Shown here: positions 1 to 64,000 of the stretch, piece after piece
Position numbering within the stretch: the first letter of the stretch is position 1
How the letters are laid out: the number at the start of each line of letters is the position of its first letter
From: Microgenomates group bacterium Gr01-1014_16
Lineage (GTDB): Bacteria; Patescibacteriota; Microgenomatia; CAZETR01; Amesbacteraceae
Reading direction: 5' to 3'
Assembly: GCA_007376345.1 (NCBI GenBank)
Contig: VMGA01000001.1
Span: 61,747-125,746 of the forward strand
DNA: 64,000 bases
The notes under the pieces: generated by a model
Seen by the model: only the letters and a program-made list of their open reading frames with translations
Database searches by the model: none
Told to the model about the DNA's origin: nothing
Made by a program: the position numbers and the translations under genes

Positions 1-301
1 TAATGTCGTCAAATATTGTGACATAGTCCACGCCTTCGATTCCTGCTACTGTTTCCGCTCGGTCTTTTTCTCCAATGATAGGGCGACTTGGTCCTTTGTA
101 ACTTTTGACTGATTGGTCACTATTTACTAGAATAAAGAGTACGTCTCCTTGTCTTTTCGCCTCTTGGATCGACTTGATATGACCAACGTGAATAATGTCA
201 AAACTGCCGTTACAAGTAACGATCTTTTTCCCTTGGTTTTTAAGTTGTCGTGCCAGGACGATTAATTTTTTCAGTGAAATTACTTTTTGACTTAGATACA
301 T
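1..301 (-). CDS. Partial CDS at the window edge, running off the 5' end of the window. D-beta-D-heptose-1-phosphate adenylyltransferase, i.e. HldE/RfaE domain II (cytidylyltransferase-like).
   Basis: The minus-strand translation from the ATG at 301..299 reads MYLSQKVISLKKLIVLARQLKNQGKKIVTCNGSFDIIHVGHIKSIQEAKRQGDVLFILVNSDQSVKSYKGPSRPIIGEKDRAETVAGIEGVDYVTIFDDI. It carries an HxGH nucleotidyltransferase motif (FDIIHVGH). The ORF track does not list it because it runs off the window. Confidence 0.6.
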   Translation of the reverse strand, partial: MYLSQKVISLKKLIVLARQLKNQGKKIVTCNGSFDIIHVGHIKSIQEAKRQGDVLFILVNSDQSVKSYKGPSRPIIGEKDRAETVAGIEGVDYVTIFDDI

Positions 302-311
302 ATTTGTAGCT

Positions 312-320
312 AATTGTAGC
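312..320 (-). promoter_or_regulatory. Putative extended -10 promoter (TGCTACAAT on the minus strand) driving the leftward adenylyltransferase gene.
   Basis: The reverse complement of attgtagca is tgctacaat (TGnTAnAAT), 10 nt upstream of the ATG at 301. A mirror-image copy at 341..349 drives the divergent rightward gene. Confidence 0.4.
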
Positions 321-340
321 ATTTGGTTTACTATTATTCG

Positions 341-349
341 TGCTACAAT
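341..349 (+). promoter_or_regulatory. Putative extended -10 promoter (TGCTACAAT) for the heptose kinase gene, giving a near-leaderless transcript.
   Basis: tgctacaat at 341..349 sits 8 nt upstream of the ATG at 358. It is an inverted copy of the element at 312..320. Confidence 0.4.
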
Positions 350-357
350 CCCTTCAA

Positions 358-1359
358 ATGAAGTTGTCAATACTTGAAAAAGAGAGGCTGTTTAGAATAA
401 TAGATAAGTTTTCTGATCAAAAAATTGTGGTTTTAGGGGATCTCATGCTGGATCGATATTTATGGTCTAAAGTAGACCGAATTTCTCCAGAGGCTCCAGT
501 TCCTATAGCTAAAATCGAAAATGAAACTCTTGTCCCTGGAGGTGCTGCCAATACTGTTTACAACCTGGCCAGTTTAGACGTTAAAGTTGAAGCAGTTGGT
601 CTTATTGGGAAAGACTTTGCTGGTGAGGAACTTGCACGAATTTTGACAAATAAAAATATTGGACTCTCGGGTTTAATAATTGATGAGAATCGTACCACTA
701 CTCTTAAAACTCGTGTGATGGCAGGTAACCATCAAATGATTAGGTTTGATTATGAAGATACAAGAGAGGTTAGCCCTAAACTTGAAGGTAAGTTGTTGTC
801 TGCTGTTGGTGAGTGTCTAAAAGATGCCACAATACTAATAATCTCTGATTATTCAAAGGGTTTGATTTCGAGTCGTTTTGCACATCGTGTAATTGCATTG
901 GTGAAAAAAAAGAGGATTAAAGTTCTGGTTGACCCAACTCCACAAAGTTTCAACAAATATAAACACTCTTACCTCGTAAAGCCCAATAAAAAGGAGGCTG
1001 AAACAATTGTTGACGAACGTATGGCTTCTGACTATTCTAATCTTGGCAGTATAGGACGAAAGATGATCAATAAACTAAAGACTGAAGTTTCATTCATTAC
1101 GCTGGGTGAGGATGGGATCGCTGTAATAGATTCGTCTAATAACATTTTCCGTATTCCTGCTTCTAGCCGCGATGTCTATGATGTTTCTGGTGCAGGCGAC
1201 ACTACCATGGCGGCGTTGGCAGCAAGCCTATCTGCAGGAGCAAATCTCAAAAGATCTGCAATTCTGGCGAACTTGTGCGCGGGAATAGTGGTGGGCAAAC
1301 TGGGTACGGCTACTTGCTCACGTCAAGAATTAAGAAATGGCGTTCGAGAACAGATATGA
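358..1359 (+). CDS. D-glycero-beta-D-manno-heptose-7-phosphate kinase, i.e. HldE/RfaE domain I (PfkB carbohydrate kinase family).
   Basis: N-terminal stretch: KIVVLGDLMLDRYLWSKVDRISPEAPVPI...GGAANTVYNLA. C-terminal stretch: DVSGAGDTTMAALAASL. This is the RfaE kinase-domain architecture. The track ORF starts at a GTG at 340, but the ATG at 358 behind the TGCTACAAT -10 box is preferred. The stop overlaps the next gene in an ATGA. Confidence 0.7.
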   Translation: MKLSILEKERLFRIIDKFSDQKIVVLGDLMLDRYLWSKVDRISPEAPVPIAKIENETLVPGGAANTVYNLASLDVKVEAVGLIGKDFAGEELARILTNKNIGLSGLIIDENRTTTLKTRVMAGNHQMIRFDYEDTREVSPKLEGKLLSAVGECLKDATILIISDYSKGLISSRFAHRVIALVKKKRIKVLVDPTPQSFNKYKHSYLVKPNKKEAETIVDERMASDYSNLGSIGRKMINKLKTEVSFITLGEDGIAVIDSSNNIFRIPASSRDVYDVSGAGDTTMAALAASLSAGANLKRSAILANLCAGIVVGKLGTATCSRQELRNGVREQI

Positions 1360-2411
1360 AAATTCTTGTTTTGTGTTTACCGGCAATTGGTGACGGATTG
1401 ATGATAACTCCCATGATTAGAGTATTGCGTAAGAGATTTCCTAATGCTGAAATAGACGTGGCTTGCATGATGGGTGGGGTCCAGTATGTATTTAAAAACA
1501 ATCCATACATTAGCCAAGTTCACTTTTTATCTATTTACACAAAAAATTGGGTTCGGGGAATTTTCCAAATATTATCCTTGAGGAAAAGAAAATATGACGT
1601 GTCAATTTTGTCTTTTCCGTCTTATAGAAGGGAATACCATTGGGTTCAGGCTGTAATTGGAGCAAAGAAAAGTATCGCCCACTTGTTCTCTACGGGGTAT
1701 TGGTTGGAGTTCAACTTTCTAAACACTGATTTGGTGGCTGTTGATGAAGCTAGCCATAATGTAATTAATAATCTCAATCTTACCTATGCTTTGGACATCG
1801 ATTGGCGAAAATATTTAGAGGAAAAGAATGTCAGATATGACCTAAAACTTGATACTTTGGATATCGATTTTGGCAAAGACTACGTTAAGAGACTTGGCTG
1901 GTCAAATAAAAAAATCGTGGCTATTCATCCCGGGTCAACCAATTCGCCGGCTGCTTTACTACGACGCTGGCCTTCTGACAGATACGCACAAGTGGCTCGG
2001 TATCTAATTCGAAAAAATTATAAAGTGATAATATTTGCGGGACCTGAAGAGAAAGAAGTCGGAAATGAATTAGAGCGTTTTGTGCACAGTAAGCAGTGCC
2101 ATCTGGTGGACAACGTCAATTTTAACCAGAGTTTGGGCATTTTGAACCAAATGGATCTTTTGGTTTGCAACGATAACGGATTTGGGCATTTGGCAAACGC
2201 GCTAGGAAAGGAGATTGTGACACTGTGGGCTTCGACTAATGATAAGTGGAGTTTGCCAATTAACAAAAAACTGGTCACCCTTGTACGAGCCCCAAAGTTC
2301 ATTCCCTGGTATCGGTATATCTTAAAACGATCTATACCAAAGGGGGTTAGTGGCGGTATGGAGCAAATACAAGTAAAAGAGGTAATCGAAGCTATAGAGA
2401 AGACTCTATAA
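1356..2411 (+). CDS. GT9-family glycosyltransferase (heptosyltransferase-like, RfaF/WaaC fold).
   Basis: MKILVLCLPAIGDGLMITPMIRVLRKRFPNAEIDVAC is a typical GT9 N-terminus, and the C-terminal region contains IHPGS...LVCNDNGFGHLANALGKEIV. The start is taken at the internal ATG at 1356, which overlaps the kinase stop in an ATGA. Confidence 0.7.
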   Translation: MKILVLCLPAIGDGLMITPMIRVLRKRFPNAEIDVACMMGGVQYVFKNNPYISQVHFLSIYTKNWVRGIFQILSLRKRKYDVSILSFPSYRREYHWVQAVIGAKKSIAHLFSTGYWLEFNFLNTDLVAVDEASHNVINNLNLTYALDIDWRKYLEEKNVRYDLKLDTLDIDFGKDYVKRLGWSNKKIVAIHPGSTNSPAALLRRWPSDRYAQVARYLIRKNYKVIIFAGPEEKEVGNELERFVHSKQCHLVDNVNFNQSLGILNQMDLLVCNDNGFGHLANALGKEIVTLWASTNDKWSLPINKKLVTLVRAPKFIPWYRYILKRSIPKGVSGGMEQIQVKEVIEAIEKTL

Positions 2412-2949
2412 GTTCGCAGAGAGTGTGAATGATTACCAGGTGGACTTCCTGGATAAGAGGGGTTTTGTTTGAAGGAATAATTAAATTGATGTTGCAGAGG
2501 TTTTTGAGTTTACCTCCATTACCTGTTAAAGATATGGTTTTAACTTGGAGTGATTTGGCTGCTTTAGCGGCGGCTAAAATATTGGGAGAGTTGCCACTAG
2601 TGCTGATACAGAAGAGCACGTCCCCTTGTTTTGCAACAGCCTCCACCTGGCGAGAGAATACTTTATCGAATCCGTAGTCGTTGGCTATGGCCGTAAGGGC
2701 CGACGTGTCTGTGGTCAGAGCAATCGCGGGCATGGCCTTGCGTTCTTTTTGATACCGGCCGACCAGTTCGGCGGCGAAATGTTGAGACTGGGCGGCACTG
2801 CCGCCGTTGCCGCAAATCAGAAGTTTGCCGCCGGATTTGAATGTTTGAGTTATCAACTTGGCCGCTTGACTGATGGGAATGCGGAGTTTGGGAAGTGATT
2901 GTTTAATCAACTTACTCGAAGCGGTGAAATGATCGTCAATGTTTCGCAT
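2392..2949 (-). CDS. gmhA: Phosphoheptose isomerase GmhA (SIS domain; sedoheptulose-7-phosphate isomerase).
   Basis: KLLICGNGGSAAQSQHFAAELVGRY...VLFCISTSGNSPNILAAAKAAK is the canonical GmhA SIS-domain signature. Length is 185 aa. Confidence 0.8.
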   Translation of the reverse strand: MRNIDDHFTASSKLIKQSLPKLRIPISQAAKLITQTFKSGGKLLICGNGGSAAQSQHFAAELVGRYQKERKAMPAIALTTDTSALTAIANDYGFDKVFSRQVEAVAKQGDVLFCISTSGNSPNILAAAKAAKSLQVKTISLTGNGGKLKNLCNINLIIPSNKTPLIQEVHLVIIHTLCELIESSL

Positions 2950-3682
2950 AAATGCGTAACCAAAATTCGTCTATTTTTAACAATGGCAAAATGACCAGGA
3001 CTATATTAACTCCAAACTGGGGAATTGGCCATTGGCTAATAAAGAACTTGGATTTGAAGTTGTTTCTTTGCAAGATTTTCAAAATAGTCGATAGCTTATT
3101 TTCCGGGTTATAAGGGCTCGCGTGAAATTCTAGGATGATGTTTTTGACGAGCTTTAATTTTGGTTCAATTTCTTGAACGACTTCTGTTTCCGCGCCTTCG
3201 ATATCCAGCTTAAGTAAATCTATGGGAGAGTTTATATATTGGGAAAGCCTTACCGTTGAGACCTGGACTATTTTAGATCTGTCTTTATTGTTAAATTTGT
3301 TTTCTTTTAACGAATCTCCCCTGCCCCAAGGATTCTGTTTAGACTTACTGGTATAGAAATTCATTTTCCCGGATTTCCCTGCCACAGCCGCGTTTACCAA
3401 TTTAATCCGGGTTAGTTTGTTTTGAGATATGTTTTTCTTAAGTAGTGCAAAGCTTCTAGGACTTGGTTCGAAGGCGGTAATTTTAGCTTTGGGAAATTGT
3501 TCTTTAAAATACAAAACCGTTTCGCCTATTAACGCGCCGACGTCGAAGATTACCGGGTCCGGTTTGGAAGTATCAAACTGATAATAATTTTTCTCGTACA
3601 GTTCTTTTAACATTTCGTCCAACTCGGCTTCGTTGACGTAAGAAATTAACCAGTTTTTAAATTTTTTTGTTTTTATTCCCAT
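2936..3682 (-). CDS. FkbM-family SAM-dependent methyltransferase.
   Basis: FDVGALIGETVLYF...AFEPSPRSFALLKKNI...KLDIEGAETEV is the FkbM (Methyltransf_21) pattern. Confidence 0.7.
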   Translation of the reverse strand: MGIKTKKFKNWLISYVNEAELDEMLKELYEKNYYQFDTSKPDPVIFDVGALIGETVLYFKEQFPKAKITAFEPSPRSFALLKKNISQNKLTRIKLVNAAVAGKSGKMNFYTSKSKQNPWGRGDSLKENKFNNKDRSKIVQVSTVRLSQYINSPIDLLKLDIEGAETEVVQEIEPKLKLVKNIILEFHASPYNPENKLSTILKILQRNNFKSKFFISQWPIPQFGVNIVLVILPLLKIDEFWLRIYAKH

Positions 3683-5667
3683 GGCCAGACTTTGAAGGTT
3701 ACGTTAATTTCGTAATTCCCCAATTTGTCAACTTGCCAGCCATTGGCGTAGCCATTAATGGCAAAGTGCTTGTCGATAACGTCGTCGTTCACTTTTGCAA
3801 TCCAAAGATTGTTATAGTTTACTGAAAGGATAAGAATATATGGACTATTGGCATCCTTAATTTGATATCGGTAGTGAACTGGTGAAATCTTGACAATTTT
3901 ATAAGAGGGGAGTTTCGATTGATCTATCTTGGGTATGTCTGCCGATAATGAAAAGGCTGAAAGCAACGGAACAAAATCATCACTGTTTACCACCATATTC
4001 AATCCCTTCTTCAATGTTTCAGTTTCTGTCACGTCATTACTTAGATATCCCCAGTTTACGGGTACGTTCTCAAGTTGATATACATCTAAAGCGTCGAATG
4101 ATTTAGTGAGCCGAACATTCCTCATTTGAGAAGTCATTGATTTTGTTCCTTCATAGTTCTCTTGCACTGTAGGCCCTGGCAACACGTCCTTGTGCACCAC
4201 TAGCGTATCTATGACAAAAAATTGCATAAGACGATATAGATTTGGCGACCGTAAATACTGATATATAAGAAGATATGGATCGTCGGGGAAAAAATACGTT
4301 TTTGATACTGAGGGACGACTAAATGTGTACTCTGAAGGTTCATCTCCAGAATATCCCCAATTGTATTCCAGCCCAGAACCGTGGAGGAAAGGAAGGTGAA
4401 GCAGGCGAAAACCTGATTGACCATTTAAATAACCATCAGCAAGCTGGTAGGATGGAGGCACTTCAATCTGATACCCCGCAAAAACTTGGGCCGTCCACAT
4501 TGGTCTTAATAACACAAAACATACTACAAACAAAATTAGGGTTCTAATATGGCGAGATGGTATCTTAGACAGGCCCAAAGCTACCAGCAAGGAGTAGGGA
4601 AGCAAAAAAACAACCCCAAGTTTTTCATATGGATTTCGTAAAACCATAGTGACTGGTATACTATTAAACAACCAGGAGTAAAAACTTTCTCCCCACGGCG
4701 GATTTGCTCCCTTGACTAAAAACCAGCCCGCAATTAACCATATTAAAAGAACCTTTCCACTTGGAAGTCTCAGTGTGGATACTATTCCGACAACTAACAA
4801 TCCCACCAACAGTTGACTAATAAGGTGTATCGGCCTAGAAGAAAAATACTTTGACCAAATAGCCCGGGAACCAAAATAGTAATTTTGCTTTAGCAGTACA
4901 ATTTCCGAGTTGGGATAATACTTGCTCACGTCTATAAGAGACCTTACATTAGAAGAAACATTAAGATAACGAGTATAGGAATTTTCCTTAGTAGCCAAAG
5001 GATACCACCACCAAGCTGCGGCAAGAAGCCAGACGGTAACTCCAATAATTGCGGGGACAAATTTCCGATACTTTAGCCACACGATTCCCGCTGGTATCCA
5101 CAATGAAAAAATCGATGCTGTTAGGGTGAAAATATTTGAAAAAATGAAAGAAGTTATAACCAGTAATAGTAGGTACCTTACCTTTCTTGAATCCAACCAT
5201 CTAATCCAGATGTAAAGAAATAGAGGGAGATAAGACCATAGAAAAAATAATTCGTATATAAAGCGCTGGAGAACTTGAGAAAGGAAAAACAGATTAAATA
5301 CATAGAGGAGTGCAGCATACAATCTGGTATATTCTCTTGAATTGGGCAACAATAACTTAGTTAGTGGAGGAATTGATATTAGGGGGGTCACAATCAATAA
5401 AAAGAAAATTAACTGTTGAATCCTTAAACTAGGGACCCTTAAAGCGCTTAAGCCAGCTGAGAAGGCGTGTAGAGAAATTCGGGGTAACGAGAAGGGGTTG
5501 GTAAAGCCCAAGCCGGTATCTTGCCACAGATAAGATGACATTTGAAATGTTCTAATTGGGTTATAAAAGGGTAGTCCCTCCTCGGCATGAGCCAACATCT
5601 TCTTCTGACCGAACCAAATTGAGGTTAGAAGAAAAGGGACAATGAAAATTAATATCAATTTCTTCAT
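3673..5667 (-). CDS. Large polytopic membrane protein with a C-terminal soluble domain. Possibly a GT-C-type glycosyltransferase (arabinofuranosyl/mannosyl-transferase-like).
   Basis: 664 aa. The N-terminal two-thirds are hydrophobic (many W/F/L-rich helices). The roughly 200-aa C-terminus is hydrophilic. No diagnostic motif was recognised. Confidence 0.45.
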   Translation of the reverse strand: MKKLILIFIVPFLLTSIWFGQKKMLAHAEEGLPFYNPIRTFQMSSYLWQDTGLGFTNPFSLPRISLHAFSAGLSALRVPSLRIQQLIFFLLIVTPLISIPPLTKLLLPNSREYTRLYAALLYVFNLFFLSQVLQRFIYELFFLWSYLPLFLYIWIRWLDSRKVRYLLLLVITSFIFSNIFTLTASIFSLWIPAGIVWLKYRKFVPAIIGVTVWLLAAAWWWYPLATKENSYTRYLNVSSNVRSLIDVSKYYPNSEIVLLKQNYYFGSRAIWSKYFSSRPIHLISQLLVGLLVVGIVSTLRLPSGKVLLIWLIAGWFLVKGANPPWGESFYSWLFNSIPVTMVLRNPYEKLGVVFLLPYSLLVALGLSKIPSRHIRTLILFVVCFVLLRPMWTAQVFAGYQIEVPPSYQLADGYLNGQSGFRLLHLPFLHGSGLEYNWGYSGDEPSEYTFSRPSVSKTYFFPDDPYLLIYQYLRSPNLYRLMQFFVIDTLVVHKDVLPGPTVQENYEGTKSMTSQMRNVRLTKSFDALDVYQLENVPVNWGYLSNDVTETETLKKGLNMVVNSDDFVPLLSAFSLSADIPKIDQSKLPSYKIVKISPVHYRYQIKDANSPYILILSVNYNNLWIAKVNDDVIDKHFAINGYANGWQVDKLGNYEINVTFKVWPWE

Positions 5668-6692
5668 TATCTAATAAAAGACGCCATTGAATCAGTCAAA
5701 AATTTTCTGCCTGTTTTATTTTTTATAAATGTATACAGAAGTATATCAGTTACGGAAATTGTAACTATCGGTTCCATCAAGAGCGCCCAATCTTTGTGCT
5801 TTAAAAATCGGATAAAACCTCTGATGGCCGCTGGGAGGAAAAGATTGGCATAGATAACAAATAGAATCAATTTGAATACTTCGTATTTGTTGTGAGTGTC
5901 TAATATCGTATAGTGATATTTTCCATATTCGGGAAAGTAATGCATACCCATATTGCGGACACGCTTTTGTAATAAATGCCTGAAGTTTGTAGCATGATAG
6001 TGATAGTATCCGGGTTCGGGGACATAAGCAAAATAAGGATAACCGGATCGTACGCAGTTAATAATAAAATCATGATCAAAATAATCTTTTGTAGTCCAGT
6101 TAGGTGTCTTTTTTAAATACTTAATTCTATAAAACATGCGAGCTGCTGGGGGTATTTTTTTGTCCTCATATTTGCAAACAATGTAATTTTTCTTCGTCTC
6201 TATAAAGGTTTTTTCTACAGGTAAAAAGAGGAACTCCAATAGTGGGTCGCACTGACAATAGTGATAAGAAAGAAACCTGGGAACCCAGTGCATATTTTTA
6301 TGCGGATATTCCTTGGTGAACGTTGCCACCAGTCGGTCATCGTCAAGAAGTGGTTTAATCATGCTTTTAATAAAGTTTCTACCTCTTAAAACAATATCCT
6401 GTTCTAGATAAAAAACGAACTCTCCTTGAACTTTGTGAAGACCTTTCACCCAGTTTGAGTACAACCCTCCTTCCGGATGAAGAAAAACCCTTGCACCAAA
6501 CTTTCTTGCAATATTTACACTTTCGTCAGTGGATCCATTATCAACTACAACCACATCAATAAGGTTAGTTGAATATATCTGACTCTTGACCGATTCCAAA
6601 CAGTTCCGAACACCCTCCCCACCATTTAAGGTGAGTAAAATAAACGACACCTTTGGCCATTTAATCATCATGTCATGTGGCATATTTAACAA
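5667..6692 (-). CDS. GT2-family glycosyltransferase (GT-A fold).
   Basis: VSFILLTLNGGEGVRNCLESV...VVVVDNGSTDES is a typical GT2 N-terminal signature. Confidence 0.7.
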   Translation of the reverse strand: MLNMPHDMMIKWPKVSFILLTLNGGEGVRNCLESVKSQIYSTNLIDVVVVDNGSTDESVNIARKFGARVFLHPEGGLYSNWVKGLHKVQGEFVFYLEQDIVLRGRNFIKSMIKPLLDDDRLVATFTKEYPHKNMHWVPRFLSYHYCQCDPLLEFLFLPVEKTFIETKKNYIVCKYEDKKIPPAARMFYRIKYLKKTPNWTTKDYFDHDFIINCVRSGYPYFAYVPEPGYYHYHATNFRHLLQKRVRNMGMHYFPEYGKYHYTILDTHNKYEVFKLILFVIYANLFLPAAIRGFIRFLKHKDWALLMEPIVTISVTDILLYTFIKNKTGRKFLTDSMASFIR

Positions 6693-7581
6693 AACAATCT
6701 ACTACCCTTTGCCATGATCTAAACTTTTTTCCTAGTCTTTTTTGAGTATCTTGACTCATTAATCCACCATCTTTGGGATATCTGTTTGGATGTGTATTAA
6801 GATATTCGTCGATGCTAGCTTTTTTGACCTTATTCCTATCTGGGCGCACATTCGACATTAAATACTCAGCCAACTCCACTGGAGTAGTAACGTCGTCGCT
6901 TGCTACGTGATATATACCACTCATTCTTGCATCAATTAGTTGTATCAATGAATCTACAAGTTCAGGTATATATGTCAAAGTTATGTTTTGATCACAAAAA
7001 AGCGGATAGGAATTACCGGTGTCGTAAAGCCACTGAATTTTTCCAATATAATCTAACCTCGGATCATAGATAGGTTTAGTCACATTACCTATCCTCACAA
7101 CACAAGCGTTCTTGTTTGAAATGACTGCTTGTTCTGCCTGTCTTTTAGTCCAACCGTACCAAGATAAATCATTTGGATCGTTTTCAGGAATATCGCTTTC
7201 GGAATATGGACCTTTTTTCCCTTCTTTTCCGCTAAAAACCATATCTGAGGATATATGAAGTAAATATATCTCATATGTGCTGCATGCTTCGGTTAAGTTC
7301 TTTGCCCCAACCACATTGGCCAACCAGGCACTTCCATTTTTATCGCCTCTTTGTAATTCGGCGGTATTGGCGTTTCGATGAGCGGCAAAGTTAATAATTG
7401 TATCTGGTTGATATTTCGTTACAGATTGTGCCACTGACTCTTTTTCTGATACATCCATTTGAGACGGTGAAGGACAGGCTAATAAGTAGTCATTTCTTGC
7501 AGCAAGTGCGCGTATGCATGTAGATCCAATAAATCCACTTGATCCCGTAATTAAAATTCGTCTTTCTGATTTAGCGGCCAT
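6673..7581 (-). CDS. RmlD-like NAD(P)-dependent sugar reductase (dTDP-4-dehydrorhamnose reductase family).
   Basis: A Rossmann motif ILITGSSGFIGS occurs near the N-terminus. A YxxxK-containing stretch (WYGWTKRQAE) follows, and the length (302 aa) is RmlD-like. Confidence 0.6.
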   Translation of the reverse strand: MAAKSERRILITGSSGFIGSTCIRALAARNDYLLACPSPSQMDVSEKESVAQSVTKYQPDTIINFAAHRNANTAELQRGDKNGSAWLANVVGAKNLTEACSTYEIYLLHISSDMVFSGKEGKKGPYSESDIPENDPNDLSWYGWTKRQAEQAVISNKNACVVRIGNVTKPIYDPRLDYIGKIQWLYDTGNSYPLFCDQNITLTYIPELVDSLIQLIDARMSGIYHVASDDVTTPVELAEYLMSNVRPDRNKVKKASIDEYLNTHPNRYPKDGGLMSQDTQKRLGKKFRSWQRVVDCFVKYAT

Positions 7582-7614
7582 TTAACCCGATTATACAAAA
7601 TGTCCAGAGTTTTA

Positions 7615-8775
7615 CTAGCCAAGGTCAAACATCTCAGGATAAATTTTTTTGTAGTAGTATTTCTGGCTCAAGCGGTAAGCGTTCCGACTATAGAAGGAGT
7701 AGTTGGATATAATTTTTTGGGTGGCTTTTGCCAGGGCTTGGGGGTCATCGTGCCTAATTATTATTCCCGCTTTGGCTTTTTCCACTTCGTGGGAAAATTC
7801 CAAAACATTGGTTAATATCACCGGTAATCCGAGGCAAATGTATCTTTTAATTTTTCCGGGATCTCCATAATACGACACATTACTTGGATCTGGAATATAT
7901 GTGGCAATGCCTAAGGTACTTTTTTGCAATACCTGGTTAAAAGAATCACCTTCTAAATATCCATAGAATTTTGCTTTTACCCCTGTTTTTTTGGCCATAG
8001 CTTTAAGAATTTCCTCGTCGGGACCAGAGCCAATGACTTCATAACTAAAATTACCTATGCTTTTAAACAAGGTTTGGGAATGATCAAAAATAACTCCTGG
8101 GCCCTGGTTTATTTTGAGCACTCCAATGAAAGCATAAACAACCTTCTTGGGATTATGTTTTTTGTGATAGGGAAAGTAATCTGTGCCAATTGGAACGATT
8201 GTGTGCTTTGCGTCTCGAGCATAAATTCCCAGATCTTTGCGCAAATTTAACAATCGGTTGTTAACGAATGCCACCTTATCTGAGTACGAACTAACCCTAT
8301 CAAACTGCCAATAAATATACCTCATTAACATCACAACCTTACTTGGATGAATTGGCGGATAGTAGTCCCACACCCAAAAAATTGTTTTGCTTACAGCTCC
8401 GAAATATCTTAAGTTAATGCCTATCCAGGCAATAAAAGCATTAACAGTGAAGAAGTAATCAATTTTTCCAAATTTTCTTTTCAGCCACAAAGAGTAAGCT
8501 ACAATCTGGAAAAAATTAATTATAGACCGCACCGGCAACAGAAGAAAGATTAGTGACTTAGGAATCGGTAATTGAAACAGAACTTTTTCGATAATCAGAT
8601 CACCTTTCCTAAATACCAGTAATCTATTGTAATTCTTTTTATTGCGTAAATTGTAAAATCCTATGGAGAAGTGGAATACGTAATTGAAATTCTCTTTCAG
8701 ATATTCCAGGATCTTTCCGGAATTTTCGTATGGCGAGTAATTAGTGTAGACGATCGAATTTTGCGACATTTTCAA
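7615..8775 (-). CDS. GT-B-fold glycosyltransferase (GT4/GT1-like).
   Basis: The C-terminal half (EGDSFNQVLQKSTLGIATY...GDPGKIKRYICLGLPVI) resembles GT4/GT1 donor-binding domains. The N-terminal half is divergent. Confidence 0.5.
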   Translation of the reverse strand: MKMSQNSIVYTNYSPYENSGKILEYLKENFNYVFHFSIGFYNLRNKKNYNRLLVFRKGDLIIEKVLFQLPIPKSLIFLLLPVRSIINFFQIVAYSLWLKRKFGKIDYFFTVNAFIAWIGINLRYFGAVSKTIFWVWDYYPPIHPSKVVMLMRYIYWQFDRVSSYSDKVAFVNNRLLNLRKDLGIYARDAKHTIVPIGTDYFPYHKKHNPKKVVYAFIGVLKINQGPGVIFDHSQTLFKSIGNFSYEVIGSGPDEEILKAMAKKTGVKAKFYGYLEGDSFNQVLQKSTLGIATYIPDPSNVSYYGDPGKIKRYICLGLPVILTNVLEFSHEVEKAKAGIIIRHDDPQALAKATQKIISNYSFYSRNAYRLSQKYYYKKIYPEMFDLG

Positions 8776-9889
8776 TGATGTAGCTAACCTGCGACTCTGT
8801 CAGATCAGAATGCATGGGGAGTAAAATGACGTCTTTGTCCGCTTTGGCTGTGTTTACTAAGTCTCGTCTTATTCCCCCAAACATCGGGTAGATATCATTT
8901 CGACGATTGTTAATATTTAGCATGATACCTTTTTGGTGTAAAGATTTTGCGAACGAAAGCCGGTTTTCGACGTGAACCGGAAATATTTGGTAGTTTGGCT
9001 TTCTGTCAGAGTAATATTTCATGAGTTTTAATCCCTTTAAATCCCCCAGTTCATTTCTATAGCGCTCTCCTATAAATTTCCTTTTGTCCTCCGCTTCATC
9101 AAAGTGATTTACCCCTGCTAAAGCCAAAGTGGCAACGATATCGTTCATATTATATTTAAAACCTAAAACTTCACCACGAAAATTTTTTGGAAATGGGTTG
9201 AGTAAGTTTGTTGTTTTTTCTTCTTTGTCTATACCATACCAAATTATTTTCTTAAGTTTCTTGTAATATCTCTTCTTTGACGTGGAAATTAATCCCCCAT
9301 CCCCGGAATTGATAATTTTTACCACTTGAAAGGAGAAACAAGCAAGATCACCTTTGGCGCCGATATAATTACCCTTATACATGCTCCCAAAAGCATGAGC
9401 TGCGTCTTCTATTATGGGTATTCTATGTTTTCTTCCAATTTTCCATATTTCAGCCATATCGCATGGATTCCCCCCGTAATGAACAACTATAATCGCCTTA
9501 GTTTTTGAAGTTATTTTTTTTTCGATGCTCTTTGGATCAATATTTAAGTCATCGTATTTAATATCTGCAAATACTGGTTTTGCACCCTGTTCAAGGATTG
9601 CCGTATTGGTTGCAATAAATGTAAATGGTGTAGATATAACTTCATCTCCTGGTCCAACTCCAAGCGTGGCCAGAGATGCCCTTAATGCGGCTGTACCATT
9701 ATTTACCGCAACACAGTATGGGAAACCCCACTTTTTGCATGCTGTCGCCCTTAGCTCTTTCTCTTTTTTGCCGGTATTAAGCCATCCTGATCGCAATGTT
9801 TTTGAAACCTCAGTAATGGCTTCTTCCGGAACATATGTAGACCATGTTCGTATTAATTCTCCGCCAAGTTCATAGTCTTTTTTTGCCAT
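8741..9889 (-). CDS. DegT/DnrJ/EryC1/StrS-family PLP-dependent sugar aminotransferase.
   Basis: CVAVNNGTAALRASL...IIEDAAHAFGS...DLACFSFQVVKII. This is the DegT-family architecture. Length is 382 aa. Confidence 0.8.
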   Translation of the reverse strand: MAKKDYELGGELIRTWSTYVPEEAITEVSKTLRSGWLNTGKKEKELRATACKKWGFPYCVAVNNGTAALRASLATLGVGPGDEVISTPFTFIATNTAILEQGAKPVFADIKYDDLNIDPKSIEKKITSKTKAIIVVHYGGNPCDMAEIWKIGRKHRIPIIEDAAHAFGSMYKGNYIGAKGDLACFSFQVVKIINSGDGGLISTSKKRYYKKLKKIIWYGIDKEEKTTNLLNPFPKNFRGEVLGFKYNMNDIVATLALAGVNHFDEAEDKRKFIGERYRNELGDLKGLKLMKYYSDRKPNYQIFPVHVENRLSFAKSLHQKGIMLNINNRRNDIYPMFGGIRRDLVNTAKADKDVILLPMHSDLTESQVSYIIENVAKFDRLH

Positions 9890-9898
9890 AAAAATGTA

Positions 9899-10681
9899 TT
9901 ATATACTACCGTTACTCCTGCTTAATAAATACTCACACAAGTACTCCTCGGAAGTTTTTAATGACGGATATAAACGTCTTAGTTTCTTGGTATCCATTTC
10001 GTATAACTGCCTCTTCGCGTCTGGCATGACCTGTATTTTCTTTTTAAAAATTTTTCTTGCGTTCAAAAAGGAGAAGGCTCCTTCTCCACCGACATTAAAG
10101 ACTTCATTTTTGACGGATTTATTCAGGAGTATTTCGATCACTTCGGCGATTGCAAAAGTGGTTATAAGTTGAAGTTTTGAGTTAAGAGTAATATAAAGCG
10201 GATTATCTTTAATAACATCATAGATTGGTCCTTTTTTTAATTTTTTCCCAAGTAGCATCGAAGATCGTAAAATAAGAAATTTTTCTTTATATTTCTTTAC
10301 AATGAGTTCGGCCAAATGCTTGTGAAATCCGTAAGCCTCTAACTTTTTTGGGTCAATTTGCACGCTTTCGTTGGTGTACTTAGGTCCAGTGTGATTCTCG
10401 TATACGTCGGGAGAGGAAATATAAATATAAACATCGCAAGGAAAATCAAAAATACTTTTGATTACGGAAACCGAGGAGGCGAGAAAATCTTCAACCGGGT
10501 TTTGGTTTGCCCAAAAACGCTTGCTATTCCCATTAGCGTTTATCACAATATCGAAAAACTTTCCAATTTGAGCCTGATAGTTATCTTTATTTATTGGCGT
10601 AACAAGAAATTTAGTTGAAAAATATTGAACTAAATCAGAACCCAACATCCCACTGCCGCCAATAACTGCTAATGTTTTCAT
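9899..10681 (-). CDS. Short NAD-dependent epimerase/dehydratase-family protein (SDR).
   Basis: An N-terminal AVIGGSGMLGSDLV Rossmann motif. The specific substrate cannot be assigned. Confidence 0.55.
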   Translation of the reverse strand: MKTLAVIGGSGMLGSDLVQYFSTKFLVTPINKDNYQAQIGKFFDIVINANGNSKRFWANQNPVEDFLASSVSVIKSIFDFPCDVYIYISSPDVYENHTGPKYTNESVQIDPKKLEAYGFHKHLAELIVKKYKEKFLILRSSMLLGKKLKKGPIYDVIKDNPLYITLNSKLQLITTFAIAEVIEILLNKSVKNEVFNVGGEGAFSFLNARKIFKKKIQVMPDAKRQLYEMDTKKLRRLYPSLKTSEEYLCEYLLSRSNGSI

Positions 10682-10684
10682 GGA

Positions 10685-11650
10685 TTAATATGAAATTGCT
10701 CGCTGATAATTATTATCAAACCATTGAGCTGTTTCTTTGATCCCTTTTTTCAACGGTGTCGGAGGTATCCAATTGAGAATTTTTTTCATTTTTTTAATTC
10801 CGAACAGTTTATGGAGCGCTCCATCCGGCTTACTAGTGTCGTATACCAGCTTGCCTTTGTAGCCTAGTACTTCCTTGATCGTTTCTGCAAGTTCGGATAC
10901 GGAAACGCCGACCCCAGTGGCAATGTTTAATGGATCCACGCTGTTATATATTGAAGCAGCCCTTAAAATAGCCTCTGCTCCGTCTTTCACATATAGCCAA
11001 TCTCTAATGGGTTTTCCTGTCCCCCAAACTTCGACAAAGGGTAACCTTTTTTTCTTAGCCTCATAAATTTTTCTGATAAGACCGGCTAAAGCCTTGCTTT
11101 GCTCGGGATTAAAATGTTCTCCCGGGCCATACATATTTGCCATGATAAGGTGAATAGAATTGAAATCATGCTGCCTTTTAAGGGCAAGTCCATACACCGT
11201 GGAGGCTTTCCTGGCAAACCCGTAGCTAAATATGCTATCATGCACCCACCCATTCCAATAATCCTCCTCATTCATTTCACCGCGCTCGACATACCCAGGA
11301 TAGGAACATCCTGCAACAATGTTGATGAATTTTTTGACGCCTGTTTGTTGGGAGGCATTCATTAAATGCAACCCCATGAGGAGATTATCCATAAGCAAGT
11401 CGGCCTGTTTACCCTCATGATATCCAATTCCACCCTGGTTTGCGGCGCAGTTGATCACTAAATCAGGTTTAGCTATGTTTAGATAGGAAAAACAGTCCTC
11501 ACGTTTTCTGAAATCAATCCCTTCTTTTGTTCTGGGAACAAGAATCTCGCACTTTACTTGTCGTAAGTGATTAACAATATGAGACCCAAAAAAACCGTTT
11601 CCTCCAGCTATAATGATTCTCTTTCCCTTGAAATAATTTAGATACTTCAT
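10685..11650 (-). CDS. GDP-L-fucose synthase-like enzyme (Fcl/GMER family 3,5-epimerase-4-reductase), paralog 1.
   Basis: NMYGPGEHFNPEQSKALAGLIRKIYEAK, VEVWGTGKPIRDWLYVKDGAEA and SKPDGALHKL align with the E. coli Fcl motifs [46 protein letters not shown] and SKPDGTPRKL. Confidence 0.7.
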   Translation of the reverse strand: MKYLNYFKGKRIIIAGGNGFFGSHIVNHLRQVKCEILVPRTKEGIDFRKREDCFSYLNIAKPDLVINCAANQGGIGYHEGKQADLLMDNLLMGLHLMNASQQTGVKKFINIVAGCSYPGYVERGEMNEEDYWNGWVHDSIFSYGFARKASTVYGLALKRQHDFNSIHLIMANMYGPGEHFNPEQSKALAGLIRKIYEAKKKRLPFVEVWGTGKPIRDWLYVKDGAEAILRAASIYNSVDPLNIATGVGVSVSELAETIKEVLGYKGKLVYDTSKPDGALHKLFGIKKMKKILNWIPPTPLKKGIKETAQWFDNNYQRAISY

Positions 11651-12630
11651 AAATTTTTTTTCTTCTTTTTTTTGTCTATTTCGTTTTTTATCCAGTCATA
11701 GTTTTTCTTAATACCGATCTTTAACGGAATCTTTGGTTCCCATTTGAGAAGTTTTCGAACTAATGTGTTATCAGAATTTCTACTTCTTACTCCTTGTGGT
11801 TTGGACAAGTCGTACCGTTTTTTTATGCTTTTTCCCGCAATTTCCGAAACAATATCAATAAATTCGTTTATTGAGACTGGGTGATCAGAGCCAATATTCA
11901 CTGGCTGATGAATTTCTGAGTGTGTAAGTCTGTAAATTCCTTGAAGACAGTCGTCTATATAACAATATGATCGCATTTGTTTACCATCACCCCAAACTTC
12001 AATCTCATCCCCATCCCTGGCTAAAGCGATTTTGCGACAAATTGCGGCGGGTGATTTTTCCCGTCCACCTTCATATGCCCCTAATGGACCATAGATATTG
12101 TGAAACCTGGCTACCCGGGTCTCTAATCCATAATCTTCATAATAATCAGCACAAAGTCTTTCGGCGAATAGTTTTTCCCAACCATACTCGCTGTCAGGAA
12201 GCGCAGGGTAAGCATAGCTTTCTTTAAGTCTTAAATTTTTTTCGGGTTCTTTAAAGTCCGGATAAACCAGAGCCGATGAAGGATAAAAAAATCTGTTCAC
12301 TTTGTTTTGTCGGGATGCTTCAAGCATGCTAGTATCAATTAAAATATTGTCGTTCATAAGCCGGGCCTTTACGCTGTCAATGAAACCAATACCACCCATG
12401 TTGGAGGCCAGATTGTATACTTGATCAACGTTTTTAGTAGCTTTTAAGGCGTTTCTTTTAAAACGAAGGTCTAGCAGTAAAAATTCATCCGCTGCTGTCT
12501 TTTCAAACTCGGGATATTTAATATCAACGCCTCTTACCCAATAATCCTTTTTTTTTAGAAACTTTACGAGATGATGTCCTATAAAACCTCCAGCCCCGGT
12601 AACCACAGCCCGTATCTTTCTTTTTTTCAT
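11647..12630 (-). CDS. GDP-mannose 3,5-epimerase-like SDR (GME family).
   Basis: RFHNIYGPLGAYEGGREKSPAAICRKIA closely matches the GME signature RFHNIYGPFGTWKGGREKAPAAFCRK. The N-terminus has the VTGAGGFIGHHLV Rossmann motif. Confidence 0.6.
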   Translation of the reverse strand: MKKRKIRAVVTGAGGFIGHHLVKFLKKKDYWVRGVDIKYPEFEKTAADEFLLLDLRFKRNALKATKNVDQVYNLASNMGGIGFIDSVKARLMNDNILIDTSMLEASRQNKVNRFFYPSSALVYPDFKEPEKNLRLKESYAYPALPDSEYGWEKLFAERLCADYYEDYGLETRVARFHNIYGPLGAYEGGREKSPAAICRKIALARDGDEIEVWGDGKQMRSYCYIDDCLQGIYRLTHSEIHQPVNIGSDHPVSINEFIDIVSEIAGKSIKKRYDLSKPQGVRSRNSDNTLVRKLLKWEPKIPLKIGIKKNYDWIKNEIDKKKKKKNL

Positions 12631-13721
12631 TGCTTTGGATTATATGCTAAGACTATTTGGTCTGCATTGTGATCGCCATATCTCTTGAGTGCATAAGCCC
12701 GCGCCTTTTTTGACAGCTTTAATAAATCATTTGAAGATTCATAATAATGGTTAATTGTCTTGGCAACGTTTTGGGGAGTAATGGTAATAAGTTTGCCAAT
12801 GGTGTTGTTCATAGCCTCTGGAACTGCTCCACGATTGGCGGCAATTACCGGAGTGCCGCAGGCCAGCGATTCGATAATGACTCTACCGAAGCCTTCATCA
12901 TGGGTGCTGGGGACGATTGTGAGATCGGCGGCAGAATAGTATAGGGGAAGCATGTCTTGAGAAATACGGCCGATATAATATTTTTTTACTTGGGCTTCGA
13001 GGGGACCTGAACCTGCTATTTTGAGACTAATTCCGGGTTTAAATTTTTTGGCCGCCTCAAGTAATTCAGGAATGCCTTTTTCAGGGACCAGCCTGCCCAC
13101 AAATAGAACGATGAACTGGCCCTCCCACCCTAACTTGGCTTTGGCGCGAGGAATGGGTTTAAACTTTTGCAAATTCACCCAATATGTAAACCGTCCAACC
13201 TTTTTTACGCCTAAGCTAACTAACTCTTTTATTGACTGATTGGACAAACATAAGTTGTAGCTGGCTGCACTAAAAATCCACTTTGCTATTGTTCGATAAA
13301 AGCCTTGTTTAGGAAAGTTGTATATTGAGTGGGTAGAAATAACGGTTCGGATACCAAATATCCGGCCCCAAAAGCTGGCCGCGAAACCAGCGCTTAAGCC
13401 GTGGGCATGGATTACGTTTGGCCGGAAGAAAAGTAGTACAAAAGGCAAGGCAATAAATAATCCGGGAACCAGATAAAGAAATTCTCCGGCCGGTATTTGC
13501 GATAATTTGTTAAACCAGCCGGGTAACCAGGGCAACCGTAATGTTTGTAAGCCCGGTCTAGTCTCCCATACTTTCCAGTCGGTTTTTACAGATAACGGCC
13601 TGTAGGTAAGGACGAAGACTTGATGTTTTTTGTGAATCAGCCCCGAGACAAGGTCGTCCAAATGAGTCTCGACACCGCCGAGATTGGGCGAAAAATGGAC
13701 GCTAAGTTGAAGAATTTTCAT
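12627..13721 (-). CDS. GT4-family glycosyltransferase.
   Basis: N-terminal stretch: MKILQLSVHFSPNLGGVETHLDDL. C-terminal stretch: EGFGRVIIESLACGTPVIAANRGAVPE, the GT4 EX7E region. Confidence 0.75.
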   Translation of the reverse strand: MKILQLSVHFSPNLGGVETHLDDLVSGLIHKKHQVFVLTYRPLSVKTDWKVWETRPGLQTLRLPWLPGWFNKLSQIPAGEFLYLVPGLFIALPFVLLFFRPNVIHAHGLSAGFAASFWGRIFGIRTVISTHSIYNFPKQGFYRTIAKWIFSAASYNLCLSNQSIKELVSLGVKKVGRFTYWVNLQKFKPIPRAKAKLGWEGQFIVLFVGRLVPEKGIPELLEAAKKFKPGISLKIAGSGPLEAQVKKYYIGRISQDMLPLYYSAADLTIVPSTHDEGFGRVIIESLACGTPVIAANRGAVPEAMNNTIGKLITITPQNVAKTINHYYESSNDLLKLSKKARAYALKRYGDHNADQIVLAYNPKQ

Positions 13722-14551
13722 GCCTGCTTAATTTTTCCGACTAAGTATCCTAATCCGCCAAAAAGTTGTTCTAATGTTAATACTATAAACATTCCTGCTG
13801 TGAGCGCCGGGCTGCTGACTAATCGTCGCCAGTTTTTGTAAAAAATAGGCCGCAAAAAATAGATAGTCTTGGGGCCAACTATGGGAAGGCGGTGCTTTTT
13901 AAAATAACGGTGCGAAGAAAGGCCGTAATAATATTTTTTTTTGATAAGTTTTGAAAGCGAGGGGATTCTTTCGTAATGGTTTATGCGGGATGAAACGCGG
14001 CCGATTTGATATCCCATTTTAACGATAGTCTCCGGCAGATCCCAGTCTTCCGGACCGGTAATTGTCTCGTCGTATCCACCCGCTTTTTCGAACAGCTTCT
14101 TTGAAAAAAATCTAGCTGCATCGGTATCCGGGTCTCCAAAGTCGCTGTAAAACGATCTTTCGAAGGCTTTGACTTTTTCCCAATAGTTAACAGCTACCGG
14201 CTGTTCCGGAATAGCAATAGCCCCAATCGCAGAATTGGCAGTAATAAGGTTGACGCAGTCCGTTATCGCCGATGGTGTTGCTTGCATGTCCGCGTCTAAA
14301 AACAGCAGGTATTCTCCTTTTGATTTTTTGGCGCCGAAATTGCGCTGAACGCTTCTTTCGGCGTGGGATCGCAAATATACAAATTTTGTGAATTTCCTGG
14401 CTATTTCTGCCGTAGCATCTGTTGAGCCATCGTCTACTACTATAACCTCACAACTAGGATAGGTTTGATTTTTGATAGCCTGGAGATTTTTGGCTATAAC
14501 TTGAGCTTCGTTTCGGGTGGGAATAATGACCGACACTAAAGGAACCGGCAT
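13718..14551 (-). CDS. GT2-family glycosyltransferase.
   Basis: VSVIIPTRNEAQVI...EVIVVDDGSTDAT...LFLDADM carries the DXD signature. Confidence 0.75.
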   Translation of the reverse strand: MPVPLVSVIIPTRNEAQVIAKNLQAIKNQTYPSCEVIVVDDGSTDATAEIARKFTKFVYLRSHAERSVQRNFGAKKSKGEYLLFLDADMQATPSAITDCVNLITANSAIGAIAIPEQPVAVNYWEKVKAFERSFYSDFGDPDTDAARFFSKKLFEKAGGYDETITGPEDWDLPETIVKMGYQIGRVSSRINHYERIPSLSKLIKKKYYYGLSSHRYFKKHRLPIVGPKTIYFLRPIFYKNWRRLVSSPALTAGMFIVLTLEQLFGGLGYLVGKIKQA

Positions 14552-14579
14552 ATTTGGATTATATTATAATCGGAGTTGT

Positions 14580-16340
14580 ATGTTTAAGAAGTGGTTTTGG
14601 GGTGTGGGAATTATTTTAATACTGGGCATTGGATATTTGACTTTGCGTCCAAGTTTCAACCTGGCACTCACCGGAGACGATTATTTGGGACTATGGAGAT
14701 ACAACTATTATCTTAAAGGCCTGGGTAGAGGTCTGGGGGGCGAAAAAATGAATAACGTATCATATTTTTTCACTGATTACGGCCCGATGGATACTCTTAC
14801 TGCCGTAATCTATAACTTCTTTGGGTTCAGACACCAACTCTATTACATAATTTGCTTCATATTGCGAGTAATTGCCTCACTATCTTTTCTGTGGCCGGTA
14901 TATAAACTGACCAGAAATAGGTGGGCGAGTTTGGGAGTCGCGGGATTTTTTCTGATAACCACCACGGGGCTGGAAGCTACTGACTGGTCGTTTAATATGC
15001 CCTCTTACTTGGCAATCGCAATTTTGAATAGTTGGATAGGGTATTTTCTTATCACTAAAACCTCCAATCATTTGTTGTTTTGGAGCTTGGCGGCGGTTTT
15101 GTTTGTAGCCGCAATTATTGTCCAACCCATCCGGATGGTGTTTTTACCTGTTTTCGTAATTGGGTTGGAAATTTATTGGCTGCTCTTTAACTTCAATTTA
15201 AGAAGGTTTGTAAAGGCTTTCCTGCGGATCGGAATGTATATCGCTCTCACAGCAATGATATTTAAATACACACAAATAGGAGGAGCTGTCAGTGGTAGGG
15301 GTTCCGATACAATCATTAAAAACTATGGACAAGTGATCAAATACATCCAGGAAAAAAACTTCAGAATACTGTTAACTCCCGTTAGTCAAGTAGGAATCAT
15401 GGTCTTGCCCAATAATTTTATGTACCAGAGACTGGAGGTGTGGGGATTTCCCAGAACTTTCAGAAGAGTGGTAATCCCCTCTTATTTTGGCCTGGTGCTG
15501 GGACTAATCATATTAAAAATCAATAAATGGGGATTAATTGGCAGTTTGATTTTAGGAGCTGGTTGGGCTGGTTATGTTTGGCGAGAATATATGACGCTGG
15601 GAGGCAATTCTTTGCAACCTTTTGAATTGCTAACTTACCTGATAGGAGGTTACTTTTTAATAGCGATGACGCTGTGGTGGTGGAGACTGAAGGGAGAAAG
15701 CCACTTGCAATTGAGTTTGGTGATTGGCTTAATGCTGATGCTCGGTGGTTTTATGGTGGCATGGCTGAGAAACACTGGTGCCGTGTTTGAGATTACTTCG
15801 CGTTATTTAATCGTGCCAGGAGCCGGTCTGGCTTGGCTTATGGCTGTTCCGTTGGCTGTCCAAAAACGCAAATGGGTGTTTGTTTCGTTGTTTGGACTGT
15901 TGTTTAGCTTGCATGCCAGAACCAGCTATAGTTATTTGTTTCATTTATCTGAAGTAAGGGGGATTGAATTGACTGACAGGTTGAGAAATTCCGTAAAAGG
16001 CTCCAAGGATTTTGGTGATCCCAAAATACCCATTGTTTATTATTTTGAGGGAGATAACCCGGAAATTTTGCATCACGCATTTATCTTTGGCTGGCCGGTG
16101 ATTTCCACATTTCAATTTAATTTTTCCGGCCCATGGTATACAGTCGCACCAACAGATAAATGGGAAGAGGTTGTGTCCGCCTACGTGGATGGCAAATCCT
16201 TAAAGAGGTTTATGCCCGACCCGATGACTACAGTTAAAATGGATAATGTTTTTGCTTACAGACTGGAAAACAGGCAGTTGATCGATGTGACCGAGGAGAA
16301 GCGCGGAATATTGAAGAAACTTAAAAAAGGACTTCGATAA
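14580..16340 (+). CDS. Polytopic integral membrane protein, about 587 aa. Possibly a GT-C-like glycosyltransferase.
   Basis: At least 10 hydrophobic helices. The start is taken at the ATG at 14580 (MFKKWFWGVGIILILG), which is preceded by GGAG. The track ORF begins 63 nt earlier. A TATTATAAT -10-like box lies at about 14560. Confidence 0.5.
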   Translation: MFKKWFWGVGIILILGIGYLTLRPSFNLALTGDDYLGLWRYNYYLKGLGRGLGGEKMNNVSYFFTDYGPMDTLTAVIYNFFGFRHQLYYIICFILRVIASLSFLWPVYKLTRNRWASLGVAGFFLITTTGLEATDWSFNMPSYLAIAILNSWIGYFLITKTSNHLLFWSLAAVLFVAAIIVQPIRMVFLPVFVIGLEIYWLLFNFNLRRFVKAFLRIGMYIALTAMIFKYTQIGGAVSGRGSDTIIKNYGQVIKYIQEKNFRILLTPVSQVGIMVLPNNFMYQRLEVWGFPRTFRRVVIPSYFGLVLGLIILKINKWGLIGSLILGAGWAGYVWREYMTLGGNSLQPFELLTYLIGGYFLIAMTLWWWRLKGESHLQLSLVIGLMLMLGGFMVAWLRNTGAVFEITSRYLIVPGAGLAWLMAVPLAVQKRKWVFVSLFGLLFSLHARTSYSYLFHLSEVRGIELTDRLRNSVKGSKDFGDPKIPIVYYFEGDNPEILHHAFIFGWPVISTFQFNFSGPWYTVAPTDKWEEVVSAYVDGKSLKRFMPDPMTTVKMDNVFAYRLENRQLIDVTEEKRGILKKLKKGLR

Positions 16341-17100
16341 CTTTTTTAGAATCTTTCTTACTCTCTTTTACTAATTGACTAGCTTTTAGCAATTCGTTGT
16401 AGTCATTAATGTTGATGTTATTCCCGTTTATAAGAAAGCCGAAGGCCCTGTTTATCTTCGCCAGATGGTTGATCGTGTAGGTTATTTCTCTCTCTTTACG
16501 GATCGGGTGGATGGGAGTTTTTCTGATGTGATTAAAGATATCCGGATGGAAGAGATAGACTCCACAACCCCTCAACATATACGGAGGGTCTTCTGGTTTC
16601 TCGATGATTTCAATTATCCTGCCGTTTTTGGAAAGTTTGACAGAGCAAGTATGCCGTAAAACACTGATATCGTCTTCTTTGACTACGCCCTCCATAACAA
16701 TGGCATTTGTCTTGAAAAACTCCTGGATCATTCGCTCGAGTGATTGGGTTACGGTGCAGTCGTCCCCATACATAACGACGAAGGGCTGTTTTTTTATATA
16801 TTTTTCGGTTAGAAGCATGGCTTCCCCGGTGCCGTTGAGGGTTTTTTGTTCAACAAAATAAATATTCGCCCGAAGATCCATTTGAATAAACTTGAAATAC
16901 TCTATTATTTTTTCTTTGAAGACGTTAACAATAATATAAATGTCTTCGATGCCTATGCTTTGCATTTGGTCGACCACGTAATGAATTATGGGCCGATCGT
17001 ACAGGGGAAAAAGGGCTTTAGGGAGCAAACTCGACAGATACCCTAGCCTGCTGCCTGAACCGGCAGCGGGAATGACGCCGATCTTAATTTTATTTTGCAT
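16321..17100 (-). CDS. Sugar-1-phosphate nucleotidylyltransferase (RmlA/GlmU-N-like NTP_transferase).
   Basis: IGVIPAAGSGSRL, a G-x-G-t-R-L-like motif at the N-terminus. Length is 259 aa. Confidence 0.7.
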   Translation of the reverse strand: MQNKIKIGVIPAAGSGSRLGYLSSLLPKALFPLYDRPIIHYVVDQMQSIGIEDIYIIVNVFKEKIIEYFKFIQMDLRANIYFVEQKTLNGTGEAMLLTEKYIKKQPFVVMYGDDCTVTQSLERMIQEFFKTNAIVMEGVVKEDDISVLRHTCSVKLSKNGRIIEIIEKPEDPPYMLRGCGVYLFHPDIFNHIRKTPIHPIRKEREITYTINHLAKINRAFGFLINGNNININDYNELLKASQLVKESKKDSKKVIEVLF

Positions 17101-18130
17101 CTCTGATTTCGAAGAGGTTTTTGTTTTTTTTGACCCAATCGACTAGTTCACGCACTCCTTTTTCGGGGGTTACTCTGGCAGACCAACCCAAATTCTTTTT
17201 GGCTTTGTCTGTATTACAAACGAAATACACCAGATCGCCCATGCGGGATGGTTGGTATTTGATCTGGGATTTTTTTCCCAATATTTTTTCGATCAAATGG
17301 ATGCACTCGATTAGCGAAAGAATTGTTTTGGTTCCGCCGCCGATGTTATAACACCCTGGTTTTTGTTTTTTATAAAAGGCGTCGAAGGCTCTGACTAAAT
17401 CTGAAACGTGAAGAATGTCGCGAACTTGCTTTCCGGTACCGAAGATTGTCAACGGATAGCTCATCACAGATCGGATGGCAAAGTTGGCTACCCAACCATG
17501 ATCTTCACCACCAAACTGGCGCGAACCGTAAAGGCCGGTTAGCCTAAATGAGGCCAAGGGAAGCTTGTAGGTATCGACGTATGTTTGAGTGTACAAATCC
17601 AGGGTGTGTTTGGAAGCATGGAGTGGGGTAAGAAGGCCTTCGACCAGTCGGTGCGTTTCGTCTATTTCGGCGGGTTTTCTGATGTAGCGGGTTTTACCTT
17701 CTTTTACTTCTTCATTAATTTTATTTCCGTAAATGTGAATGGTGGAACAAGAAACAGTCGGGATTTTATATTTTCGAGCCATTTCTAAAACGTTAAATGT
17801 GCCAACGACATTGGTCGTAAAGTCTAGTTCCGGATCTTCCCAGGAAATGGTCATGGCTGGCTGGGCGGCGGTGTGAATTATAAAATCAGATTTTTTGGCG
17901 TATGACTCCAGGGCCTCTTTGTCACGGACGTCTTCTTTGACAATATCAACTTTAATTTTTTTTAAGTAATCGACATTATGGAAACGGGCTTTTTCGGTAG
18001 AGTAACCGGTGCGGCGTAATTCAAACTTAGTCAAGTTATCGTAGGCAGTGACTTTGGCACCCTGCTTTTTGTAGTATTCACAAACATGGCTCCCAGCAAA
18101 CCCGCACCCACCCGTTACTAAAACTTTCAT
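17090..18130 (-). CDS. NAD-dependent nucleotide-sugar epimerase/dehydratase (extended SDR; CDP-paratose-2-epimerase/UDP-Glc-4-epimerase-like).
   Basis: MKVLVTGGCGFAGSHV Rossmann motif. A YxxxK stretch (SKHTLDLY). The start is chosen at the internal Met; the track ORF extends a further 22 codons upstream. Confidence 0.7.
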   Translation of the reverse strand: MKVLVTGGCGFAGSHVCEYYKKQGAKVTAYDNLTKFELRRTGYSTEKARFHNVDYLKKIKVDIVKEDVRDKEALESYAKKSDFIIHTAAQPAMTISWEDPELDFTTNVVGTFNVLEMARKYKIPTVSCSTIHIYGNKINEEVKEGKTRYIRKPAEIDETHRLVEGLLTPLHASKHTLDLYTQTYVDTYKLPLASFRLTGLYGSRQFGGEDHGWVANFAIRSVMSYPLTIFGTGKQVRDILHVSDLVRAFDAFYKKQKPGCYNIGGGTKTILSLIECIHLIEKILGKKSQIKYQPSRMGDLVYFVCNTDKAKKNLGWSARVTPEKGVRELVDWVKKNKNLFEIRDAK

Positions 18131-18155
18131 GGCAGATAATTTATAACACTGTTTT

Positions 18156-18560
18156 TTAAGATGTAAAGGGGGTCTGTGATTTTTTAAACACTCCAAATTT
18201 CATACCCAGATAATTCATTGAAGTGGAGGTGCAGATGGCGGTAAACCAAGCGAGGACTTTAATTTGGGTCAAATTTAAAACAACTTGGTTTGCTAAGTTG
18301 TTGGCTATCAAAGAACTAGCATAAAGAATAATGAATGGTAATATTTGGTGTCGGGGATGATGATTTTGTGCTTGAAACACAAAAGACCGGTGGCCCACAA
18401 ATGAAACAGTGGCGCCGCTGATATACGAGATGGCTTTGGATAGGGGAATTGGAATAATGGGTGCAATAAAAAGTAGACCAAAATAAACTACAAAGTCTAC
18501 GCCAACTGCTAACGCTCCCACAAATACAAACCTGATAATTTGGTTTAATGTTTGAACCAC
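18156..18560 (-). CDS. GtrA-family small membrane protein (polysaccharide-synthesis / lipid-linked sugar translocation accessory protein).
   Basis: 134 aa with four predicted TM helices. IRFVFVGALAVGVDFVVYF...NNLANQVV...KFGVFKK matches GtrA-like (PF04138) topology and motifs. Confidence 0.65.
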   Translation of the reverse strand: MVQTLNQIIRFVFVGALAVGVDFVVYFGLLFIAPIIPIPLSKAISYISGATVSFVGHRSFVFQAQNHHPRHQILPFIILYASSLIANNLANQVVLNLTQIKVLAWFTAICTSTSMNYLGMKFGVFKKSQTPFTS

Positions 18561-18584
18561 AGTTAATTATATTATAATTAGAGG

Positions 18585-19430
18585 GTGAATACTTTTGTTT
18601 GGACTGTGGGGCATTTTCTGTATGAGAACAATTTTATAAGGAGAGTTATTTCGCCGGTTGTGAACTTGTTTAAGCCTGATTTTGTAATGGTGGGGAACAA
18701 CAAAATGTTCATAGATAAAAATGACAGAGTGGTGTCGTTGGCTTTAATATTAAATGGAGTATGGGAAGAATTCGAAACAGAGGTGTTTAAAAAAAATCTT
18801 AAAAGGGGAGACGTGGTGCTCGATATTGGAGCAAATATTGGCTATCACACGCTGATCGCAGCAGAAATTGTGGGCAACAATGGGCATGTATATGCGTTTG
18901 AACCCGACTCAAAGAACTTTGGTGTTTTGAAAAGAAACGTAGAGGTGAATGGATATAAAAATGTGATATTGGTAAATAAAGCATTGTCTGATAAAAACGG
19001 AGTTGGAAAGTTGTTTTTAAGCACAGAAGATAACCATGGGGACTTTAGGATTTTTGGTTCTAATGACGATAGAAAATCGGTCGATATTGAGTTGGTTAGG
19101 CTAGATTCTTTTTTTGGCAATCACATTCCAAAAATAAATGTGATTAAAATTGACGTTCAGGGGGCTGAAGCTTTGATTTTTAAGGGAGCTTCTAAGACGC
19201 TTAAGGCCATTAAAAAAATTAAAGTCTTTACGGAGTTCTGGCCTAAAGCGCTTCGCTTAAGCGGCAGTTCAGCCGAAGAATATTCGCATATTTTGATGAA
19301 AAATAGGTTTAAAATATATGAAATTGACTCATCAGAAAAACGAATGGCTGAAGTGTCGTTCCAAAAACTATTTGAAAAATATCCCGAGGATAGTCTTTAT
19401 AACGCGGATTTGTTTTGTGTAAAAAAATGA
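18585..19430 (+). CDS. FkbM-family methyltransferase (second copy).
   Basis: VLDIGANIGYHTL...AFEPDSKNFGVLKRNVEVNG...KIDVQGAEALIF. Confidence 0.7.
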   Translation: MNTFVWTVGHFLYENNFIRRVISPVVNLFKPDFVMVGNNKMFIDKNDRVVSLALILNGVWEEFETEVFKKNLKRGDVVLDIGANIGYHTLIAAEIVGNNGHVYAFEPDSKNFGVLKRNVEVNGYKNVILVNKALSDKNGVGKLFLSTEDNHGDFRIFGSNDDRKSVDIELVRLDSFFGNHIPKINVIKIDVQGAEALIFKGASKTLKAIKKIKVFTEFWPKALRLSGSSAEEYSHILMKNRFKIYEIDSSEKRMAEVSFQKLFEKYPEDSLYNADLFCVKK

Positions 19431-20212
19431 AAAAGGAGTGGCAAGTTCCAGAATATGAAAAAATTGAGTTTAAAAAAAAGACATGCAAGTATTGCCTGGT
19501 TATTCCGGTTATTAATGAAGGAAATAAATTTATAAATCAGCTAAAAAAACTTAAACCGTATGCTAAACTAGCAGACATTATTGTGGCCGACGGCGGAAGC
19601 ACAGATGGATCGACTGACCTTGGGGAGCTTAAGAGACTGGGAGTGACAACTCTTTTAGTTAAGACCGGACCCGGGAGGCTAGGAGCCCAGTACCGAATGG
19701 CGTATGCCTGGGCACTTAAACGAGGATATCAAGGTGTTGTACAAATGGATGGAAATGGTAAGGATTCGCCTGAATCAATTCGAAGATTTATAAATCTTTT
19801 GGATCAGGGTTTTGATTACATACAAGGATCCAGGTATGCAAAGGGAGGTTGGGCAATCAATACACCGCTGGAGCGAGAAATGGCAAACAGATACTTGTTT
19901 ACCCCAATTCTATGTATGGCTGCAGGTAAGATATATACTGATACCAGTAATGGGCACCGGGCATACAGCAGAAAATTGCTACTAGACCCCGGTTTGAAAC
20001 TGTTTAGAGATGTCTTTAGCAATTATGAGATTTTGTTTTATGTGACAGCCAGAGCGAACAGGTTGGGGCTTAGAAGCACAGAGATTCCAGTGACTCGCAG
20101 TTACCCCCCTGCGGGTGAGACACCGACGAAGATAGTAGGGTGGAAAAAGAAATTTGACGTACTGGGGATGGCTATAAAAGCGGCAATTGGTTACTATAAT
20201 CCCAGGGATTGA
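19427..20212 (+). CDS. GT2-family glycosyltransferase (DPM1/polyprenyl-phosphate-sugar-synthase-like, soluble form).
   Basis: CLVIPVINEGNKFINQL...IIVADGGSTDGSTD...GVVQMDGNG. The start is the ATG at 19427, which overlaps the upstream stop in an ATGA. The track ORF begins at a TTG. Confidence 0.6.
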   Translation: MKKEWQVPEYEKIEFKKKTCKYCLVIPVINEGNKFINQLKKLKPYAKLADIIVADGGSTDGSTDLGELKRLGVTTLLVKTGPGRLGAQYRMAYAWALKRGYQGVVQMDGNGKDSPESIRRFINLLDQGFDYIQGSRYAKGGWAINTPLEREMANRYLFTPILCMAAGKIYTDTSNGHRAYSRKLLLDPGLKLFRDVFSNYEILFYVTARANRLGLRSTEIPVTRSYPPAGETPTKIVGWKKKFDVLGMAIKAAIGYYNPRD

Positions 20213-21189
20213 CTCCTCATGTTGTGCAACTCGATGGGCCTGCCATCGATGGTGCCATCTTGACTGGGGGGCATATAGACCACGTCTCTGCCGTCGTTTC
20301 TCAATCGGGAATATAACGCAATTAACCTGTTCGGATCTATAGGATGGGTGGTGGATGAATAAATGGGTCGAAGAGAGATGATGGTGTCATCAGGAGAAAA
20401 GGTACGGTTTAGCTCTTCCGGGTCAATCACTGAACCTGCGTGTAACACAAATGATAAAGACATTTTTCTGCCCGTGATACCATGCAGGTTTTTGGCTGCT
20501 CGGGCAATTTCTTCCAGAGGTAAAAGACGGGTGACTCCGGTATGCTGGACACGAAGTGCGTGGTTTGTACTATGAACAGATACTTGAAAATTGGCTGTGT
20601 GGTTAGGGTTTGCCACATTTGCTTTTACTGCTCCCAATCTAAAAGCTTCTAAAACGTTGTAAAGGGTATCTGCAGCAATAGTAGACCAACGGCAAGAATC
20701 ACAGCCAGGAATTTGGGCGACAGTGGCTATTAATTCTGCTATGTGTGGGCTGTAACTCGGGTCTCCCGCAAGAAGTGCTCCCGCCGAAAATGACTCCTCG
20801 GGAGTCAAAATATCCTGCTCTACTCCGATTTTGTGAGCCTCCTTTAAGGCTGATTGAAGTTCTGGGGGAGTAATTGGCCTGGCTAATGTGAGCTTCCGAT
20901 TAGTTTCTAGTTCATAGAGCTTGGCCATGATTGTCCGACCAAACGGGCAATCAAGACAATCTGCGGGGCAGACTCCATTTAAAGTGACCCCGAACAGGAG
21001 TTTGTGTTCGCCCCGCTTAATTCTTGTCCTGCCATGAACAAAGTCTGAAAAATGCTCTGGGGATGGATTGAAAACGTCGTTTCCGTAGGAATGTTCCCAT
21101 TCTGCTTGAAAGGTACCTCCGTTCAAGGGAAAAAGCATCTCCATATCTCCGTTCGTTTGTCTAACCAGGTTTTCTGCTTCCTTGAGCAT
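20194..21189 (-). CDS. Radical-SAM-like protein of unknown function.
   Basis: Contains a canonical CX3CX2C cluster (VTLNGVCPADCLDCPFGRT). 331 aa. No other recognisable family motif. Confidence 0.5.
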   Translation of the reverse strand: MLKEAENLVRQTNGDMEMLFPLNGGTFQAEWEHSYGNDVFNPSPEHFSDFVHGRTRIKRGEHKLLFGVTLNGVCPADCLDCPFGRTIMAKLYELETNRKLTLARPITPPELQSALKEAHKIGVEQDILTPEESFSAGALLAGDPSYSPHIAELIATVAQIPGCDSCRWSTIAADTLYNVLEAFRLGAVKANVANPNHTANFQVSVHSTNHALRVQHTGVTRLLPLEEIARAAKNLHGITGRKMSLSFVLHAGSVIDPEELNRTFSPDDTIISLRPIYSSTTHPIDPNRLIALYSRLRNDGRDVVYMPPSQDGTIDGRPIELHNMRSQSLGL

Positions 21190-21228
21190 AGATTAACTTA
21201 CTATTCTAACACTAAAAGCAATTCGGCT

Positions 21229-21237
21229 GTAATATAA
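21229..21237 (+). promoter_or_regulatory. Putative -10 box (TAATATAAT) 4 nt upstream of the start codon at 21242; leaderless-type promoter.
   Basis: ctgtaatataatgaaATG. No clear -35. The same tight -10-to-ATG spacing is seen at 341..349 and upstream of 34184. Confidence 0.3.
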
Positions 21238-21241
21238 TGAA

Positions 21242-22783
21242 ATGTCGATGAAGCTGGCAAAGTTATTTTTGGGTGTTGTTTTAGTTTATGGAATCGTCTG
21301 GCGAAGTTTACCCGGGGTGGATAAGCTTTTTTATTGGAGGGATGATTGGGTTTTTTTATGGTCAAACAAAAATAACCCTCCGATTTTATACAATGAAATT
21401 GGGGGCCCGGCGTGGTGGATTAAGAGCGGATTATTTCATCCGGCTTACGCTCGGATGTTTGGGAAAATTCCGGTTGAAACTCTTCAGTTTTCAGGAGTAG
21501 TCATTAAAACCATTAACAGCTTTGTTGTTGGGTTATTGGTTTATTCACTAGTACGTAAGAAATTACCAGCATTTTTGGCTATGCTTTTATTTGCCAGCTA
21601 CGGCGGGGCGGCGGAGGCGTACACATGGCACAGGATAACCGGAGTAGCGATGGGCTTTGCCACGCTGGCATTTGCTTTTCACAACTTTTTCTTGTCCAGT
21701 ACTAAAAAAATCTATTTGGTGGGCGTGCTGGCGGCATCAGTTGTCGCTCTATTTAGTTACTTTGGCAGAGTAGTGGGTATTTTTCCTTTATTTATTTTTT
21801 CCACGTCCTTGACTATGTACGAGAGATTTAAAAAGGAATATCTGGTTTATAGCTTATTTCTGATACTTTTGTTTTTGGGATTATTCGCTTTTACTAGAAC
21901 TAGCATTAATGCCGCTTCTGGGTCCGTCGTGGCCGAGACAATACTTAGTGAAATTAGTGATTATAAAAATATTAAAGTCTACTTCTCAAATTTGGGAAAT
22001 TTAGCTCAAAGTTCATTTGTAAAATTACCAGAATTGGGGGGACTGATCGGCTCAATCTCCCCTCTTAGTTTATTTATTGGATGTGGACTGTTCGCTCTCT
22101 GGATAATCTCTATTTTGGTTTTTGCGATAACCAGATCCAAATTTTTCAAATTAGTTGCTATTTGCTTGGCTTGGTTGTTTTTAACTTATTTTCCCAATTG
22201 GATGTATGCCGGTGGTGGACCGGGCACGATGATAGGTTCAGCGCATAGATATTTTGCAGTGTCCGCTATTTTTTTTCCTCTGATCGCGGGTATTGTTTTC
22301 TCAAGGATTTCCAAAACTTCCCAAATAGTTTTGTTTATTATCCTGCTAGCTTTATCTCTTAACTACTCGAGGTATCTTTTGGACAAAGAAAAATACTTAC
22401 GTGATTCTGGTAAGGTCCTCAAAGTTTATCGGGAAATCGTGAGGGAAACCGAAACCGACCCTCTGCCAAGATTAATAGTAATCGATACCCAGCTGGATTA
22501 CTTGGCTACTGGATGGTTTCCTTACGCTTATGGATACTATAAAGGGATACGAGAGCGAGAAAATTTTCCGCCGGTTTTTGCCAACTTGGACGCGGCGATA
22601 AAGTGGTTATGCGCACCCTCCCTTGAAGACAGAGAGGCGCTGGGGTCGATGTATGGCGTGCCTAGTTATCAAAAAGACAGACCAGTGCTCGCGGAAAACA
22701 TCTACGCGTGGAGGTTTTCTAAAGAAGGAGAGCTTAGCAATTTGACCAGCTCTCTTAGAGACCACTTAAAACAATGCAACTAG
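21242..22783 (+). CDS. Polytopic integral membrane protein, 513 aa. Candidate GT-C-type enzyme or polymerase/ligase-like protein.
   Basis: Highly hydrophobic, with many F/L/I-rich helices. The C-terminal roughly 130 aa are hydrophilic. Confidence 0.45.
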   Translation: MSMKLAKLFLGVVLVYGIVWRSLPGVDKLFYWRDDWVFLWSNKNNPPILYNEIGGPAWWIKSGLFHPAYARMFGKIPVETLQFSGVVIKTINSFVVGLLVYSLVRKKLPAFLAMLLFASYGGAAEAYTWHRITGVAMGFATLAFAFHNFFLSSTKKIYLVGVLAASVVALFSYFGRVVGIFPLFIFSTSLTMYERFKKEYLVYSLFLILLFLGLFAFTRTSINAASGSVVAETILSEISDYKNIKVYFSNLGNLAQSSFVKLPELGGLIGSISPLSLFIGCGLFALWIISILVFAITRSKFFKLVAICLAWLFLTYFPNWMYAGGGPGTMIGSAHRYFAVSAIFFPLIAGIVFSRISKTSQIVLFIILLALSLNYSRYLLDKEKYLRDSGKVLKVYREIVRETETDPLPRLIVIDTQLDYLATGWFPYAYGYYKGIRERENFPPVFANLDAAIKWLCAPSLEDREALGSMYGVPSYQKDRPVLAENIYAWRFSKEGELSNLTSSLRDHLKQCN

Positions 22784-23364
22784 CAGATATAACAACACAA
22801 TATAGAGGAAAACTAATCATTGGCTCCTACAAAAAGTGGTTAAAGCCGGGAGAATCGGTGTTGGATGTTGGATGTGGAAACGGAGTAATTTCGGATATTT
22901 TGCGGTGGCATTTTAACTTAAGCTTAGTTGGGTGTGATATTGCTAGTTACTTAACTCGAAATATCCAATTTGTCAAAATGACTAATGAAACACGTCTCCC
23001 TTTTAAAGCAAAACAATTTGATGTGGTCATGTTTAACGACGCGCTGCATCACACTGAATTTAGTTACCAGGAACAACTTTTGGAGGAGGGGTTGAGGGTG
23101 GGTAGACAAATTTTAATTTTTGAACTGATACCAACCAGGATAACGAAGTTGTTTGACTGGGCAATAAATATGTTTCACTACTGGAAAATGCAGATTCCAT
23201 TCACTTACCGGACCGAAGCACAATGGGAAGAAGTTTTTAAGCGACTTGGGCTTAAATACACCCGAGTTGAAGTGTCTCGACCTTGGTTATATCCTTTCTC
23301 GCACCAAGTTTACTGCTTAAATAAATTTAACTTTTCGAGCGGCAAAAAGAACCATTCGAAGTAA
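22774..23364 (+). CDS. Class I SAM-dependent methyltransferase.
   Basis: VLDVGCGNGVISDIL is motif I, and DVVMFNDALHH is a post-I motif. Confidence 0.65.
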   Translation: MQLADITTQYRGKLIIGSYKKWLKPGESVLDVGCGNGVISDILRWHFNLSLVGCDIASYLTRNIQFVKMTNETRLPFKAKQFDVVMFNDALHHTEFSYQEQLLEEGLRVGRQILIFELIPTRITKLFDWAINMFHYWKMQIPFTYRTEAQWEEVFKRLGLKYTRVEVSRPWLYPFSHQVYCLNKFNFSSGKKNHSK

Positions 23365-24693
23365 TAATAGCCCGTGTTCGAAGCGGCTAATGTTTGTTTT
23401 GCCATACGACCGTTGCCTATATCGAATTGGAATTTCTAAAATCTTAAGGTTAAGTTTAGCAGCGCCAAAAATCAGGTCAAAATCGCCAAAGGGATCAAAG
23501 TCTCCAAAATGCTTTCTATTCGCAATGATTTTTTGATAATTACTTTTAACAATAACCTTGGTACCGCAGAGAGTATCTTTAATACGTTGACCTAAAAGAA
23601 AAGTAAATAGCAGACTAAAAACTTTATTACCTATTACGTTGAGAGTCCTCATTGCTAGTTTTTCCATGGGGTAAATAAGCCTTGAGCCCATGACCAGATC
23701 TCCTTTTCCCGAGGCACAGGTAGAGTAAAACTTGGGTAGTTCCTGCGGAGGTACGGTTAAATCGGCATCTAATATCATAAGCATTTCTCCTCGAGCTTTA
23801 GAAAATCCCAATCTGACCGCGTCTCCTTTTCCATTGCCTTTTTGTTTAAAGACTCTGGCAGACATAGGCCCCTTATATCTTTTTATTTCTTTGAGAATTG
23901 ACTTGTAAGTATCGTCGTTAGAATGGCCTTCTATAAAAATTACTTCCTGCTTTTTTACCAGGCGAGGAATTTTGTCCAGGACCCCGACGATATTACCTGA
24001 CTCGTTTCGGGCGGGGATGACTATTGATACAGAATAATTATTTGAATTTGAAGGAAACGGTCTATAAATGGAGTAGTTTATTAAACCAAGCGAATTGAAA
24101 AACGGTAAGACGGACACAAACTTGTTGAAAAAACCGGAAATATATTTAATTTGATAAGGAAAGATAAACCTTCGACCAGACTTGAGTAATTCGTACGATT
24201 CAAGATGGAATATATTATCGGTATCGTTTGAGTCCAGCCAATTGGGTTGAGAAGTATTTGGCGCCATTAAATTTAACTTCTGGGCTAAATCGAGAAAGGG
24301 TTTCCATAAATAATTGAAATACAACACAATTATCCGAGTGTCTTTGTGAATAAGAGGTTTAAGACCCGAAACAAATTTTTGAACGTCCGTGGTATAGGTG
24401 AGAACATGGGAAATGATAATGTAGTCGAATTTTTGTCTGAGTTTATGCAGTGCCTTATGCTCATTAATAAATTTTATTTTAGGGTAGGTATCCCTAGCAG
24501 CTTTGATAAACGTATCTGAGTACTCAACGCCTGTCTTTTTTTTATTAGGAAGCCTGGATAACGTTTCACCACATTTTGAGCCAAACTCAATTACCGAAGC
24601 ACTTTCCGGAACCAAATGAAGGAGGATTTCTTGAACATAATGATGATAATAGTAATTTAGTTTATAATATTTAAGCCAGTTATTTAATTCCAT
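23317..24693 (-). CDS. Bifunctional protein: an N-terminal class I methyltransferase domain fused to a C-terminal GT2 glycosyltransferase domain.
   Basis: N-terminal stretch: VIEFGSKCGETLSRLP...DYIIISHVLTY. C-terminal stretch: VSIVIPARNESGNIVGVLDKIP...LMILDADLTVPPQEL. The start is taken at the internal Met (MELNNW), which avoids a divergent overlap with the gene at 24709. Confidence 0.6.
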   Translation of the reverse strand: MELNNWLKYYKLNYYYHHYVQEILLHLVPESASVIEFGSKCGETLSRLPNKKKTGVEYSDTFIKAARDTYPKIKFINEHKALHKLRQKFDYIIISHVLTYTTDVQKFVSGLKPLIHKDTRIIVLYFNYLWKPFLDLAQKLNLMAPNTSQPNWLDSNDTDNIFHLESYELLKSGRRFIFPYQIKYISGFFNKFVSVLPFFNSLGLINYSIYRPFPSNSNNYSVSIVIPARNESGNIVGVLDKIPRLVKKQEVIFIEGHSNDDTYKSILKEIKRYKGPMSARVFKQKGNGKGDAVRLGFSKARGEMLMILDADLTVPPQELPKFYSTCASGKGDLVMGSRLIYPMEKLAMRTLNVIGNKVFSLLFTFLLGQRIKDTLCGTKVIVKSNYQKIIANRKHFGDFDPFGDFDLIFGAAKLNLKILEIPIRYRQRSYGKTNISRFEHGLLLLRMVLFAARKVKFI

Positions 24694-24708
24694 AAACGAG
24701 AGGATTAT

Positions 24709-27601
<2,893 letters not shown>

Positions 27602-27618
<17 letters not shown>

Positions 27619-28690
27619 ATATATTTTCTATTAACTTTAGACTAAGGTGAGTTGATTTATCCCAAGTAAATTCCTTAGACCAGGACTTGGCGCTGGTGGA
27701 AATTTGCCGGTATAAAGACTGGTCCCTTATTAATTTGGTAATAGTCTGGGACAGGCAAATTATATCGCCTTTGGGGCAAAGAAAGCCGGTAATTTGGTGT
27801 TTTATGGAGTCGCGGCAGCCGGGGACGTCGTAGGCAACAACCGGGGTACCTACAGAATTGGCTTCGATGTTGACCAAGCCCCAGCCTTCCCTGACGGAGG
27901 GATTAAGCATGACGTGGGCTCTGGCTAACAGTTCAAATTTCTTATGCTCGTCAACAAATCCCCAGAACTTAACGTTTTGGGGAATTTGGAGACTACTTAG
28001 ATATTTATCTTCGCCCTTACCGACCACCCAAAATTGCCATTGGGGACGGATGGCAACTAACGCGTCTTCGATGCCCTTATCTTTGGCAATGGCGCCTAAA
28101 AAAATAACGGTAGGCTTTTTTTCCTTGGGAAAGTTGGCCGGAAGAGAAATTACTCCGTTTGGGATAATATGAATGTGGGAAGGGGGAATTGACCAATCGA
28201 CCAGGTCGTTTTTGGTAGATTGAGAGACGGTGAAGAAGGGGATACGACGATAAAATAACTTGAAAATGAAAGGTTCGAGAAAAAAGCCGATGGCGCCGAA
28301 TAAATAATTGACGGGGAAGCGCAAATGATTTATCCACCAAACTTCTTTGGCCACCTCATGGATAAAAGCCAATTTTTTGGTTCTGACAAAAAGAGGGGTA
28401 AAAAAGGGGATTCCATGGAACTGATCAACGACCAGATCAAACTTGGGATGGGGAGAAAAAAGATACCAGAGAACCGCTTCAAGCTGGACCTGCAGTATTT
28501 GAAATCCTCTTCGAATTATGTGAATTTGGTCAATAATTTCCTCTGGAGGAAGACTTGGAGTGCCTGATGTGAACCAAAAAACCTGGTGGCCGGCATTTGC
28601 CCAGGCTTTGAGATGCTCAAGGGTAACTATTTCGGCCCCGCCGGCGTTGGGATGGCGGGGACCACGCCAGGAAAGCATGAGGATATTCAT
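27602..28690 (-). CDS. GT4-family glycosyltransferase.
   Basis: MNILMLSWRGPRHPNAGGAEIV...REGWGLVNIEANSVGTPVVAYDVPGCRDSI. Confidence 0.75.
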
Positions 28691-29799
28691 AACTTATTAA
28701 TTATGTTTGCGAATTCCCGATAACTTTTGTCCCAGCTAAATGAAAGCGCGCGAATATAGGCAAGTTTGCTAAGTTTGTCGCGAAGAGTAGAATTTTTGAT
28801 TAAACTTGTCATCGCTTCGGCAATTTCTTCAGGGGGCGGGTTGGGAGAGATGACGATACCGGTTTGGTTATTGACTACTGAATCCACAAGGCCGCTGACA
28901 CCGGCCACAATGGCTGGAGTTGCGCAGGCCGCGCATTCGGTGACCGTCATCCCCCAGCCTTCTTTAACCGAGGGAAAAATCAGAGCCCAGGCCTGCTGCA
29001 TAAGTTTGACCTTGGCATCTTTGGGATTTTTGGTGAAAAACCAGGTGTTTTTATCGGCGAAAATAACAGTTGATTGGAGGCGCAAATCATCACGAAGTTT
29101 TTCCAAACGCGGTCTATCGTAACCGGTACCGACTATGACTAGCCTGGCGTCGGGATATGCCCGGTTAACGATGGCCATAGCCTGAATGGCCAAGTCGGTG
29201 CGTTTCATTCTAACCAGCCGGTTAACGCAGATAAAAAGGGGAGTGGAAGATTTTTTACCCGGAAAATAGCGATTATGGTCTACTCCCAGAGAAAATGTTT
29301 GAATATTGGCTGTGGGAACGCCCAGCGAAACAAGATCGTTTTTCGTACTTTTGGCATAACACAAAAAGGGAGTGCGGTGATAGGTGAGATATTGAAGCTT
29401 TTCAAAAAGAATTCCCAGACGGGAAATAAGCATTGGATACTCGTAAAAAAAGACGTCTTGGGCCACCTGATTGAGATAGGCTACCTTTTTTGACCTCAAT
29501 GCCCATATCGGGGTTTGCCAATAAATAGTATTGGAGATATCGATAACTAAATCGGACTGGTGAGACAAAGACCAATAATAATGCACGGCAAAAAAATACA
29601 TGGTGAAGAGATTGCCGCGCCTAATTACGTTGATACCGTCTATTATTTCTGAAGGTAAGCCGTTTTTGAAACTACGGCAAAACCAGGTAACTTGGTGGCC
29701 ATCAGCAACCAGGCGTTTGGCCAACTCGTAGACGATGATCTCCGCCCCGCCGACCTGGGGATGCAAGATGTCTTTCCAGTTGAGAATGAGGATGTTCAT
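28687..29799 (-). CDS. GT4-family glycosyltransferase, a tandem paralog of the preceding gene.
   Basis: MNILILNWKDILHPQVGGAEII...KEGWGMTVTECAACATPAIVAGVSGLVDSV. Confidence 0.75.
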   Translation of the reverse strand: MNILILNWKDILHPQVGGAEIIVYELAKRLVADGHQVTWFCRSFKNGLPSEIIDGINVIRRGNLFTMYFFAVHYYWSLSHQSDLVIDISNTIYWQTPIWALRSKKVAYLNQVAQDVFFYEYPMLISRLGILFEKLQYLTYHRTPFLCYAKSTKNDLVSLGVPTANIQTFSLGVDHNRYFPGKKSSTPLFICVNRLVRMKRTDLAIQAMAIVNRAYPDARLVIVGTGYDRPRLEKLRDDLRLQSTVIFADKNTWFFTKNPKDAKVKLMQQAWALIFPSVKEGWGMTVTECAACATPAIVAGVSGLVDSVVNNQTGIVISPNPPPEEIAEAMTSLIKNSTLRDKLSKLAYIRALSFSWDKSYREFANIINKL

Positions 29800-29801
29800 A
29801 C

Positions 29802-30806
29802 TTATTTGATGTTATTTGTAATGACGGCGTATCCATAACCCAGAAGAAATAACCAGCACGCGATCGGGTGCAGGAACCAGGCAATGTCCCGGATTTTGAT
29901 GTAGCCGGCTAGAGACTCCGACAAGGGCCGCACAATGGTCACGGTATAAACAATAAATTTGATCAGGTTAAACACGTCACTTTCCGATCTGGAGTTGAAA
30001 ACCAGATATCTCCTGTGTTTAGAAAGTTTTTGATGGTGGAGAGACATATATTCCACTCGCTTTTTAATGTTGTTAATAATAGTTGACCCCGTGTCATGAA
30101 CCACTGGGACATCGACGACTGCGTGCAGGTCATGACCGTCGGTCAATGCGTCATATAAAATGTCTGTGTGGAAAAAGGATTCGATGGGAATATTGCGGTA
30201 TTTAATGAATTTTTTTCTAATAATTGCTCCATTGCTCCCAAGCGTGGGAAAATCAGCGGCAGTGAAATGAACAACTGTGTAACCCGGTTGTTGCGATACT
30301 ATTTGCCAGGGTCTGGTCCAATTGTTGTCTGTCCATTTGAGCCTGTCGGTCTTTTTTAAATAGTAAGAGACGGGATCGTGTCCTCCAAATAACGCTACGT
30401 ATCTGTTGAAGGGGGTTTGAGTGGATAAGTATTGATAATGCAACGTGAAGGAGCTTACTATGCTAGGATTTTCCAACAAGGGCTTGACCATGCGAGACAT
30501 CCAATCGGGACTAAGAAGATAGTTGTCTGAATCAAGAACGCAGATAAAGCCAAACTTGGCTCGTTGATAACCAATTATTCGTCTACCTTCCATGTTGTCT
30601 TTAAACCCTGCATGGATGACCCGGAGGTTGAGTTTTTTTAAATAGGATTTGATAATTCGAATGGACTCGTCTGTGCTGCCGCCATCAAGAATCAGCACAT
30701 CTAATCGAGACCGAGGATAATCCTGAAGGACTAATCCGTCCAAACATTTGGCGATAGTCCGTTCGGAGTTGTAAATTGGTATAATTACAGTGATTCCCGG
30801 AGTCAT
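29802..30806 (-). CDS. GT2-family glycosyltransferase.
   Basis: ITVIIPIYNSERTIAKCLDGL...DVLILDGGSTDES...VLDSDN. Confidence 0.7.
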   Translation of the reverse strand: MTPGITVIIPIYNSERTIAKCLDGLVLQDYPRSRLDVLILDGGSTDESIRIIKSYLKKLNLRVIHAGFKDNMEGRRIIGYQRAKFGFICVLDSDNYLLSPDWMSRMVKPLLENPSIVSSFTLHYQYLSTQTPFNRYVALFGGHDPVSYYLKKTDRLKWTDNNWTRPWQIVSQQPGYTVVHFTAADFPTLGSNGAIIRKKFIKYRNIPIESFFHTDILYDALTDGHDLHAVVDVPVVHDTGSTIINNIKKRVEYMSLHHQKLSKHRRYLVFNSRSESDVFNLIKFIVYTVTIVRPLSESLAGYIKIRDIAWFLHPIACWLFLLGYGYAVITNNIK

Positions 30807-30808
30807 AT

Positions 30809-31621
30809 TTAAAAATATTTGGGTTGCCAGAACTCCAAATCCGGATTTCGCCGCCAGTTATCACTATTAGAATCGTCGTAATAGTGTTTAATTTTTAGAC
30901 GATAAAAAACTGCCAGTGTATCCTTGAACGCAAGTAAAATTGCTCTGACGAGCCCTTTCGAAATAACGGCACTGGTTTCTTTTTTGGCACTAAGCTCAAG
31001 TTCGACTGGAGCCTCGTATATTTTTTTGAACCCCAAATAGTGGGCGACTGCCAATAATTCAACATCAAATGCCCAGTCTTTCACAAGGACTCTAGGTAAA
31101 ATCGACTTTATTACATCCCTCTTAAATAGTTTTATTCCAACTTGGGTATCGGTGACATTAATATTGAGGAGCAACTTAATTACTATTTGGCTGATTCTTG
31201 ATAAAACCTTACGGACAATAGGATAAACCACTTTAGAAGCCGGATGTCTTTTGGAACCAACAACTATGTCTGCGCTATACCAAATAAAGTGTTGGTATAA
31301 CATTGGCAGACTGTCTGGGTTTATCCCGTTGGCATCGATAAAACCGATAATATTGCCTTTGGCTCTGGCCATGCCAAACCGCACGGCGTGGCCTTTGCCG
31401 CGATTGATTTGATACGACAAAACATGAATATTGGGGGAGGAAACTTTTTTGGCTTTTTCGTATGTCTTATCCATCACGCCGTCAACGACGCAGATTATTT
31501 CGTAGGAAAGACCCATATTTTTTAGGACTTTGTCTAGTTTAAGCAAAGTACCTGAAATGGTTTTTTCTTCTTTGTAGGCCGGTACTACCAGGGTTAAGTA
31601 TGGAGTTGGGGGCGGAGTCAT
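30809..31621 (-). CDS. GT2-family glycosyltransferase.
   Basis: LTLVVPAYKEEKTISGTLLKL...IICVVDGVMDKT...GFIDANG. Confidence 0.7.
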   Translation of the reverse strand: MTPPPTPYLTLVVPAYKEEKTISGTLLKLDKVLKNMGLSYEIICVVDGVMDKTYEKAKKVSSPNIHVLSYQINRGKGHAVRFGMARAKGNIIGFIDANGINPDSLPMLYQHFIWYSADIVVGSKRHPASKVVYPIVRKVLSRISQIVIKLLLNINVTDTQVGIKLFKRDVIKSILPRVLVKDWAFDVELLAVAHYLGFKKIYEAPVELELSAKKETSAVISKGLVRAILLAFKDTLAVFYRLKIKHYYDDSNSDNWRRNPDLEFWQPKYF

Positions 31622-31649
31622 TTGGATGGAAGTATATCAAATGTAGGTG

Positions 31650-33392
31650 TCAGTTAACTTTCCAAATTTCGACGTTGGCGTTGGAATAGATCTTTTCGAC
31701 CCCCAAGTCTCCCGGTGAAAATGGCAGTGACTCCCGATGATTGTCATATTTAGTTAAGTAAACATATTTGGCGCCTGTTTTTCGCAATTGAGTTTTGGCG
31801 GTTGATCTATCATCGGCCGTGAATATAGATTGATTATAAATTATTGGTTTTTGGGAAAATTCACTGACATATTTTCGCGAATTCGCAAACGCAGCAGGCC
31901 GAAATTCACTAAACCATGGACATTGTAAACATTCTTTATTTACAACCATTACTTTTCCAAAAGGCAGTAACCTCAATTTTTCTAATGCAATAATTTCTTC
32001 CGGAGAAACCCAATAATTTTCTTTTTTAAATTTTTTCCAGTCTAATTTGATTATTGTTTTTATGAGATTTTTTGGAGATTTAAACAAGTGTTTTGTTTCC
32101 AAACTCCAATCACTAAATACCCGTCCATCTTTTAGACCTTCAGTTTTAGTATTTATTTCAACCCGCCAATTATTATTTACTTGTTTAACTTCAACTAATT
32201 TTGACCTGAAGAATCTTTCGGGAGGCTTATTTTTGGACTCGAAATATTCAGTCTCTGTTTTAATGTCTGTATCTGTGATATTCCAAATTTCGGAAGAATC
32301 CTGAACCGCATCAATCAATGAGGGAATATTTATTCTCAAATCAAATTCAGCGTTGGGCCACTGGAAATAAGGCTCCCTAAAATCAGATGGATACACTCTG
32401 AAATCAATAATTTTGTTGTTTGTCTTATCTATTCCCAACCGATAAAATGGCGATTGGTACCACAACATGCCATCAGATTCGACTTGATGCGGAGGAGAAA
32501 GACCGGGGAACTGTTGTTTGTACCAATTGGCAAATTCGGTCATAGTCACTTTAGACGCGGCTTTTTGAGAAACAACCCGCATTTGTTTGGCGAACTCGTT
32601 TCCGTATACATCAGGAGTGAAATCACTTTCTAAGCCAACTGTAACTTGAGAAAATAGTTCGATCAGTTGGGTAAAATAATTAATGTCTAGTTTGGGGGTG
32701 GTAAAGTAGTCCTGGGTGCTGTAGAGACTGCTGTAGTAGCCCCGCCGGGGTTCGCGGGGAGCCCACTGGATGGTGACTATATCAAGTTTGGTTTCGGGAG
32801 TGGAAGCGGGAATGCCGGCATGAATAAGGCTGGGGTAATACGGGGTAGACCAATAGGTACCCCACACCTGATAGTTATCAGTCGAATACTGGTCTGAAAC
32901 TCCCAAATTGGCAGTAATGCTGTATTTGCGTTGCATGAATTCGAGAGAGAAACTGTCCGTCCACCAGGAACCGACTGAAATAGGATGGTAGCCAAAACGG
33001 GATTTGAATTTGGCAAAAACAGTATCGATTAACTTGAGGCGTTCTTCCTGGGTGTATCCGGAGAGGAATACTGAATTGGCAAAATGCCAGGAGGCTGATT
33101 GATGATAAGTAACGCCGGCGGATTGGGCAAGGCCAGGAGTGACTTCCAAAAAGATGCCTTTTTCCTGACGCTGGTCCATCTGGTTGGCGACATTTATTAG
33201 TTTGGGGTCAGATAATGCGTCAAAAGTAAACAACCAGGTAGCCGGAAGGCGATAACGGTTAATGACCGAATACTGGGCGGTAAGGCTCGCAGCCGGGTCA
33301 GGATTATACCTGGAGATTCGGACCGGATTGACTATGGTAATAAAACTGGCGGCTATTGCCAGCGCTTCATTCATCATTCCACATTTTAGCAA
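31650..33392 (-). CDS. Hypothetical protein, 580 aa. Possibly an exported carbohydrate-active enzyme.
   Basis: A hydrophobic N-terminus (MNEALAIAASFITIV) suggests a signal or anchor. The protein is rich in W/Y/T and contains FTFDAL and DxD-like segments. No confident family assignment. The true start may lie a few codons inside the track ORF. Confidence 0.35.
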   Translation of the reverse strand: MLKCGMMNEALAIAASFITIVNPVRISRYNPDPAASLTAQYSVINRYRLPATWLFTFDALSDPKLINVANQMDQRQEKGIFLEVTPGLAQSAGVTYHQSASWHFANSVFLSGYTQEERLKLIDTVFAKFKSRFGYHPISVGSWWTDSFSLEFMQRKYSITANLGVSDQYSTDNYQVWGTYWSTPYYPSLIHAGIPASTPETKLDIVTIQWAPREPRRGYYSSLYSTQDYFTTPKLDINYFTQLIELFSQVTVGLESDFTPDVYGNEFAKQMRVVSQKAASKVTMTEFANWYKQQFPGLSPPHQVESDGMLWYQSPFYRLGIDKTNNKIIDFRVYPSDFREPYFQWPNAEFDLRINIPSLIDAVQDSSEIWNITDTDIKTETEYFESKNKPPERFFRSKLVEVKQVNNNWRVEINTKTEGLKDGRVFSDWSLETKHLFKSPKNLIKTIIKLDWKKFKKENYWVSPEEIIALEKLRLLPFGKVMVVNKECLQCPWFSEFRPAAFANSRKYVSEFSQKPIIYNQSIFTADDRSTAKTQLRKTGAKYVYLTKYDNHRESLPFSPGDLGVEKIYSNANVEIWKVN

Positions 33393-34158
33393 TGATTTGA
33401 GTCTTTTTCTTTTCTACGGCACCATCCCAGGAAAACCAACATACCCCGGCTGAAGGAGATTTGACAGCTTGCGAATATTCTTCTTTTAAAATTGATTCGT
33501 CAATTTTGTCCGGCAAATTATCTGGCATATCTTTGACTGCAATGGCCGGTATTACCGGTTTACTTGCCAGATCAAATAAATATTTAGTGAATTGACTAAT
33601 GTATTGGACGGGTTTATCGAGCATCTGGTGATAAAGCATCGGACTGGAATAATCAAATGCCTTCACGAGTAGAGCGTGATTTTGGCCAAACTGGGGAAAT
33701 TCTTCGTATTTAAGCGGCACAGCGTAATATCCTAACTCCAGTCGCATTGGAATTTCTTCTTTGATCCAAGCAGCAATTTCTGCTAACTTCTCCCCTTTTT
33801 CTACTCCCCGGCAATAATGACAGGGCTTGTGGGCTAATACATACTTTAGCTTCTTCCCCGACTGTTCCCATTTGCCACGAAAACGAAAATGGTCCAAAAT
33901 TATGCTGTTGGGCTGATAGTCAACAGCTTGCTTAAGTAGGTCGCTCAACCGATTTTTTGCACTGGGATCAAAGGGGCAGACCTCGTCTCTAAAAGCGCTA
34001 ATGCAAAGTGATATTTTTACTCCCCAATTTTTGAGCTGCTTTAACCGTTTGTCATTCAATCGTTCCATCCAGGCAACGATTTCATTGGCGCCAGATGAAT
34101 ATAAAGTTTTCGTATCATAATCTCCAAATTTATATTCTAAAAAGATGGCTTTTCGCAT
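33367..34158 (-). CDS. Hypothetical protein, 263 aa. Possibly a TIM-barrel glycosidase-like protein.
   Basis: No recognisable catalytic motif. It is co-oriented and overlapping with the downstream hypothetical gene. Confidence 0.35.
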   Translation of the reverse strand: MRKAIFLEYKFGDYDTKTLYSSGANEIVAWMERLNDKRLKQLKNWGVKISLCISAFRDEVCPFDPSAKNRLSDLLKQAVDYQPNSIILDHFRFRGKWEQSGKKLKYVLAHKPCHYCRGVEKGEKLAEIAAWIKEEIPMRLELGYYAVPLKYEEFPQFGQNHALLVKAFDYSSPMLYHQMLDKPVQYISQFTKYLFDLASKPVIPAIAVKDMPDNLPDKIDESILKEEYSQAVKSPSAGVCWFSWDGAVEKKKTQIIAKMWNDE

Positions 34159-34183
34159 GGATTGATTTTATAATACAGCAGAT

Positions 34184-34933
34184 ATGAAGGTTTTGGGGCA
34201 TGCGTGGGTAGCTGTAAAGGTGTTTCCAACAGGAGAAAGAGAGAAGTTAGTCTGGGGAGCGGTGTTACCAGAGATGATGTTTTATGTTGAAAATAATCCT
34301 TTCAGTTACGAGGAGATTCATGAAGGAGGCGACACTGTTTTCAAGTGGGCAAAAGCCACAGGTCCGGCCTGGATTGATTTGGGTCGAGGTATGATAACTC
34401 ACGGCGTGAAATATGGGGCAGATTTTTTTAACGAACTGGATCGGCTAAAGCAGTTGGGATATGACAAAGAAAGGGATCAGAAATTCGATGAGTGTGTAGC
34501 TCGTGCGCTGGGAATAGATTTAAAAACGGCTAAGGCGAGGGTGCACAACATTTTAGATCTAGCCCTGGAAGTGTATTTGACTCGAGAATATCCAGAAATA
34601 AAAGTTTGGTTAAGCGCAGCGTTTGCACGGGTAACAGTAAGTGAGGTGGCTCAAACAGTGGCTGCAGTGTTTGGAAAAAATGAAAAACAGGCTGGATTGG
34701 CTATCGGGGAGTTAAAAGACAAAATCCGCCCGGAAACTTTAACTGATACGCAAGGAGTTGCTAGAATGTGGTGCCGGTTTTCCCAAAGCTTGCCAGAACA
34801 GAAAGTGGGAGAGAAAAAAGTGGTAGATGTCATAAATCTGGCAATTGAAAAAATACGAGGGAACGAGGAAATATTTATAGATCAAGTTATTGAACGAACG
34901 AAAAACAACGTTAAAGCCTTTTCAGACATTTAA
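34184..34933 (+). CDS. Hypothetical soluble protein, 249 aa.
   Basis: A clean ORF preceded by TTTATAAT about 10 nt upstream of the ATG. No family recognised. Confidence 0.4.
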   Translation: MKVLGHAWVAVKVFPTGEREKLVWGAVLPEMMFYVENNPFSYEEIHEGGDTVFKWAKATGPAWIDLGRGMITHGVKYGADFFNELDRLKQLGYDKERDQKFDECVARALGIDLKTAKARVHNILDLALEVYLTREYPEIKVWLSAAFARVTVSEVAQTVAAVFGKNEKQAGLAIGELKDKIRPETLTDTQGVARMWCRFSQSLPEQKVGEKKVVDVINLAIEKIRGNEEIFIDQVIERTKNNVKAFSDI

Positions 34934-34981
34934 TAGTCGGGTTTTTTGTTTGTGCTCGAGAAAAATTGCTTTGCGCATAGA

Positions 34982-35932
34982 TTAAAATGAATGGCGTATG
35001 ACAATTAATGGATACTCTCGGATGGCCAGACCAGCATAAACAACTGCTGCTCCAACGTGCCCCTTGGCCCAATAAGCAGAGGCAATTCCTATCAAAGCGT
35101 CTGCTTTGCCTTTGGGGTACTCTTCTACTTCCTCACGAATTCTCAAGGCTTCTTCAAAATCTTGCAGCGCAGGCTGGTAATCGCCTTTGGCCATGGCTAT
35201 CCCACCTTTTAGGAGGTGATAGTGCGCCAAAATCCCTCTCTCCTTATCTCTCCATAATACTTTTACTTCCCGCAAATACCGTTCCGCTTCATCGATATTT
35301 CCTTCTAACAACGCTATACGTACCAGCCAGGCAAATTGAAATCCCCGATTATCCGGCGGCAAATTTTTTTGCAGTTCCCGGTCGATGTAACTACGAGCAG
35401 CTAATAAATTTTCAGCCGGTTTTTCCCTATTCATAGCAAGACCAACATGAGCCCGTGCGGAAAAGTGGTCCAGGGTTGAAGCTAATGTTTGCTCATTTTG
35501 CCCCCAATTATCACTGGGAATTTGGGCTAAAAGTTGTCTGGAATTAGCCAAATCTCTTAATGAGTCGGTAAATCTTCCCTCGTAGTCATCGATCCACGCA
35601 CCCTTTTCTAAAACTCTGGCCTGCAGGTACAAACCATCGTCTCCGTTCAGAGAAGCTGCAATTTCATTGCCAATAGCGAGGAACTTCCTGGCTTGGCCGA
35701 ACCTTCCATAATTAACACACATTTGAGCAGCTTCTATATAGCATGAACCACGTTCTTGTAGGTTTTCGGTTTTTGCGGCTAAGGAGCAGAAATGGGAAAG
35801 GGCGTCTTTCCATTTGCCACCTGACTCTAATTGTTTCCCTTGGTCGAAAGAGGGATTTTCTATTTCAACTACACGGATTGGAGGTAAGACATGCTCGAAG
35901 ACCAGTCTGGCTGCTACTTCTTTAAGATTCAT
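34982..35932 (-). CDS. TPR-repeat-like protein.
   Basis: Repeated A/L/Y/G-rich 34-aa-like helical units (for example AAQMCVNYGRFGQARKFLAIG, AMAKGDYQPALQDFEEALRIRE, IASAYWAKGHVGAAVVYAGLAI). Confidence 0.5.
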   Translation of the reverse strand: MNLKEVAARLVFEHVLPPIRVVEIENPSFDQGKQLESGGKWKDALSHFCSLAAKTENLQERGSCYIEAAQMCVNYGRFGQARKFLAIGNEIAASLNGDDGLYLQARVLEKGAWIDDYEGRFTDSLRDLANSRQLLAQIPSDNWGQNEQTLASTLDHFSARAHVGLAMNREKPAENLLAARSYIDRELQKNLPPDNRGFQFAWLVRIALLEGNIDEAERYLREVKVLWRDKERGILAHYHLLKGGIAMAKGDYQPALQDFEEALRIREEVEEYPKGKADALIGIASAYWAKGHVGAAVVYAGLAIREYPLIVIRHSF

Positions 35933-35948
35933 GAGCAGATTATAATAC

Positions 35949-37130
35949 TTGATAATGAATATTACTGCTTATAAGAATAAAAATGTTTTGTTTCTATCCT
36001 TGGGTTCTGGATTGCTTTTTTTTGGCTTTAATGCCGCAGAGCAGCATTTTACAGCCTTTTACCAGACAATCGGTAGACAAAACTTGGCCTACGAATCACT
36101 GGCTATTTTGTACGCAGCAATTATTTTGGGTAATTTTATAGGTCCGGGTATAGTGGGAAAAATTGGAGCTAGGCTGGCTATCATCTGGGGATTTGTCGTC
36201 TATACCCTGCTGGTATTTGGTATCGTCACTAAAGTTACTGTCATAATTTACGGACTGTCATTCCTTTTGGGAATTGGTGCCGGTGTGATGGGAATAGCTC
36301 GGATAGAATTATTACGTTTAATCGCTCCCAAACAAAAGAGGGGTGAATATAGTGGGGCGATTGACTCTGTACGTACTGCCGGAGGTTTTTTGGGTATTTT
36401 GGCTGTTGGCGGCCTATTTCGTTGGCTAAGTATCGACAACACACTAATACTACTGGGGCTCGTCATGGTGACAGGAACTCTATTGCTTCTGAAATTAGAA
36501 AATGTTCACGACGATTCGCAAACGGGGGTTTTATTAAAACAAAATTTTTCTCTAATGCTAAGACTGGTCAAAGAACGGACTTTATTACTGATTGTTCCTT
36601 ACTCGGTAGCAGGAGGATTTTTACTAGGATTGGTACTGGGGGCAATTCCGGCAGCAATTGAGAAAAACTTCGGTATCGTTTGGGTGAGTCTGATCGTCTC
36701 TATTTTCTATCTCACTTCAGCAATGGTTCCGCTTCTGGCTGGATATTTGTCTGATATCAAGGGTCGATTCGGCTTAATTTATGCTTCCATTTTGTCGTCA
36801 ATTCTAGCGGTGATCATGTTTTTGCAAATTTCTGGTTTACCAGCGTTGGCTGTAATTATGATTTTTTTGGGATTGGGCGGATCTCTTGGCAGTGCTGCCT
36901 TTTCAGCTTTGATTCTAGACACTTTTGAGGATAAAGCCAAAGAAGCCACGGCCGTGTTGGGAAACCTGAGCCTAGTTTTGGGGGTCGTGCCCTCTTTTTT
37001 ACTGCCAAGGTGGCTTACTCAAACTCAATTGTTACATTTAGCCCTGGTTCTATCTGCTGGAGGTCTAATTTCTGTATGGCTGTTTACCAGGTTGCGGATT
37101 CAATTTATGAAACCCAATAACCTCGACTAA
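35949..37130 (+). CDS. MFS-type transporter (12-TM major facilitator-like).
   Basis: 393 aa with about 12 hydrophobic segments. G-rich loops (GPGIVGKIGARL, GIGAGVMGIARIELLR) resemble the MFS motif A region. Confidence 0.55.
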   Translation: MIMNITAYKNKNVLFLSLGSGLLFFGFNAAEQHFTAFYQTIGRQNLAYESLAILYAAIILGNFIGPGIVGKIGARLAIIWGFVVYTLLVFGIVTKVTVIIYGLSFLLGIGAGVMGIARIELLRLIAPKQKRGEYSGAIDSVRTAGGFLGILAVGGLFRWLSIDNTLILLGLVMVTGTLLLLKLENVHDDSQTGVLLKQNFSLMLRLVKERTLLLIVPYSVAGGFLLGLVLGAIPAAIEKNFGIVWVSLIVSIFYLTSAMVPLLAGYLSDIKGRFGLIYASILSSILAVIMFLQISGLPALAVIMIFLGLGGSLGSAAFSALILDTFEDKAKEATAVLGNLSLVLGVVPSFLLPRWLTQTQLLHLALVLSAGGLISVWLFTRLRIQFMKPNNLD

Positions 37131-38232
37131 ATAGGGCCAGGAAGAGGATAAAGCCGAGACAGCTGATGGAAAAGTACACCAGCCGGTTTAGTTTAGACGT
37201 CTGATGGAGCCATGTTCCAAGGATAATGAAAGCAGGGAAGCAAACCAGAACATACCTGGGCAGAGATGTAAAAGTGCCGGTTAAAGTGGGGATTATGAAA
37301 GATAAGAGATTAAAAACGGAGTAGGATAAGCGCTGTTTAAATAATGAATAAATGCTAATTATTCCAAACGTGAGGCCGGTAATAAATTCCAATAAAATAG
37401 TCAGAAATAGCGGATCGGCACGATTGACGGTAAAGATCATTTTCAAATAACGCCAGAAGACTTGATAGAGAAGAATTATTTTGTCGCTTCGTCCCTGGCC
37501 AAATAATTTTTGGACATGGATGAAAGCAAGAGAATCGCCAGTAGTGCGTTGCAAAAAAGACATGTATAACAAAAGTCCCAAAGGAATTAATATAAGAGGT
37601 ATGAGAGCTTTAAAACTTTTTTTCTGTAACCACCATTCGGCTATTAGAGCCGGTAGGAAAAAAATTCCGGCTAGTCTGGTGTATGCGGCCAGGAAACCGA
37701 AGATACCCGCGAGCCACCAGCGGGACCGGCGAGCCGAATAAAATGAGCCGATGACAAGGAAAAAAAATAACCCTTCGGTATATACAGATGTAAAGAAAAA
37801 ACTGACAGGGAAAATAAATAAAGCGATCAGTGTCCATTTCCGGACAGGACCGGGGTGGTCTAACGAAATTAATTTAGAGAATAAATAAACCCCAAACAAA
37901 AACGAGATAGAAGAGATAAGAATCCCGGTAACTGTGAAGTTTTTAAAGATTGAGTTTAGGAGACTTAATAATTTCGGATAGAGCGGGAAGAAGGCTTGCT
38001 GACCGTAGCCATAACCCCGACGGGCTATAGAAATATAATGAATGCCGTCAAAATTCGCCCGAGAATAAAGAAGAGGATTTTTTAAAAAAGGTTGGGGATT
38101 TAAGGGTGTGGATTGATCCTCCCCACCCTTGAAAGTCTGACGGAGGGGAAGAATTTGGATTGACAAATAGGTAATAATAATAATGGCGAGTTGCCAAATA
38201 AGAAAATACTTTAATATTTCAGAAAATTTCAT
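37105..38232 (-). CDS. GT-C-fold membrane glycosyltransferase, PIG-V/DUF2029 (GT87/GT76-like mannosyltransferase) family.
   Basis: SRANFDGIHYISIARRGYGYGQQAFFPLYPKLLSLL matches the conserved loop of PIG-V/DUF2029-type mannosyltransferases. About 10 TM helices. The start at 38232 gives an ATGA overlap with the upstream GT4. Confidence 0.5.
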   Translation of the reverse strand: MKFSEILKYFLIWQLAIIIITYLSIQILPLRQTFKGGEDQSTPLNPQPFLKNPLLYSRANFDGIHYISIARRGYGYGQQAFFPLYPKLLSLLNSIFKNFTVTGILISSISFLFGVYLFSKLISLDHPGPVRKWTLIALFIFPVSFFFTSVYTEGLFFFLVIGSFYSARRSRWWLAGIFGFLAAYTRLAGIFFLPALIAEWWLQKKSFKALIPLILIPLGLLLYMSFLQRTTGDSLAFIHVQKLFGQGRSDKIILLYQVFWRYLKMIFTVNRADPLFLTILLEFITGLTFGIISIYSLFKQRLSYSVFNLLSFIIPTLTGTFTSLPRYVLVCFPAFIILGTWLHQTSKLNRLVYFSISCLGFILFLALFSRGYWVS

Positions 38233-39242
38233 AATAATTCTTGATAAACTTGGAGTGTTTGTTCGGCCGTTTTTTTCCAAGAAAAGTTGTTGACAATAAT
38301 GCGTTTTCGTTTCATGGCTGTAGTTATGGCTTGAGCCATGTCATCAATATTATACGGATCAAAGTAAACGGCGGTGTCGCTGGCAATCTCCGGCAGAGAT
38401 CCAGCCCGACTGCAGGCGACGGGAGTGCCGCAGGCCTGGGCTTCCAAAACCGGCAGGCCAAAGCCTTCGGACAGTGACGGTTGGCAATAAACAGAGGCCA
38501 GGTTATATATATCAACTAGATCATCAACGAATCCCAAATGGGTGATTCCGGACCAGTCAATATCCCGCAAGTGACTGAGTTCGGGATGAGATAAATTTAA
38601 TTTTTCAATTTCTTGTGCCTGCTTTCCCACTATGACCAGGGGAAGGTTTAATTTTCTACAAGCCTGAACCAGCAAGGGAATGTTTTTGTTGTAATTTACG
38701 TCGCCGACGTAGAGGGCGAATTTTTTGGGTAAATTATATTTATTTACTGGATGAGGAATTTTTTTGAATATGGGATCGGCGGCCAGATAGACCAGGCGGA
38801 GTTTGTGGGGAGGGACACCCAAATATTTATTTATTTTTTTTAGCGAATAAAAGGAGTCAGTAATAATGCGATCAGTATTAATTAGCGATAATTTTTGCAA
38901 TTGGAGATTAACCCAGCCGCGGATACCTGGAGGATAGTGGTCGGGGAATTCCAAGGGGATAACGTCATGCACTGTGACAATTGTTTTGGTCTTTTTGACG
39001 ATTGGTAAGGTGGGGGAGAAAGGATCAAAATATGGGTAATGAATAATGTCCAATGTCCAATGTCCAATGTCCAATAGATTATTAATTTCGACTAATTGAA
39101 TATTGAATTTTGAACATTGAGTCTTTAAGGCTTGTAATAGCCGACTGGTGTAAAAGCCGACGCCGCGGACGGCGTGGCCGGAGGATAATGGAGAAGTGAT
39201 AAAGCCGACTTTTTTCATGCGGAGTATTTCGTATGTTGCCAA
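38229..39242 (-). CDS. GT4-family glycosyltransferase. Carries an internal heptanucleotide repeat.
   Basis: SEGFGLPVLEAQACGTPVACSRAGSLPEI is the GT4 EX7E region. The protein has no TM segments. Confidence 0.75.
   Translation of the reverse strand: MATYEILRMKKVGFITSPLSSGHAVRGVGFYTSRLLQALKTQCSKFNIQLVEINNLLDIGHWTLDIIHYPYFDPFSPTLPIVKKTKTIVTVHDVIPLEFPDHYPPGIRGWVNLQLQKLSLINTDRIITDSFYSLKKINKYLGVPPHKLRLVYLAADPIFKKIPHPVNKYNLPKKFALYVGDVNYNKNIPLLVQACRKLNLPLVIVGKQAQEIEKLNLSHPELSHLRDIDWSGITHLGFVDDLVDIYNLASVYCQPSLSEGFGLPVLEAQACGTPVACSRAGSLPEIASDTAVYFDPYNIDDMAQAITTAMKRKRIIVNNFSWKKTAEQTLQVYQELL
39045..39075. repeat. Heptanucleotide tandem repeat, (AATGTCC)x4.4, inside the GT4 coding sequence.
   Basis: aatgtcc aatgtcc aatgtcc aatgtcc aatag. 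It encodes LDIGHWTLDIIH on the minus strand. The unit length is not a multiple of 3. Confidence 0.8.
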
Positions 39243-39991
39243 TACTTAATATAAGCCACGGCATGAATAAGGCCGGAGAACAGGGCAAAAATGAACCCGG
39301 GCATGCCGTCGACGTAGCCGCGGTGACGGAAATAGATTTTCAAAAATGTTAGTGGGGGCTTGAGAAAGAGATAGAGAAGGGCATTACTTAAGTTGATGTT
39401 TATTTTTCTGTCCGCAAGTTGCAATGAAACAAATGTGGTGTAGCGGTTGAAGCCCTCCATGTATTTTTCGAAACTAGTGTCCCGGTAGTGGAGCAGGTCA
39501 TTTTTCAGATGCCCTACTTCACTTTCAACTTCTGCTTGCTCATGTACATCGTTGGCTGGAAGACGGCCTTTGCCTTTACGGTAAAGCCGGAGAGTCGGAT
39601 CTGGATATTGGCCGCCTTTAGTCAAAAAGCGGTTTAAGAACCAGTTTTTGCGGTTCATCCAGTAACCGTTATATTTTTTTGAGTTTATTTCTTTTTTAAT
39701 TTCGCTGGATAATTCCGGTGAGACGACTTCGTCGGCGTCGAGCTGTAAGATCCAGTCCCCCGTCGCAGCGTCTATGGCCATGTTTTTGTTGATGTGGAAG
39801 TTGGGTTTGTTGGTGGTGGAAATTATTCTGGCACCGAACTTTTTGGCGATTTCTACAGTTTTGTCCGTAGATTCCCCATCAACAACCACGATTTCATCGA
39901 TAATATCTTGAACCGACTCCAAACACTGACCTAAATTTTCCTCTTCGTTGAAAGTGGCCAGGACGACTGATAATTTTAAGTTTTTCTTCAT
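39215..39991 (-). CDS. GT2-family glycosyltransferase (small WaaE/KdtX-like type).
   Basis: LSVVLATFNEEENLGQCLESV...IVVVDGESTDKTVEIAKKFGARII...LQLDADE. A paralog of the gene at 63186..63938. Confidence 0.7.
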   Translation of the reverse strand: MKKNLKLSVVLATFNEEENLGQCLESVQDIIDEIVVVDGESTDKTVEIAKKFGARIISTTNKPNFHINKNMAIDAATGDWILQLDADEVVSPELSSEIKKEINSKKYNGYWMNRKNWFLNRFLTKGGQYPDPTLRLYRKGKGRLPANDVHEQAEVESEVGHLKNDLLHYRDTSFEKYMEGFNRYTTFVSLQLADRKININLSNALLYLFLKPPLTFLKIYFRHRGYVDGMPGFIFALFSGLIHAVAYIKYWQHTKYSA

Positions 39992-40395
39992 AAGTTCCCA
40001 TTTACAATACTAGGTAGTATTGTAATTAAAAATTCTTTTTCTTCAGGGAAATACATGTGGCCGATGGCAAAATCTATTGGGAACCAATCGTAGGTACTGT
40101 CAGATTTCTGATGATTAAAGTTGTGAGATTTCATTAAATACATATGAATATCTTTGACCACTTCTTCGCCCCAATCTTCTGTGGATTTTCTTGTTAAAAA
40201 GCCTAGTTTCTTGACAATTTCCAGATTTTGCAATCCAGTTTCTTCCTTAACTTCTCTCAATGCCGCTTGTTCCAAAGTTTCTCCAGGTTCAACATGACCC
40301 TTAGGAAAGCGTGTTAGATCGCTTTCTGGATAGGTTAATAAAAGAATTTTGTTGTTGTGGATGATGATGCCACCCGCTGATATTGCTTTCTTCAT
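39988..40395 (-). CDS. NUDIX hydrolase.
   Basis: The Nudix box GHVEPGETLEQAALREVKEETGL (GX5EX7REUXEEXGU). Length is 135 aa. Confidence 0.75.
   Translation of the reverse strand: MKKAISAGGIIIHNNKILLLTYPESDLTRFPKGHVEPGETLEQAALREVKEETGLQNLEIVKKLGFLTRKSTEDWGEEVVKDIHMYLMKSHNFNHQKSDSTYDWFPIDFAIGHMYFPEEKEFLITILPSIVNGNL
40002..40025. promoter_or_regulatory. Palindromic element family, copy 1 (type A), reading ttacaatacta-gg-tagtattgtaa, directly upstream of the GT2 start at 39991.
   Basis: A perfect inverted repeat with 11-nt arms and a 2-nt spacer. On the transcribed (minus) strand it reads TTACAA-17nt-TAAATG, a possible -35/-10 pair. It overlaps the 3' end of the NUDIX gene. Confidence 0.5.
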
Positions 40396-40396
40396 G

Positions 40397-41998
40397 TTAG
40401 TTTGAGACTATTTTAAAGGCTGGGGAGCCGGAAGGGAAATAAATGGTTTTGACGATGTTGACGCCAACGGCTGGGATGTCCTCGGGAGCGGCGACTATGA
40501 GAGTCGAATGGATGTCGCGTACTTTTTCCCAGGGACTGGATTCAAAATGGTATTTGCTGAAATCCCTCACTGTTGAAAAGTTGAATTTATCACGGAATGT
40601 CAGCTGGTGGCGGCCTTGAAACAGTTGGGGAGGATACTTGAGATAGAAGAGAAAGAGAATATAAGGCTGGTCGTATTTGTCGGTAACCCAGATTTTGTCG
40701 TACCGACTTTCATTAGATTGAACGTAAGAAACCAGGTCTTCAAACCCGTATTCCCAGGCGGCCGGGTAGGTTTGGGGGTAGTGGACGTAATACTGATGGA
40801 GATATCTGAATGTCTGCCAGGAATACACAATGACCAATCCGCAAATCCCAATGAGTTTCCAATGTTTCAAGAACCAATACATACCGGCGGATATGACAAT
40901 GGTCATGGGGATAACAATATTTTGGGCGCGGAGGGCGTGGGGGGTTTGGAATGTTAATGCTGAAGCCATTGGAGCGATAAATAACCACAACCAGATAATG
41001 CGAGATTTGAAGAATGAATTATGAATAATGAATAATGCACCGAGGGCGAGAAAGATAAAATCAGTCAAGTAGAATAGTCCGGTTTCGGGGACGCGGTTGC
41101 GTTCGATGAGATCGCCGTTAATGAACAAGAAGTTGCCGTCAAAGTGACTGAGATAGTTTTGTATAAACTGAATGGAGTAAATGACCGGTCGATTGTGGAG
41201 AATTCTCGACAGGGGTGAATTCCAATCGACATGCTGACCGCGAAGTTGTTCAACCCGATGCCAGGGTCCTTCGTCGGCCAGAAAACCGACGCCGGAGAAA
41301 CGGGAAACCGAGTCAGTAGTCAGTAGTGAGTAGGCAATAGGCAATAGTAAGAGAGTTGAGATAGAGATAGAGATTAAAAGCTGTTTTGGATATTTAATAA
41401 AAGTTTTGAAGTAGAGAATAAACAGACCCAGGCCAAGGAGGGGGGCGATGACGCGGGTGGACTGGTAGAAATACATTGATAACGAAAAATTCAAGATACA
41501 AGATACAAGATACAGTGATTTTTTAGATTTCAACCATTTGACGAAAAAGACTACGCCGAGCAGGAGAAGGGTGGTGGAAATGTTGACTTCCCAGGCGCCG
41601 CGGGAAAAATGCAAGTGCCATGGTGACGCTGCGAGCAGCATCGCAGTTATCAGTGCACAGTTTTCAGTTATCAGTTCCCTGACTAAAAGATAAACTAAAT
41701 ATACAGCCAAAACACCAAATAAAGCCGACGGAAGGCGGACGGCGAATTCATTGAGTCCGAAGATTTTTACAACCGGAATCAGTAAATAACTATAGCCGGA
41801 GGGTTTGAAGTCACCGAAGGATTCGAGGTTGACCGGTAAGACGTGTCCGTGTTCGTCCTTGCCGGTTAAAAGTAAAGAATAAGCGTTGTAGCCAAGGGCG
41901 GCTTCATCGGCGTTTAAGCCAGCCGGAAAGGAGGATATTTTATAGAGGCGTAAAACGGCAGCTAACACTAAAATGGCGATGAGCAAGTATTTTTTCAT
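40397..41998 (-). CDS. PMT/ArnT-family (COG1807, GT39/GT83-like) GT-C glycosyltransferase, paralog 1 of 5.
   Basis: The N-terminal stretch MKKYLLIAILVLAAVLRLYKISSFPAGLNADEAALGYNAYSLLLTGKDEHGHVLP carries the conserved first-loop DE motif of PMT/ArnT enzymes. About 11 TM helices, then a C-terminal soluble domain. Several internal heptamer repeats. Confidence 0.7.
   Translation of the reverse strand: MKKYLLIAILVLAAVLRLYKISSFPAGLNADEAALGYNAYSLLLTGKDEHGHVLPVNLESFGDFKPSGYSYLLIPVVKIFGLNEFAVRLPSALFGVLAVYLVYLLVRELITENCALITAMLLAASPWHLHFSRGAWEVNISTTLLLLGVVFFVKWLKSKKSLYLVSCILNFSLSMYFYQSTRVIAPLLGLGLFILYFKTFIKYPKQLLISISISTLLLLPIAYSLLTTDSVSRFSGVGFLADEGPWHRVEQLRGQHVDWNSPLSRILHNRPVIYSIQFIQNYLSHFDGNFLFINGDLIERNRVPETGLFYLTDFIFLALGALFIIHNSFFKSRIIWLWLFIAPMASALTFQTPHALRAQNIVIPMTIVISAGMYWFLKHWKLIGICGLVIVYSWQTFRYLHQYYVHYPQTYPAAWEYGFEDLVSYVQSNESRYDKIWVTDKYDQPYILFLFYLKYPPQLFQGRHQLTFRDKFNFSTVRDFSKYHFESSPWEKVRDIHSTLIVAAPEDIPAVGVNIVKTIYFPSGSPAFKIVSN
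41311..41375. repeat. Degenerate heptamer array (agtcagt agtcagt agtgagt aggcaat aggcaat agtaaga) followed by (gagata)x3, inside the PMT-like paralog 1 coding sequence.
   Basis: Read directly. Six consecutive 7-nt units anchored on AG, then a hexamer run. Confidence 0.7.
41492..41515. repeat. Heptanucleotide tandem repeat, (CAAGATA)x3.4, inside the PMT-like paralog 1 coding sequence.
   Basis: caagata caagata caagata cag. It encodes LYLVSCIL on the minus strand. A further imperfect 7-mer run (agttatc-type) lies at about 41641..41675, and an (atgaata)-type run at about 41013..41037. Confidence 0.75.
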
Positions 41999-43548
41999 TT
42001 CAGTCCCACAATCCGTAACGCCGGTAACCCGTTGGGATATTCGATTTCGCCCAGGCGGACCAAGTTGGGAGGATTCATGTCCTGCTGGGGCAGTTCATAC
42101 TGGTCGCCTACAAAAATCGTGGAGGTGTCCCCTCTCTGGGCCGGCCAGTCAACGCGCATAAATGTGTATTTGTCCAGATTTGTAACCTCGCCGACGTCCC
42201 CGACCGGATTATCAGCACGTTGGGAGCGCGTCCAGAAAAAACCCGGGTCTAACCGGTTGTAAAACAGGATGAAAATATACGGCTGGCCCAGGGTATTGGT
42301 AAAAACAACACGTTTAAAACTGTCGACATTGTTGTTTACCAGCTCAATTACACGCTTGTAAGGAGTTAGCCAATATTGGGAAAAATAAAATGGCGAGTGG
42401 ACAAAGTAGAGATCCGAAAAGTAAACTGTAAACAGTAACAGTAACAGGAAAAATGGATACCGGATAAGTTTAAATTTAAATATTTTACTTAAACCCATTC
42501 CTGAAATAATGACTAAAGGAACGATCATGGGGAGGGAGCGGACACCGGAAATAATGTCGCGGGAAAGTGCGGCGGGAATGGGGGCGAGTAGAAGCCATAC
42601 GAGTAAGATCTTAGATGCTGGATTTTTAGATCTTAGAAGATAATATAGACCGATAAGTAAGGTCAGAATTTCCGGATAGTGGAGATAGCCGTAAAAGGGA
42701 GTAGAATGGCGGGGATTTGACCAGTCTCCATCGATGAACAAAAATCTTGGTGAAAAGTGGTTTAAATATCTTTCGATTATTCCTCGTGTTTGGTCTAGAA
42801 ACTCGGAATGAAACAGTTGATAAATGAGGCGATTGTTCTCGTCCTGACGCAGGATTTTGTTAATTTGTCCAGCAGATCGAACATAACTAAAGACGCTGAA
42901 GACTTTGAGACGGCCGGATTGAGAACCAATGCCAACTATAATGGGTAGTAACAGTAACAACAACAGTAAACCGGGGAAAATAATTTTTTTAATGGCAGGT
43001 CTATAAATTACTAACAAACTGATGAGCAACATTGGGGTGAACATTTTTGCTCCCTGATAGGCCCAGAAAGTAAGACACAAAAAAAGTGCAGAAGTTAAAT
43101 ATTTTTTTTTGATAAATAAAACGACAGCCAAGGTGGTGAGAAGTAAATTTAGGTTTGCCTCCCATGCTCCACGACTAAAATGAATTGCCCAGGGATTAAT
43201 GGCTAAAAGAAAAGGCGCAAAAAGATTTCTTGTTAACAGGTAAACGACCGTTATTAATAACGTCCCAAGTATTGCCGAGGGGAGGCGGGTGGCGAATTCG
43301 TTGAGACCAAGAAGTTTGATTACCGGAACCGCGGAATAGATGTATAGGCCGGGTTTGTAATCACCGAAAGATTTGAAAACAATTGGCAAAACTTGGGCGT
43401 GTTCATCCCGGCCGGTTTTAAGAAGTGAGAAGGCATTATACCCAAGCGCCGCTTCATCCCAGGTAAGTCCCAACGGCCTGACATCCAGTTTATATACACG
43501 CAAAACAAAACCTATCAAAACAATCGCTAATAATAATATCTTTTTCAC
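41995..43548 (-). CDS. PMT/ArnT-family GT-C glycosyltransferase, paralog 2 of 5.
   Basis: MKKILLLAIVLIGFVLRVYKLDVRPLGLTWDEAALGYNAFSLLKTGRDEHAQVLP has the same DE-loop architecture. It overlaps the downstream paralog by 4 nt. Confidence 0.7.
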   Translation of the reverse strand: MKKILLLAIVLIGFVLRVYKLDVRPLGLTWDEAALGYNAFSLLKTGRDEHAQVLPIVFKSFGDYKPGLYIYSAVPVIKLLGLNEFATRLPSAILGTLLITVVYLLTRNLFAPFLLAINPWAIHFSRGAWEANLNLLLTTLAVVLFIKKKYLTSALFLCLTFWAYQGAKMFTPMLLISLLVIYRPAIKKIIFPGLLLLLLLLPIIVGIGSQSGRLKVFSVFSYVRSAGQINKILRQDENNRLIYQLFHSEFLDQTRGIIERYLNHFSPRFLFIDGDWSNPRHSTPFYGYLHYPEILTLLIGLYYLLRSKNPASKILLVWLLLAPIPAALSRDIISGVRSLPMIVPLVIISGMGLSKIFKFKLIRYPFFLLLLLFTVYFSDLYFVHSPFYFSQYWLTPYKRVIELVNNNVDSFKRVVFTNTLGQPYIFILFYNRLDPGFFWTRSQRADNPVGDVGEVTNLDKYTFMRVDWPAQRGDTSTIFVGDQYELPQQDMNPPNLVRLGEIEYPNGLPALRIVGLK

Positions 43549-45065
43549 AGTTCTTTAATATAAAACGCAGGTTTGGAGTCGAGGAAGTTGATTTGGGTAA
43601 GTAATGTCCCGGGTGAGGGATTGTCGGGGCTGGAGATGACTAAGTATTTTTGACCGGGGAGCAATGCGGCGATGACAATAGGCATTTCCCAATCATTAAC
43701 AAACTTTATTTTTTCTAATCGGTTAACCCAGTACCAGTCGGCGTGATAATCCCAGCGTTTTGATTTTTGAAAATCGGCCGGGTCCCAAGGCCAATAAAAG
43801 GCGATGAATTCGTGTGGTTCGGCATAGCGTTTGGTAAAAATAATCTCATCGTATTTCGAGTAGTTGTCCATAACATATTTGACCGTTTCTTTGTAGCCGT
43901 ACTGCCAGGACCAGGAGTAGTTTGTTCGGTAATTAAAAGCGACTGGATTTAGATAATAGTCTAAACTTAATAATAAAAGCAGAATAAATATTATTCTTGT
44001 GTTCTTGAGAACTTGAGAACAGCGGTTCAGACCGTAGGCGGTAATAAGAATGACGGCAGGAAGCATTGTAATTGCGCGAAGGGTGTGGGGAGCGTCACGG
44101 GTTAAGCTACCCGCAATTGGAGCGAGTATCAGCCAAAGAAGAATCACTTTGTGTTTAAATATTTTAAGAAACCCTATGTAGAAAAACGGGAGACAAATAA
44201 GATAAAGAAGGCCGAAGCCGGGGATGTTGAACTGGTATTGGGAACCCCCGTTTATAAATAAAAACCGGGGATTAAAGTGATTGAGATAATTGGTTGTGAA
44301 GCGATAGGCCAAATAGGTGGCTTTGTTGTAGACAAAGCGGCCGCCGGGACGTTGACGCAGTTGGTTGATTTGGGCGATGGCTCCCTCGTCCAATAAGGTT
44401 AACCATTTATATCTGGCTTGGCCGGAAGGCGAGAGAAGCTGTATCAGAACCGGAATAAATAGAATAAAGAATAAAGAATAAAGAATAATGTTGGTTTTTG
44501 TGCGATATATTAAAAAATAAGCCACAATAAATAACGGTGCAAAAATACGGAACGAATTATATGTCCAGGCGGAAAGCAAAACATAAATTATTCCCAGCGA
44601 TAATTTGCGATATAGAAGAAGCGTGACGCCAAGAGTGAACAAAAATATCCCCAGGTTGGCTTCGACAGCGACACGGGACAGAAATAAAGACCAGGGGGAA
44701 ATTGCAGCCAAGAGTGCGGATGTTAGCGGCGGAGCGGAAAGTTTCCGGGAAAGCGCGTAAACTAAAAATATTAGAAGGGTTCCGGCCATAATTGAAGGAA
44801 AGCGGACGGATAACGCGTTTAGGCCGAGGACGGCCACGAAAGGAACGTCGGCATAAATATAGCCCGGGAGCTTGAAGTCGCCGAAGGCGCGAAAAATGGC
44901 CGGAAGCACTGTCCCCCACTCGTCCCGGCCGGTTTTAAGAAGCGAATAGGCGTTGTAGCCCAAAGAGACTTCGTCCCAATTCAGGCTGGGGGGGAAATCG
45001 GTAATAAAAGCCGCTCTTAAGGCAAATCCGAATAATATTATGAGGAACAAATATTTAAGATTCAT
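43545..45065 (-). CDS. PMT/ArnT-family GT-C glycosyltransferase, paralog 3 of 5.
   Basis: MNLKYLFLIILFGFALRAAFITDFPPSLNWDEVSLGYNAYSLLKTGRDEWGTVLP. Contains an internal heptamer repeat. Confidence 0.7.
   Translation of the reverse strand: MNLKYLFLIILFGFALRAAFITDFPPSLNWDEVSLGYNAYSLLKTGRDEWGTVLPAIFRAFGDFKLPGYIYADVPFVAVLGLNALSVRFPSIMAGTLLIFLVYALSRKLSAPPLTSALLAAISPWSLFLSRVAVEANLGIFLFTLGVTLLLYRKLSLGIIYVLLSAWTYNSFRIFAPLFIVAYFLIYRTKTNIILYSLFFILFIPVLIQLLSPSGQARYKWLTLLDEGAIAQINQLRQRPGGRFVYNKATYLAYRFTTNYLNHFNPRFLFINGGSQYQFNIPGFGLLYLICLPFFYIGFLKIFKHKVILLWLILAPIAGSLTRDAPHTLRAITMLPAVILITAYGLNRCSQVLKNTRIIFILLLLLSLDYYLNPVAFNYRTNYSWSWQYGYKETVKYVMDNYSKYDEIIFTKRYAEPHEFIAFYWPWDPADFQKSKRWDYHADWYWVNRLEKIKFVNDWEMPIVIAALLPGQKYLVISSPDNPSPGTLLTQINFLDSKPAFYIKEL
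44453..44489. repeat. Heptanucleotide tandem repeat, (GAATAAA)x5 with one 2-nt interruption, inside the PMT-like paralog 3 coding sequence.
   Basis: gaataaa ta gaataaa gaataaa gaataaa gaataat. It encodes IILYSLFFILF on the minus strand. Confidence 0.75.
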
Positions 45066-46572
45066 AGCGCAGCCTAAATAAGATCCAACTGATAACGCCC
45101 AATAAAGTTATTCCTGACGTGATGTTGCCTAGCGTGCGGACAAAAGTATCTTTGAAAATCAGTTCGATAGTATGCTCACCCGGGGTGGTGTTAAGGGTGA
45201 TTAAACCCAATGGTCCACTGGGAAACACAGCAGTTTCTATGCCATCGACAAGGCTGGTCCAGCCCGGAAAGTAAACAATCGGGTATGTGGTTGAACCGTC
45301 CTCATTGCGAACGGGTTGATTAGGAGCAAAGTCTGCAGGTAACTGGGGGGCAGTTTTGGGCCAGTAGTCAGAGAGGGCGGAGGAACGCTGTTCGTCCCAT
45401 AATTTGCCAGAGAAGTATTGATTGTCGTTGAGATTCAACCAGATATCGGGTTTGAAAAAACCGATATTGATTATGATTAGTAGTAAAACGACTGGGATTT
45501 GAATATTTTTGGTAAAGACGGTAATTGCACCAGCTGATAATGATAAAAATAATGTTGACATGGAGAGGAAGCGCCAGGGGAATTGGACAAAGGGCAAGCC
45601 GAGGATGGTTTTCCAAAAAATCTCGGATTTACCGTGAGTTAAGAATAAAGCAATAAAGCCAAGAGCGATAAAAAAAAGTAAAGGGGTTCTTCGGCTGCGC
45701 CTCAGAATGACAACGACAGCAAGAATAATAGCGACTATCCAATGTAAATGTCCGGCGGAGAAACTCATGGTGTCGTTGGGACCCCAGGTGGAGCCGCCGT
45801 AACCCCAGAAATTTGAAATGAATAATTGCCTAAGAGTTGTCCAGTGAAGACTATAGTTATAATAATCGGCGGTGATCTGGTTGAGAGAAACTAACTTGCT
45901 TTCGAAAATTACGGGTAAGAGATAAAAAGATCCCAAAATGAGAGATAGCAATCCGGCTGGGATAAATTTCCAATCGCGACTACGAACAAACCACCAAAAG
46001 CCCAAAAATGGCATAAACATAAATAAGGATAAGTTGTGGGTGATGAGTAGTGCGGCTAAGAGCAAAGAAAATATGATGTATTTCTTTTTTTCGATAGATA
46101 ATAAAATGAGCGGGAAGAAGATAAAGGCCAGGGCTTCGGGCAGGGCTCCCCTCACCCAGACATCGACTGCCCGGTAAGGCGCGTAAACGTAAAACAGGGC
46201 ACTAACAAACGCGCCTTTTTCTCCCCAAAACTGTTTGGATAAAAAATACATTGAGATCCCGGAGAGGACTAATGAGAGGATGAAGACGGATTTGACGCTG
46301 GTCAGAACTGAAAAACCGGAAAGCCGGAATATTGTTCCAAGCCAGTAGGGAAACTGGCCGTAGAAATTAAATAGCGGTTCGCCATAGCCTATACCGGCGT
46401 CGGGGGCCCAACGGCAAGGTAAAACTTTTGCGGCTACGCATTTATCGAATTCAAATTGGCGAAAGACATGAAAATCGTGCATGGTATATATCCCCGGCCG
46501 GAGCATAAGTGCAAATGCCGGAATGATTAGAAGAATTAAGAGGAGGATTTTTTTGGCCATAGTTTTACCCAA
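45055..46572 (-). CDS. YfhO-like polytopic membrane glycosyltransferase (GT-C; the teichoic-acid/glycolipid sugar transferase family).
   Basis: The N-terminal loop MHDFHVFRQFEF...PDAGIGYGEPLFNFYGQFPYW resembles the YfhO DGFHQYVIF...G motif region. About 12 TM helices plus a C-terminal soluble domain. The assignment is tentative. Confidence 0.45.
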   Translation of the reverse strand: MGKTMAKKILLLILLIIPAFALMLRPGIYTMHDFHVFRQFEFDKCVAAKVLPCRWAPDAGIGYGEPLFNFYGQFPYWLGTIFRLSGFSVLTSVKSVFILSLVLSGISMYFLSKQFWGEKGAFVSALFYVYAPYRAVDVWVRGALPEALAFIFFPLILLSIEKKKYIIFSLLLAALLITHNLSLFMFMPFLGFWWFVRSRDWKFIPAGLLSLILGSFYLLPVIFESKLVSLNQITADYYNYSLHWTTLRQLFISNFWGYGGSTWGPNDTMSFSAGHLHWIVAIILAVVVILRRSRRTPLLFFIALGFIALFLTHGKSEIFWKTILGLPFVQFPWRFLSMSTLFLSLSAGAITVFTKNIQIPVVLLLIIINIGFFKPDIWLNLNDNQYFSGKLWDEQRSSALSDYWPKTAPQLPADFAPNQPVRNEDGSTTYPIVYFPGWTSLVDGIETAVFPSGPLGLITLNTTPGEHTIELIFKDTFVRTLGNITSGITLLGVISWILFRLRYES

Positions 46573-47768
46573 GTAAATAAGTTAATAACGCTTAATGTTT
46601 TGGTGAGCAGCGGAGTGTAGAGGGAAATGAAAAAGAGCATGGTGGGGGCGAACCACATATTGTATTGGTTGGCTAAGAAAGTGAAGGATAGAACCACGTA
46701 CTGGACCCAGATTTTGCGGCCGGTGACAAGTAGCCAAGATAGTAGAGGGAAGAGCGGGTACATGTATCGCTCGTGCATGCGGATGGAAAAAAGAAAAAAG
46801 CCAAAATAAACAATGAGCATTTGGTTGACCAGGTTTTGTTCGGATGGATTTTTCCAAATAGATCGAAGACAAACTATAAATAATAATATGACTAGAATAA
46901 TTGAAACTATATTGGCCGGAATGCCCAAAAATAGCGATGTGTCAGGCACCTGATCGATTGGGAAAAAGATGTGCCAGAAATTGAAAGCGTTGACGGTGAT
47001 AAATGGCGATTCGCCCGGTAAAATCCGCTCAAAATATAATCTGGTCAACCAGATAGGGAGATCTAACCGGGGATGGAACGGGGCAAACCAAAGCAGTGAT
47101 GAAATTCCGACGGAGAGGGGAAAGAGCCAGAAGTTTTTGGGGAATTTGCGAATTGCGTATATTAGAAAAACTATGAGGGCAGGAGACCAGGAAGCCTTAG
47201 TGATTAAAGAGGTTCCAAGTAACACGCCAGAAAGAATGAGCCGTTTTTCGAATAGAAAAATCAGGCTCCAAATGGCTAGCGCAGCCACTATACAATCGTT
47301 TTGACCCCAGAGAGAAGAGTTGTACCATAACGGAGGATTTAGTAAGTAAGCCAAGCCAACGATTTTTGATAATTTGGTGAATTTACCGATTCTCAAGATG
47401 GCAAAAAAGAGAGCCAGATCGCCAATGACTGAAGGCAGTTTGAGACTGACCACGTCGCCCCATCTTTGCCACCACCAAACTACAGATGAGGGAAAAAATG
47501 GGATTTTGAGATTTAGTTGCCAGAAGGCTTTATTGCCAAAGTCGTTGAGAAGATATGAAAAAGTGTAAAGATAGACGCTGCCGGCAGGTTGGTTGGGACG
47601 GCTCTGCGGCCAAAAAACGGATCTGGGTAATTCATAAAAATCCACAATACCGTGTTTGACGGCATTGCCAGCCCAGTTCCAGCCATTGTGTAAGTCACCA
47701 TGTTTGGTGTACGTCGTCACCCATAATCTAAAAATTACTAATAGAACTATTAAAATTTTATATTTCAT
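46536..47768 (-). CDS. Polytopic membrane protein, 410 aa, likely GT-C-like. Unknown family.
   Basis: A hydrophobic multi-helix protein with a W-rich extracytoplasmic loop (VVWWWQRWGD). No diagnostic motif. Confidence 0.4.
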   Translation of the reverse strand: MKYKILIVLLVIFRLWVTTYTKHGDLHNGWNWAGNAVKHGIVDFYELPRSVFWPQSRPNQPAGSVYLYTFSYLLNDFGNKAFWQLNLKIPFFPSSVVWWWQRWGDVVSLKLPSVIGDLALFFAILRIGKFTKLSKIVGLAYLLNPPLWYNSSLWGQNDCIVAALAIWSLIFLFEKRLILSGVLLGTSLITKASWSPALIVFLIYAIRKFPKNFWLFPLSVGISSLLWFAPFHPRLDLPIWLTRLYFERILPGESPFITVNAFNFWHIFFPIDQVPDTSLFLGIPANIVSIILVILLFIVCLRSIWKNPSEQNLVNQMLIVYFGFFLFSIRMHERYMYPLFPLLSWLLVTGRKIWVQYVVLSFTFLANQYNMWFAPTMLFFISLYTPLLTKTLSVINLFTWVKLWPKKSSS

Positions 47769-48696
47769 TAGTATGAGATTTCATAAATATTTCAAGTTCT
47801 TTTCTTGTAGGCGATGAACGGCTACCTTGTTTGGTACAAGCTATAGCTCCGGCAGCAGACGCCTTTCTAATTATCGAATGAATAGGCCGATTCAGAGCGA
47901 CCTCGTGAGCAAAATACCCACAGAACGAGTCTCCGGCTCCCGTTTCATCCACTTCGTCCACTGGGAAAGATGAATATGATTTTGTTCCACTATCTGAAGC
48001 TACAACGCATCCATCCCTGCCCAGTGTTATACAGGCTGTTCTTACTCCTCTTTTTTTGAAATAGTTTGTCAACTCATTAGAAGACATTGATTCTGAACCG
48101 GCAATGAACTGGGCCTCCCACATGTTGAGAACTAGGTAGTCAATTAAACTGTAAATTCTATCTGGTAGTTTTTCGGGTGGAGCTGGGTTGTAGATCGTAA
48201 TGACACTATTTTTTTTAGCCAATTCCAGTGCTTGCTCTATTGTTTCTAGTGACACTTCTGAGTTAATGAGCATGACTTGTGAATTTTTTATCTCATTTTC
48301 TCTTGATTTGATATTGTCAAATGATAGACGGATAGTAGAGTTTTTGATTCCGATAAATCCCGGACTTCCTGTGTGGTTGACAATTATTCCAACTAAATCT
48401 GTTGGTACGTTCTTATATCTGAAGATGCCGTCTGGACTGATGCCCTCGCTTGATATTTCTGAAATAATTCTGTCAGCGAACTCATCGGAACCAACAGAAG
48501 CGATTAAGTGAACGAATGCTCCTGAACGAGAAACTGCCGTTGCTTGATTTAGACCTTTACCACCTGGTGCGAGTTTGTAAGTAGTAGCCTGAACCGCCTC
48601 TCCAACTTTCGGCCACTGTTTCACGAAATAAGTCACGTCCATGGTTAGGCCACCGATGACTGTGATAGTTGGTTGAGCGTTTTGTGATGATGTCAT
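47758..48696 (-). CDS. PfkB-family carbohydrate kinase (ribokinase-like). First gene of the long minus-strand operon.
   Basis: ITVIGGLTMDVTYFV...LAPGGKGLNQATAVSRSG...DETGAGDSFCGYFA, the PfkB signature. Confidence 0.75.
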   Translation of the reverse strand: MTSSQNAQPTITVIGGLTMDVTYFVKQWPKVGEAVQATTYKLAPGGKGLNQATAVSRSGAFVHLIASVGSDEFADRIISEISSEGISPDGIFRYKNVPTDLVGIIVNHTGSPGFIGIKNSTIRLSFDNIKSRENEIKNSQVMLINSEVSLETIEQALELAKKNSVITIYNPAPPEKLPDRIYSLIDYLVLNMWEAQFIAGSESMSSNELTNYFKKRGVRTACITLGRDGCVVASDSGTKSYSSFPVDEVDETGAGDSFCGYFAHEVALNRPIHSIIRKASAAGAIACTKQGSRSSPTRKELEIFMKSHTNEI

Positions 48697-48708
48697 AAAT
48701 TATTATTT

Positions 48709-48760
48709 CTAATACTAGGTAGTATTGTAATAATTACCATACTCTGTAGTATGGTAATTA
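48709..48760. promoter_or_regulatory. Palindromic element family, copies 2 (type A, 48709..48731) and 3 (type B, 48731..48760), abutting each other between the PEP-utilising gene stop and the ribokinase start.
   Basis: Type A is ctaatacta-gg-tagtattgtaat. Type B is taattaccatact-ctgt-agtatggtaatta, with 13-nt perfect arms. On the minus strand type A reads TTACAA-17nt-AATAAT followed 5 nt later by the ATG, which is promoter-like. Confidence 0.5.
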
Positions 48761-49078
48761 CAGAACTTGGATTGTTCCTTTAGTACCATTGACTTCAATT
48801 TTAATCCCTGACTTAAGTAACTTGGTCGCATTTGGAACTCCGACGACGGCGGGAATGCCATACTCTCTGGCTACGATTGCAGCGTGGGACAGTTGGCCGC
48901 CTATTTCGGTTACAATCGCTTTAGCAGCCATAAAAATCGGTGTCCAGGCCGGAGATGTTTGTTTTGTAACGAGAATTTCTCCTGATTTAAACGCTTGGAG
49001 GTGATGTTGGTCGATGATGACTCTAGCTACGCCGGTAATCACTCCCACGGATCCTGGAATTCCTTTTATGATAATCAT
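48758..49078 (-). CDS. Stand-alone PEP-utilising-enzyme mobile (phosphohistidine swivel) domain protein.
   Basis: GGQLSHAAIVAREYGIPAVVGV matches the PEP-utilisers signature (TSHAAI..RE.GIP.VVG). 106 aa. Overlaps the upstream gene in an ATGA. Confidence 0.75.
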   Translation of the reverse strand: MIIIKGIPGSVGVITGVARVIIDQHHLQAFKSGEILVTKQTSPAWTPIFMAAKAIVTEIGGQLSHAAIVAREYGIPAVVGVPNATKLLKSGIKIEVNGTKGTIQVL

Positions 49079-50169
49079 GCTTCGATACTAAATTGGGGCT
49101 CTATTAACAATTGTTTGTAATAAGTTTGTTTTCTTTCATTGATAATTTTTTGTAGTGATTCTTTGGAGAATTTGTTACTAACTACTTCTTCCAGTTCTTT
49201 CATAGTTATGTAGAATATATCGTTTTTGTCTTGTGGGAAGTTTGCTTTTAACTTAATTGAAAATAAAATTTTCCTCATAATGCTGTTCCCCTGATAATAA
49301 AATGGGCGGGAATTTCTGATCTGTGAGTAATTTTGAGCTTGATTTAAGATCCATTCAAATAGTCGGATGCGGAATCTTGCGTTTTGTTTCACAAACTTTT
49401 CTCTGTTTATTCTTTTTTCATTAGTTAGCATTAATTTTAGTTTGGGATTGAGAGTTTCCCGATACAATTTTAAATATGAATTCAACAACTCTGTTTCCTC
49501 TCCAAGAGTGGGGTATATCAAGTCTTTGTCTTGAATTCTATATCCGTATTTTTCGATCCATTTTCCAAGCTGTAATTGTTTTTTCTGTTCGTCACTTATT
49601 TGGGCTACTTCCCATAATTGGGTGTCCATATCTATTCCTTTGTCAGGATATCCCAACAGGAGTTCACGATAGTTATTGTTGTCAGAGTCTTTTACAAATA
49701 GTGGATAACTGTATTTAAAGAGAAGTTCGGTGATGCCGCAAACGACTCCCACGTACAGCGACTCTGAAAAAAACCAGCTTTCTAATTCACCTGTCTTTTT
49801 GAAGAGCTCTAACAGTTTTTTTACCGAAAGTTCATTTAAACTTAGTTTGTTTAACTTATTAATTTCTTTCTGATATTCCGGTAAAACTTTGGTTATCCAT
49901 CGTTTGCTGGAAATATCGATTTCGGTCTTAATTCTTTTGGGTAATTGCAGAGTCCCTAATTGTAAAAAAAGTTTCCAGTATTCGTCGCTGAAATAAAGAT
50001 AGCCGTCGATGATTGACCAATATTTATCCGGCAGTTTTAGTCCGAGCCTTTCTGATATTAAACTGCCTGATTTGTTAATCTGAAGAGGAAGAAGAAATGA
50101 TTCTTCCAGAGGAGAAATAGGCTTATGGAGCCATTCAAACTGATTAAAGAATTTTCTTGTCCATCTCAT
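49075..50169 (-). CDS. Hypothetical protein, 364 aa. Probably the N-terminal (nucleotide/substrate-binding) partner of the downstream PEP-utilising swivel domain, i.e. a split phosphotransferase.
   Basis: Translationally coupled to the swivel-domain gene by a 4-nt overlap. K/E-rich, no TM segments. No motif recognised by eye. Confidence 0.4.
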   Translation of the reverse strand: MRWTRKFFNQFEWLHKPISPLEESFLLPLQINKSGSLISERLGLKLPDKYWSIIDGYLYFSDEYWKLFLQLGTLQLPKRIKTEIDISSKRWITKVLPEYQKEINKLNKLSLNELSVKKLLELFKKTGELESWFFSESLYVGVVCGITELLFKYSYPLFVKDSDNNNYRELLLGYPDKGIDMDTQLWEVAQISDEQKKQLQLGKWIEKYGYRIQDKDLIYPTLGEETELLNSYLKLYRETLNPKLKLMLTNEKRINREKFVKQNARFRIRLFEWILNQAQNYSQIRNSRPFYYQGNSIMRKILFSIKLKANFPQDKNDIFYITMKELEEVVSNKFSKESLQKIINERKQTYYKQLLIEPQFSIEA

Positions 50170-50180
50170 AAATTTTTATT

Positions 50181-50204
50181 TCTCATACTCTGTAGTATGG
50201 TAGT
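50181..50204. promoter_or_regulatory. Palindromic element family, copy 4 (type-B-like), 12-15 nt upstream of the start codon at 50169.
   Basis: ctcatact-ctgt-agtatggtag. The downstream flank (agtatgagaaataaaaatttATG) aligns with the flank at the ribokinase start (agtattagaaataataatttATG). Confidence 0.45.
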
Positions 50205-50608
50205 TAAATTGAATTCCATATTTTTGTTAGTTCTTTTTTGGCAGTATTAAATTTAATGCACCATAAATAATAATAGGAAGAAAGATATTTGGCTCTTTTT
50301 TCGATTTCAAATTTTTCTCCGTGTATTTTTCTAACCTTCATTTCTGCTTTGATTGCTGCCAGTTCTTCATTTAGACGAAAAGTGTTCGAACACCAATAAT
50401 TGAGAGGGTATTTAATATTGCCGTATGAACTGGATCTCTTAATATGGGTTATTTCGTGTTCAAGTAGAGAAATTGTTATGGGTTTAGGATTCGGATTTTG
50501 AAAATCTTGATATATATCTCGGCGGAGATATATTTTTCCTAGAAAGGCGGATCCCCGGAACAAATTAAGAGGGCTCATGTGTACTTGTAATCCTTTGTAT
50601 GAATTCAT
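50204..50608 (-). CDS. Small hypothetical protein with an HExxH motif (possible zinc-metallopeptidase-like fold).
   Basis: LLEHEITHIKR contains HEITH. 134 aa. No TM segments. Confidence 0.35.
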   Translation of the reverse strand: MNSYKGLQVHMSPLNLFRGSAFLGKIYLRRDIYQDFQNPNPKPITISLLEHEITHIKRSSSYGNIKYPLNYWCSNTFRLNEELAAIKAEMKVRKIHGEKFEIEKRAKYLSSYYYLWCIKFNTAKKELTKIWNSI

Positions 50609-50609
50609 A

Positions 50610-52115
50610 TTACTTGGGATTGATTTCGGCGAAGCGGGTGTCGCCTAGGTCAAATAAAATGTGCTGGCTGGAGGGGAAATCGCCGAAACTGCTAATTAGT
50701 AAGGCATTTTGGAGTTTACTTTCGCGTTCCCAGTGAAAATCATGGAATTCGTATTTGCCTAGGTTCCAGCTTTCCAGCTGGTCCACGTATAGTTTGTCCG
50801 CTTTGACATAACGAATCCAATCCTGGGTGTGTTTTTGATAATCTAGGGGGTCCCATTTGGAATAAAACGCGACAAAGATGTGCGGTACGGAAAAGACACG
50901 GGAAAAGTGGATGGTGTCATATTTAGAGTTGATGGCAATCGCCTTGGTAAAAACTTCTTTGTAGTTAACGCGCTGGCTATAAATGGGGTTTTTTGGCAGT
51001 TTGATCAGATATGTTTGAACTAATAATATGAATGAGACGAGAATAACCGGAATGAGTACTTTGTAGTACCGGGAGAGAGCAGCCAGGCCGTAGGCGGAAA
51101 GCAGAACCGTCAAGGGAAAAATGGTAATAGCCCGTTGAGAATTAGAACTTTCGGTCAATGCAGCCGGGATTGGTGCGAGTAGTAACCAGATCAATAAATA
51201 AGAAAACTGCTTGTGACGGATCAAAAGAATCGCACCGATAGCAATAAAAATAATTTCTACTGGGTAGTGCAGCGGAGTCCCGGGAAAATTGAGGTGGGAG
51301 AAATCAGGACGATGACCGGTAAAGTAAAAGCCAGGTGAAAAGTAAGATAGATAATTTGTGAAAAATTGATCAGCATAAAATATATATTTATTATCAAAAA
51401 GAGTCGGAGGAGATTTTCGATTACTAAGATAACTTAAAGTATTGGCGGCAGAAAAGATGCCGACGTCACTGGCACGTTTGAGAACAGATTTATAATTAAT
51501 AACTATCGGCAGCAAAGCCAGGGCAAAAATTAATAAAACAGGCTTGAAAAATTTTTGACGAATGACTAATGCGACAATAAATAAAATGGTGAATATACGC
51601 CACGAGTGATACGAGTAGAGATTAACTCCCCAAGTTAAGAATGCCCAGTTGTAGCGCTTTTTTAAGAATAGATATAGTCCAAGTGGGAAAAGAAGTATGC
51701 CCAAGCCTCCTTCCCATGCATTTCTGGATAATTGCATGTGCCAGGGGGAAATGGTCAGCAAAAACGCAGATATTAGTGCGATTTTTTCGGGAAAAAGTTC
51801 TTTTGCTAGAAGATAAAGAATTAGTATGGATAAAGTCCCGATTATGGCAGTTGGAAGACGAACGGCGAATTCGTTTAGACCGAAGATGGCTATTGTAGGA
51901 ATGGCGGTGTACATATAGAGAGGAGGTTTGAAGTCGCCAAAGCCGCGGGGAAAGAGAGGTAAAAATTGACCCCAACTATCACGGCCAGTTTTGAGAATCG
52001 AGTAGGCATCGTAACCCTGGCCGGCTTCATCGGCAGTAAATCCAGCCGGAAATTTATCCAGCCATACAACGCGCAAAATTAATCCCAAAAAAAGAATTAA
52101 ATATAAGCGTTTCAT
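50610..52115 (-). CDS. PMT/ArnT-family GT-C glycosyltransferase, paralog 4 of 5.
   Basis: MKRLYLILFLGLILRVVWLDKFPAGFTADEAGQGYDAYSILKTGRDSWGQFLP. Confidence 0.7.
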   Translation of the reverse strand: MKRLYLILFLGLILRVVWLDKFPAGFTADEAGQGYDAYSILKTGRDSWGQFLPLFPRGFGDFKPPLYMYTAIPTIAIFGLNEFAVRLPTAIIGTLSILILYLLAKELFPEKIALISAFLLTISPWHMQLSRNAWEGGLGILLFPLGLYLFLKKRYNWAFLTWGVNLYSYHSWRIFTILFIVALVIRQKFFKPVLLIFALALLPIVINYKSVLKRASDVGIFSAANTLSYLSNRKSPPTLFDNKYIFYADQFFTNYLSYFSPGFYFTGHRPDFSHLNFPGTPLHYPVEIIFIAIGAILLIRHKQFSYLLIWLLLAPIPAALTESSNSQRAITIFPLTVLLSAYGLAALSRYYKVLIPVILVSFILLVQTYLIKLPKNPIYSQRVNYKEVFTKAIAINSKYDTIHFSRVFSVPHIFVAFYSKWDPLDYQKHTQDWIRYVKADKLYVDQLESWNLGKYEFHDFHWERESKLQNALLISSFGDFPSSQHILFDLGDTRFAEINPK

Positions 52116-53677
52116 TATTTTGTGAGTATGAAGTAAAGCGGCAATCCGGTAGGAGACGAAATAATTTGATCGATGTTTACACCACCAACTGTACCTGTGC
52201 CGACTTCATCACGGACACTGGCCAAATAGGCCTCTCCAGGCTGAAGTAGATCTCTAAATCCAGTTTCGGCGATTTTGTTTTTCAGAGTGCCGAAATAGTA
52301 TTTGCCAATACTGAATCCGTCGAATCCTGCTGCAGGCGTTGAATCACGAAGTGGATATTGGCTTTGAAAAGTAGCCGGGTCATAGGCATACCAAAACAGA
52401 AATCGGGAAAGTGTAAACTCGTAAGTATTATTGAAATATACCCGGGTGAGAACAGGGTCAAGGGATTTGAGATGAGTCATGGCAGTTTTGTAGCCCGGCT
52501 GCCAGAAACGCCAGCCATCAATAGTCCATTCCGAGTAATACCGGTATAGATAAAAACTGAAGTTGAATACTGCAAACGCGGAAAGTGCAAAAAAAAGAAT
52601 TTTCCGATTCCACAGAGCATTAATACCGGCGGCGGAAAGAAGAATAAGGGGGGGGAGCATGACGATGAGGCGGCCGGCGTGGTTGCCACCATCTTTGGTC
52701 AGGGCAGAGGCTAATGGAGCAATCAGTAGCCATAATATTATTTTTTTGTTTTTGAAGACAAAGAGACCGGTAATTATGGTTATTGCTTCAAAAATATAAA
52801 GCATGCCCATGCTGCCAACGGAGTGACGCAAAACCGGATCGCCGCCAAAAAATAAAAACTCGGTGGAGAAAGATTTAAGATAATTGTTTAAAATTTCCTG
52901 GGGATAGTAAACATATCTGTTACGAAATATCCGAGTAATAAAAGAGGGTTTTTGAATCCGACGAAGAGTTAAATCATCGCGTAATGTAGAGTCTGAAAAC
53001 ACAGAAATTTGGGAAAATCTTTTTGAGGCCACTTGCTGACTAAGGCCATAAATAAACGGTAGTAATAAAATAATTGCTAAAATTGACGGGGTAATTATTT
53101 TTTTGAACGAAGGTCTAAGAACAAGTATTAGTAAAGGAATGAATACTGTAGCTACAGAGTAGGAATAAAAAGAGAGAGCGAAGGCCAGGGCGGAAAAAAC
53201 GTAGCGTTTACGCAAAAAAAGAGTCACACCAACAGTGGACAATAAAACTATAGCCAAATTGTCGTTGGACCAGCGGGAGAACTGGATATGCCAGGGAGAG
53301 ATGGCTGTCAGAATTGCTGCTATTAAACCCAGGCGAGACCCTCCAAATTGATAGCCCAAAACAAAAATGGCTAAGATTGAGAGCAAGGATAGAATGACAA
53401 GAGGAAGACGGACTGTCCACTCATTAAGACCGAAGACGGTAAAGGGGACTGTCAGATAGTGAAGAAGGGGCAAGCGATACTCAGAGAAGGATTGGAGGAA
53501 AACGGGCAGGGGGTGGCCTAGATAGTCACGGCCGGTTTTATAGAGAGAGTGAGCCTGGATGCCGACGTCGATCTCGTCTCCGGTCAGCTCGACCGGAAGG
53601 GAATTGAGACGGTAAAGTCTCAAAATTGAGGCTACGGCCAAAATGACCAGGAGCAAAACCCAGGGTCGCCGAAACAT
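52115..53677 (-). CDS. PMT/ArnT-family GT-C glycosyltransferase, paralog 5 of 5.
   Basis: LLLVILAVASILRLYRLNSLPVELTGDEIDVGIQAHSLYKTGRDYLGHPLP. Shares a 1-nt junction with paralog 4. Confidence 0.7.
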   Translation of the reverse strand: MFRRPWVLLLVILAVASILRLYRLNSLPVELTGDEIDVGIQAHSLYKTGRDYLGHPLPVFLQSFSEYRLPLLHYLTVPFTVFGLNEWTVRLPLVILSLLSILAIFVLGYQFGGSRLGLIAAILTAISPWHIQFSRWSNDNLAIVLLSTVGVTLFLRKRYVFSALAFALSFYSYSVATVFIPLLILVLRPSFKKIITPSILAIILLLPFIYGLSQQVASKRFSQISVFSDSTLRDDLTLRRIQKPSFITRIFRNRYVYYPQEILNNYLKSFSTEFLFFGGDPVLRHSVGSMGMLYIFEAITIITGLFVFKNKKIILWLLIAPLASALTKDGGNHAGRLIVMLPPLILLSAAGINALWNRKILFFALSAFAVFNFSFYLYRYYSEWTIDGWRFWQPGYKTAMTHLKSLDPVLTRVYFNNTYEFTLSRFLFWYAYDPATFQSQYPLRDSTPAAGFDGFSIGKYYFGTLKNKIAETGFRDLLQPGEAYLASVRDEVGTGTVGGVNIDQIISSPTGLPLYFILTK

Positions 53678-53679
53678 GG

Positions 53680-55488
53680 CTATATTCTATCCTGAACCCA
53701 GCGTTCATGCCAGAAGCTGAAGGCAAAGACCATCCAGAGCGTGCGAAGACGCTTTTTGGCGAACAGTGAATCGACAAATTGAGTGGGGAAATAATCCCGA
53801 ATAGCAGATCGGTAAACATAAGATTTGACCAAATTTGAGAGTGGACCGGAAATCCAGTCCGCCAGGGGTAATCCAAAGCCTTTTTTGGGTCGGCGCCGGA
53901 TGTTTTCAGGTAACTTATCTTTTAATAAGTTACGCAAAGGGAGTTTGGTTTCAAATAACGAAGTGAAACTTTCGTGGCGGGTAAAAGCGTAGGAAATAAT
54001 ATCCCGATCCAGATAAGGCACACGGACTTCCAGGCTGTTGAACATAGATGACCGGTCGGATTTCAAGAGCATGGCGTCGCGCATATAGGTTTGAAAATCG
54101 ATTAACTGGGCGGTTTTGACCGAGTCTGCTGGATAATTGGAAAAAAGCAATTCTTTGATGGGAGATGTTTGGAAAAAATGGGGAGGGGCGAGTTGGCCGG
54201 TGGTGAAATAGACCATCCATTGTAATTGGCGGCGGGTGGGAGAAAGACCCAAGCCGGAAATAAAATTTGCTAAAGTGTCGCCAAATTTGTAGCTAGATGA
54301 AAAAAGAGGCAACTTTATCGGTGGTAAATTGTGGGATAGTGAAGAAAGTTCTCTGGGGACAAACGGCAGATAGTTGGCAAAACGATGGCCTAAATAAGTG
54401 GGATAGCCGGCAAAAATTTCATCTCCGCCGTCGCCGGACAGAGCAACTTTGACGTGCTGACTAGCAAGTTGGTCTACGTGGTAGGTGGGAAAAAGGGACG
54501 GATCGGCAAACGGCTGATCCATAAGTTTTTGAATACGTGGAAAATCTGAAAGAAAGTCGGTGGCAGAGTAGGATTTGTCAAAGTGATGAGTGCCTAAGAT
54601 TTTAGAGACTTGGGCGGCGTGATGACCTTCATTGTAATCGGCATTGGCAAAAGAAATAGAAAAACTCTTGACATCGTGGTTTTGGCGCTTTAAATAATAC
54701 GCTAAGATAGATGAATCCAATCCCCCTGAAAGCAGTAAGCCAACAGGAACATCGGCGATGGCTTGACGAGCAACGACGGTGTCCAGTAATTCATCCAGAT
54801 TATCTGTTCCTGCATACGACTGCGAAAATAAGTCGTAATACTGATGGATTTTTAGACCGGCTTTTGAGAAAGTTAACGTATGGCCAGGGGGAAGCTGATA
54901 AATGTCTTTATAAATAGTTTTTGGGGTAGGGACATAGCCTAGATATGAATATAAGAATAAAGAATCAGGATCGATTTGGGGAGTGGGAATAATAGATAGA
55001 ATTGTTTTTATTTCAGAACCGAATATTATTTTTGAACCGGAGTGATAATAAAATAACGGCTTGATTCCGGCGTGGTCGCGGGCTAGCAGCAGTCTTTGAT
55101 TTTTTTCGTCCCAGAGAGCTAGGGCGAACATGCCGTTTAATTTTTTGAGAAAATCTTTGCCTGAATCTTCATAGAGATGAACTATCGTTTCGGTGTCCGA
55201 TGTTGTTTTTAAGGCGTGGCCTTTTTGATATAGTTGTTCCCGGATGTGTTTGTAGTTGTAAATTTCCCCGTTGAAAATGACAGTTAAAGATCCATCTTCG
55301 TTGCTGATAGGCTGGTCGCCGGTGACCAGATCGATAATTTTCAAACGGCGGATGCCCAGACCGACGTAATTTTTAACAAAATGTCCACCTGAGTCCGGCC
55401 CGCGATGAATAATTTGGTGAGTCATTTTCTCAATCTGAGATACTTTTACTCTAGATCCAAAATCGACAATTCCGGCTATTCCGCACAT
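53680..55488 (-). CDS. Asparagine synthase (glutamine-hydrolysing)-family amidotransferase, AsnB-like. In this context probably a sugar or glycan amidotransferase.
   Basis: N-terminal MCGIAGIV is the class-II glutamine amidotransferase nucleophile Cys. LLSGGLDSS is the PP-loop ATP pyrophosphatase motif. Length is 602 aa. Confidence 0.8.
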   Translation of the reverse strand: MCGIAGIVDFGSRVKVSQIEKMTHQIIHRGPDSGGHFVKNYVGLGIRRLKIIDLVTGDQPISNEDGSLTVIFNGEIYNYKHIREQLYQKGHALKTTSDTETIVHLYEDSGKDFLKKLNGMFALALWDEKNQRLLLARDHAGIKPLFYYHSGSKIIFGSEIKTILSIIPTPQIDPDSLFLYSYLGYVPTPKTIYKDIYQLPPGHTLTFSKAGLKIHQYYDLFSQSYAGTDNLDELLDTVVARQAIADVPVGLLLSGGLDSSILAYYLKRQNHDVKSFSISFANADYNEGHHAAQVSKILGTHHFDKSYSATDFLSDFPRIQKLMDQPFADPSLFPTYHVDQLASQHVKVALSGDGGDEIFAGYPTYLGHRFANYLPFVPRELSSLSHNLPPIKLPLFSSSYKFGDTLANFISGLGLSPTRRQLQWMVYFTTGQLAPPHFFQTSPIKELLFSNYPADSVKTAQLIDFQTYMRDAMLLKSDRSSMFNSLEVRVPYLDRDIISYAFTRHESFTSLFETKLPLRNLLKDKLPENIRRRPKKGFGLPLADWISGPLSNLVKSYVYRSAIRDYFPTQFVDSLFAKKRLRTLWMVFAFSFWHERWVQDRI

Positions 55489-55491
55489 GTT

Positions 55492-56433
55492 TTATAAATT
55501 CTTGACTTCTTTAATTTCGTAAATGGGTTTTTGGCGGGATTCGAAGTAGACGCGAACCATGAGCTCGGACATGAGGCCTAAAAGAATAAACGATACGCCG
55601 ATGAAGACCAGAAACATAGCTATAATAAACATGGGGTTGTTGTGGACATAGATGCCAAGCCAAATTTTACGATAGACAACCTGGGCAAAAGCGGGAACAG
55701 AAAGAGCCAGGGAGACGAGGCCGCCGGTACCGAAAATATAGGCCGGCTTAGTGGAGTAGGAATCCAGAAATTTTGTGGTAATAATATCGATAATGGTTTT
55801 AACTGAACGGGAATAACCATATTTGGATTTACCATGGGCGCGGGGACGGTGGTTGACTGCTATTTCTTTATATTTGGCTCCGCGAAGGACAATGAGCAAA
55901 GAAAGAAGACGGTGATTTTCGCCGTAAAGGCGCATGTTAGCCAGCAAATCCCTACGGACAATACGAATGGAACAACCCAGATCTTTAATTGTGACATGAA
56001 AGATGATCCGGATGAGCCAGTTGGCGATTTTGGAGACGACGACGCGGATCAGATCATCATGTCGGTTTTTGCGCCAGCCAAACACGGCGTCGGTATTGGC
56101 GTCAATCAGATTGAACATCGGTAGCAAGTCAGAGGGAGGATTTTGACCGTCGGCATCAAGAAAGGCGACTAAGTCCCCATGGCTATTATCTATTCCTGCT
56201 GATGTGGCCGCAGTTTGGCCGGTATTTCGCCAGAAACGAATAAGTTTGACGGTAATGTTGGGGTGAGAGGAAGTAGAAATAGAAGAGTTGTCCGTGCTGC
56301 CGTCGTCGATATAGATTACCTCTGTCTGGTCTGATATTTTGGAAAGGGTTTCGCAGAGTTCCGCGTGGAGACGGGGAAGACTTTCGGCTTCGTTTTTGAA
56401 GGGAATAATGACTGAAAGTTTGGGATTGGCCAT
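55492..56433 (-). CDS. GtrB/ArnC/DPM1-like polyprenyl-phosphate sugar synthase (GT2 with two C-terminal TM helices).
   Basis: LSVIIPFKNEAESLPRL...VIYIDDGSTDNS...AFLDADGQNP is the GT2 core. The C-terminus has two hydrophobic helices (AYIFGTGGLVSLALSVPAFAQVVY and FIIAMFLVFIGVSFILLGLMSEL), as in GtrB/ArnC. Confidence 0.7.
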   Translation of the reverse strand: MANPKLSVIIPFKNEAESLPRLHAELCETLSKISDQTEVIYIDDGSTDNSSISTSSHPNITVKLIRFWRNTGQTAATSAGIDNSHGDLVAFLDADGQNPPSDLLPMFNLIDANTDAVFGWRKNRHDDLIRVVVSKIANWLIRIIFHVTIKDLGCSIRIVRRDLLANMRLYGENHRLLSLLIVLRGAKYKEIAVNHRPRAHGKSKYGYSRSVKTIIDIITTKFLDSYSTKPAYIFGTGGLVSLALSVPAFAQVVYRKIWLGIYVHNNPMFIIAMFLVFIGVSFILLGLMSELMVRVYFESRQKPIYEIKEVKNL

Positions 56434-56448
56434 GGCTTTTGATATTAT

Positions 56449-57324
56449 ATGCCTGTGCTGTCGGTTATCATAGTCTCCTATAATACACGGGAAATTACGC
56501 TGGAATGCCTGAAGCGAATCAGGGCCGATGAGATCATCGTTGTGGACAATGCCTCGAGTGATGGGTCGGTGGAGGAGATAAAAAAACGATATAAGGATAT
56601 TAGGATATTACAGAATAAAACTAATGTGGGATTTGCGGCGGCAAATAACCAGGGGATGAAAATTGCAAAGGGAGATAAGATTTTATTGTTAAATTCGGAT
56701 TGTTTTGTAAATACGGATACACTCGATAAGATTCAAGATTCAATGTTCAAGATTCAATCTGATGTAATTGGTTGCAGGTTATTAAATAAAGACGGGTCGG
56801 TGCAGCAATCGTGGGGGTATTTCCCAAGTTTACGAAGAATTACTCTCATGATGCTGTTTATTGATAATTTGCCGATAATTAGAAAGTTTATAGATTCGAT
56901 TCATGTCAGGGATGTGGCCAGATACGAAAAAGAACAAGAGGTGGATTGGGTGACGGGGGCGTTTGTGATGTTCAAGCGTGAAGTTTTTGAGAAGGTTGGG
57001 GGAATTGATGAGAAGTATTTTATGTACGGAGAAGAGATGGAGTGGATGTACCGGATAAAACAGGCCGGATTTAAGGTGTGGTATTCTCCCGTTGGGTCGG
57101 CCACGCATTTGCTGGGTGCCAGTTCGTCAAATCGAGCTCCGGCGGTGGTTGGGGAAATGAGAGGCTGGATTTATTGGTTTTCCAAACACAATCCCGTCTG
57201 GCAGCAAAGATTATTGCCTTATGTAATATTATTTGGCTGTTTGTTACGAATTGTACTTAAGCCTAAGTTATCGAGTTTTTACCGCCAAGCAATTTCTGAA
57301 ATTTTTGCCCCGACCAAGAGATGA
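56449..57324 (+). CDS. GT2-family glycosyltransferase (rhamnosyl/WbbL-like soluble type).
   Basis: LSVIIVSYNTREITLECL...IIVVDNASSDGS...LLLNSDC. Confidence 0.75.
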   Translation: MPVLSVIIVSYNTREITLECLKRIRADEIIVVDNASSDGSVEEIKKRYKDIRILQNKTNVGFAAANNQGMKIAKGDKILLLNSDCFVNTDTLDKIQDSMFKIQSDVIGCRLLNKDGSVQQSWGYFPSLRRITLMMLFIDNLPIIRKFIDSIHVRDVARYEKEQEVDWVTGAFVMFKREVFEKVGGIDEKYFMYGEEMEWMYRIKQAGFKVWYSPVGSATHLLGASSSNRAPAVVGEMRGWIYWFSKHNPVWQQRLLPYVILFGCLLRIVLKPKLSSFYRQAISEIFAPTKR

Positions 57325-58042
57325 GCCACATCAGATAGTGCTTTAGCGGGCCGTTGTACCAGATGCTGGATTGCCATAAGTATTTTTGGGCAAGAGGGGA
57401 TTTTTTTGAACTTTGGCCGTGTTCGTGAATAATTGTGATATTTGGATTGAAGTAGACTTTGAGACCGGTGACGCGGATGCGGAGACAATAATCCAGATCT
57501 TCGTAGTACATAAAGACTTTCTCTGTCATCAAACCAATTTTATTTAGTGTTTGTTTGGGAAAAAACATGCAAGCTCCTGATATCGCATTTACTATTGATG
57601 GCGACGAAGGAGAATATTTCTGTGAAGATTTAAATAGAGACGGTTCGGGGAAGACGGAGCCTTGGGGTGTGCCATCTGGGTCAACAAATTTGGGCCCCAT
57701 GACGCCTATGTCCGAATGGGACTTGGTAAATTCCAGGGCTTTGGTAAAGAAATCTTTGGGGATACGGGCGTCTGGGTTTAGCAGCAAAATATAGTCTCCC
57801 CTGCTCTGGCGCAAACCAATATTAATAGCCTTGGGAAAGCCGATGTTATTAAAATTGGCTACGACTTTGACTCCTGCAAATGATTTGGCAATCTTAACTG
57901 AGTCATCCGTGGAGGCATTATCGATAACAAATACTTCCAGATTCGGATATTTGGCGGCAAACACCGACTCCAGACAGCGCTTTAATGACTGCGCCACATT
58001 CCAGCTGACAATGATTACACTTATTTTCGGTTCCTTGCTCAT
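57263..58042 (-). CDS. GT2-family glycosyltransferase.
   Basis: ISVIIVSWNVAQSLKRCLESV...VFVIDNASTDDS...LLLNPDA. Its 3' end overlaps the convergent GT2 gene by 62 nt. Confidence 0.7.
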   Translation of the reverse strand: MSKEPKISVIIVSWNVAQSLKRCLESVFAAKYPNLEVFVIDNASTDDSVKIAKSFAGVKVVANFNNIGFPKAINIGLRQSRGDYILLLNPDARIPKDFFTKALEFTKSHSDIGVMGPKFVDPDGTPQGSVFPEPSLFKSSQKYSPSSPSIVNAISGACMFFPKQTLNKIGLMTEKVFMYYEDLDYCLRIRVTGLKVYFNPNITIIHEHGQSSKKSPLAQKYLWQSSIWYNGPLKHYLMWLISWSGQKFQKLLGGKNSIT

Positions 58043-58054
58043 GTTTTATTTAAC

Positions 58055-58114
58055 TACCATACTACAGAGTATGGTAAATAATAAATTAATTCTAATACTA
58101 GGTAGTATTGTAAT
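58055..58114. promoter_or_regulatory. Palindromic element family, copies 5 (type B, 58055..58076) and 6 (type A, 58092..58114), between the DedA stop and the GT2 start at 58042.
   Basis: Type B is taccatact-acag-agtatggta. Type A is ctaatacta-gg-tagtattgtaat. On the minus strand type A gives TTACAA-17nt-ATTAAT, promoter-like, with the type-B palindrome sitting between that and the ATG. Confidence 0.5.
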
Positions 58115-58740
58115 TATTGTTTATTAGCTTTTATTAACTTTCTGAATAAGATGTACATTAACAAAAATATCGAACTAATTGAGAAAGTAAGAAGTATAAA
58201 CGAGAGGGGATTGGGTGCAAATCTAGATAGGTATGACAAGAGTAATGTACCGGGGATCGCGGCGATTGAAGATGTAATAATGTATGTGGAAAATTTCATT
58301 GAAGTAAATCCGGCGGCGTATGATACAAGATCATGAAAGTGACCCAAAAAGATTCTGAAACTTAGCAGCGAAAGTATTCCGTACTCTTTAGCGTATTCAT
58401 CAATTTTGTTTATTCCGGATTTACCAACAAGTTTTGCCACTAAAGACCGCCCCCAAATCCTGGCGATCCAGAAGTTGGTGAAGAAGCTTATATAAGCTGC
58501 TATTGTGGCATAAATAATGACATTTTGACCGAATAAAACGTGGCCAGCGAATAATGCTGGCATGCCGCTTAGGGGGGCAATTATATAAGAAGTGAGAGAA
58601 AGGAGAATGAATATTACCGGAGCCAGGACTCCAAACTGACTGATGAAAGCGCGGACGGTATCTTGGGAAATCGAAAGACTAACTGCGAAAAATATCAAAA
58701 AAATAAATCCTCCTATTATATAAGGCACGAATTTTTTCAT
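58114..58740 (-). CDS. DedA/TVP38/SNARE-associated family membrane protein.
   Basis: 208 aa, about 6 TM helices. FRIFLGHFHDLVSYAAGFT resembles the DedA re-entrant-loop signature region. Confidence 0.6.
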   Translation of the reverse strand: MKKFVPYIIGGFIFLIFFAVSLSISQDTVRAFISQFGVLAPVIFILLSLTSYIIAPLSGMPALFAGHVLFGQNVIIYATIAAYISFFTNFWIARIWGRSLVAKLVGKSGINKIDEYAKEYGILSLLSFRIFLGHFHDLVSYAAGFTSMKFSTYIITSSIAAIPGTLLLSYLSRFAPNPLSFILLTFSISSIFLLMYILFRKLIKANKQ

Positions 58741-59513
58741 AACATGCGACCGAGAGCCATTAAAGTTGGTATGAGATAGCCTGGGTGGTGAAAGATCCTA
58801 GATATTAGATGAGAGATGTGAGAGGGATAGTATTTTGAGTCGAGATTTTTCCAGTGACATAATAAATAATTACGGTCTTTGATTAATTGAAGTGACTTTT
58901 TAGAGTAAGTTGCATTGAAAGTGGATTCGGGTGCAGCATGGGTGACTTTGGCTTTGGGATCCCAGATGATTTCATATCCTCTGTTGCGTGCCCTCCAGCT
59001 AATGTCCAGGTCTTCATAATAACCCGGTGAAAATTTAGGATCAAAGCCTCCCAAGGCATCCCAGTAGGATTTACGAAATGCTGCACTTCCGCCTGAAGCC
59101 CAAAACGATGAATGGATTTTGTCATCTAATTTACCGTTTGAGAATTCCAAAAAACCGTTTTTGATCTTAGCGTCAGCCCAAGAGCGGCCTTGTTCGTTGA
59201 AGGTGACGGCAAAGACTTTGGGGTCTTTAAAATGAGGCAGGGTGTATTTGAGTAAGTCTTTGTCCGGCTTAACGTCCTGGTTTAACAAGATGACAATATC
59301 GCCGGAAGCGGCGGAGAAGCCGTCATTGACGGACGAGGGAAAGCCCAGGTTTTTGGGGTGACGGATGAGCTTCACACCTACGAGGCGTACAGGCTGGGTT
59401 GAGGCATCGTCGACAATGATTATTTCGTCGGCGCCCAAAGCTTGAACCGAGGGCAAGTTAGCATCCAGAAATTTTTGGCCGTTGAAGGCCGGAATAACGA
59501 CCGAAGTGGTCAT
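58737..59513 (-). CDS. GT2-family glycosyltransferase.
   Basis: TSVVIPAFNGQKFLDANLPSV...IIIVDDAST...ILLNQDV. Confidence 0.7.
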   Translation of the reverse strand: MTTSVVIPAFNGQKFLDANLPSVQALGADEIIIVDDASTQPVRLVGVKLIRHPKNLGFPSSVNDGFSAASGDIVILLNQDVKPDKDLLKYTLPHFKDPKVFAVTFNEQGRSWADAKIKNGFLEFSNGKLDDKIHSSFWASGGSAAFRKSYWDALGGFDPKFSPGYYEDLDISWRARNRGYEIIWDPKAKVTHAAPESTFNATYSKKSLQLIKDRNYLLCHWKNLDSKYYPSHISHLISRIFHHPGYLIPTLMALGRML

Positions 59514-59530
59514 TGATCCATTATACTTTA

Positions 59531-61027
59531 CTAGTTGCGGCGGGTACGATTCTGGACGGTAATTTCACCGAATTGTTTTTGATGGTTGAAAGTGGAGAAA
59601 TACTTTTCTTTGTCCAAAACTTTATCGATTATGTCTGTAGGAATCCCTTGGGGGGGCTCGATAATGACGAATACCTGGCGGGTGGACAAGGAAAGGGAAA
59701 GATTGTTTCCGGGTTGGTCAATTTGATTTTCGCCATGCCAATACGGCAAATAACCGTATTTGGATTTACCGTACCAGTTGAATAAATACGACCAGGTGGT
59801 ATTGATGTAGAGCGGTGAGGTAACGGAGTTAAAAGTAAAAGGCTCTCCTTTGGCTTCGGTGTACATAAAATCAATGGCGTCCAGCTCGTGGCGCAGGGTC
59901 ATGGTTTTTTGGATGGCAAATTCAGTCAGACCTTGGGAATTTTGTTTTTTGATATACGTTAGGTTGGATAAAACTATGAGAAAAATCAGAATAGCTTTTA
60001 GACTCTGTGACTTGACCCGGGAAATAAAATAGACAACAAATATAATTACCAGTAACCCTAATCCGGCATGGATGTAGGGAGTGCTGATGCCCCCGACTAT
60101 TAATGCTGGAGCAAAAGATATTAAACCAAATGAAAAGATTGCCCACCAATCCGCACGTGGTTTGGTAAAGATATAAGCGGCAATGAAGCCTATCATGGCA
60201 ATAGTGGGGTGTGTGGGAAAAGAGTTGAGGCTGATGAGACGTTTGAATTGAAATAAAGCTGAATCAAAAATTGTTAAATAATTTACGTTAAGTCGGGAAT
60301 AAGTTGAATGATTGAATATTAAGTTGGCTGGGCCGTTTCGGCTGGGAAAGCCAAACTTTATTTCTGAAACTAACATCGACGAGGTTGTAACTGTAACTGT
60401 AAACAGTAACAGGAAAAATATTTTTCCGGATAGATTCAGTTTTTTAAGCAAAATTAGAACAAAGATGACGAGGGAGTGATAGATAAAAATAAAATTTGAT
60501 TGGAAACTAAGACCTAAACCAATACCAGCAAGCAGAACACCGTGGGGTTTGCGATTTTGCCATTGCCAAAGGCCGAAATATAAAACCGGGACAAAGAGGA
60601 CGGCTAAGGCTGGATTGGATAAATAGATGGCGTATTGAGTTTGTTCGTAAGAGACGGCAGTTAGGAGCGAGGTTAACGTGGCTAGCGGCTTAGACTTGAA
60701 AAGCCGGAGGCCGATAAAATACGCCAGAAATATGGCGAATGAATTAATAAAAGACAGCCAAACAGCAGCGATTATTGGACTCCCCCGCCCCAGCCAATAA
60801 CCCGGAGCAGAGACATAGTAATATAGAACGCCGTGGAAAAAATCCCGGGTGGAAGTGGGTGGACCCTGGATTTTGATATCGCCGTGGAGAAGCTCTTGAA
60901 TGGTGTATGCGTCGCGAGCCTGATCGTAACTAAACATTAAATTTCCCTGCGGCAAATACCGGATTCTGATAAAAAAACCCAAAATAAAGATGACAAAAAC
61001 CAGCCAATGTTTCCTAAGAACGTTCAT
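59531..61027 (-). CDS. GT-C-fold polytopic membrane glycosyltransferase (distant ArnT/PMT-like).
   Basis: 498 aa, at least 11 TM helices. The first loop NLMFSYDQARDAYTIQELLHG carries an acidic D/E motif in the position of the PMT/ArnT DE loop. Confidence 0.5.
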   Translation of the reverse strand: MNVLRKHWLVFVIFILGFFIRIRYLPQGNLMFSYDQARDAYTIQELLHGDIKIQGPPTSTRDFFHGVLYYYVSAPGYWLGRGSPIIAAVWLSFINSFAIFLAYFIGLRLFKSKPLATLTSLLTAVSYEQTQYAIYLSNPALAVLFVPVLYFGLWQWQNRKPHGVLLAGIGLGLSFQSNFIFIYHSLVIFVLILLKKLNLSGKIFFLLLFTVTVTTSSMLVSEIKFGFPSRNGPANLIFNHSTYSRLNVNYLTIFDSALFQFKRLISLNSFPTHPTIAMIGFIAAYIFTKPRADWWAIFSFGLISFAPALIVGGISTPYIHAGLGLLVIIFVVYFISRVKSQSLKAILIFLIVLSNLTYIKKQNSQGLTEFAIQKTMTLRHELDAIDFMYTEAKGEPFTFNSVTSPLYINTTWSYLFNWYGKSKYGYLPYWHGENQIDQPGNNLSLSLSTRQVFVIIEPPQGIPTDIIDKVLDKEKYFSTFNHQKQFGEITVQNRTRRN

Positions 61028-62168
61028 GGGAAAGAAGCATCATTAACCCTAAACTGGTGCCGGCCAAAGCGGCTCTGACAAGTGAAACGTTGGCATCGGT
61101 TAACCAACCGCGGAGAGATAAATTTAGGCCAAACAGGCCGAAGTTGAGAGATGAGTCGAATGAAAAAATGATGAGTAGGTGACAAAGTAACAGAGTGACA
61201 AGAAGGGGCGGGGATTTGCGGACGTGGATAAAAGTAAGAATTAAAAACGGCGTGATCCAGGTAAACCACTGGGGATGAAAATGGGTAAGAGAATAAAAGA
61301 GCAAAAGAACAGACATGGGCCAAGCCCAATCGGGAAGAAGTTTCGGACGGAAATAATTGAGCCAAAATAGCAGGACGAGGCCGACGAAGAAGAGAGGTAA
61401 GTATTGGGATCCGGAAACGGCGATTTTGGCGTAGGAAATTTTGTCGGTTTGGCTAGCAAGTAACGCGTATTGTCTGAATCCAATTGACGGTAAATAGGGC
61501 AAGATCAATAGTCCGTAAGTAAGTAGACCAGTAGTTATGTTTTTGAGTTTAGAACCGGGAATGAAAGGGAGGAAAAAAATGGGAAAAGGTTTGAACCCGG
61601 CGGCAATTCCTATAAAAACCGGCGCCAGTTGGGGTCGCAGCAAAGCAAGTAGTATAAACAGGGCAATAAAGATGTCGAATTGGGCCAACATATAGGCGCT
61701 GTAGAGAGTAAGGGGGTTAAAAATCCATAGAATTGATCCGAGAAAACGGTGCTTTGGCTCCAAAAGACGATAGATAACTAAAAGGCCAACGAAGTCGGCT
61801 ACTAAATAGGGAAACTTGAGGAGAAACAGGAGCCAGGACAGTTGGGGATGGCCGGCAGTTTGCCCGATGTCGAGAATAAGAGTGTGAAAAAGTTGTTGGG
61901 GATAAACGGGGTAGAGAAAAAAATTAAATATGGCGTGGGTCAAGTAGGCTAAAGGGGGATAGGCAAATATGTCGTCACGGTAAAGCACGACCCAAGGATC
62001 TGTACGGGGCTGTAACCGCAGGTAATCATATAAAGATAAGATTTGACCTTTCTGGGCGATAAGATAAGCGGCCAGGTTGTGGCCGCGGATATCCGGATGG
62101 ACGGTATACATCATCAAACCCAATCTAATTGCTAAACCGATGAGTAGCCAGGGAAGAAGTTTCTTCAT
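61014..62168 (-). CDS. GT-C-fold membrane glycosyltransferase, DUF2029/GT87-like.
   Basis: YPPLAYLTHAIF and IGIAAGFKPFPIFFLPF resemble DUF2029-type mannosyltransferase motifs. About 10 TM helices. Confidence 0.5.
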   Translation of the reverse strand: MKKLLPWLLIGLAIRLGLMMYTVHPDIRGHNLAAYLIAQKGQILSLYDYLRLQPRTDPWVVLYRDDIFAYPPLAYLTHAIFNFFLYPVYPQQLFHTLILDIGQTAGHPQLSWLLFLLKFPYLVADFVGLLVIYRLLEPKHRFLGSILWIFNPLTLYSAYMLAQFDIFIALFILLALLRPQLAPVFIGIAAGFKPFPIFFLPFIPGSKLKNITTGLLTYGLLILPYLPSIGFRQYALLASQTDKISYAKIAVSGSQYLPLFFVGLVLLFWLNYFRPKLLPDWAWPMSVLLLFYSLTHFHPQWFTWITPFLILTFIHVRKSPPLLVTLLLCHLLIIFSFDSSLNFGLFGLNLSLRGWLTDANVSLVRAALAGTSLGLMMLLSHERS

Positions 62169-63211
62169 ATCAGCATTAAGAACCTGCGGTTAAATTCGCT
62201 TATGTCAAATATTTTACTCTTGGTAATGGCCGCACTGGAAATAGTTGTTAGTTGTTGGCCCTGCCTGCCGGCAGGCAGGTTGTCAGTTGTTAGTTCTATT
62301 GTAATTTTTTCTAGTTCTTCCGGAGAATTCCACAAATACCCATTGGTTTTGTCATCTACAATCTCTTTGTGGCCGCCGAGATTAGTGATAATGGGCACTG
62401 CTCCGGCGGACATGGCTTCGACAACAGTAATTCCGAAGTGTTCGGTTTGAATCGCTTTGTCCGCTGAATAACCGCTGGCTGACCAAAATATTTTTCCTAT
62501 GGCGCACAAATTCTGTATTTGGGAAAAAGAGGGATTGATAACAAACTCGATATTTGATCCGTCTGAAAGTTTTTTGAGATGTTGTATATCCTTTTCCGTC
62601 GATCCCACGCCCATGCCCCCGGCTAAAATTAATTTCCAGCCTTTTAATTTAAGTTTTTTGAATGACTTAATTAGTTGGTCGTGCCCTTTCCGCTGAGTGA
62701 GATTAGAAAATCGTCCAATGTAGAAAATCAGGTTTTCTTTTTTTCCTGCCGTAAATTTTGATGTATCAATAGGGGGATAAATTACGGAACTGTTTATATT
62801 GAATTCTTTGTCGACAGTTTTTTTTGTAAATTCTGAATTGGAAACAAATTTATAAAACCTGGATTTAATAAAGTTTAAAGTTGATCTTCCTCCGATGTCT
62901 TTAAATGGCATTTGGAAATGAACTATCGTGTTGCGAGCGAAAGATGTGGGAAGGGAACCGTCGGAAAGCCAAAAGATGAGTTGATAGTTGTGGGTTGTGA
63001 GCTGTGGGACATAATTTGCGAGGGAAATATCAATTCCGAAGCGGTCGAGGATTTGAGAAGAAATGTTTTTGGGCCAAGTGATATCTACCTGCCACCCCTC
63101 ATCAAGCAAAAGCTTAACAAATGAGGCGGTATAGCGCTCCCCTCCTCCCAACGAGTCCCAATATGGATTATGAATTCCTGCCCGCCTACCGGCGGGTAAA
63201 CCCTTTTTCAT
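62165..63211 (-). CDS. GT4-family glycosyltransferase.
   Basis: The N-terminal stretch IHNPYWDSLGGGERY is a GGxER-like motif. The C-terminus contains GITVVEAMSAGAVPIITNLGGHKEIV. Contains two GC-rich palindromes that both encode LPAGR. Confidence 0.7.
   Translation of the reverse strand: MKKGLPAGRRAGIHNPYWDSLGGGERYTASFVKLLLDEGWQVDITWPKNISSQILDRFGIDISLANYVPQLTTHNYQLIFWLSDGSLPTSFARNTIVHFQMPFKDIGGRSTLNFIKSRFYKFVSNSEFTKKTVDKEFNINSSVIYPPIDTSKFTAGKKENLIFYIGRFSNLTQRKGHDQLIKSFKKLKLKGWKLILAGGMGVGSTEKDIQHLKKLSDGSNIEFVINPSFSQIQNLCAIGKIFWSASGYSADKAIQTEHFGITVVEAMSAGAVPIITNLGGHKEIVDDKTNGYLWNSPEELEKITIELTTDNLPAGRQGQQLTTISSAAITKSKIFDISEFNRRFLMLI
62260..62279. repeat. Perfect 20-bp GC-rich palindrome, cctgcctgccggcaggcagg, inside the GT4 coding sequence.
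   Basis: Read directly. The sequence is its own reverse complement, in an otherwise AT-rich gene. A related GC-rich dyad, cccgcc-tacc-ggcggg, sits at about 63181..63196. Confidence 0.8.
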
Positions 63212-63938
63212 GCTGCATTTCCCATAAACGCGCGTAAATAACGAACATGTTGAAGATTTGGAATATACCGTCGATCACACCCCTCGGGCCGTCGCGCCAA
63301 GCTTGAAGTTTGACAAAGCGCAGCCAGAATTCGGTGGCCATGACGCGAAGAAATCTCCACCAAACAATTGGTGGATGATTGACTTCTACTCTTAACTTGG
63401 CTTCGTATTCAATAAAATCCAACGTCTTTTCCAGCATGGATGAGAGATCACGATGAGAATGGTGAATTAGTTCATGGTTCATGGTTCGTAGTTGCCCGTC
63501 AAAAATAGGTTGCTCATGAAGCTCGCCTTGATATTCTTTAAGAAACTTTTTGTAAAAAAGTCTGATAACTTTGTCGTTACCCCAGCCGCCGAAACGCATT
63601 TCCTTGCCTAAATAAATATTTTTTCTAGGAATCTGATAAACGCCGGGCACGGTGGTATTTTTTATTTCTAACCGCAGTTGTGGAGATACACGTTCGTCGG
63701 CATCGACATATAAAATCCAGTCACCTGTGGCGGCTTTGAGGCCCGCATTGCGAAATTCGGAGTAATTTGTGCTTTTAGTTTTGATTATTTTGGCGCCAAA
63801 CGACTTGGCAATTTCATTAGTTTTATCGGTATTACCCGAATCAACCACAATAATTTCATCCGCTAGGTCCTTCACGGAAATTAAACAATCCCCAATCATT
63901 TCTTCTTCATTTTTGGTAATAATAATGACGCTAAGCAT
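63186..63938 (-). CDS. GT2-family glycosyltransferase, a paralog of the gene at 39215..39991.
   Basis: LSVIIITKNEEEMIGDCLISV...IIVVDSGNTDKTNEIAKSFGAKII...LYVDADE. Confidence 0.7.
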   Translation of the reverse strand: MLSVIIITKNEEEMIGDCLISVKDLADEIIVVDSGNTDKTNEIAKSFGAKIIKTKSTNYSEFRNAGLKAATGDWILYVDADERVSPQLRLEIKNTTVPGVYQIPRKNIYLGKEMRFGGWGNDKVIRLFYKKFLKEYQGELHEQPIFDGQLRTMNHELIHHSHRDLSSMLEKTLDFIEYEAKLRVEVNHPPIVWWRFLRVMATEFWLRFVKLQAWRDGPRGVIDGIFQIFNMFVIYARLWEMQHEKGFTRR

Positions 63939-64000
63939 ATGAGCCCTTGCCGAAGTTCATGAGATAAAAGTCCAGGACTCCGCGGCGCTGCCAGGGGCGG

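Follow-up and report, generated by a model that had tools for sequence, protein, structure and literature searches.

The locus lies in a 64,000-nucleotide stretch of DNA (the window) from an uncultivated groundwater CPR bacterium with a small genome, which belongs to the Microgenomates and is close to Amesbacteria. It carries an array of GT-C glycosyltransferases, and every ORF of the array is on the minus strand, exactly where the original prediction had placed it. The features discussed here are:

18156..18560, minus: small membrane protein of the GtrA family, a candidate flippase for lipid-linked sugars, 22 kb away from the array (GtrA_DPMS_TM, 64 bits)
30809..31621, minus: second candidate polyprenyl-phosphate sugar synthase, a short DPMS/PpgS-like GT2 without TM helices
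37105..38280, minus: PIG-V (GT76)-like GT-C, end of module 1 (Mannosyl_trans2, 33.8 bits; gathering score 22.4)
38229..39242, minus: GT4, module 1 (Glycos_transf_1, 94 bits)
39215..39991, minus: GT2 directly downstream of A, module 1 (GT2, 93 bits)
39988..40395, minus: NUDIX hydrolase (NUDIX, 65 bits)
40397..41998, minus: A, PMT_2/ArnT-type GT-C (above the PMT_2 gathering score)
41995..43548, minus: B, PMT_2/ArnT-type GT-C (no significant Pfam match; blastp E 6e-80 to A)
43545..45065, minus: C, PMT_2/ArnT-type GT-C (no Pfam match; 35–37% identical to A and H, E 1e-77 to 1e-80)
45055..46572, minus: D, GT-C of the PF10131 PTPS_related family, first gene of module 1
46536..47768, minus: E, GT-C, last gene of module 2 (Alg6_Alg8, 26.8 bits, gathering score 25; GT87, 21.9 bits)
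47758..50608, minus: PfkB cassette, with a PfkB kinase (168 bits), a PEP-utilizers mobile-domain protein (96 bits) and the unassigned proteins F and G
50610..52115, minus: H, PMT_2/ArnT-type GT-C (PMT_2, 47 bits)
52115..53677, minus: I, PMT_2/ArnT-type GT-C (PMT_2, 30.8 bits; gathering score 26.1)
53680..55488, minus: AsnB-family glutamine amidotransferase (Asn_synthase, 253 bits; GATase_7, 157 bits)
55492..56433, minus: ArnC/GtrB-type polyprenyl-phosphate sugar synthase, a GT2, first gene of module 2 (Pfam GT2, 86 bits)
56449-57324, plus; 57263-58042, minus; 58737-59513, minus: three conserved GT2 genes upstream of the array (Pfam)
58114..58740, minus: DedA (DedA/VTT, 61 bits)
59531..61027, minus: X, unassigned multi-TM protein without a Pfam match

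Between 37105 and 56433 the ORFs are tightly packed, with spacings of -52 to +3 bp except for two gaps (61 and 34 bp), and the 4-bp and 11-bp gene overlaps indicate that the array genes are co-expressed. The operon holds eight GT-Cs (A, B, C, D, E, H, I and the PIG-V-like protein). Profile searches of the window ORFs placed 12 GT2, 6 GT4 and one GT9 genes in the surroundings, along with sugar-nucleotide and methyltransferase genes, and the array region is probably the core of a surface-glycan island that spans at least 80 kb. Of the 61 ORFs in the window, none could be recognised as a priming phosphoglycosyltransferase, Wzx/Wzy or ABC exporter, so that a lipid-linked polymer acceptor is unaccounted for there. 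The PIG-V-like gene, the GT2 at 30809..31621, the insertion at 47758..50608 and two further paralogs just past the end of the window had been overlooked earlier.

A, B, C, H and I are 30–37% identical to one another over their full length (blastp E 1e-47 to 1e-80), which is far past chance, and the loop that follows TM1 carries a residue pair, D31 and E32, that is unchanged throughout the five and their orthologs, in agreement with the original prediction of five PMT/ArnT-like paralogs with a first-loop DE motif. In Pfam only A, H and I exceed the PMT_2 gathering score; by sequence comparison, however, B and C can be placed unambiguously as paralogs of the others. Across 19 sequences from the five orthogroups 22 residues are invariant, 8 of them in external loop 1, suggesting that all five paralogs are likely to be catalytically competent. 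The GT-C fold is present in A, whose structure was modelled, and in D, and the membership of D in the YfhO clan bears out the YfhO-like GT-C that had been predicted to interleave with the paralogs.

The GT2 at 55492..56433 matches residues 7–311 of the 316 in the NCBIfam ArnC profile (164 bits, under the equivalog cutoff) and aligns end to end with ArnC (PDB 9bhc, E 7e-40) and with GtrB (5eke, E 3e-27). Its LDADG sequence lines up with the ArnC DAD motif and two hydrophobic helices follow at the C-terminus (~229–253 and ~266–296), as expected from the earlier assignment of a GtrB/ArnC-like enzyme with a catalytic core and two C-terminal helices. Orthologs (51–82% identity) adjoin AsnB in L003, L089, L090 and L091. 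AsnB, also correctly named before, is the gene immediately behind the ArnC-like GT2 in every case, and the adjacent pair is kept in Amesbacteria, Daviesbacteria and Woesebacteria. Its N-terminus reads MCGIAG, with Cys2 present; it scores 441 bits against eps_aminotran_1, under the cutoff of 817, and clears TIGR01536, the model for housekeeping asparagine synthases, as well (437 bits; cutoff 267). The locus had been credited with a single lipid-sugar synthase, and the GT2 at 30809..31621 is a second candidate. Its closest PDB matches are DPMS (5mlz, E 1e-12) and GtrB (E 7e-10) and its top NCBIfam matches, all under cutoff, are PgfS, PpgS, ArnC and a Dol-P-hexose transferase; its motif is D-A-N instead of D-A-D or D-X-D. 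In L083 and L085 orthologs of 49–50% identity lie next to the array, where the ArnC-like gene is absent.

The array falls into two evolutionary modules. Module 1 (D, C, B, A, GT2, GT4 and the PIG-V-like gene) is conserved in Amesbacteria: ortholog identities are 43–66% for C, 58–61% for B, 60–73% for the GT4 and, in L003, L083 and L085, 65–71% for the GT2 and 53–58% for the PIG-V-like protein. The GT2 genes upstream of the array have orthologs of 49–80% in L003 and L083. Module 2 (GtrB-like, AsnB, I, H and E) is ancient and found across Microgenomates, with its order kept as far as Woesebacteria: L091 has the identical order GtrB-AsnB-I-H-E, and L089 has GtrB-AsnB-I-E-like. Orthologs of I are 73% (L003), 52% (L089) and 38% (L091) identical, each preceded by AsnB; those of H reach 77% in L003 and ~37% in L083, L085 and L091; and those of E are 83% identical in L003, 26% in L089 and 33% in L091, where the gene comes directly after its I and H counterparts. 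Similar GT-C arrays are common in Microgenomates: of nine related CPR loci that were compared, eight have two to five PMT_2-type genes within ~20 kb, and seven of these have three or more, so the number of paralogs is not unusual, contrary to what had been supposed.

Other genes at the locus are confined to this lineage. The PfkB cassette between the two paralog blocks (GC 0.377) lacks homologs in the eight related loci compared and is absent from L003, where E abuts H, and profile searches with F and G returned no match; judged from these comparisons, it is a lineage-specific insertion that lies outside the conserved system. Similarly, the NUDIX gene, inserted between A and the conserved GT2, is absent from that position in L003, L083 and L085, and DedA is inserted between two of the conserved upstream GT2 genes. 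The identities proposed for GtrA and DedA were right; the complete three-component Gtr-like pathway built on them was not, since GtrA lies 22 kb off and no counterpart of either gene turned up in the eight related loci that were compared, and thus neither is a conserved part of the system.

[quoted passage not shown] Across Microgenomates classes the ArnC-like GT2 is genetically linked to I, H and E. This supports the general logic, which the original prediction had invoked, and the most likely function of the operon is the building or decoration of an extracellular surface glycan. We hypothesize, with a probability of about 0.55, that it encodes an extracytoplasmic glycosylation line in which eight non-redundant GT-Cs act stepwise on one conserved surface glycoconjugate. 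The ArnC/GtrB-type GT2 would put a sugar onto polyprenyl phosphate at the cytoplasmic face, a step that the DPMS-like GT2 probably shares. The co-inherited AsnB may alter the loaded sugar or its precursor, most simply by converting a carboxyl to an amide, as WbpS does on uronic acids; the AsnB-family proteins WbpS and WbqG form uronamide sugars in glycan pathways (PMC7468200). Against this role, the window genes include no UDP-sugar dehydrogenase that could supply a uronic acid, and AsnB also fits the housekeeping model, as given above. The lipid-linked monosaccharides would then be flipped to the outer face, where the GT-Cs, each with its own position, linkage or donor, would attach sugars to what could be a wall- or lipid-linked polysaccharide or a protein.

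Fixed, non-redundant roles are what the orthology points to. The tree resolves five orthogroups older than the divergence of the related Amesbacteria, and three Amesbacteria lineages (L003, L083 and L085) hold 1:1 orthologs in conserved order, one member per orthogroup per genome, at 37–77% identity. The paralogs had originally been read as a device for surface-glycan diversification, whose variable or combinatorial members would change antigens or phage receptors from strain to strain. Some plasticity does exist: H and I orthologs are far more diverged than those of A and B, the L083 locus lacks E, GtrB and AsnB, L085 has two extra divergent paralogs and AAA_14/DUF4143 insertions, and the indels described above are peripheral to the array. 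However, an array whose paralogs can be matched one by one to orthologs in related genomes is ancient and fixed, module 2 retains its order out to Woesebacteria, another assembly from this population has identical proteins (L002 and L087), and no repeats, invertible elements or phase-variation signatures came to notice, which makes strain-level diversification improbable.

A more serious competitor, if still an unlikely one, is that the PMT_2-type paralogs are protein O-glycosyltransferases, which would move single sugars from polyprenyl-phosphate donors to Ser/Thr-rich regions of various proteins that are secreted or sit in the membrane (pilins, S-layer, wall enzymes). They might act as hetero-oligomers in the manner of Pmt1-Pmt2, and overlapping tandem genes would suit such stoichiometric complexes. 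The ArnC-like GT2 matches the PgfS profile at 120 bits, and streptococcal PgfS/PgfM1 and GtrB/PgtC2 provide precedents for protein glycosylation by a GtrB-type synthase with GT-C enzymes (10.1101/2024.05.05.592596). In addition, O-glycosylation has been predicted for CPR pilins, in a group whose glycosylation has been called unexplored (PMC11623550). Against this, a MIR domain is absent and the C-terminal domain is of a small alpha/beta kind like that of ArnT-size enzymes, the window contains no Ser/Thr-rich candidate acceptor, and the array sits among ALG6-like, PIG-V-like and PF10131 GT-Cs and 19 Leloir-type glycosyltransferases, which suggests the building of an oligo- or polysaccharide over single-sugar modification of proteins. 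We consider it very unlikely that some paralogs are accessory membrane proteins, whether flippase-associated like archaeal Agl23 or serving one active GT-C as scaffolds or chaperones. For four of the five the top NCBIfam match, over the N-terminal 120–190 residues, is TIGR03663 (flippase activity-associated protein Agl23), but at 31–53 bits it is far under the cutoff of 126; the D-E loop and the 22 invariant residues are common to all and to their orthologs, and the fold matches catalytic GT-Cs across ~390 residues.

The enzyme families are known already, and their arrangement is undescribed as far as our literature searches reach, as the original prediction had proposed. The paralog family comprises 5,941 clusters at 50% identity (E ≤ 1e-30). 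X, which has orthologs in L089 (47%) and L003 (83%), may be a highly diverged relative of the five paralogs, given its blastp match to H (E 2e-4) and weak colinear profile matches.

The window is given almost entirely to glycan biosynthesis: glycosyltransferases account for 27 of the 61 ORFs in the window (12 GT2, 6 GT4, 1 GT9 and at least 8 GT-C), and the other genes include many epimerases and dehydratases, DegT, RmlD, a nucleotidyltransferase, and FkbM and other methyltransferases. The island runs on past both window ends, and just past position 64000, in a locus of the same population (L087), two more full-length members of the PMT_2/ArnT-type paralog family lie at 1561-3135 and 3354-4844 (524 and 496 aa); both keep the first-loop DE motif, and the contig holds at least seven paralogs. 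We recognised no priming phosphoglycosyltransferase, Wzx, Wzy or ABC exporter among the 61 window ORFs, and no Ser/Thr-rich candidate acceptor among the window's unassigned soluble proteins. Between 37105 and 56433, neighbouring genes overlap or lie apart by -52 to +3 bp except at two places inside 47758-50608, where gaps of 61 and 34 bp occur, and the whole run therefore reads as one operon-like string. The ORFs of the array named in the original prediction were present at exactly the coordinates it had given, every one on the minus strand.

Genes of the GT-C run and the second synthase candidate (window coordinates, strand, assignment; bit scores are given with the Pfam gathering score)
30809-31621, second candidate lipid-sugar synthase, GT2
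37105-38280, minus, PIG-V-like GT-C, downstream in the run (33.8 bits, gathering 22.4)
40397-41998, minus, paralog A, PMT_2 above gathering score
41995-43548, minus, paralog B, no Pfam match, paralogy by blastp
43545-45065, minus, paralog C, no Pfam match, paralogy by blastp
45055-46572, minus, GT-C D, best match PF10131 (17 bits, gathering 26.4)
46536-47768, minus, GT-C E, Alg6_Alg8 (26.8 bits, gathering 25), approaching GT87
47758-50608, minus, four-gene cassette: PfkB kinase, 106-aa PEP-utilizers mobile (swivel) domain protein, F and G
50610-52115, minus, paralog H, PMT_2 above gathering score
52115-53677, minus, paralog I, PMT_2 above gathering score
53680-55488, minus, AsnB-type amidotransferase
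55492-56433, minus, ArnC/GtrB-like GT2

The five genes A, B, C, H and I proved to be paralogs, as had been proposed, aligning over their full length at 30-37% identity (blastp E 1e-47 to 1e-80). The claim that all belong to PMT_2 (PF13231, gathering 26.1 bits) held for A (52.4), H (47.4) and I (30.8) but not for B and C, neither of which had a Pfam match at E<=0.01, and C none even at E<=5. Despite this, B and C are 33-37% identical to A and H, and by sequence similarity they group unambiguously with A, H and I. The predicted first-loop DE motif is present throughout: D31 and E32 (A numbering) are invariant in all five and sit in the loop that follows TM helix 1, inside 'LxxDEAxxGYNAYSL' of the five-paralog alignment. 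Together with D48, they are also invariant across 19 orthogroup sequences, where 8 of the 22 invariant residues fall in external loop 1. The MKK N-terminus and homology suggest that this catalytic loop faces outward. The related PMT family PF02366 (gathering 22.7) scored above its threshold in A only (29.8); H fell below it (19.4) and the other paralogs gave no match. Searches with Pfam also found no MIR domain, a trait of eukaryotic PMTs, in any of the five, and on these two grounds we do not assign the five to PMT proper (GT39). An identity as ArnT (GT83) was likewise set aside, as neither a specific sequence relationship to ArnT nor the Arn operon context was found.

A profile of the five paralogs gave only marginal matches to PDB sequences (AglB, E 0.004; ArnT, E 0.007). 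Because sequence alone fails to place the family, we modelled the structure of A with 72 homologs (pLDDT 89.8, pTM 0.90). In the model, a TM core leads into a C-terminal alpha/beta domain of ~120 aa, and the whole shows the multi-TM fold that marks membership of the GT-C superfamily. Foldseek ranked ArnT first (E 9e-9), then AglB, STT3 and PglB, with AftA, AftB, AftD, EmbA/EmbC and PimE also among the structural matches. The paralogs are thus predicted to be GT-C enzymes of ArnT-like size and layout, the model giving no specific placement in PMT, ArnT or OST. A non-catalytic, Agl23-like role was rejected as the main reading because the best NCBIfam match lies far below its cutoff and the catalytic residues are invariant.

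With D, E and the PIG-V-like gene, the GT-C genes between 37105 and 53677 number eight. The assignment of D to YfhO (PF09586) was not borne out: D has no YfhO match, and its best family, PF10131, falls below the gathering score. Most D homologs carry PF10131 and a minority also PF09586, and D has an invariant acidic residue, D33, in its first extracytoplasmic loop. Five further multi-TM proteins, X (59531-61027), Y (61014-62168), Q (21242-22783), R (14517-16340) and S (3673-5667), gave nothing in Pfam searches at E<=5 and were all weak against profiles of A and D (profile and HHalign), the best being X with P 0.004. The 664-aa S (minus strand) overlaps a GT2 gene (5667-6692, minus) by 1 bp, and the two may form another synthase/GT-C pair, the GT2 being one without specific GtrB or DPMS similarity. 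An S-like protein of 899 aa (31% identity, E 8e-62) is encoded in the Daviesbacteria locus L090 (2911-5610), two genes upstream of its GtrB-AsnB pair.

On the donor side, the proposed GtrB/ArnC-type synthase at 55492-56433 can be aligned along its whole length with the solved structures of ArnC (E 7e-40; residues 5-310 on target residues 9-313 in the PDB search) and GtrB (E 3e-27). Its 'LDADG' falls on the DAD motif of ArnC ('LDADL'), and the expected C-terminal hydrophobic helices are found at ~229-253 and 266-296. Since the protein misses every NCBIfam equivalog cutoff (ArnC, 164 of 529 bits; PgfS, about 120 of 500; AglJ, 65 of 325), we assign it no sugar specificity. The neighbouring AsnB has the MCGIAG N-terminus with catalytic Cys2, GATase_7 (157 bits) and Asn_synthase (253 bits) domains, in line with its original assignment, and passes TIGR01536 (437 bits; cutoff 267). 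Against the WbpS-type model eps_aminotran_1 (TIGR03108), it reaches 441 bits of the required 817 with only residues 1-368 matched, and any likeness of function to WbpS would rest on gene context only. WbpS and WbqG form uronamides in glycan pathways (PMC7468200), a precedent which suggests that AsnB may amidate the sugar handled by the adjoining synthase. No uronic-acid-forming dehydrogenase was found in the window. The second synthase candidate, GT2 30809-31621, matches DPMS (E 1e-12) and GtrB (E 7e-10) in the PDB and has PgfS, PpgS and ArnC as its best NCBIfam matches; its motif is D-A-N, unlike D-X-D. Two other GT2 proteins considered as GtrB-like synthases, 5667-6692, which ends in two TM helices, and 29802-30806, were rejected, their PDB matches being to generic GT2 or TarS-like enzymes. 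The protein Z (31650-33392) had no PDB sequence match.

We judged conservation from nine related CPR loci. Orthologs of A at 56-81% identity come mostly from Candidatus Amesbacteria, and the closest relative, L003 (Amesbacteria RIFCSPLOWO2_01_FULL_49_25), has the order X, GT2, GT2, GT2 (plus strand), GtrB-like, AsnB, I, H, E, D, C, B, A, GT2, GT4, PIG-V-like, its genes being 53-83% identical to their window counterparts. Two more distant Amesbacteria loci, L083 and L085, keep the block H-D-C-B-A-GT2-GT4-PIG-V-like, and the genes of this block are most similar to the window gene in the corresponding position (A 59-68%, B 58-60%, C 43-55%, D 53-54%, H ~37%). A neighbour-joining tree of 33 family members resolved five orthogroups, each made up of one window gene with its orthologs from L003, L083 and, where present, L085; only two sites in the 19 sequences are invariant within orthogroups but differ between them. 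The ArnC-like GT2 has homologs of ~50% identity in Daviesbacteria and Woesebacteria, and AsnB is the very next gene in all three neighbourhoods looked at. The Woesebacteria locus L091 continues with a NUDIX/HAD gene and orthologs of I (38%, E 1e-115), H (37%, E 1e-98) and E (33%) in the order of the window, and a further related locus, L089, has GtrB-like, AsnB, an I ortholog (52%), E-like, Y-like, a 183-aa protein and H-like. From the gene order in the Amesbacteria loci and around the ArnC-like GT2, the region can be read as two modules, GtrB-like/AsnB/I/H/E across Microgenomates and D/C/B/A/GT2/GT4/PIG-V-like in Amesbacteria. The paralog family itself is large (5,941 50%-identity clusters at E<=1e-30), and three or four PMT_2-type genes within ~20 kb also occur in CPR loci L005, L008 and L013. 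Three genome bins labelled 'uncultured Gammaproteobacteria' (L004, L013 and L039) carry E-like genes and PMT_2-type arrays that group with the CPR sequences in the tree, which may mean that the bins are chimeric or wrongly labelled. In L085, AAA_14/DUF4143 ATPase genes (15063-16379 and 17555-18820) are inserted in the array and separate the conserved GT4 from the PIG-V-like gene.

The NUDIX gene, DedA and the cassette at 47758-50608 are all missing from L003, in which H and E adjoin; because the cassette lacks a counterpart in this relative, we take it to have been inserted into what was originally an unbroken series of seven GT-C genes. Its GC is 0.377 against ~0.43 in the flanks, and neither F (49075-50169, 364 aa) nor G (134 aa) matched anything in Pfam or the PDB. 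This lineage may have gained the cassette as a phosphotransfer module. A NUDIX gene (39988-40395, minus) stands between A and the conserved GT2 in this lineage only, and in L091 a NUDIX-HAD fusion (10832-11899) directly follows AsnB; NUDIX enzymes may have become associated with the module repeatedly, perhaps for nucleotide-sugar housekeeping. Pfam upheld the families of GtrA (18156-18560) and DedA (58114-58740; VTT domain, 61.3 bits against gathering 33.9). Of the parts proposed to make up a complete Gtr-like three-component pathway, the synthase and the GT-Cs are co-inherited; GtrA is 22 kb off, and GtrA and DedA occur in none of eight related loci. DedA at this locus is a lineage-specific addition. 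By analogy with UptA, it would recycle polyprenyl phosphate, the role described for UptA and DedA proteins (UndP; 10.1101/2022.02.03.479048).

These observations fit best with a fixed extracytoplasmic glycosylation line of several steps, each of which would fall to a GT-C of its own: the paralogs show stable 1:1 orthology, the catalytic loop is kept everywhere, the operon is tight, the synthase is co-inherited and four GT-C families are present. The GT-Cs are genetically linked to the ArnC/GtrB-type synthase, and the putative donor is a polyprenyl-phosphate-linked sugar. The logic of such a line would resemble that of the mycobacterial Emb/Aft/PimE or ER-lumen ALG enzymes. The original prediction read the expanded paralog set as a means of surface diversification; the observation behind it is confirmed and its interpretation in part, but diversification at strain level fits less well than a fixed line. 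A serious rival is protein O-glycosylation of the kind carried out in streptococci by PgfS/PgfM1 or GtrB/PgtC2 (10.1101/2024.05.05.592596), as the data leave room for a protein acceptor. Those systems (PgfS/PgfM1/PgfE/PgfM2 and GtrB/PgtC2) likewise combine a GtrB-type synthase with two PMT_2-like GT-Cs in one operon of a monoderm-type bacterium, and GT2 55492 matches the PgfS model, although below its cutoff; here, however, there are many more GT-Cs, from four families, and AsnB takes the place of the epimerase partner.

The comparison with other known systems brings out the same mixture of likeness and difference. Like Gtr (GtrA/GtrB/GtrC), the region links a GT2 synthase with two C-terminal TM helices to GT-Cs whose acidic loop is predicted to face outward, and a GtrA-family protein lies in the island. 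Here, in contrast, a single synthase goes with three GT-Cs (I, H and E), drawn from two families, and with an obligatory AsnB partner, five further GT-Cs share the operon, none is a GtrC homolog, the distant GtrA is not conserved with the array, and the host is a CPR bacterium rather than an enterobacterium or its phage. Related three-component GT-C systems include the GT136 pentofuranose systems (PMC11127046). Likeness to Arn is seen in the synthase, for which ArnC is the closest solved homolog and the NCBI name; in A, with ArnT as its top structural match, similar in size and in its TM core with a small C-terminal external domain; and in the association of the lipid-sugar step with a sugar-modifying enzyme, ArnD in the Arn pathway and, putatively, AsnB in this one. 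However, ArnA, ArnB, ArnD, ArnE and ArnF are absent, five to seven paralogs replace one ArnT, and the equivalog cutoffs are missed widely (164 against 529 bits for ArnC), and lipid A is an unlikely acceptor. As is proposed for this array, the mycobacterial enzymes (embC-embA-embB, AftA-D, PimE) form a set of GT-C paralogs without redundancy, partly encoded in tandem, and each takes a defined extracytoplasmic step on one wall glycopolymer with polyprenyl-phosphate monosaccharide donors. The two sets are not closely related in sequence; those of the array measure ~500 aa compared to ~1,100, the donor synthase is GT2-type rather than UbiA-type, and arabinogalactan and LAM genes are absent. The ER-lumen enzymes (ALG3/9/12/6/8/10 and the GPI mannosyltransferases) similarly comprise several GT-C families using Dol-P-sugars from a DPMS-type GT2, with ALG6-like, PIG-V-like and, by fold, ALG12-like GT-Cs here. 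The bacterial genes, by contrast, lie in one operon with no lipid-linked oligosaccharide pathway or OST, and the analogy extends to the logic alone.

Both the enzyme families and the lipid-sugar/GT-C principle were well known before, and the finding therefore extends current understanding and does not overturn it. Three features appear new: the conserved grouping of seven or eight GT-C genes in one operon of a reduced CPR genome, the make-up of this operon from two modules, and the invariant pairing of an ArnC-like synthase with AsnB; we found no description of any of these in the literature, and nothing relevant on GT39, PMT or ArnT in CPR, Patescibacteria or Amesbacteria. A recent study of Saccharibacteria calls CPR glycosylation processes unexplored (PMC11623550). 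The module of ArnC-like GT2, AsnB, two PMT_2-type GT-Cs and an ALG6-like GT-C, conserved across Microgenomates classes, offers a compact, testable unit for heterologous reconstitution, and CPR genomes could be surveyed for their envelope glycan types with it as a marker. CPR/Patescibacteria are abundant, mostly uncultivated, have very small genomes and live attached to other cells, so surface chemistry is central to their biology. A bolder reading, which we consider improbable, holds jointly that the ArnC-like synthase and AsnB form an unrecognised pair of enzymes producing an amidated polyprenyl-phosphate sugar donor, amidation taking place on the lipid-linked sugar or just before loading, and that the main envelope glycopolymer of Microgenomates is built mostly outside the membrane by a fixed series of small GT-Cs. 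If true, it would provide a CPR counterpart of mycobacterial arabinan/mannan assembly or ER-lumen glycan extension, explain the very large glycosylation share of these reduced genomes, and supply a surface that mediates episymbiotic attachment.

Elsewhere in the island, heptose-type genes are found at 340-2949 (a PfkB kinase, a GT9 'heptosyltransferase' and a SIS_2 isomerase), with a CTP_transf_like/HAD protein of the same set just outside the window (L088, 12628-13656). GT9 enzymes are usually associated with the LPS core. A methyltransferase-GT2 fusion (23317-24756, minus) and two FkbM-family methyltransferases (2936-3682, minus, and 18585-19430, plus) suggest O-methylated sugars in the product.
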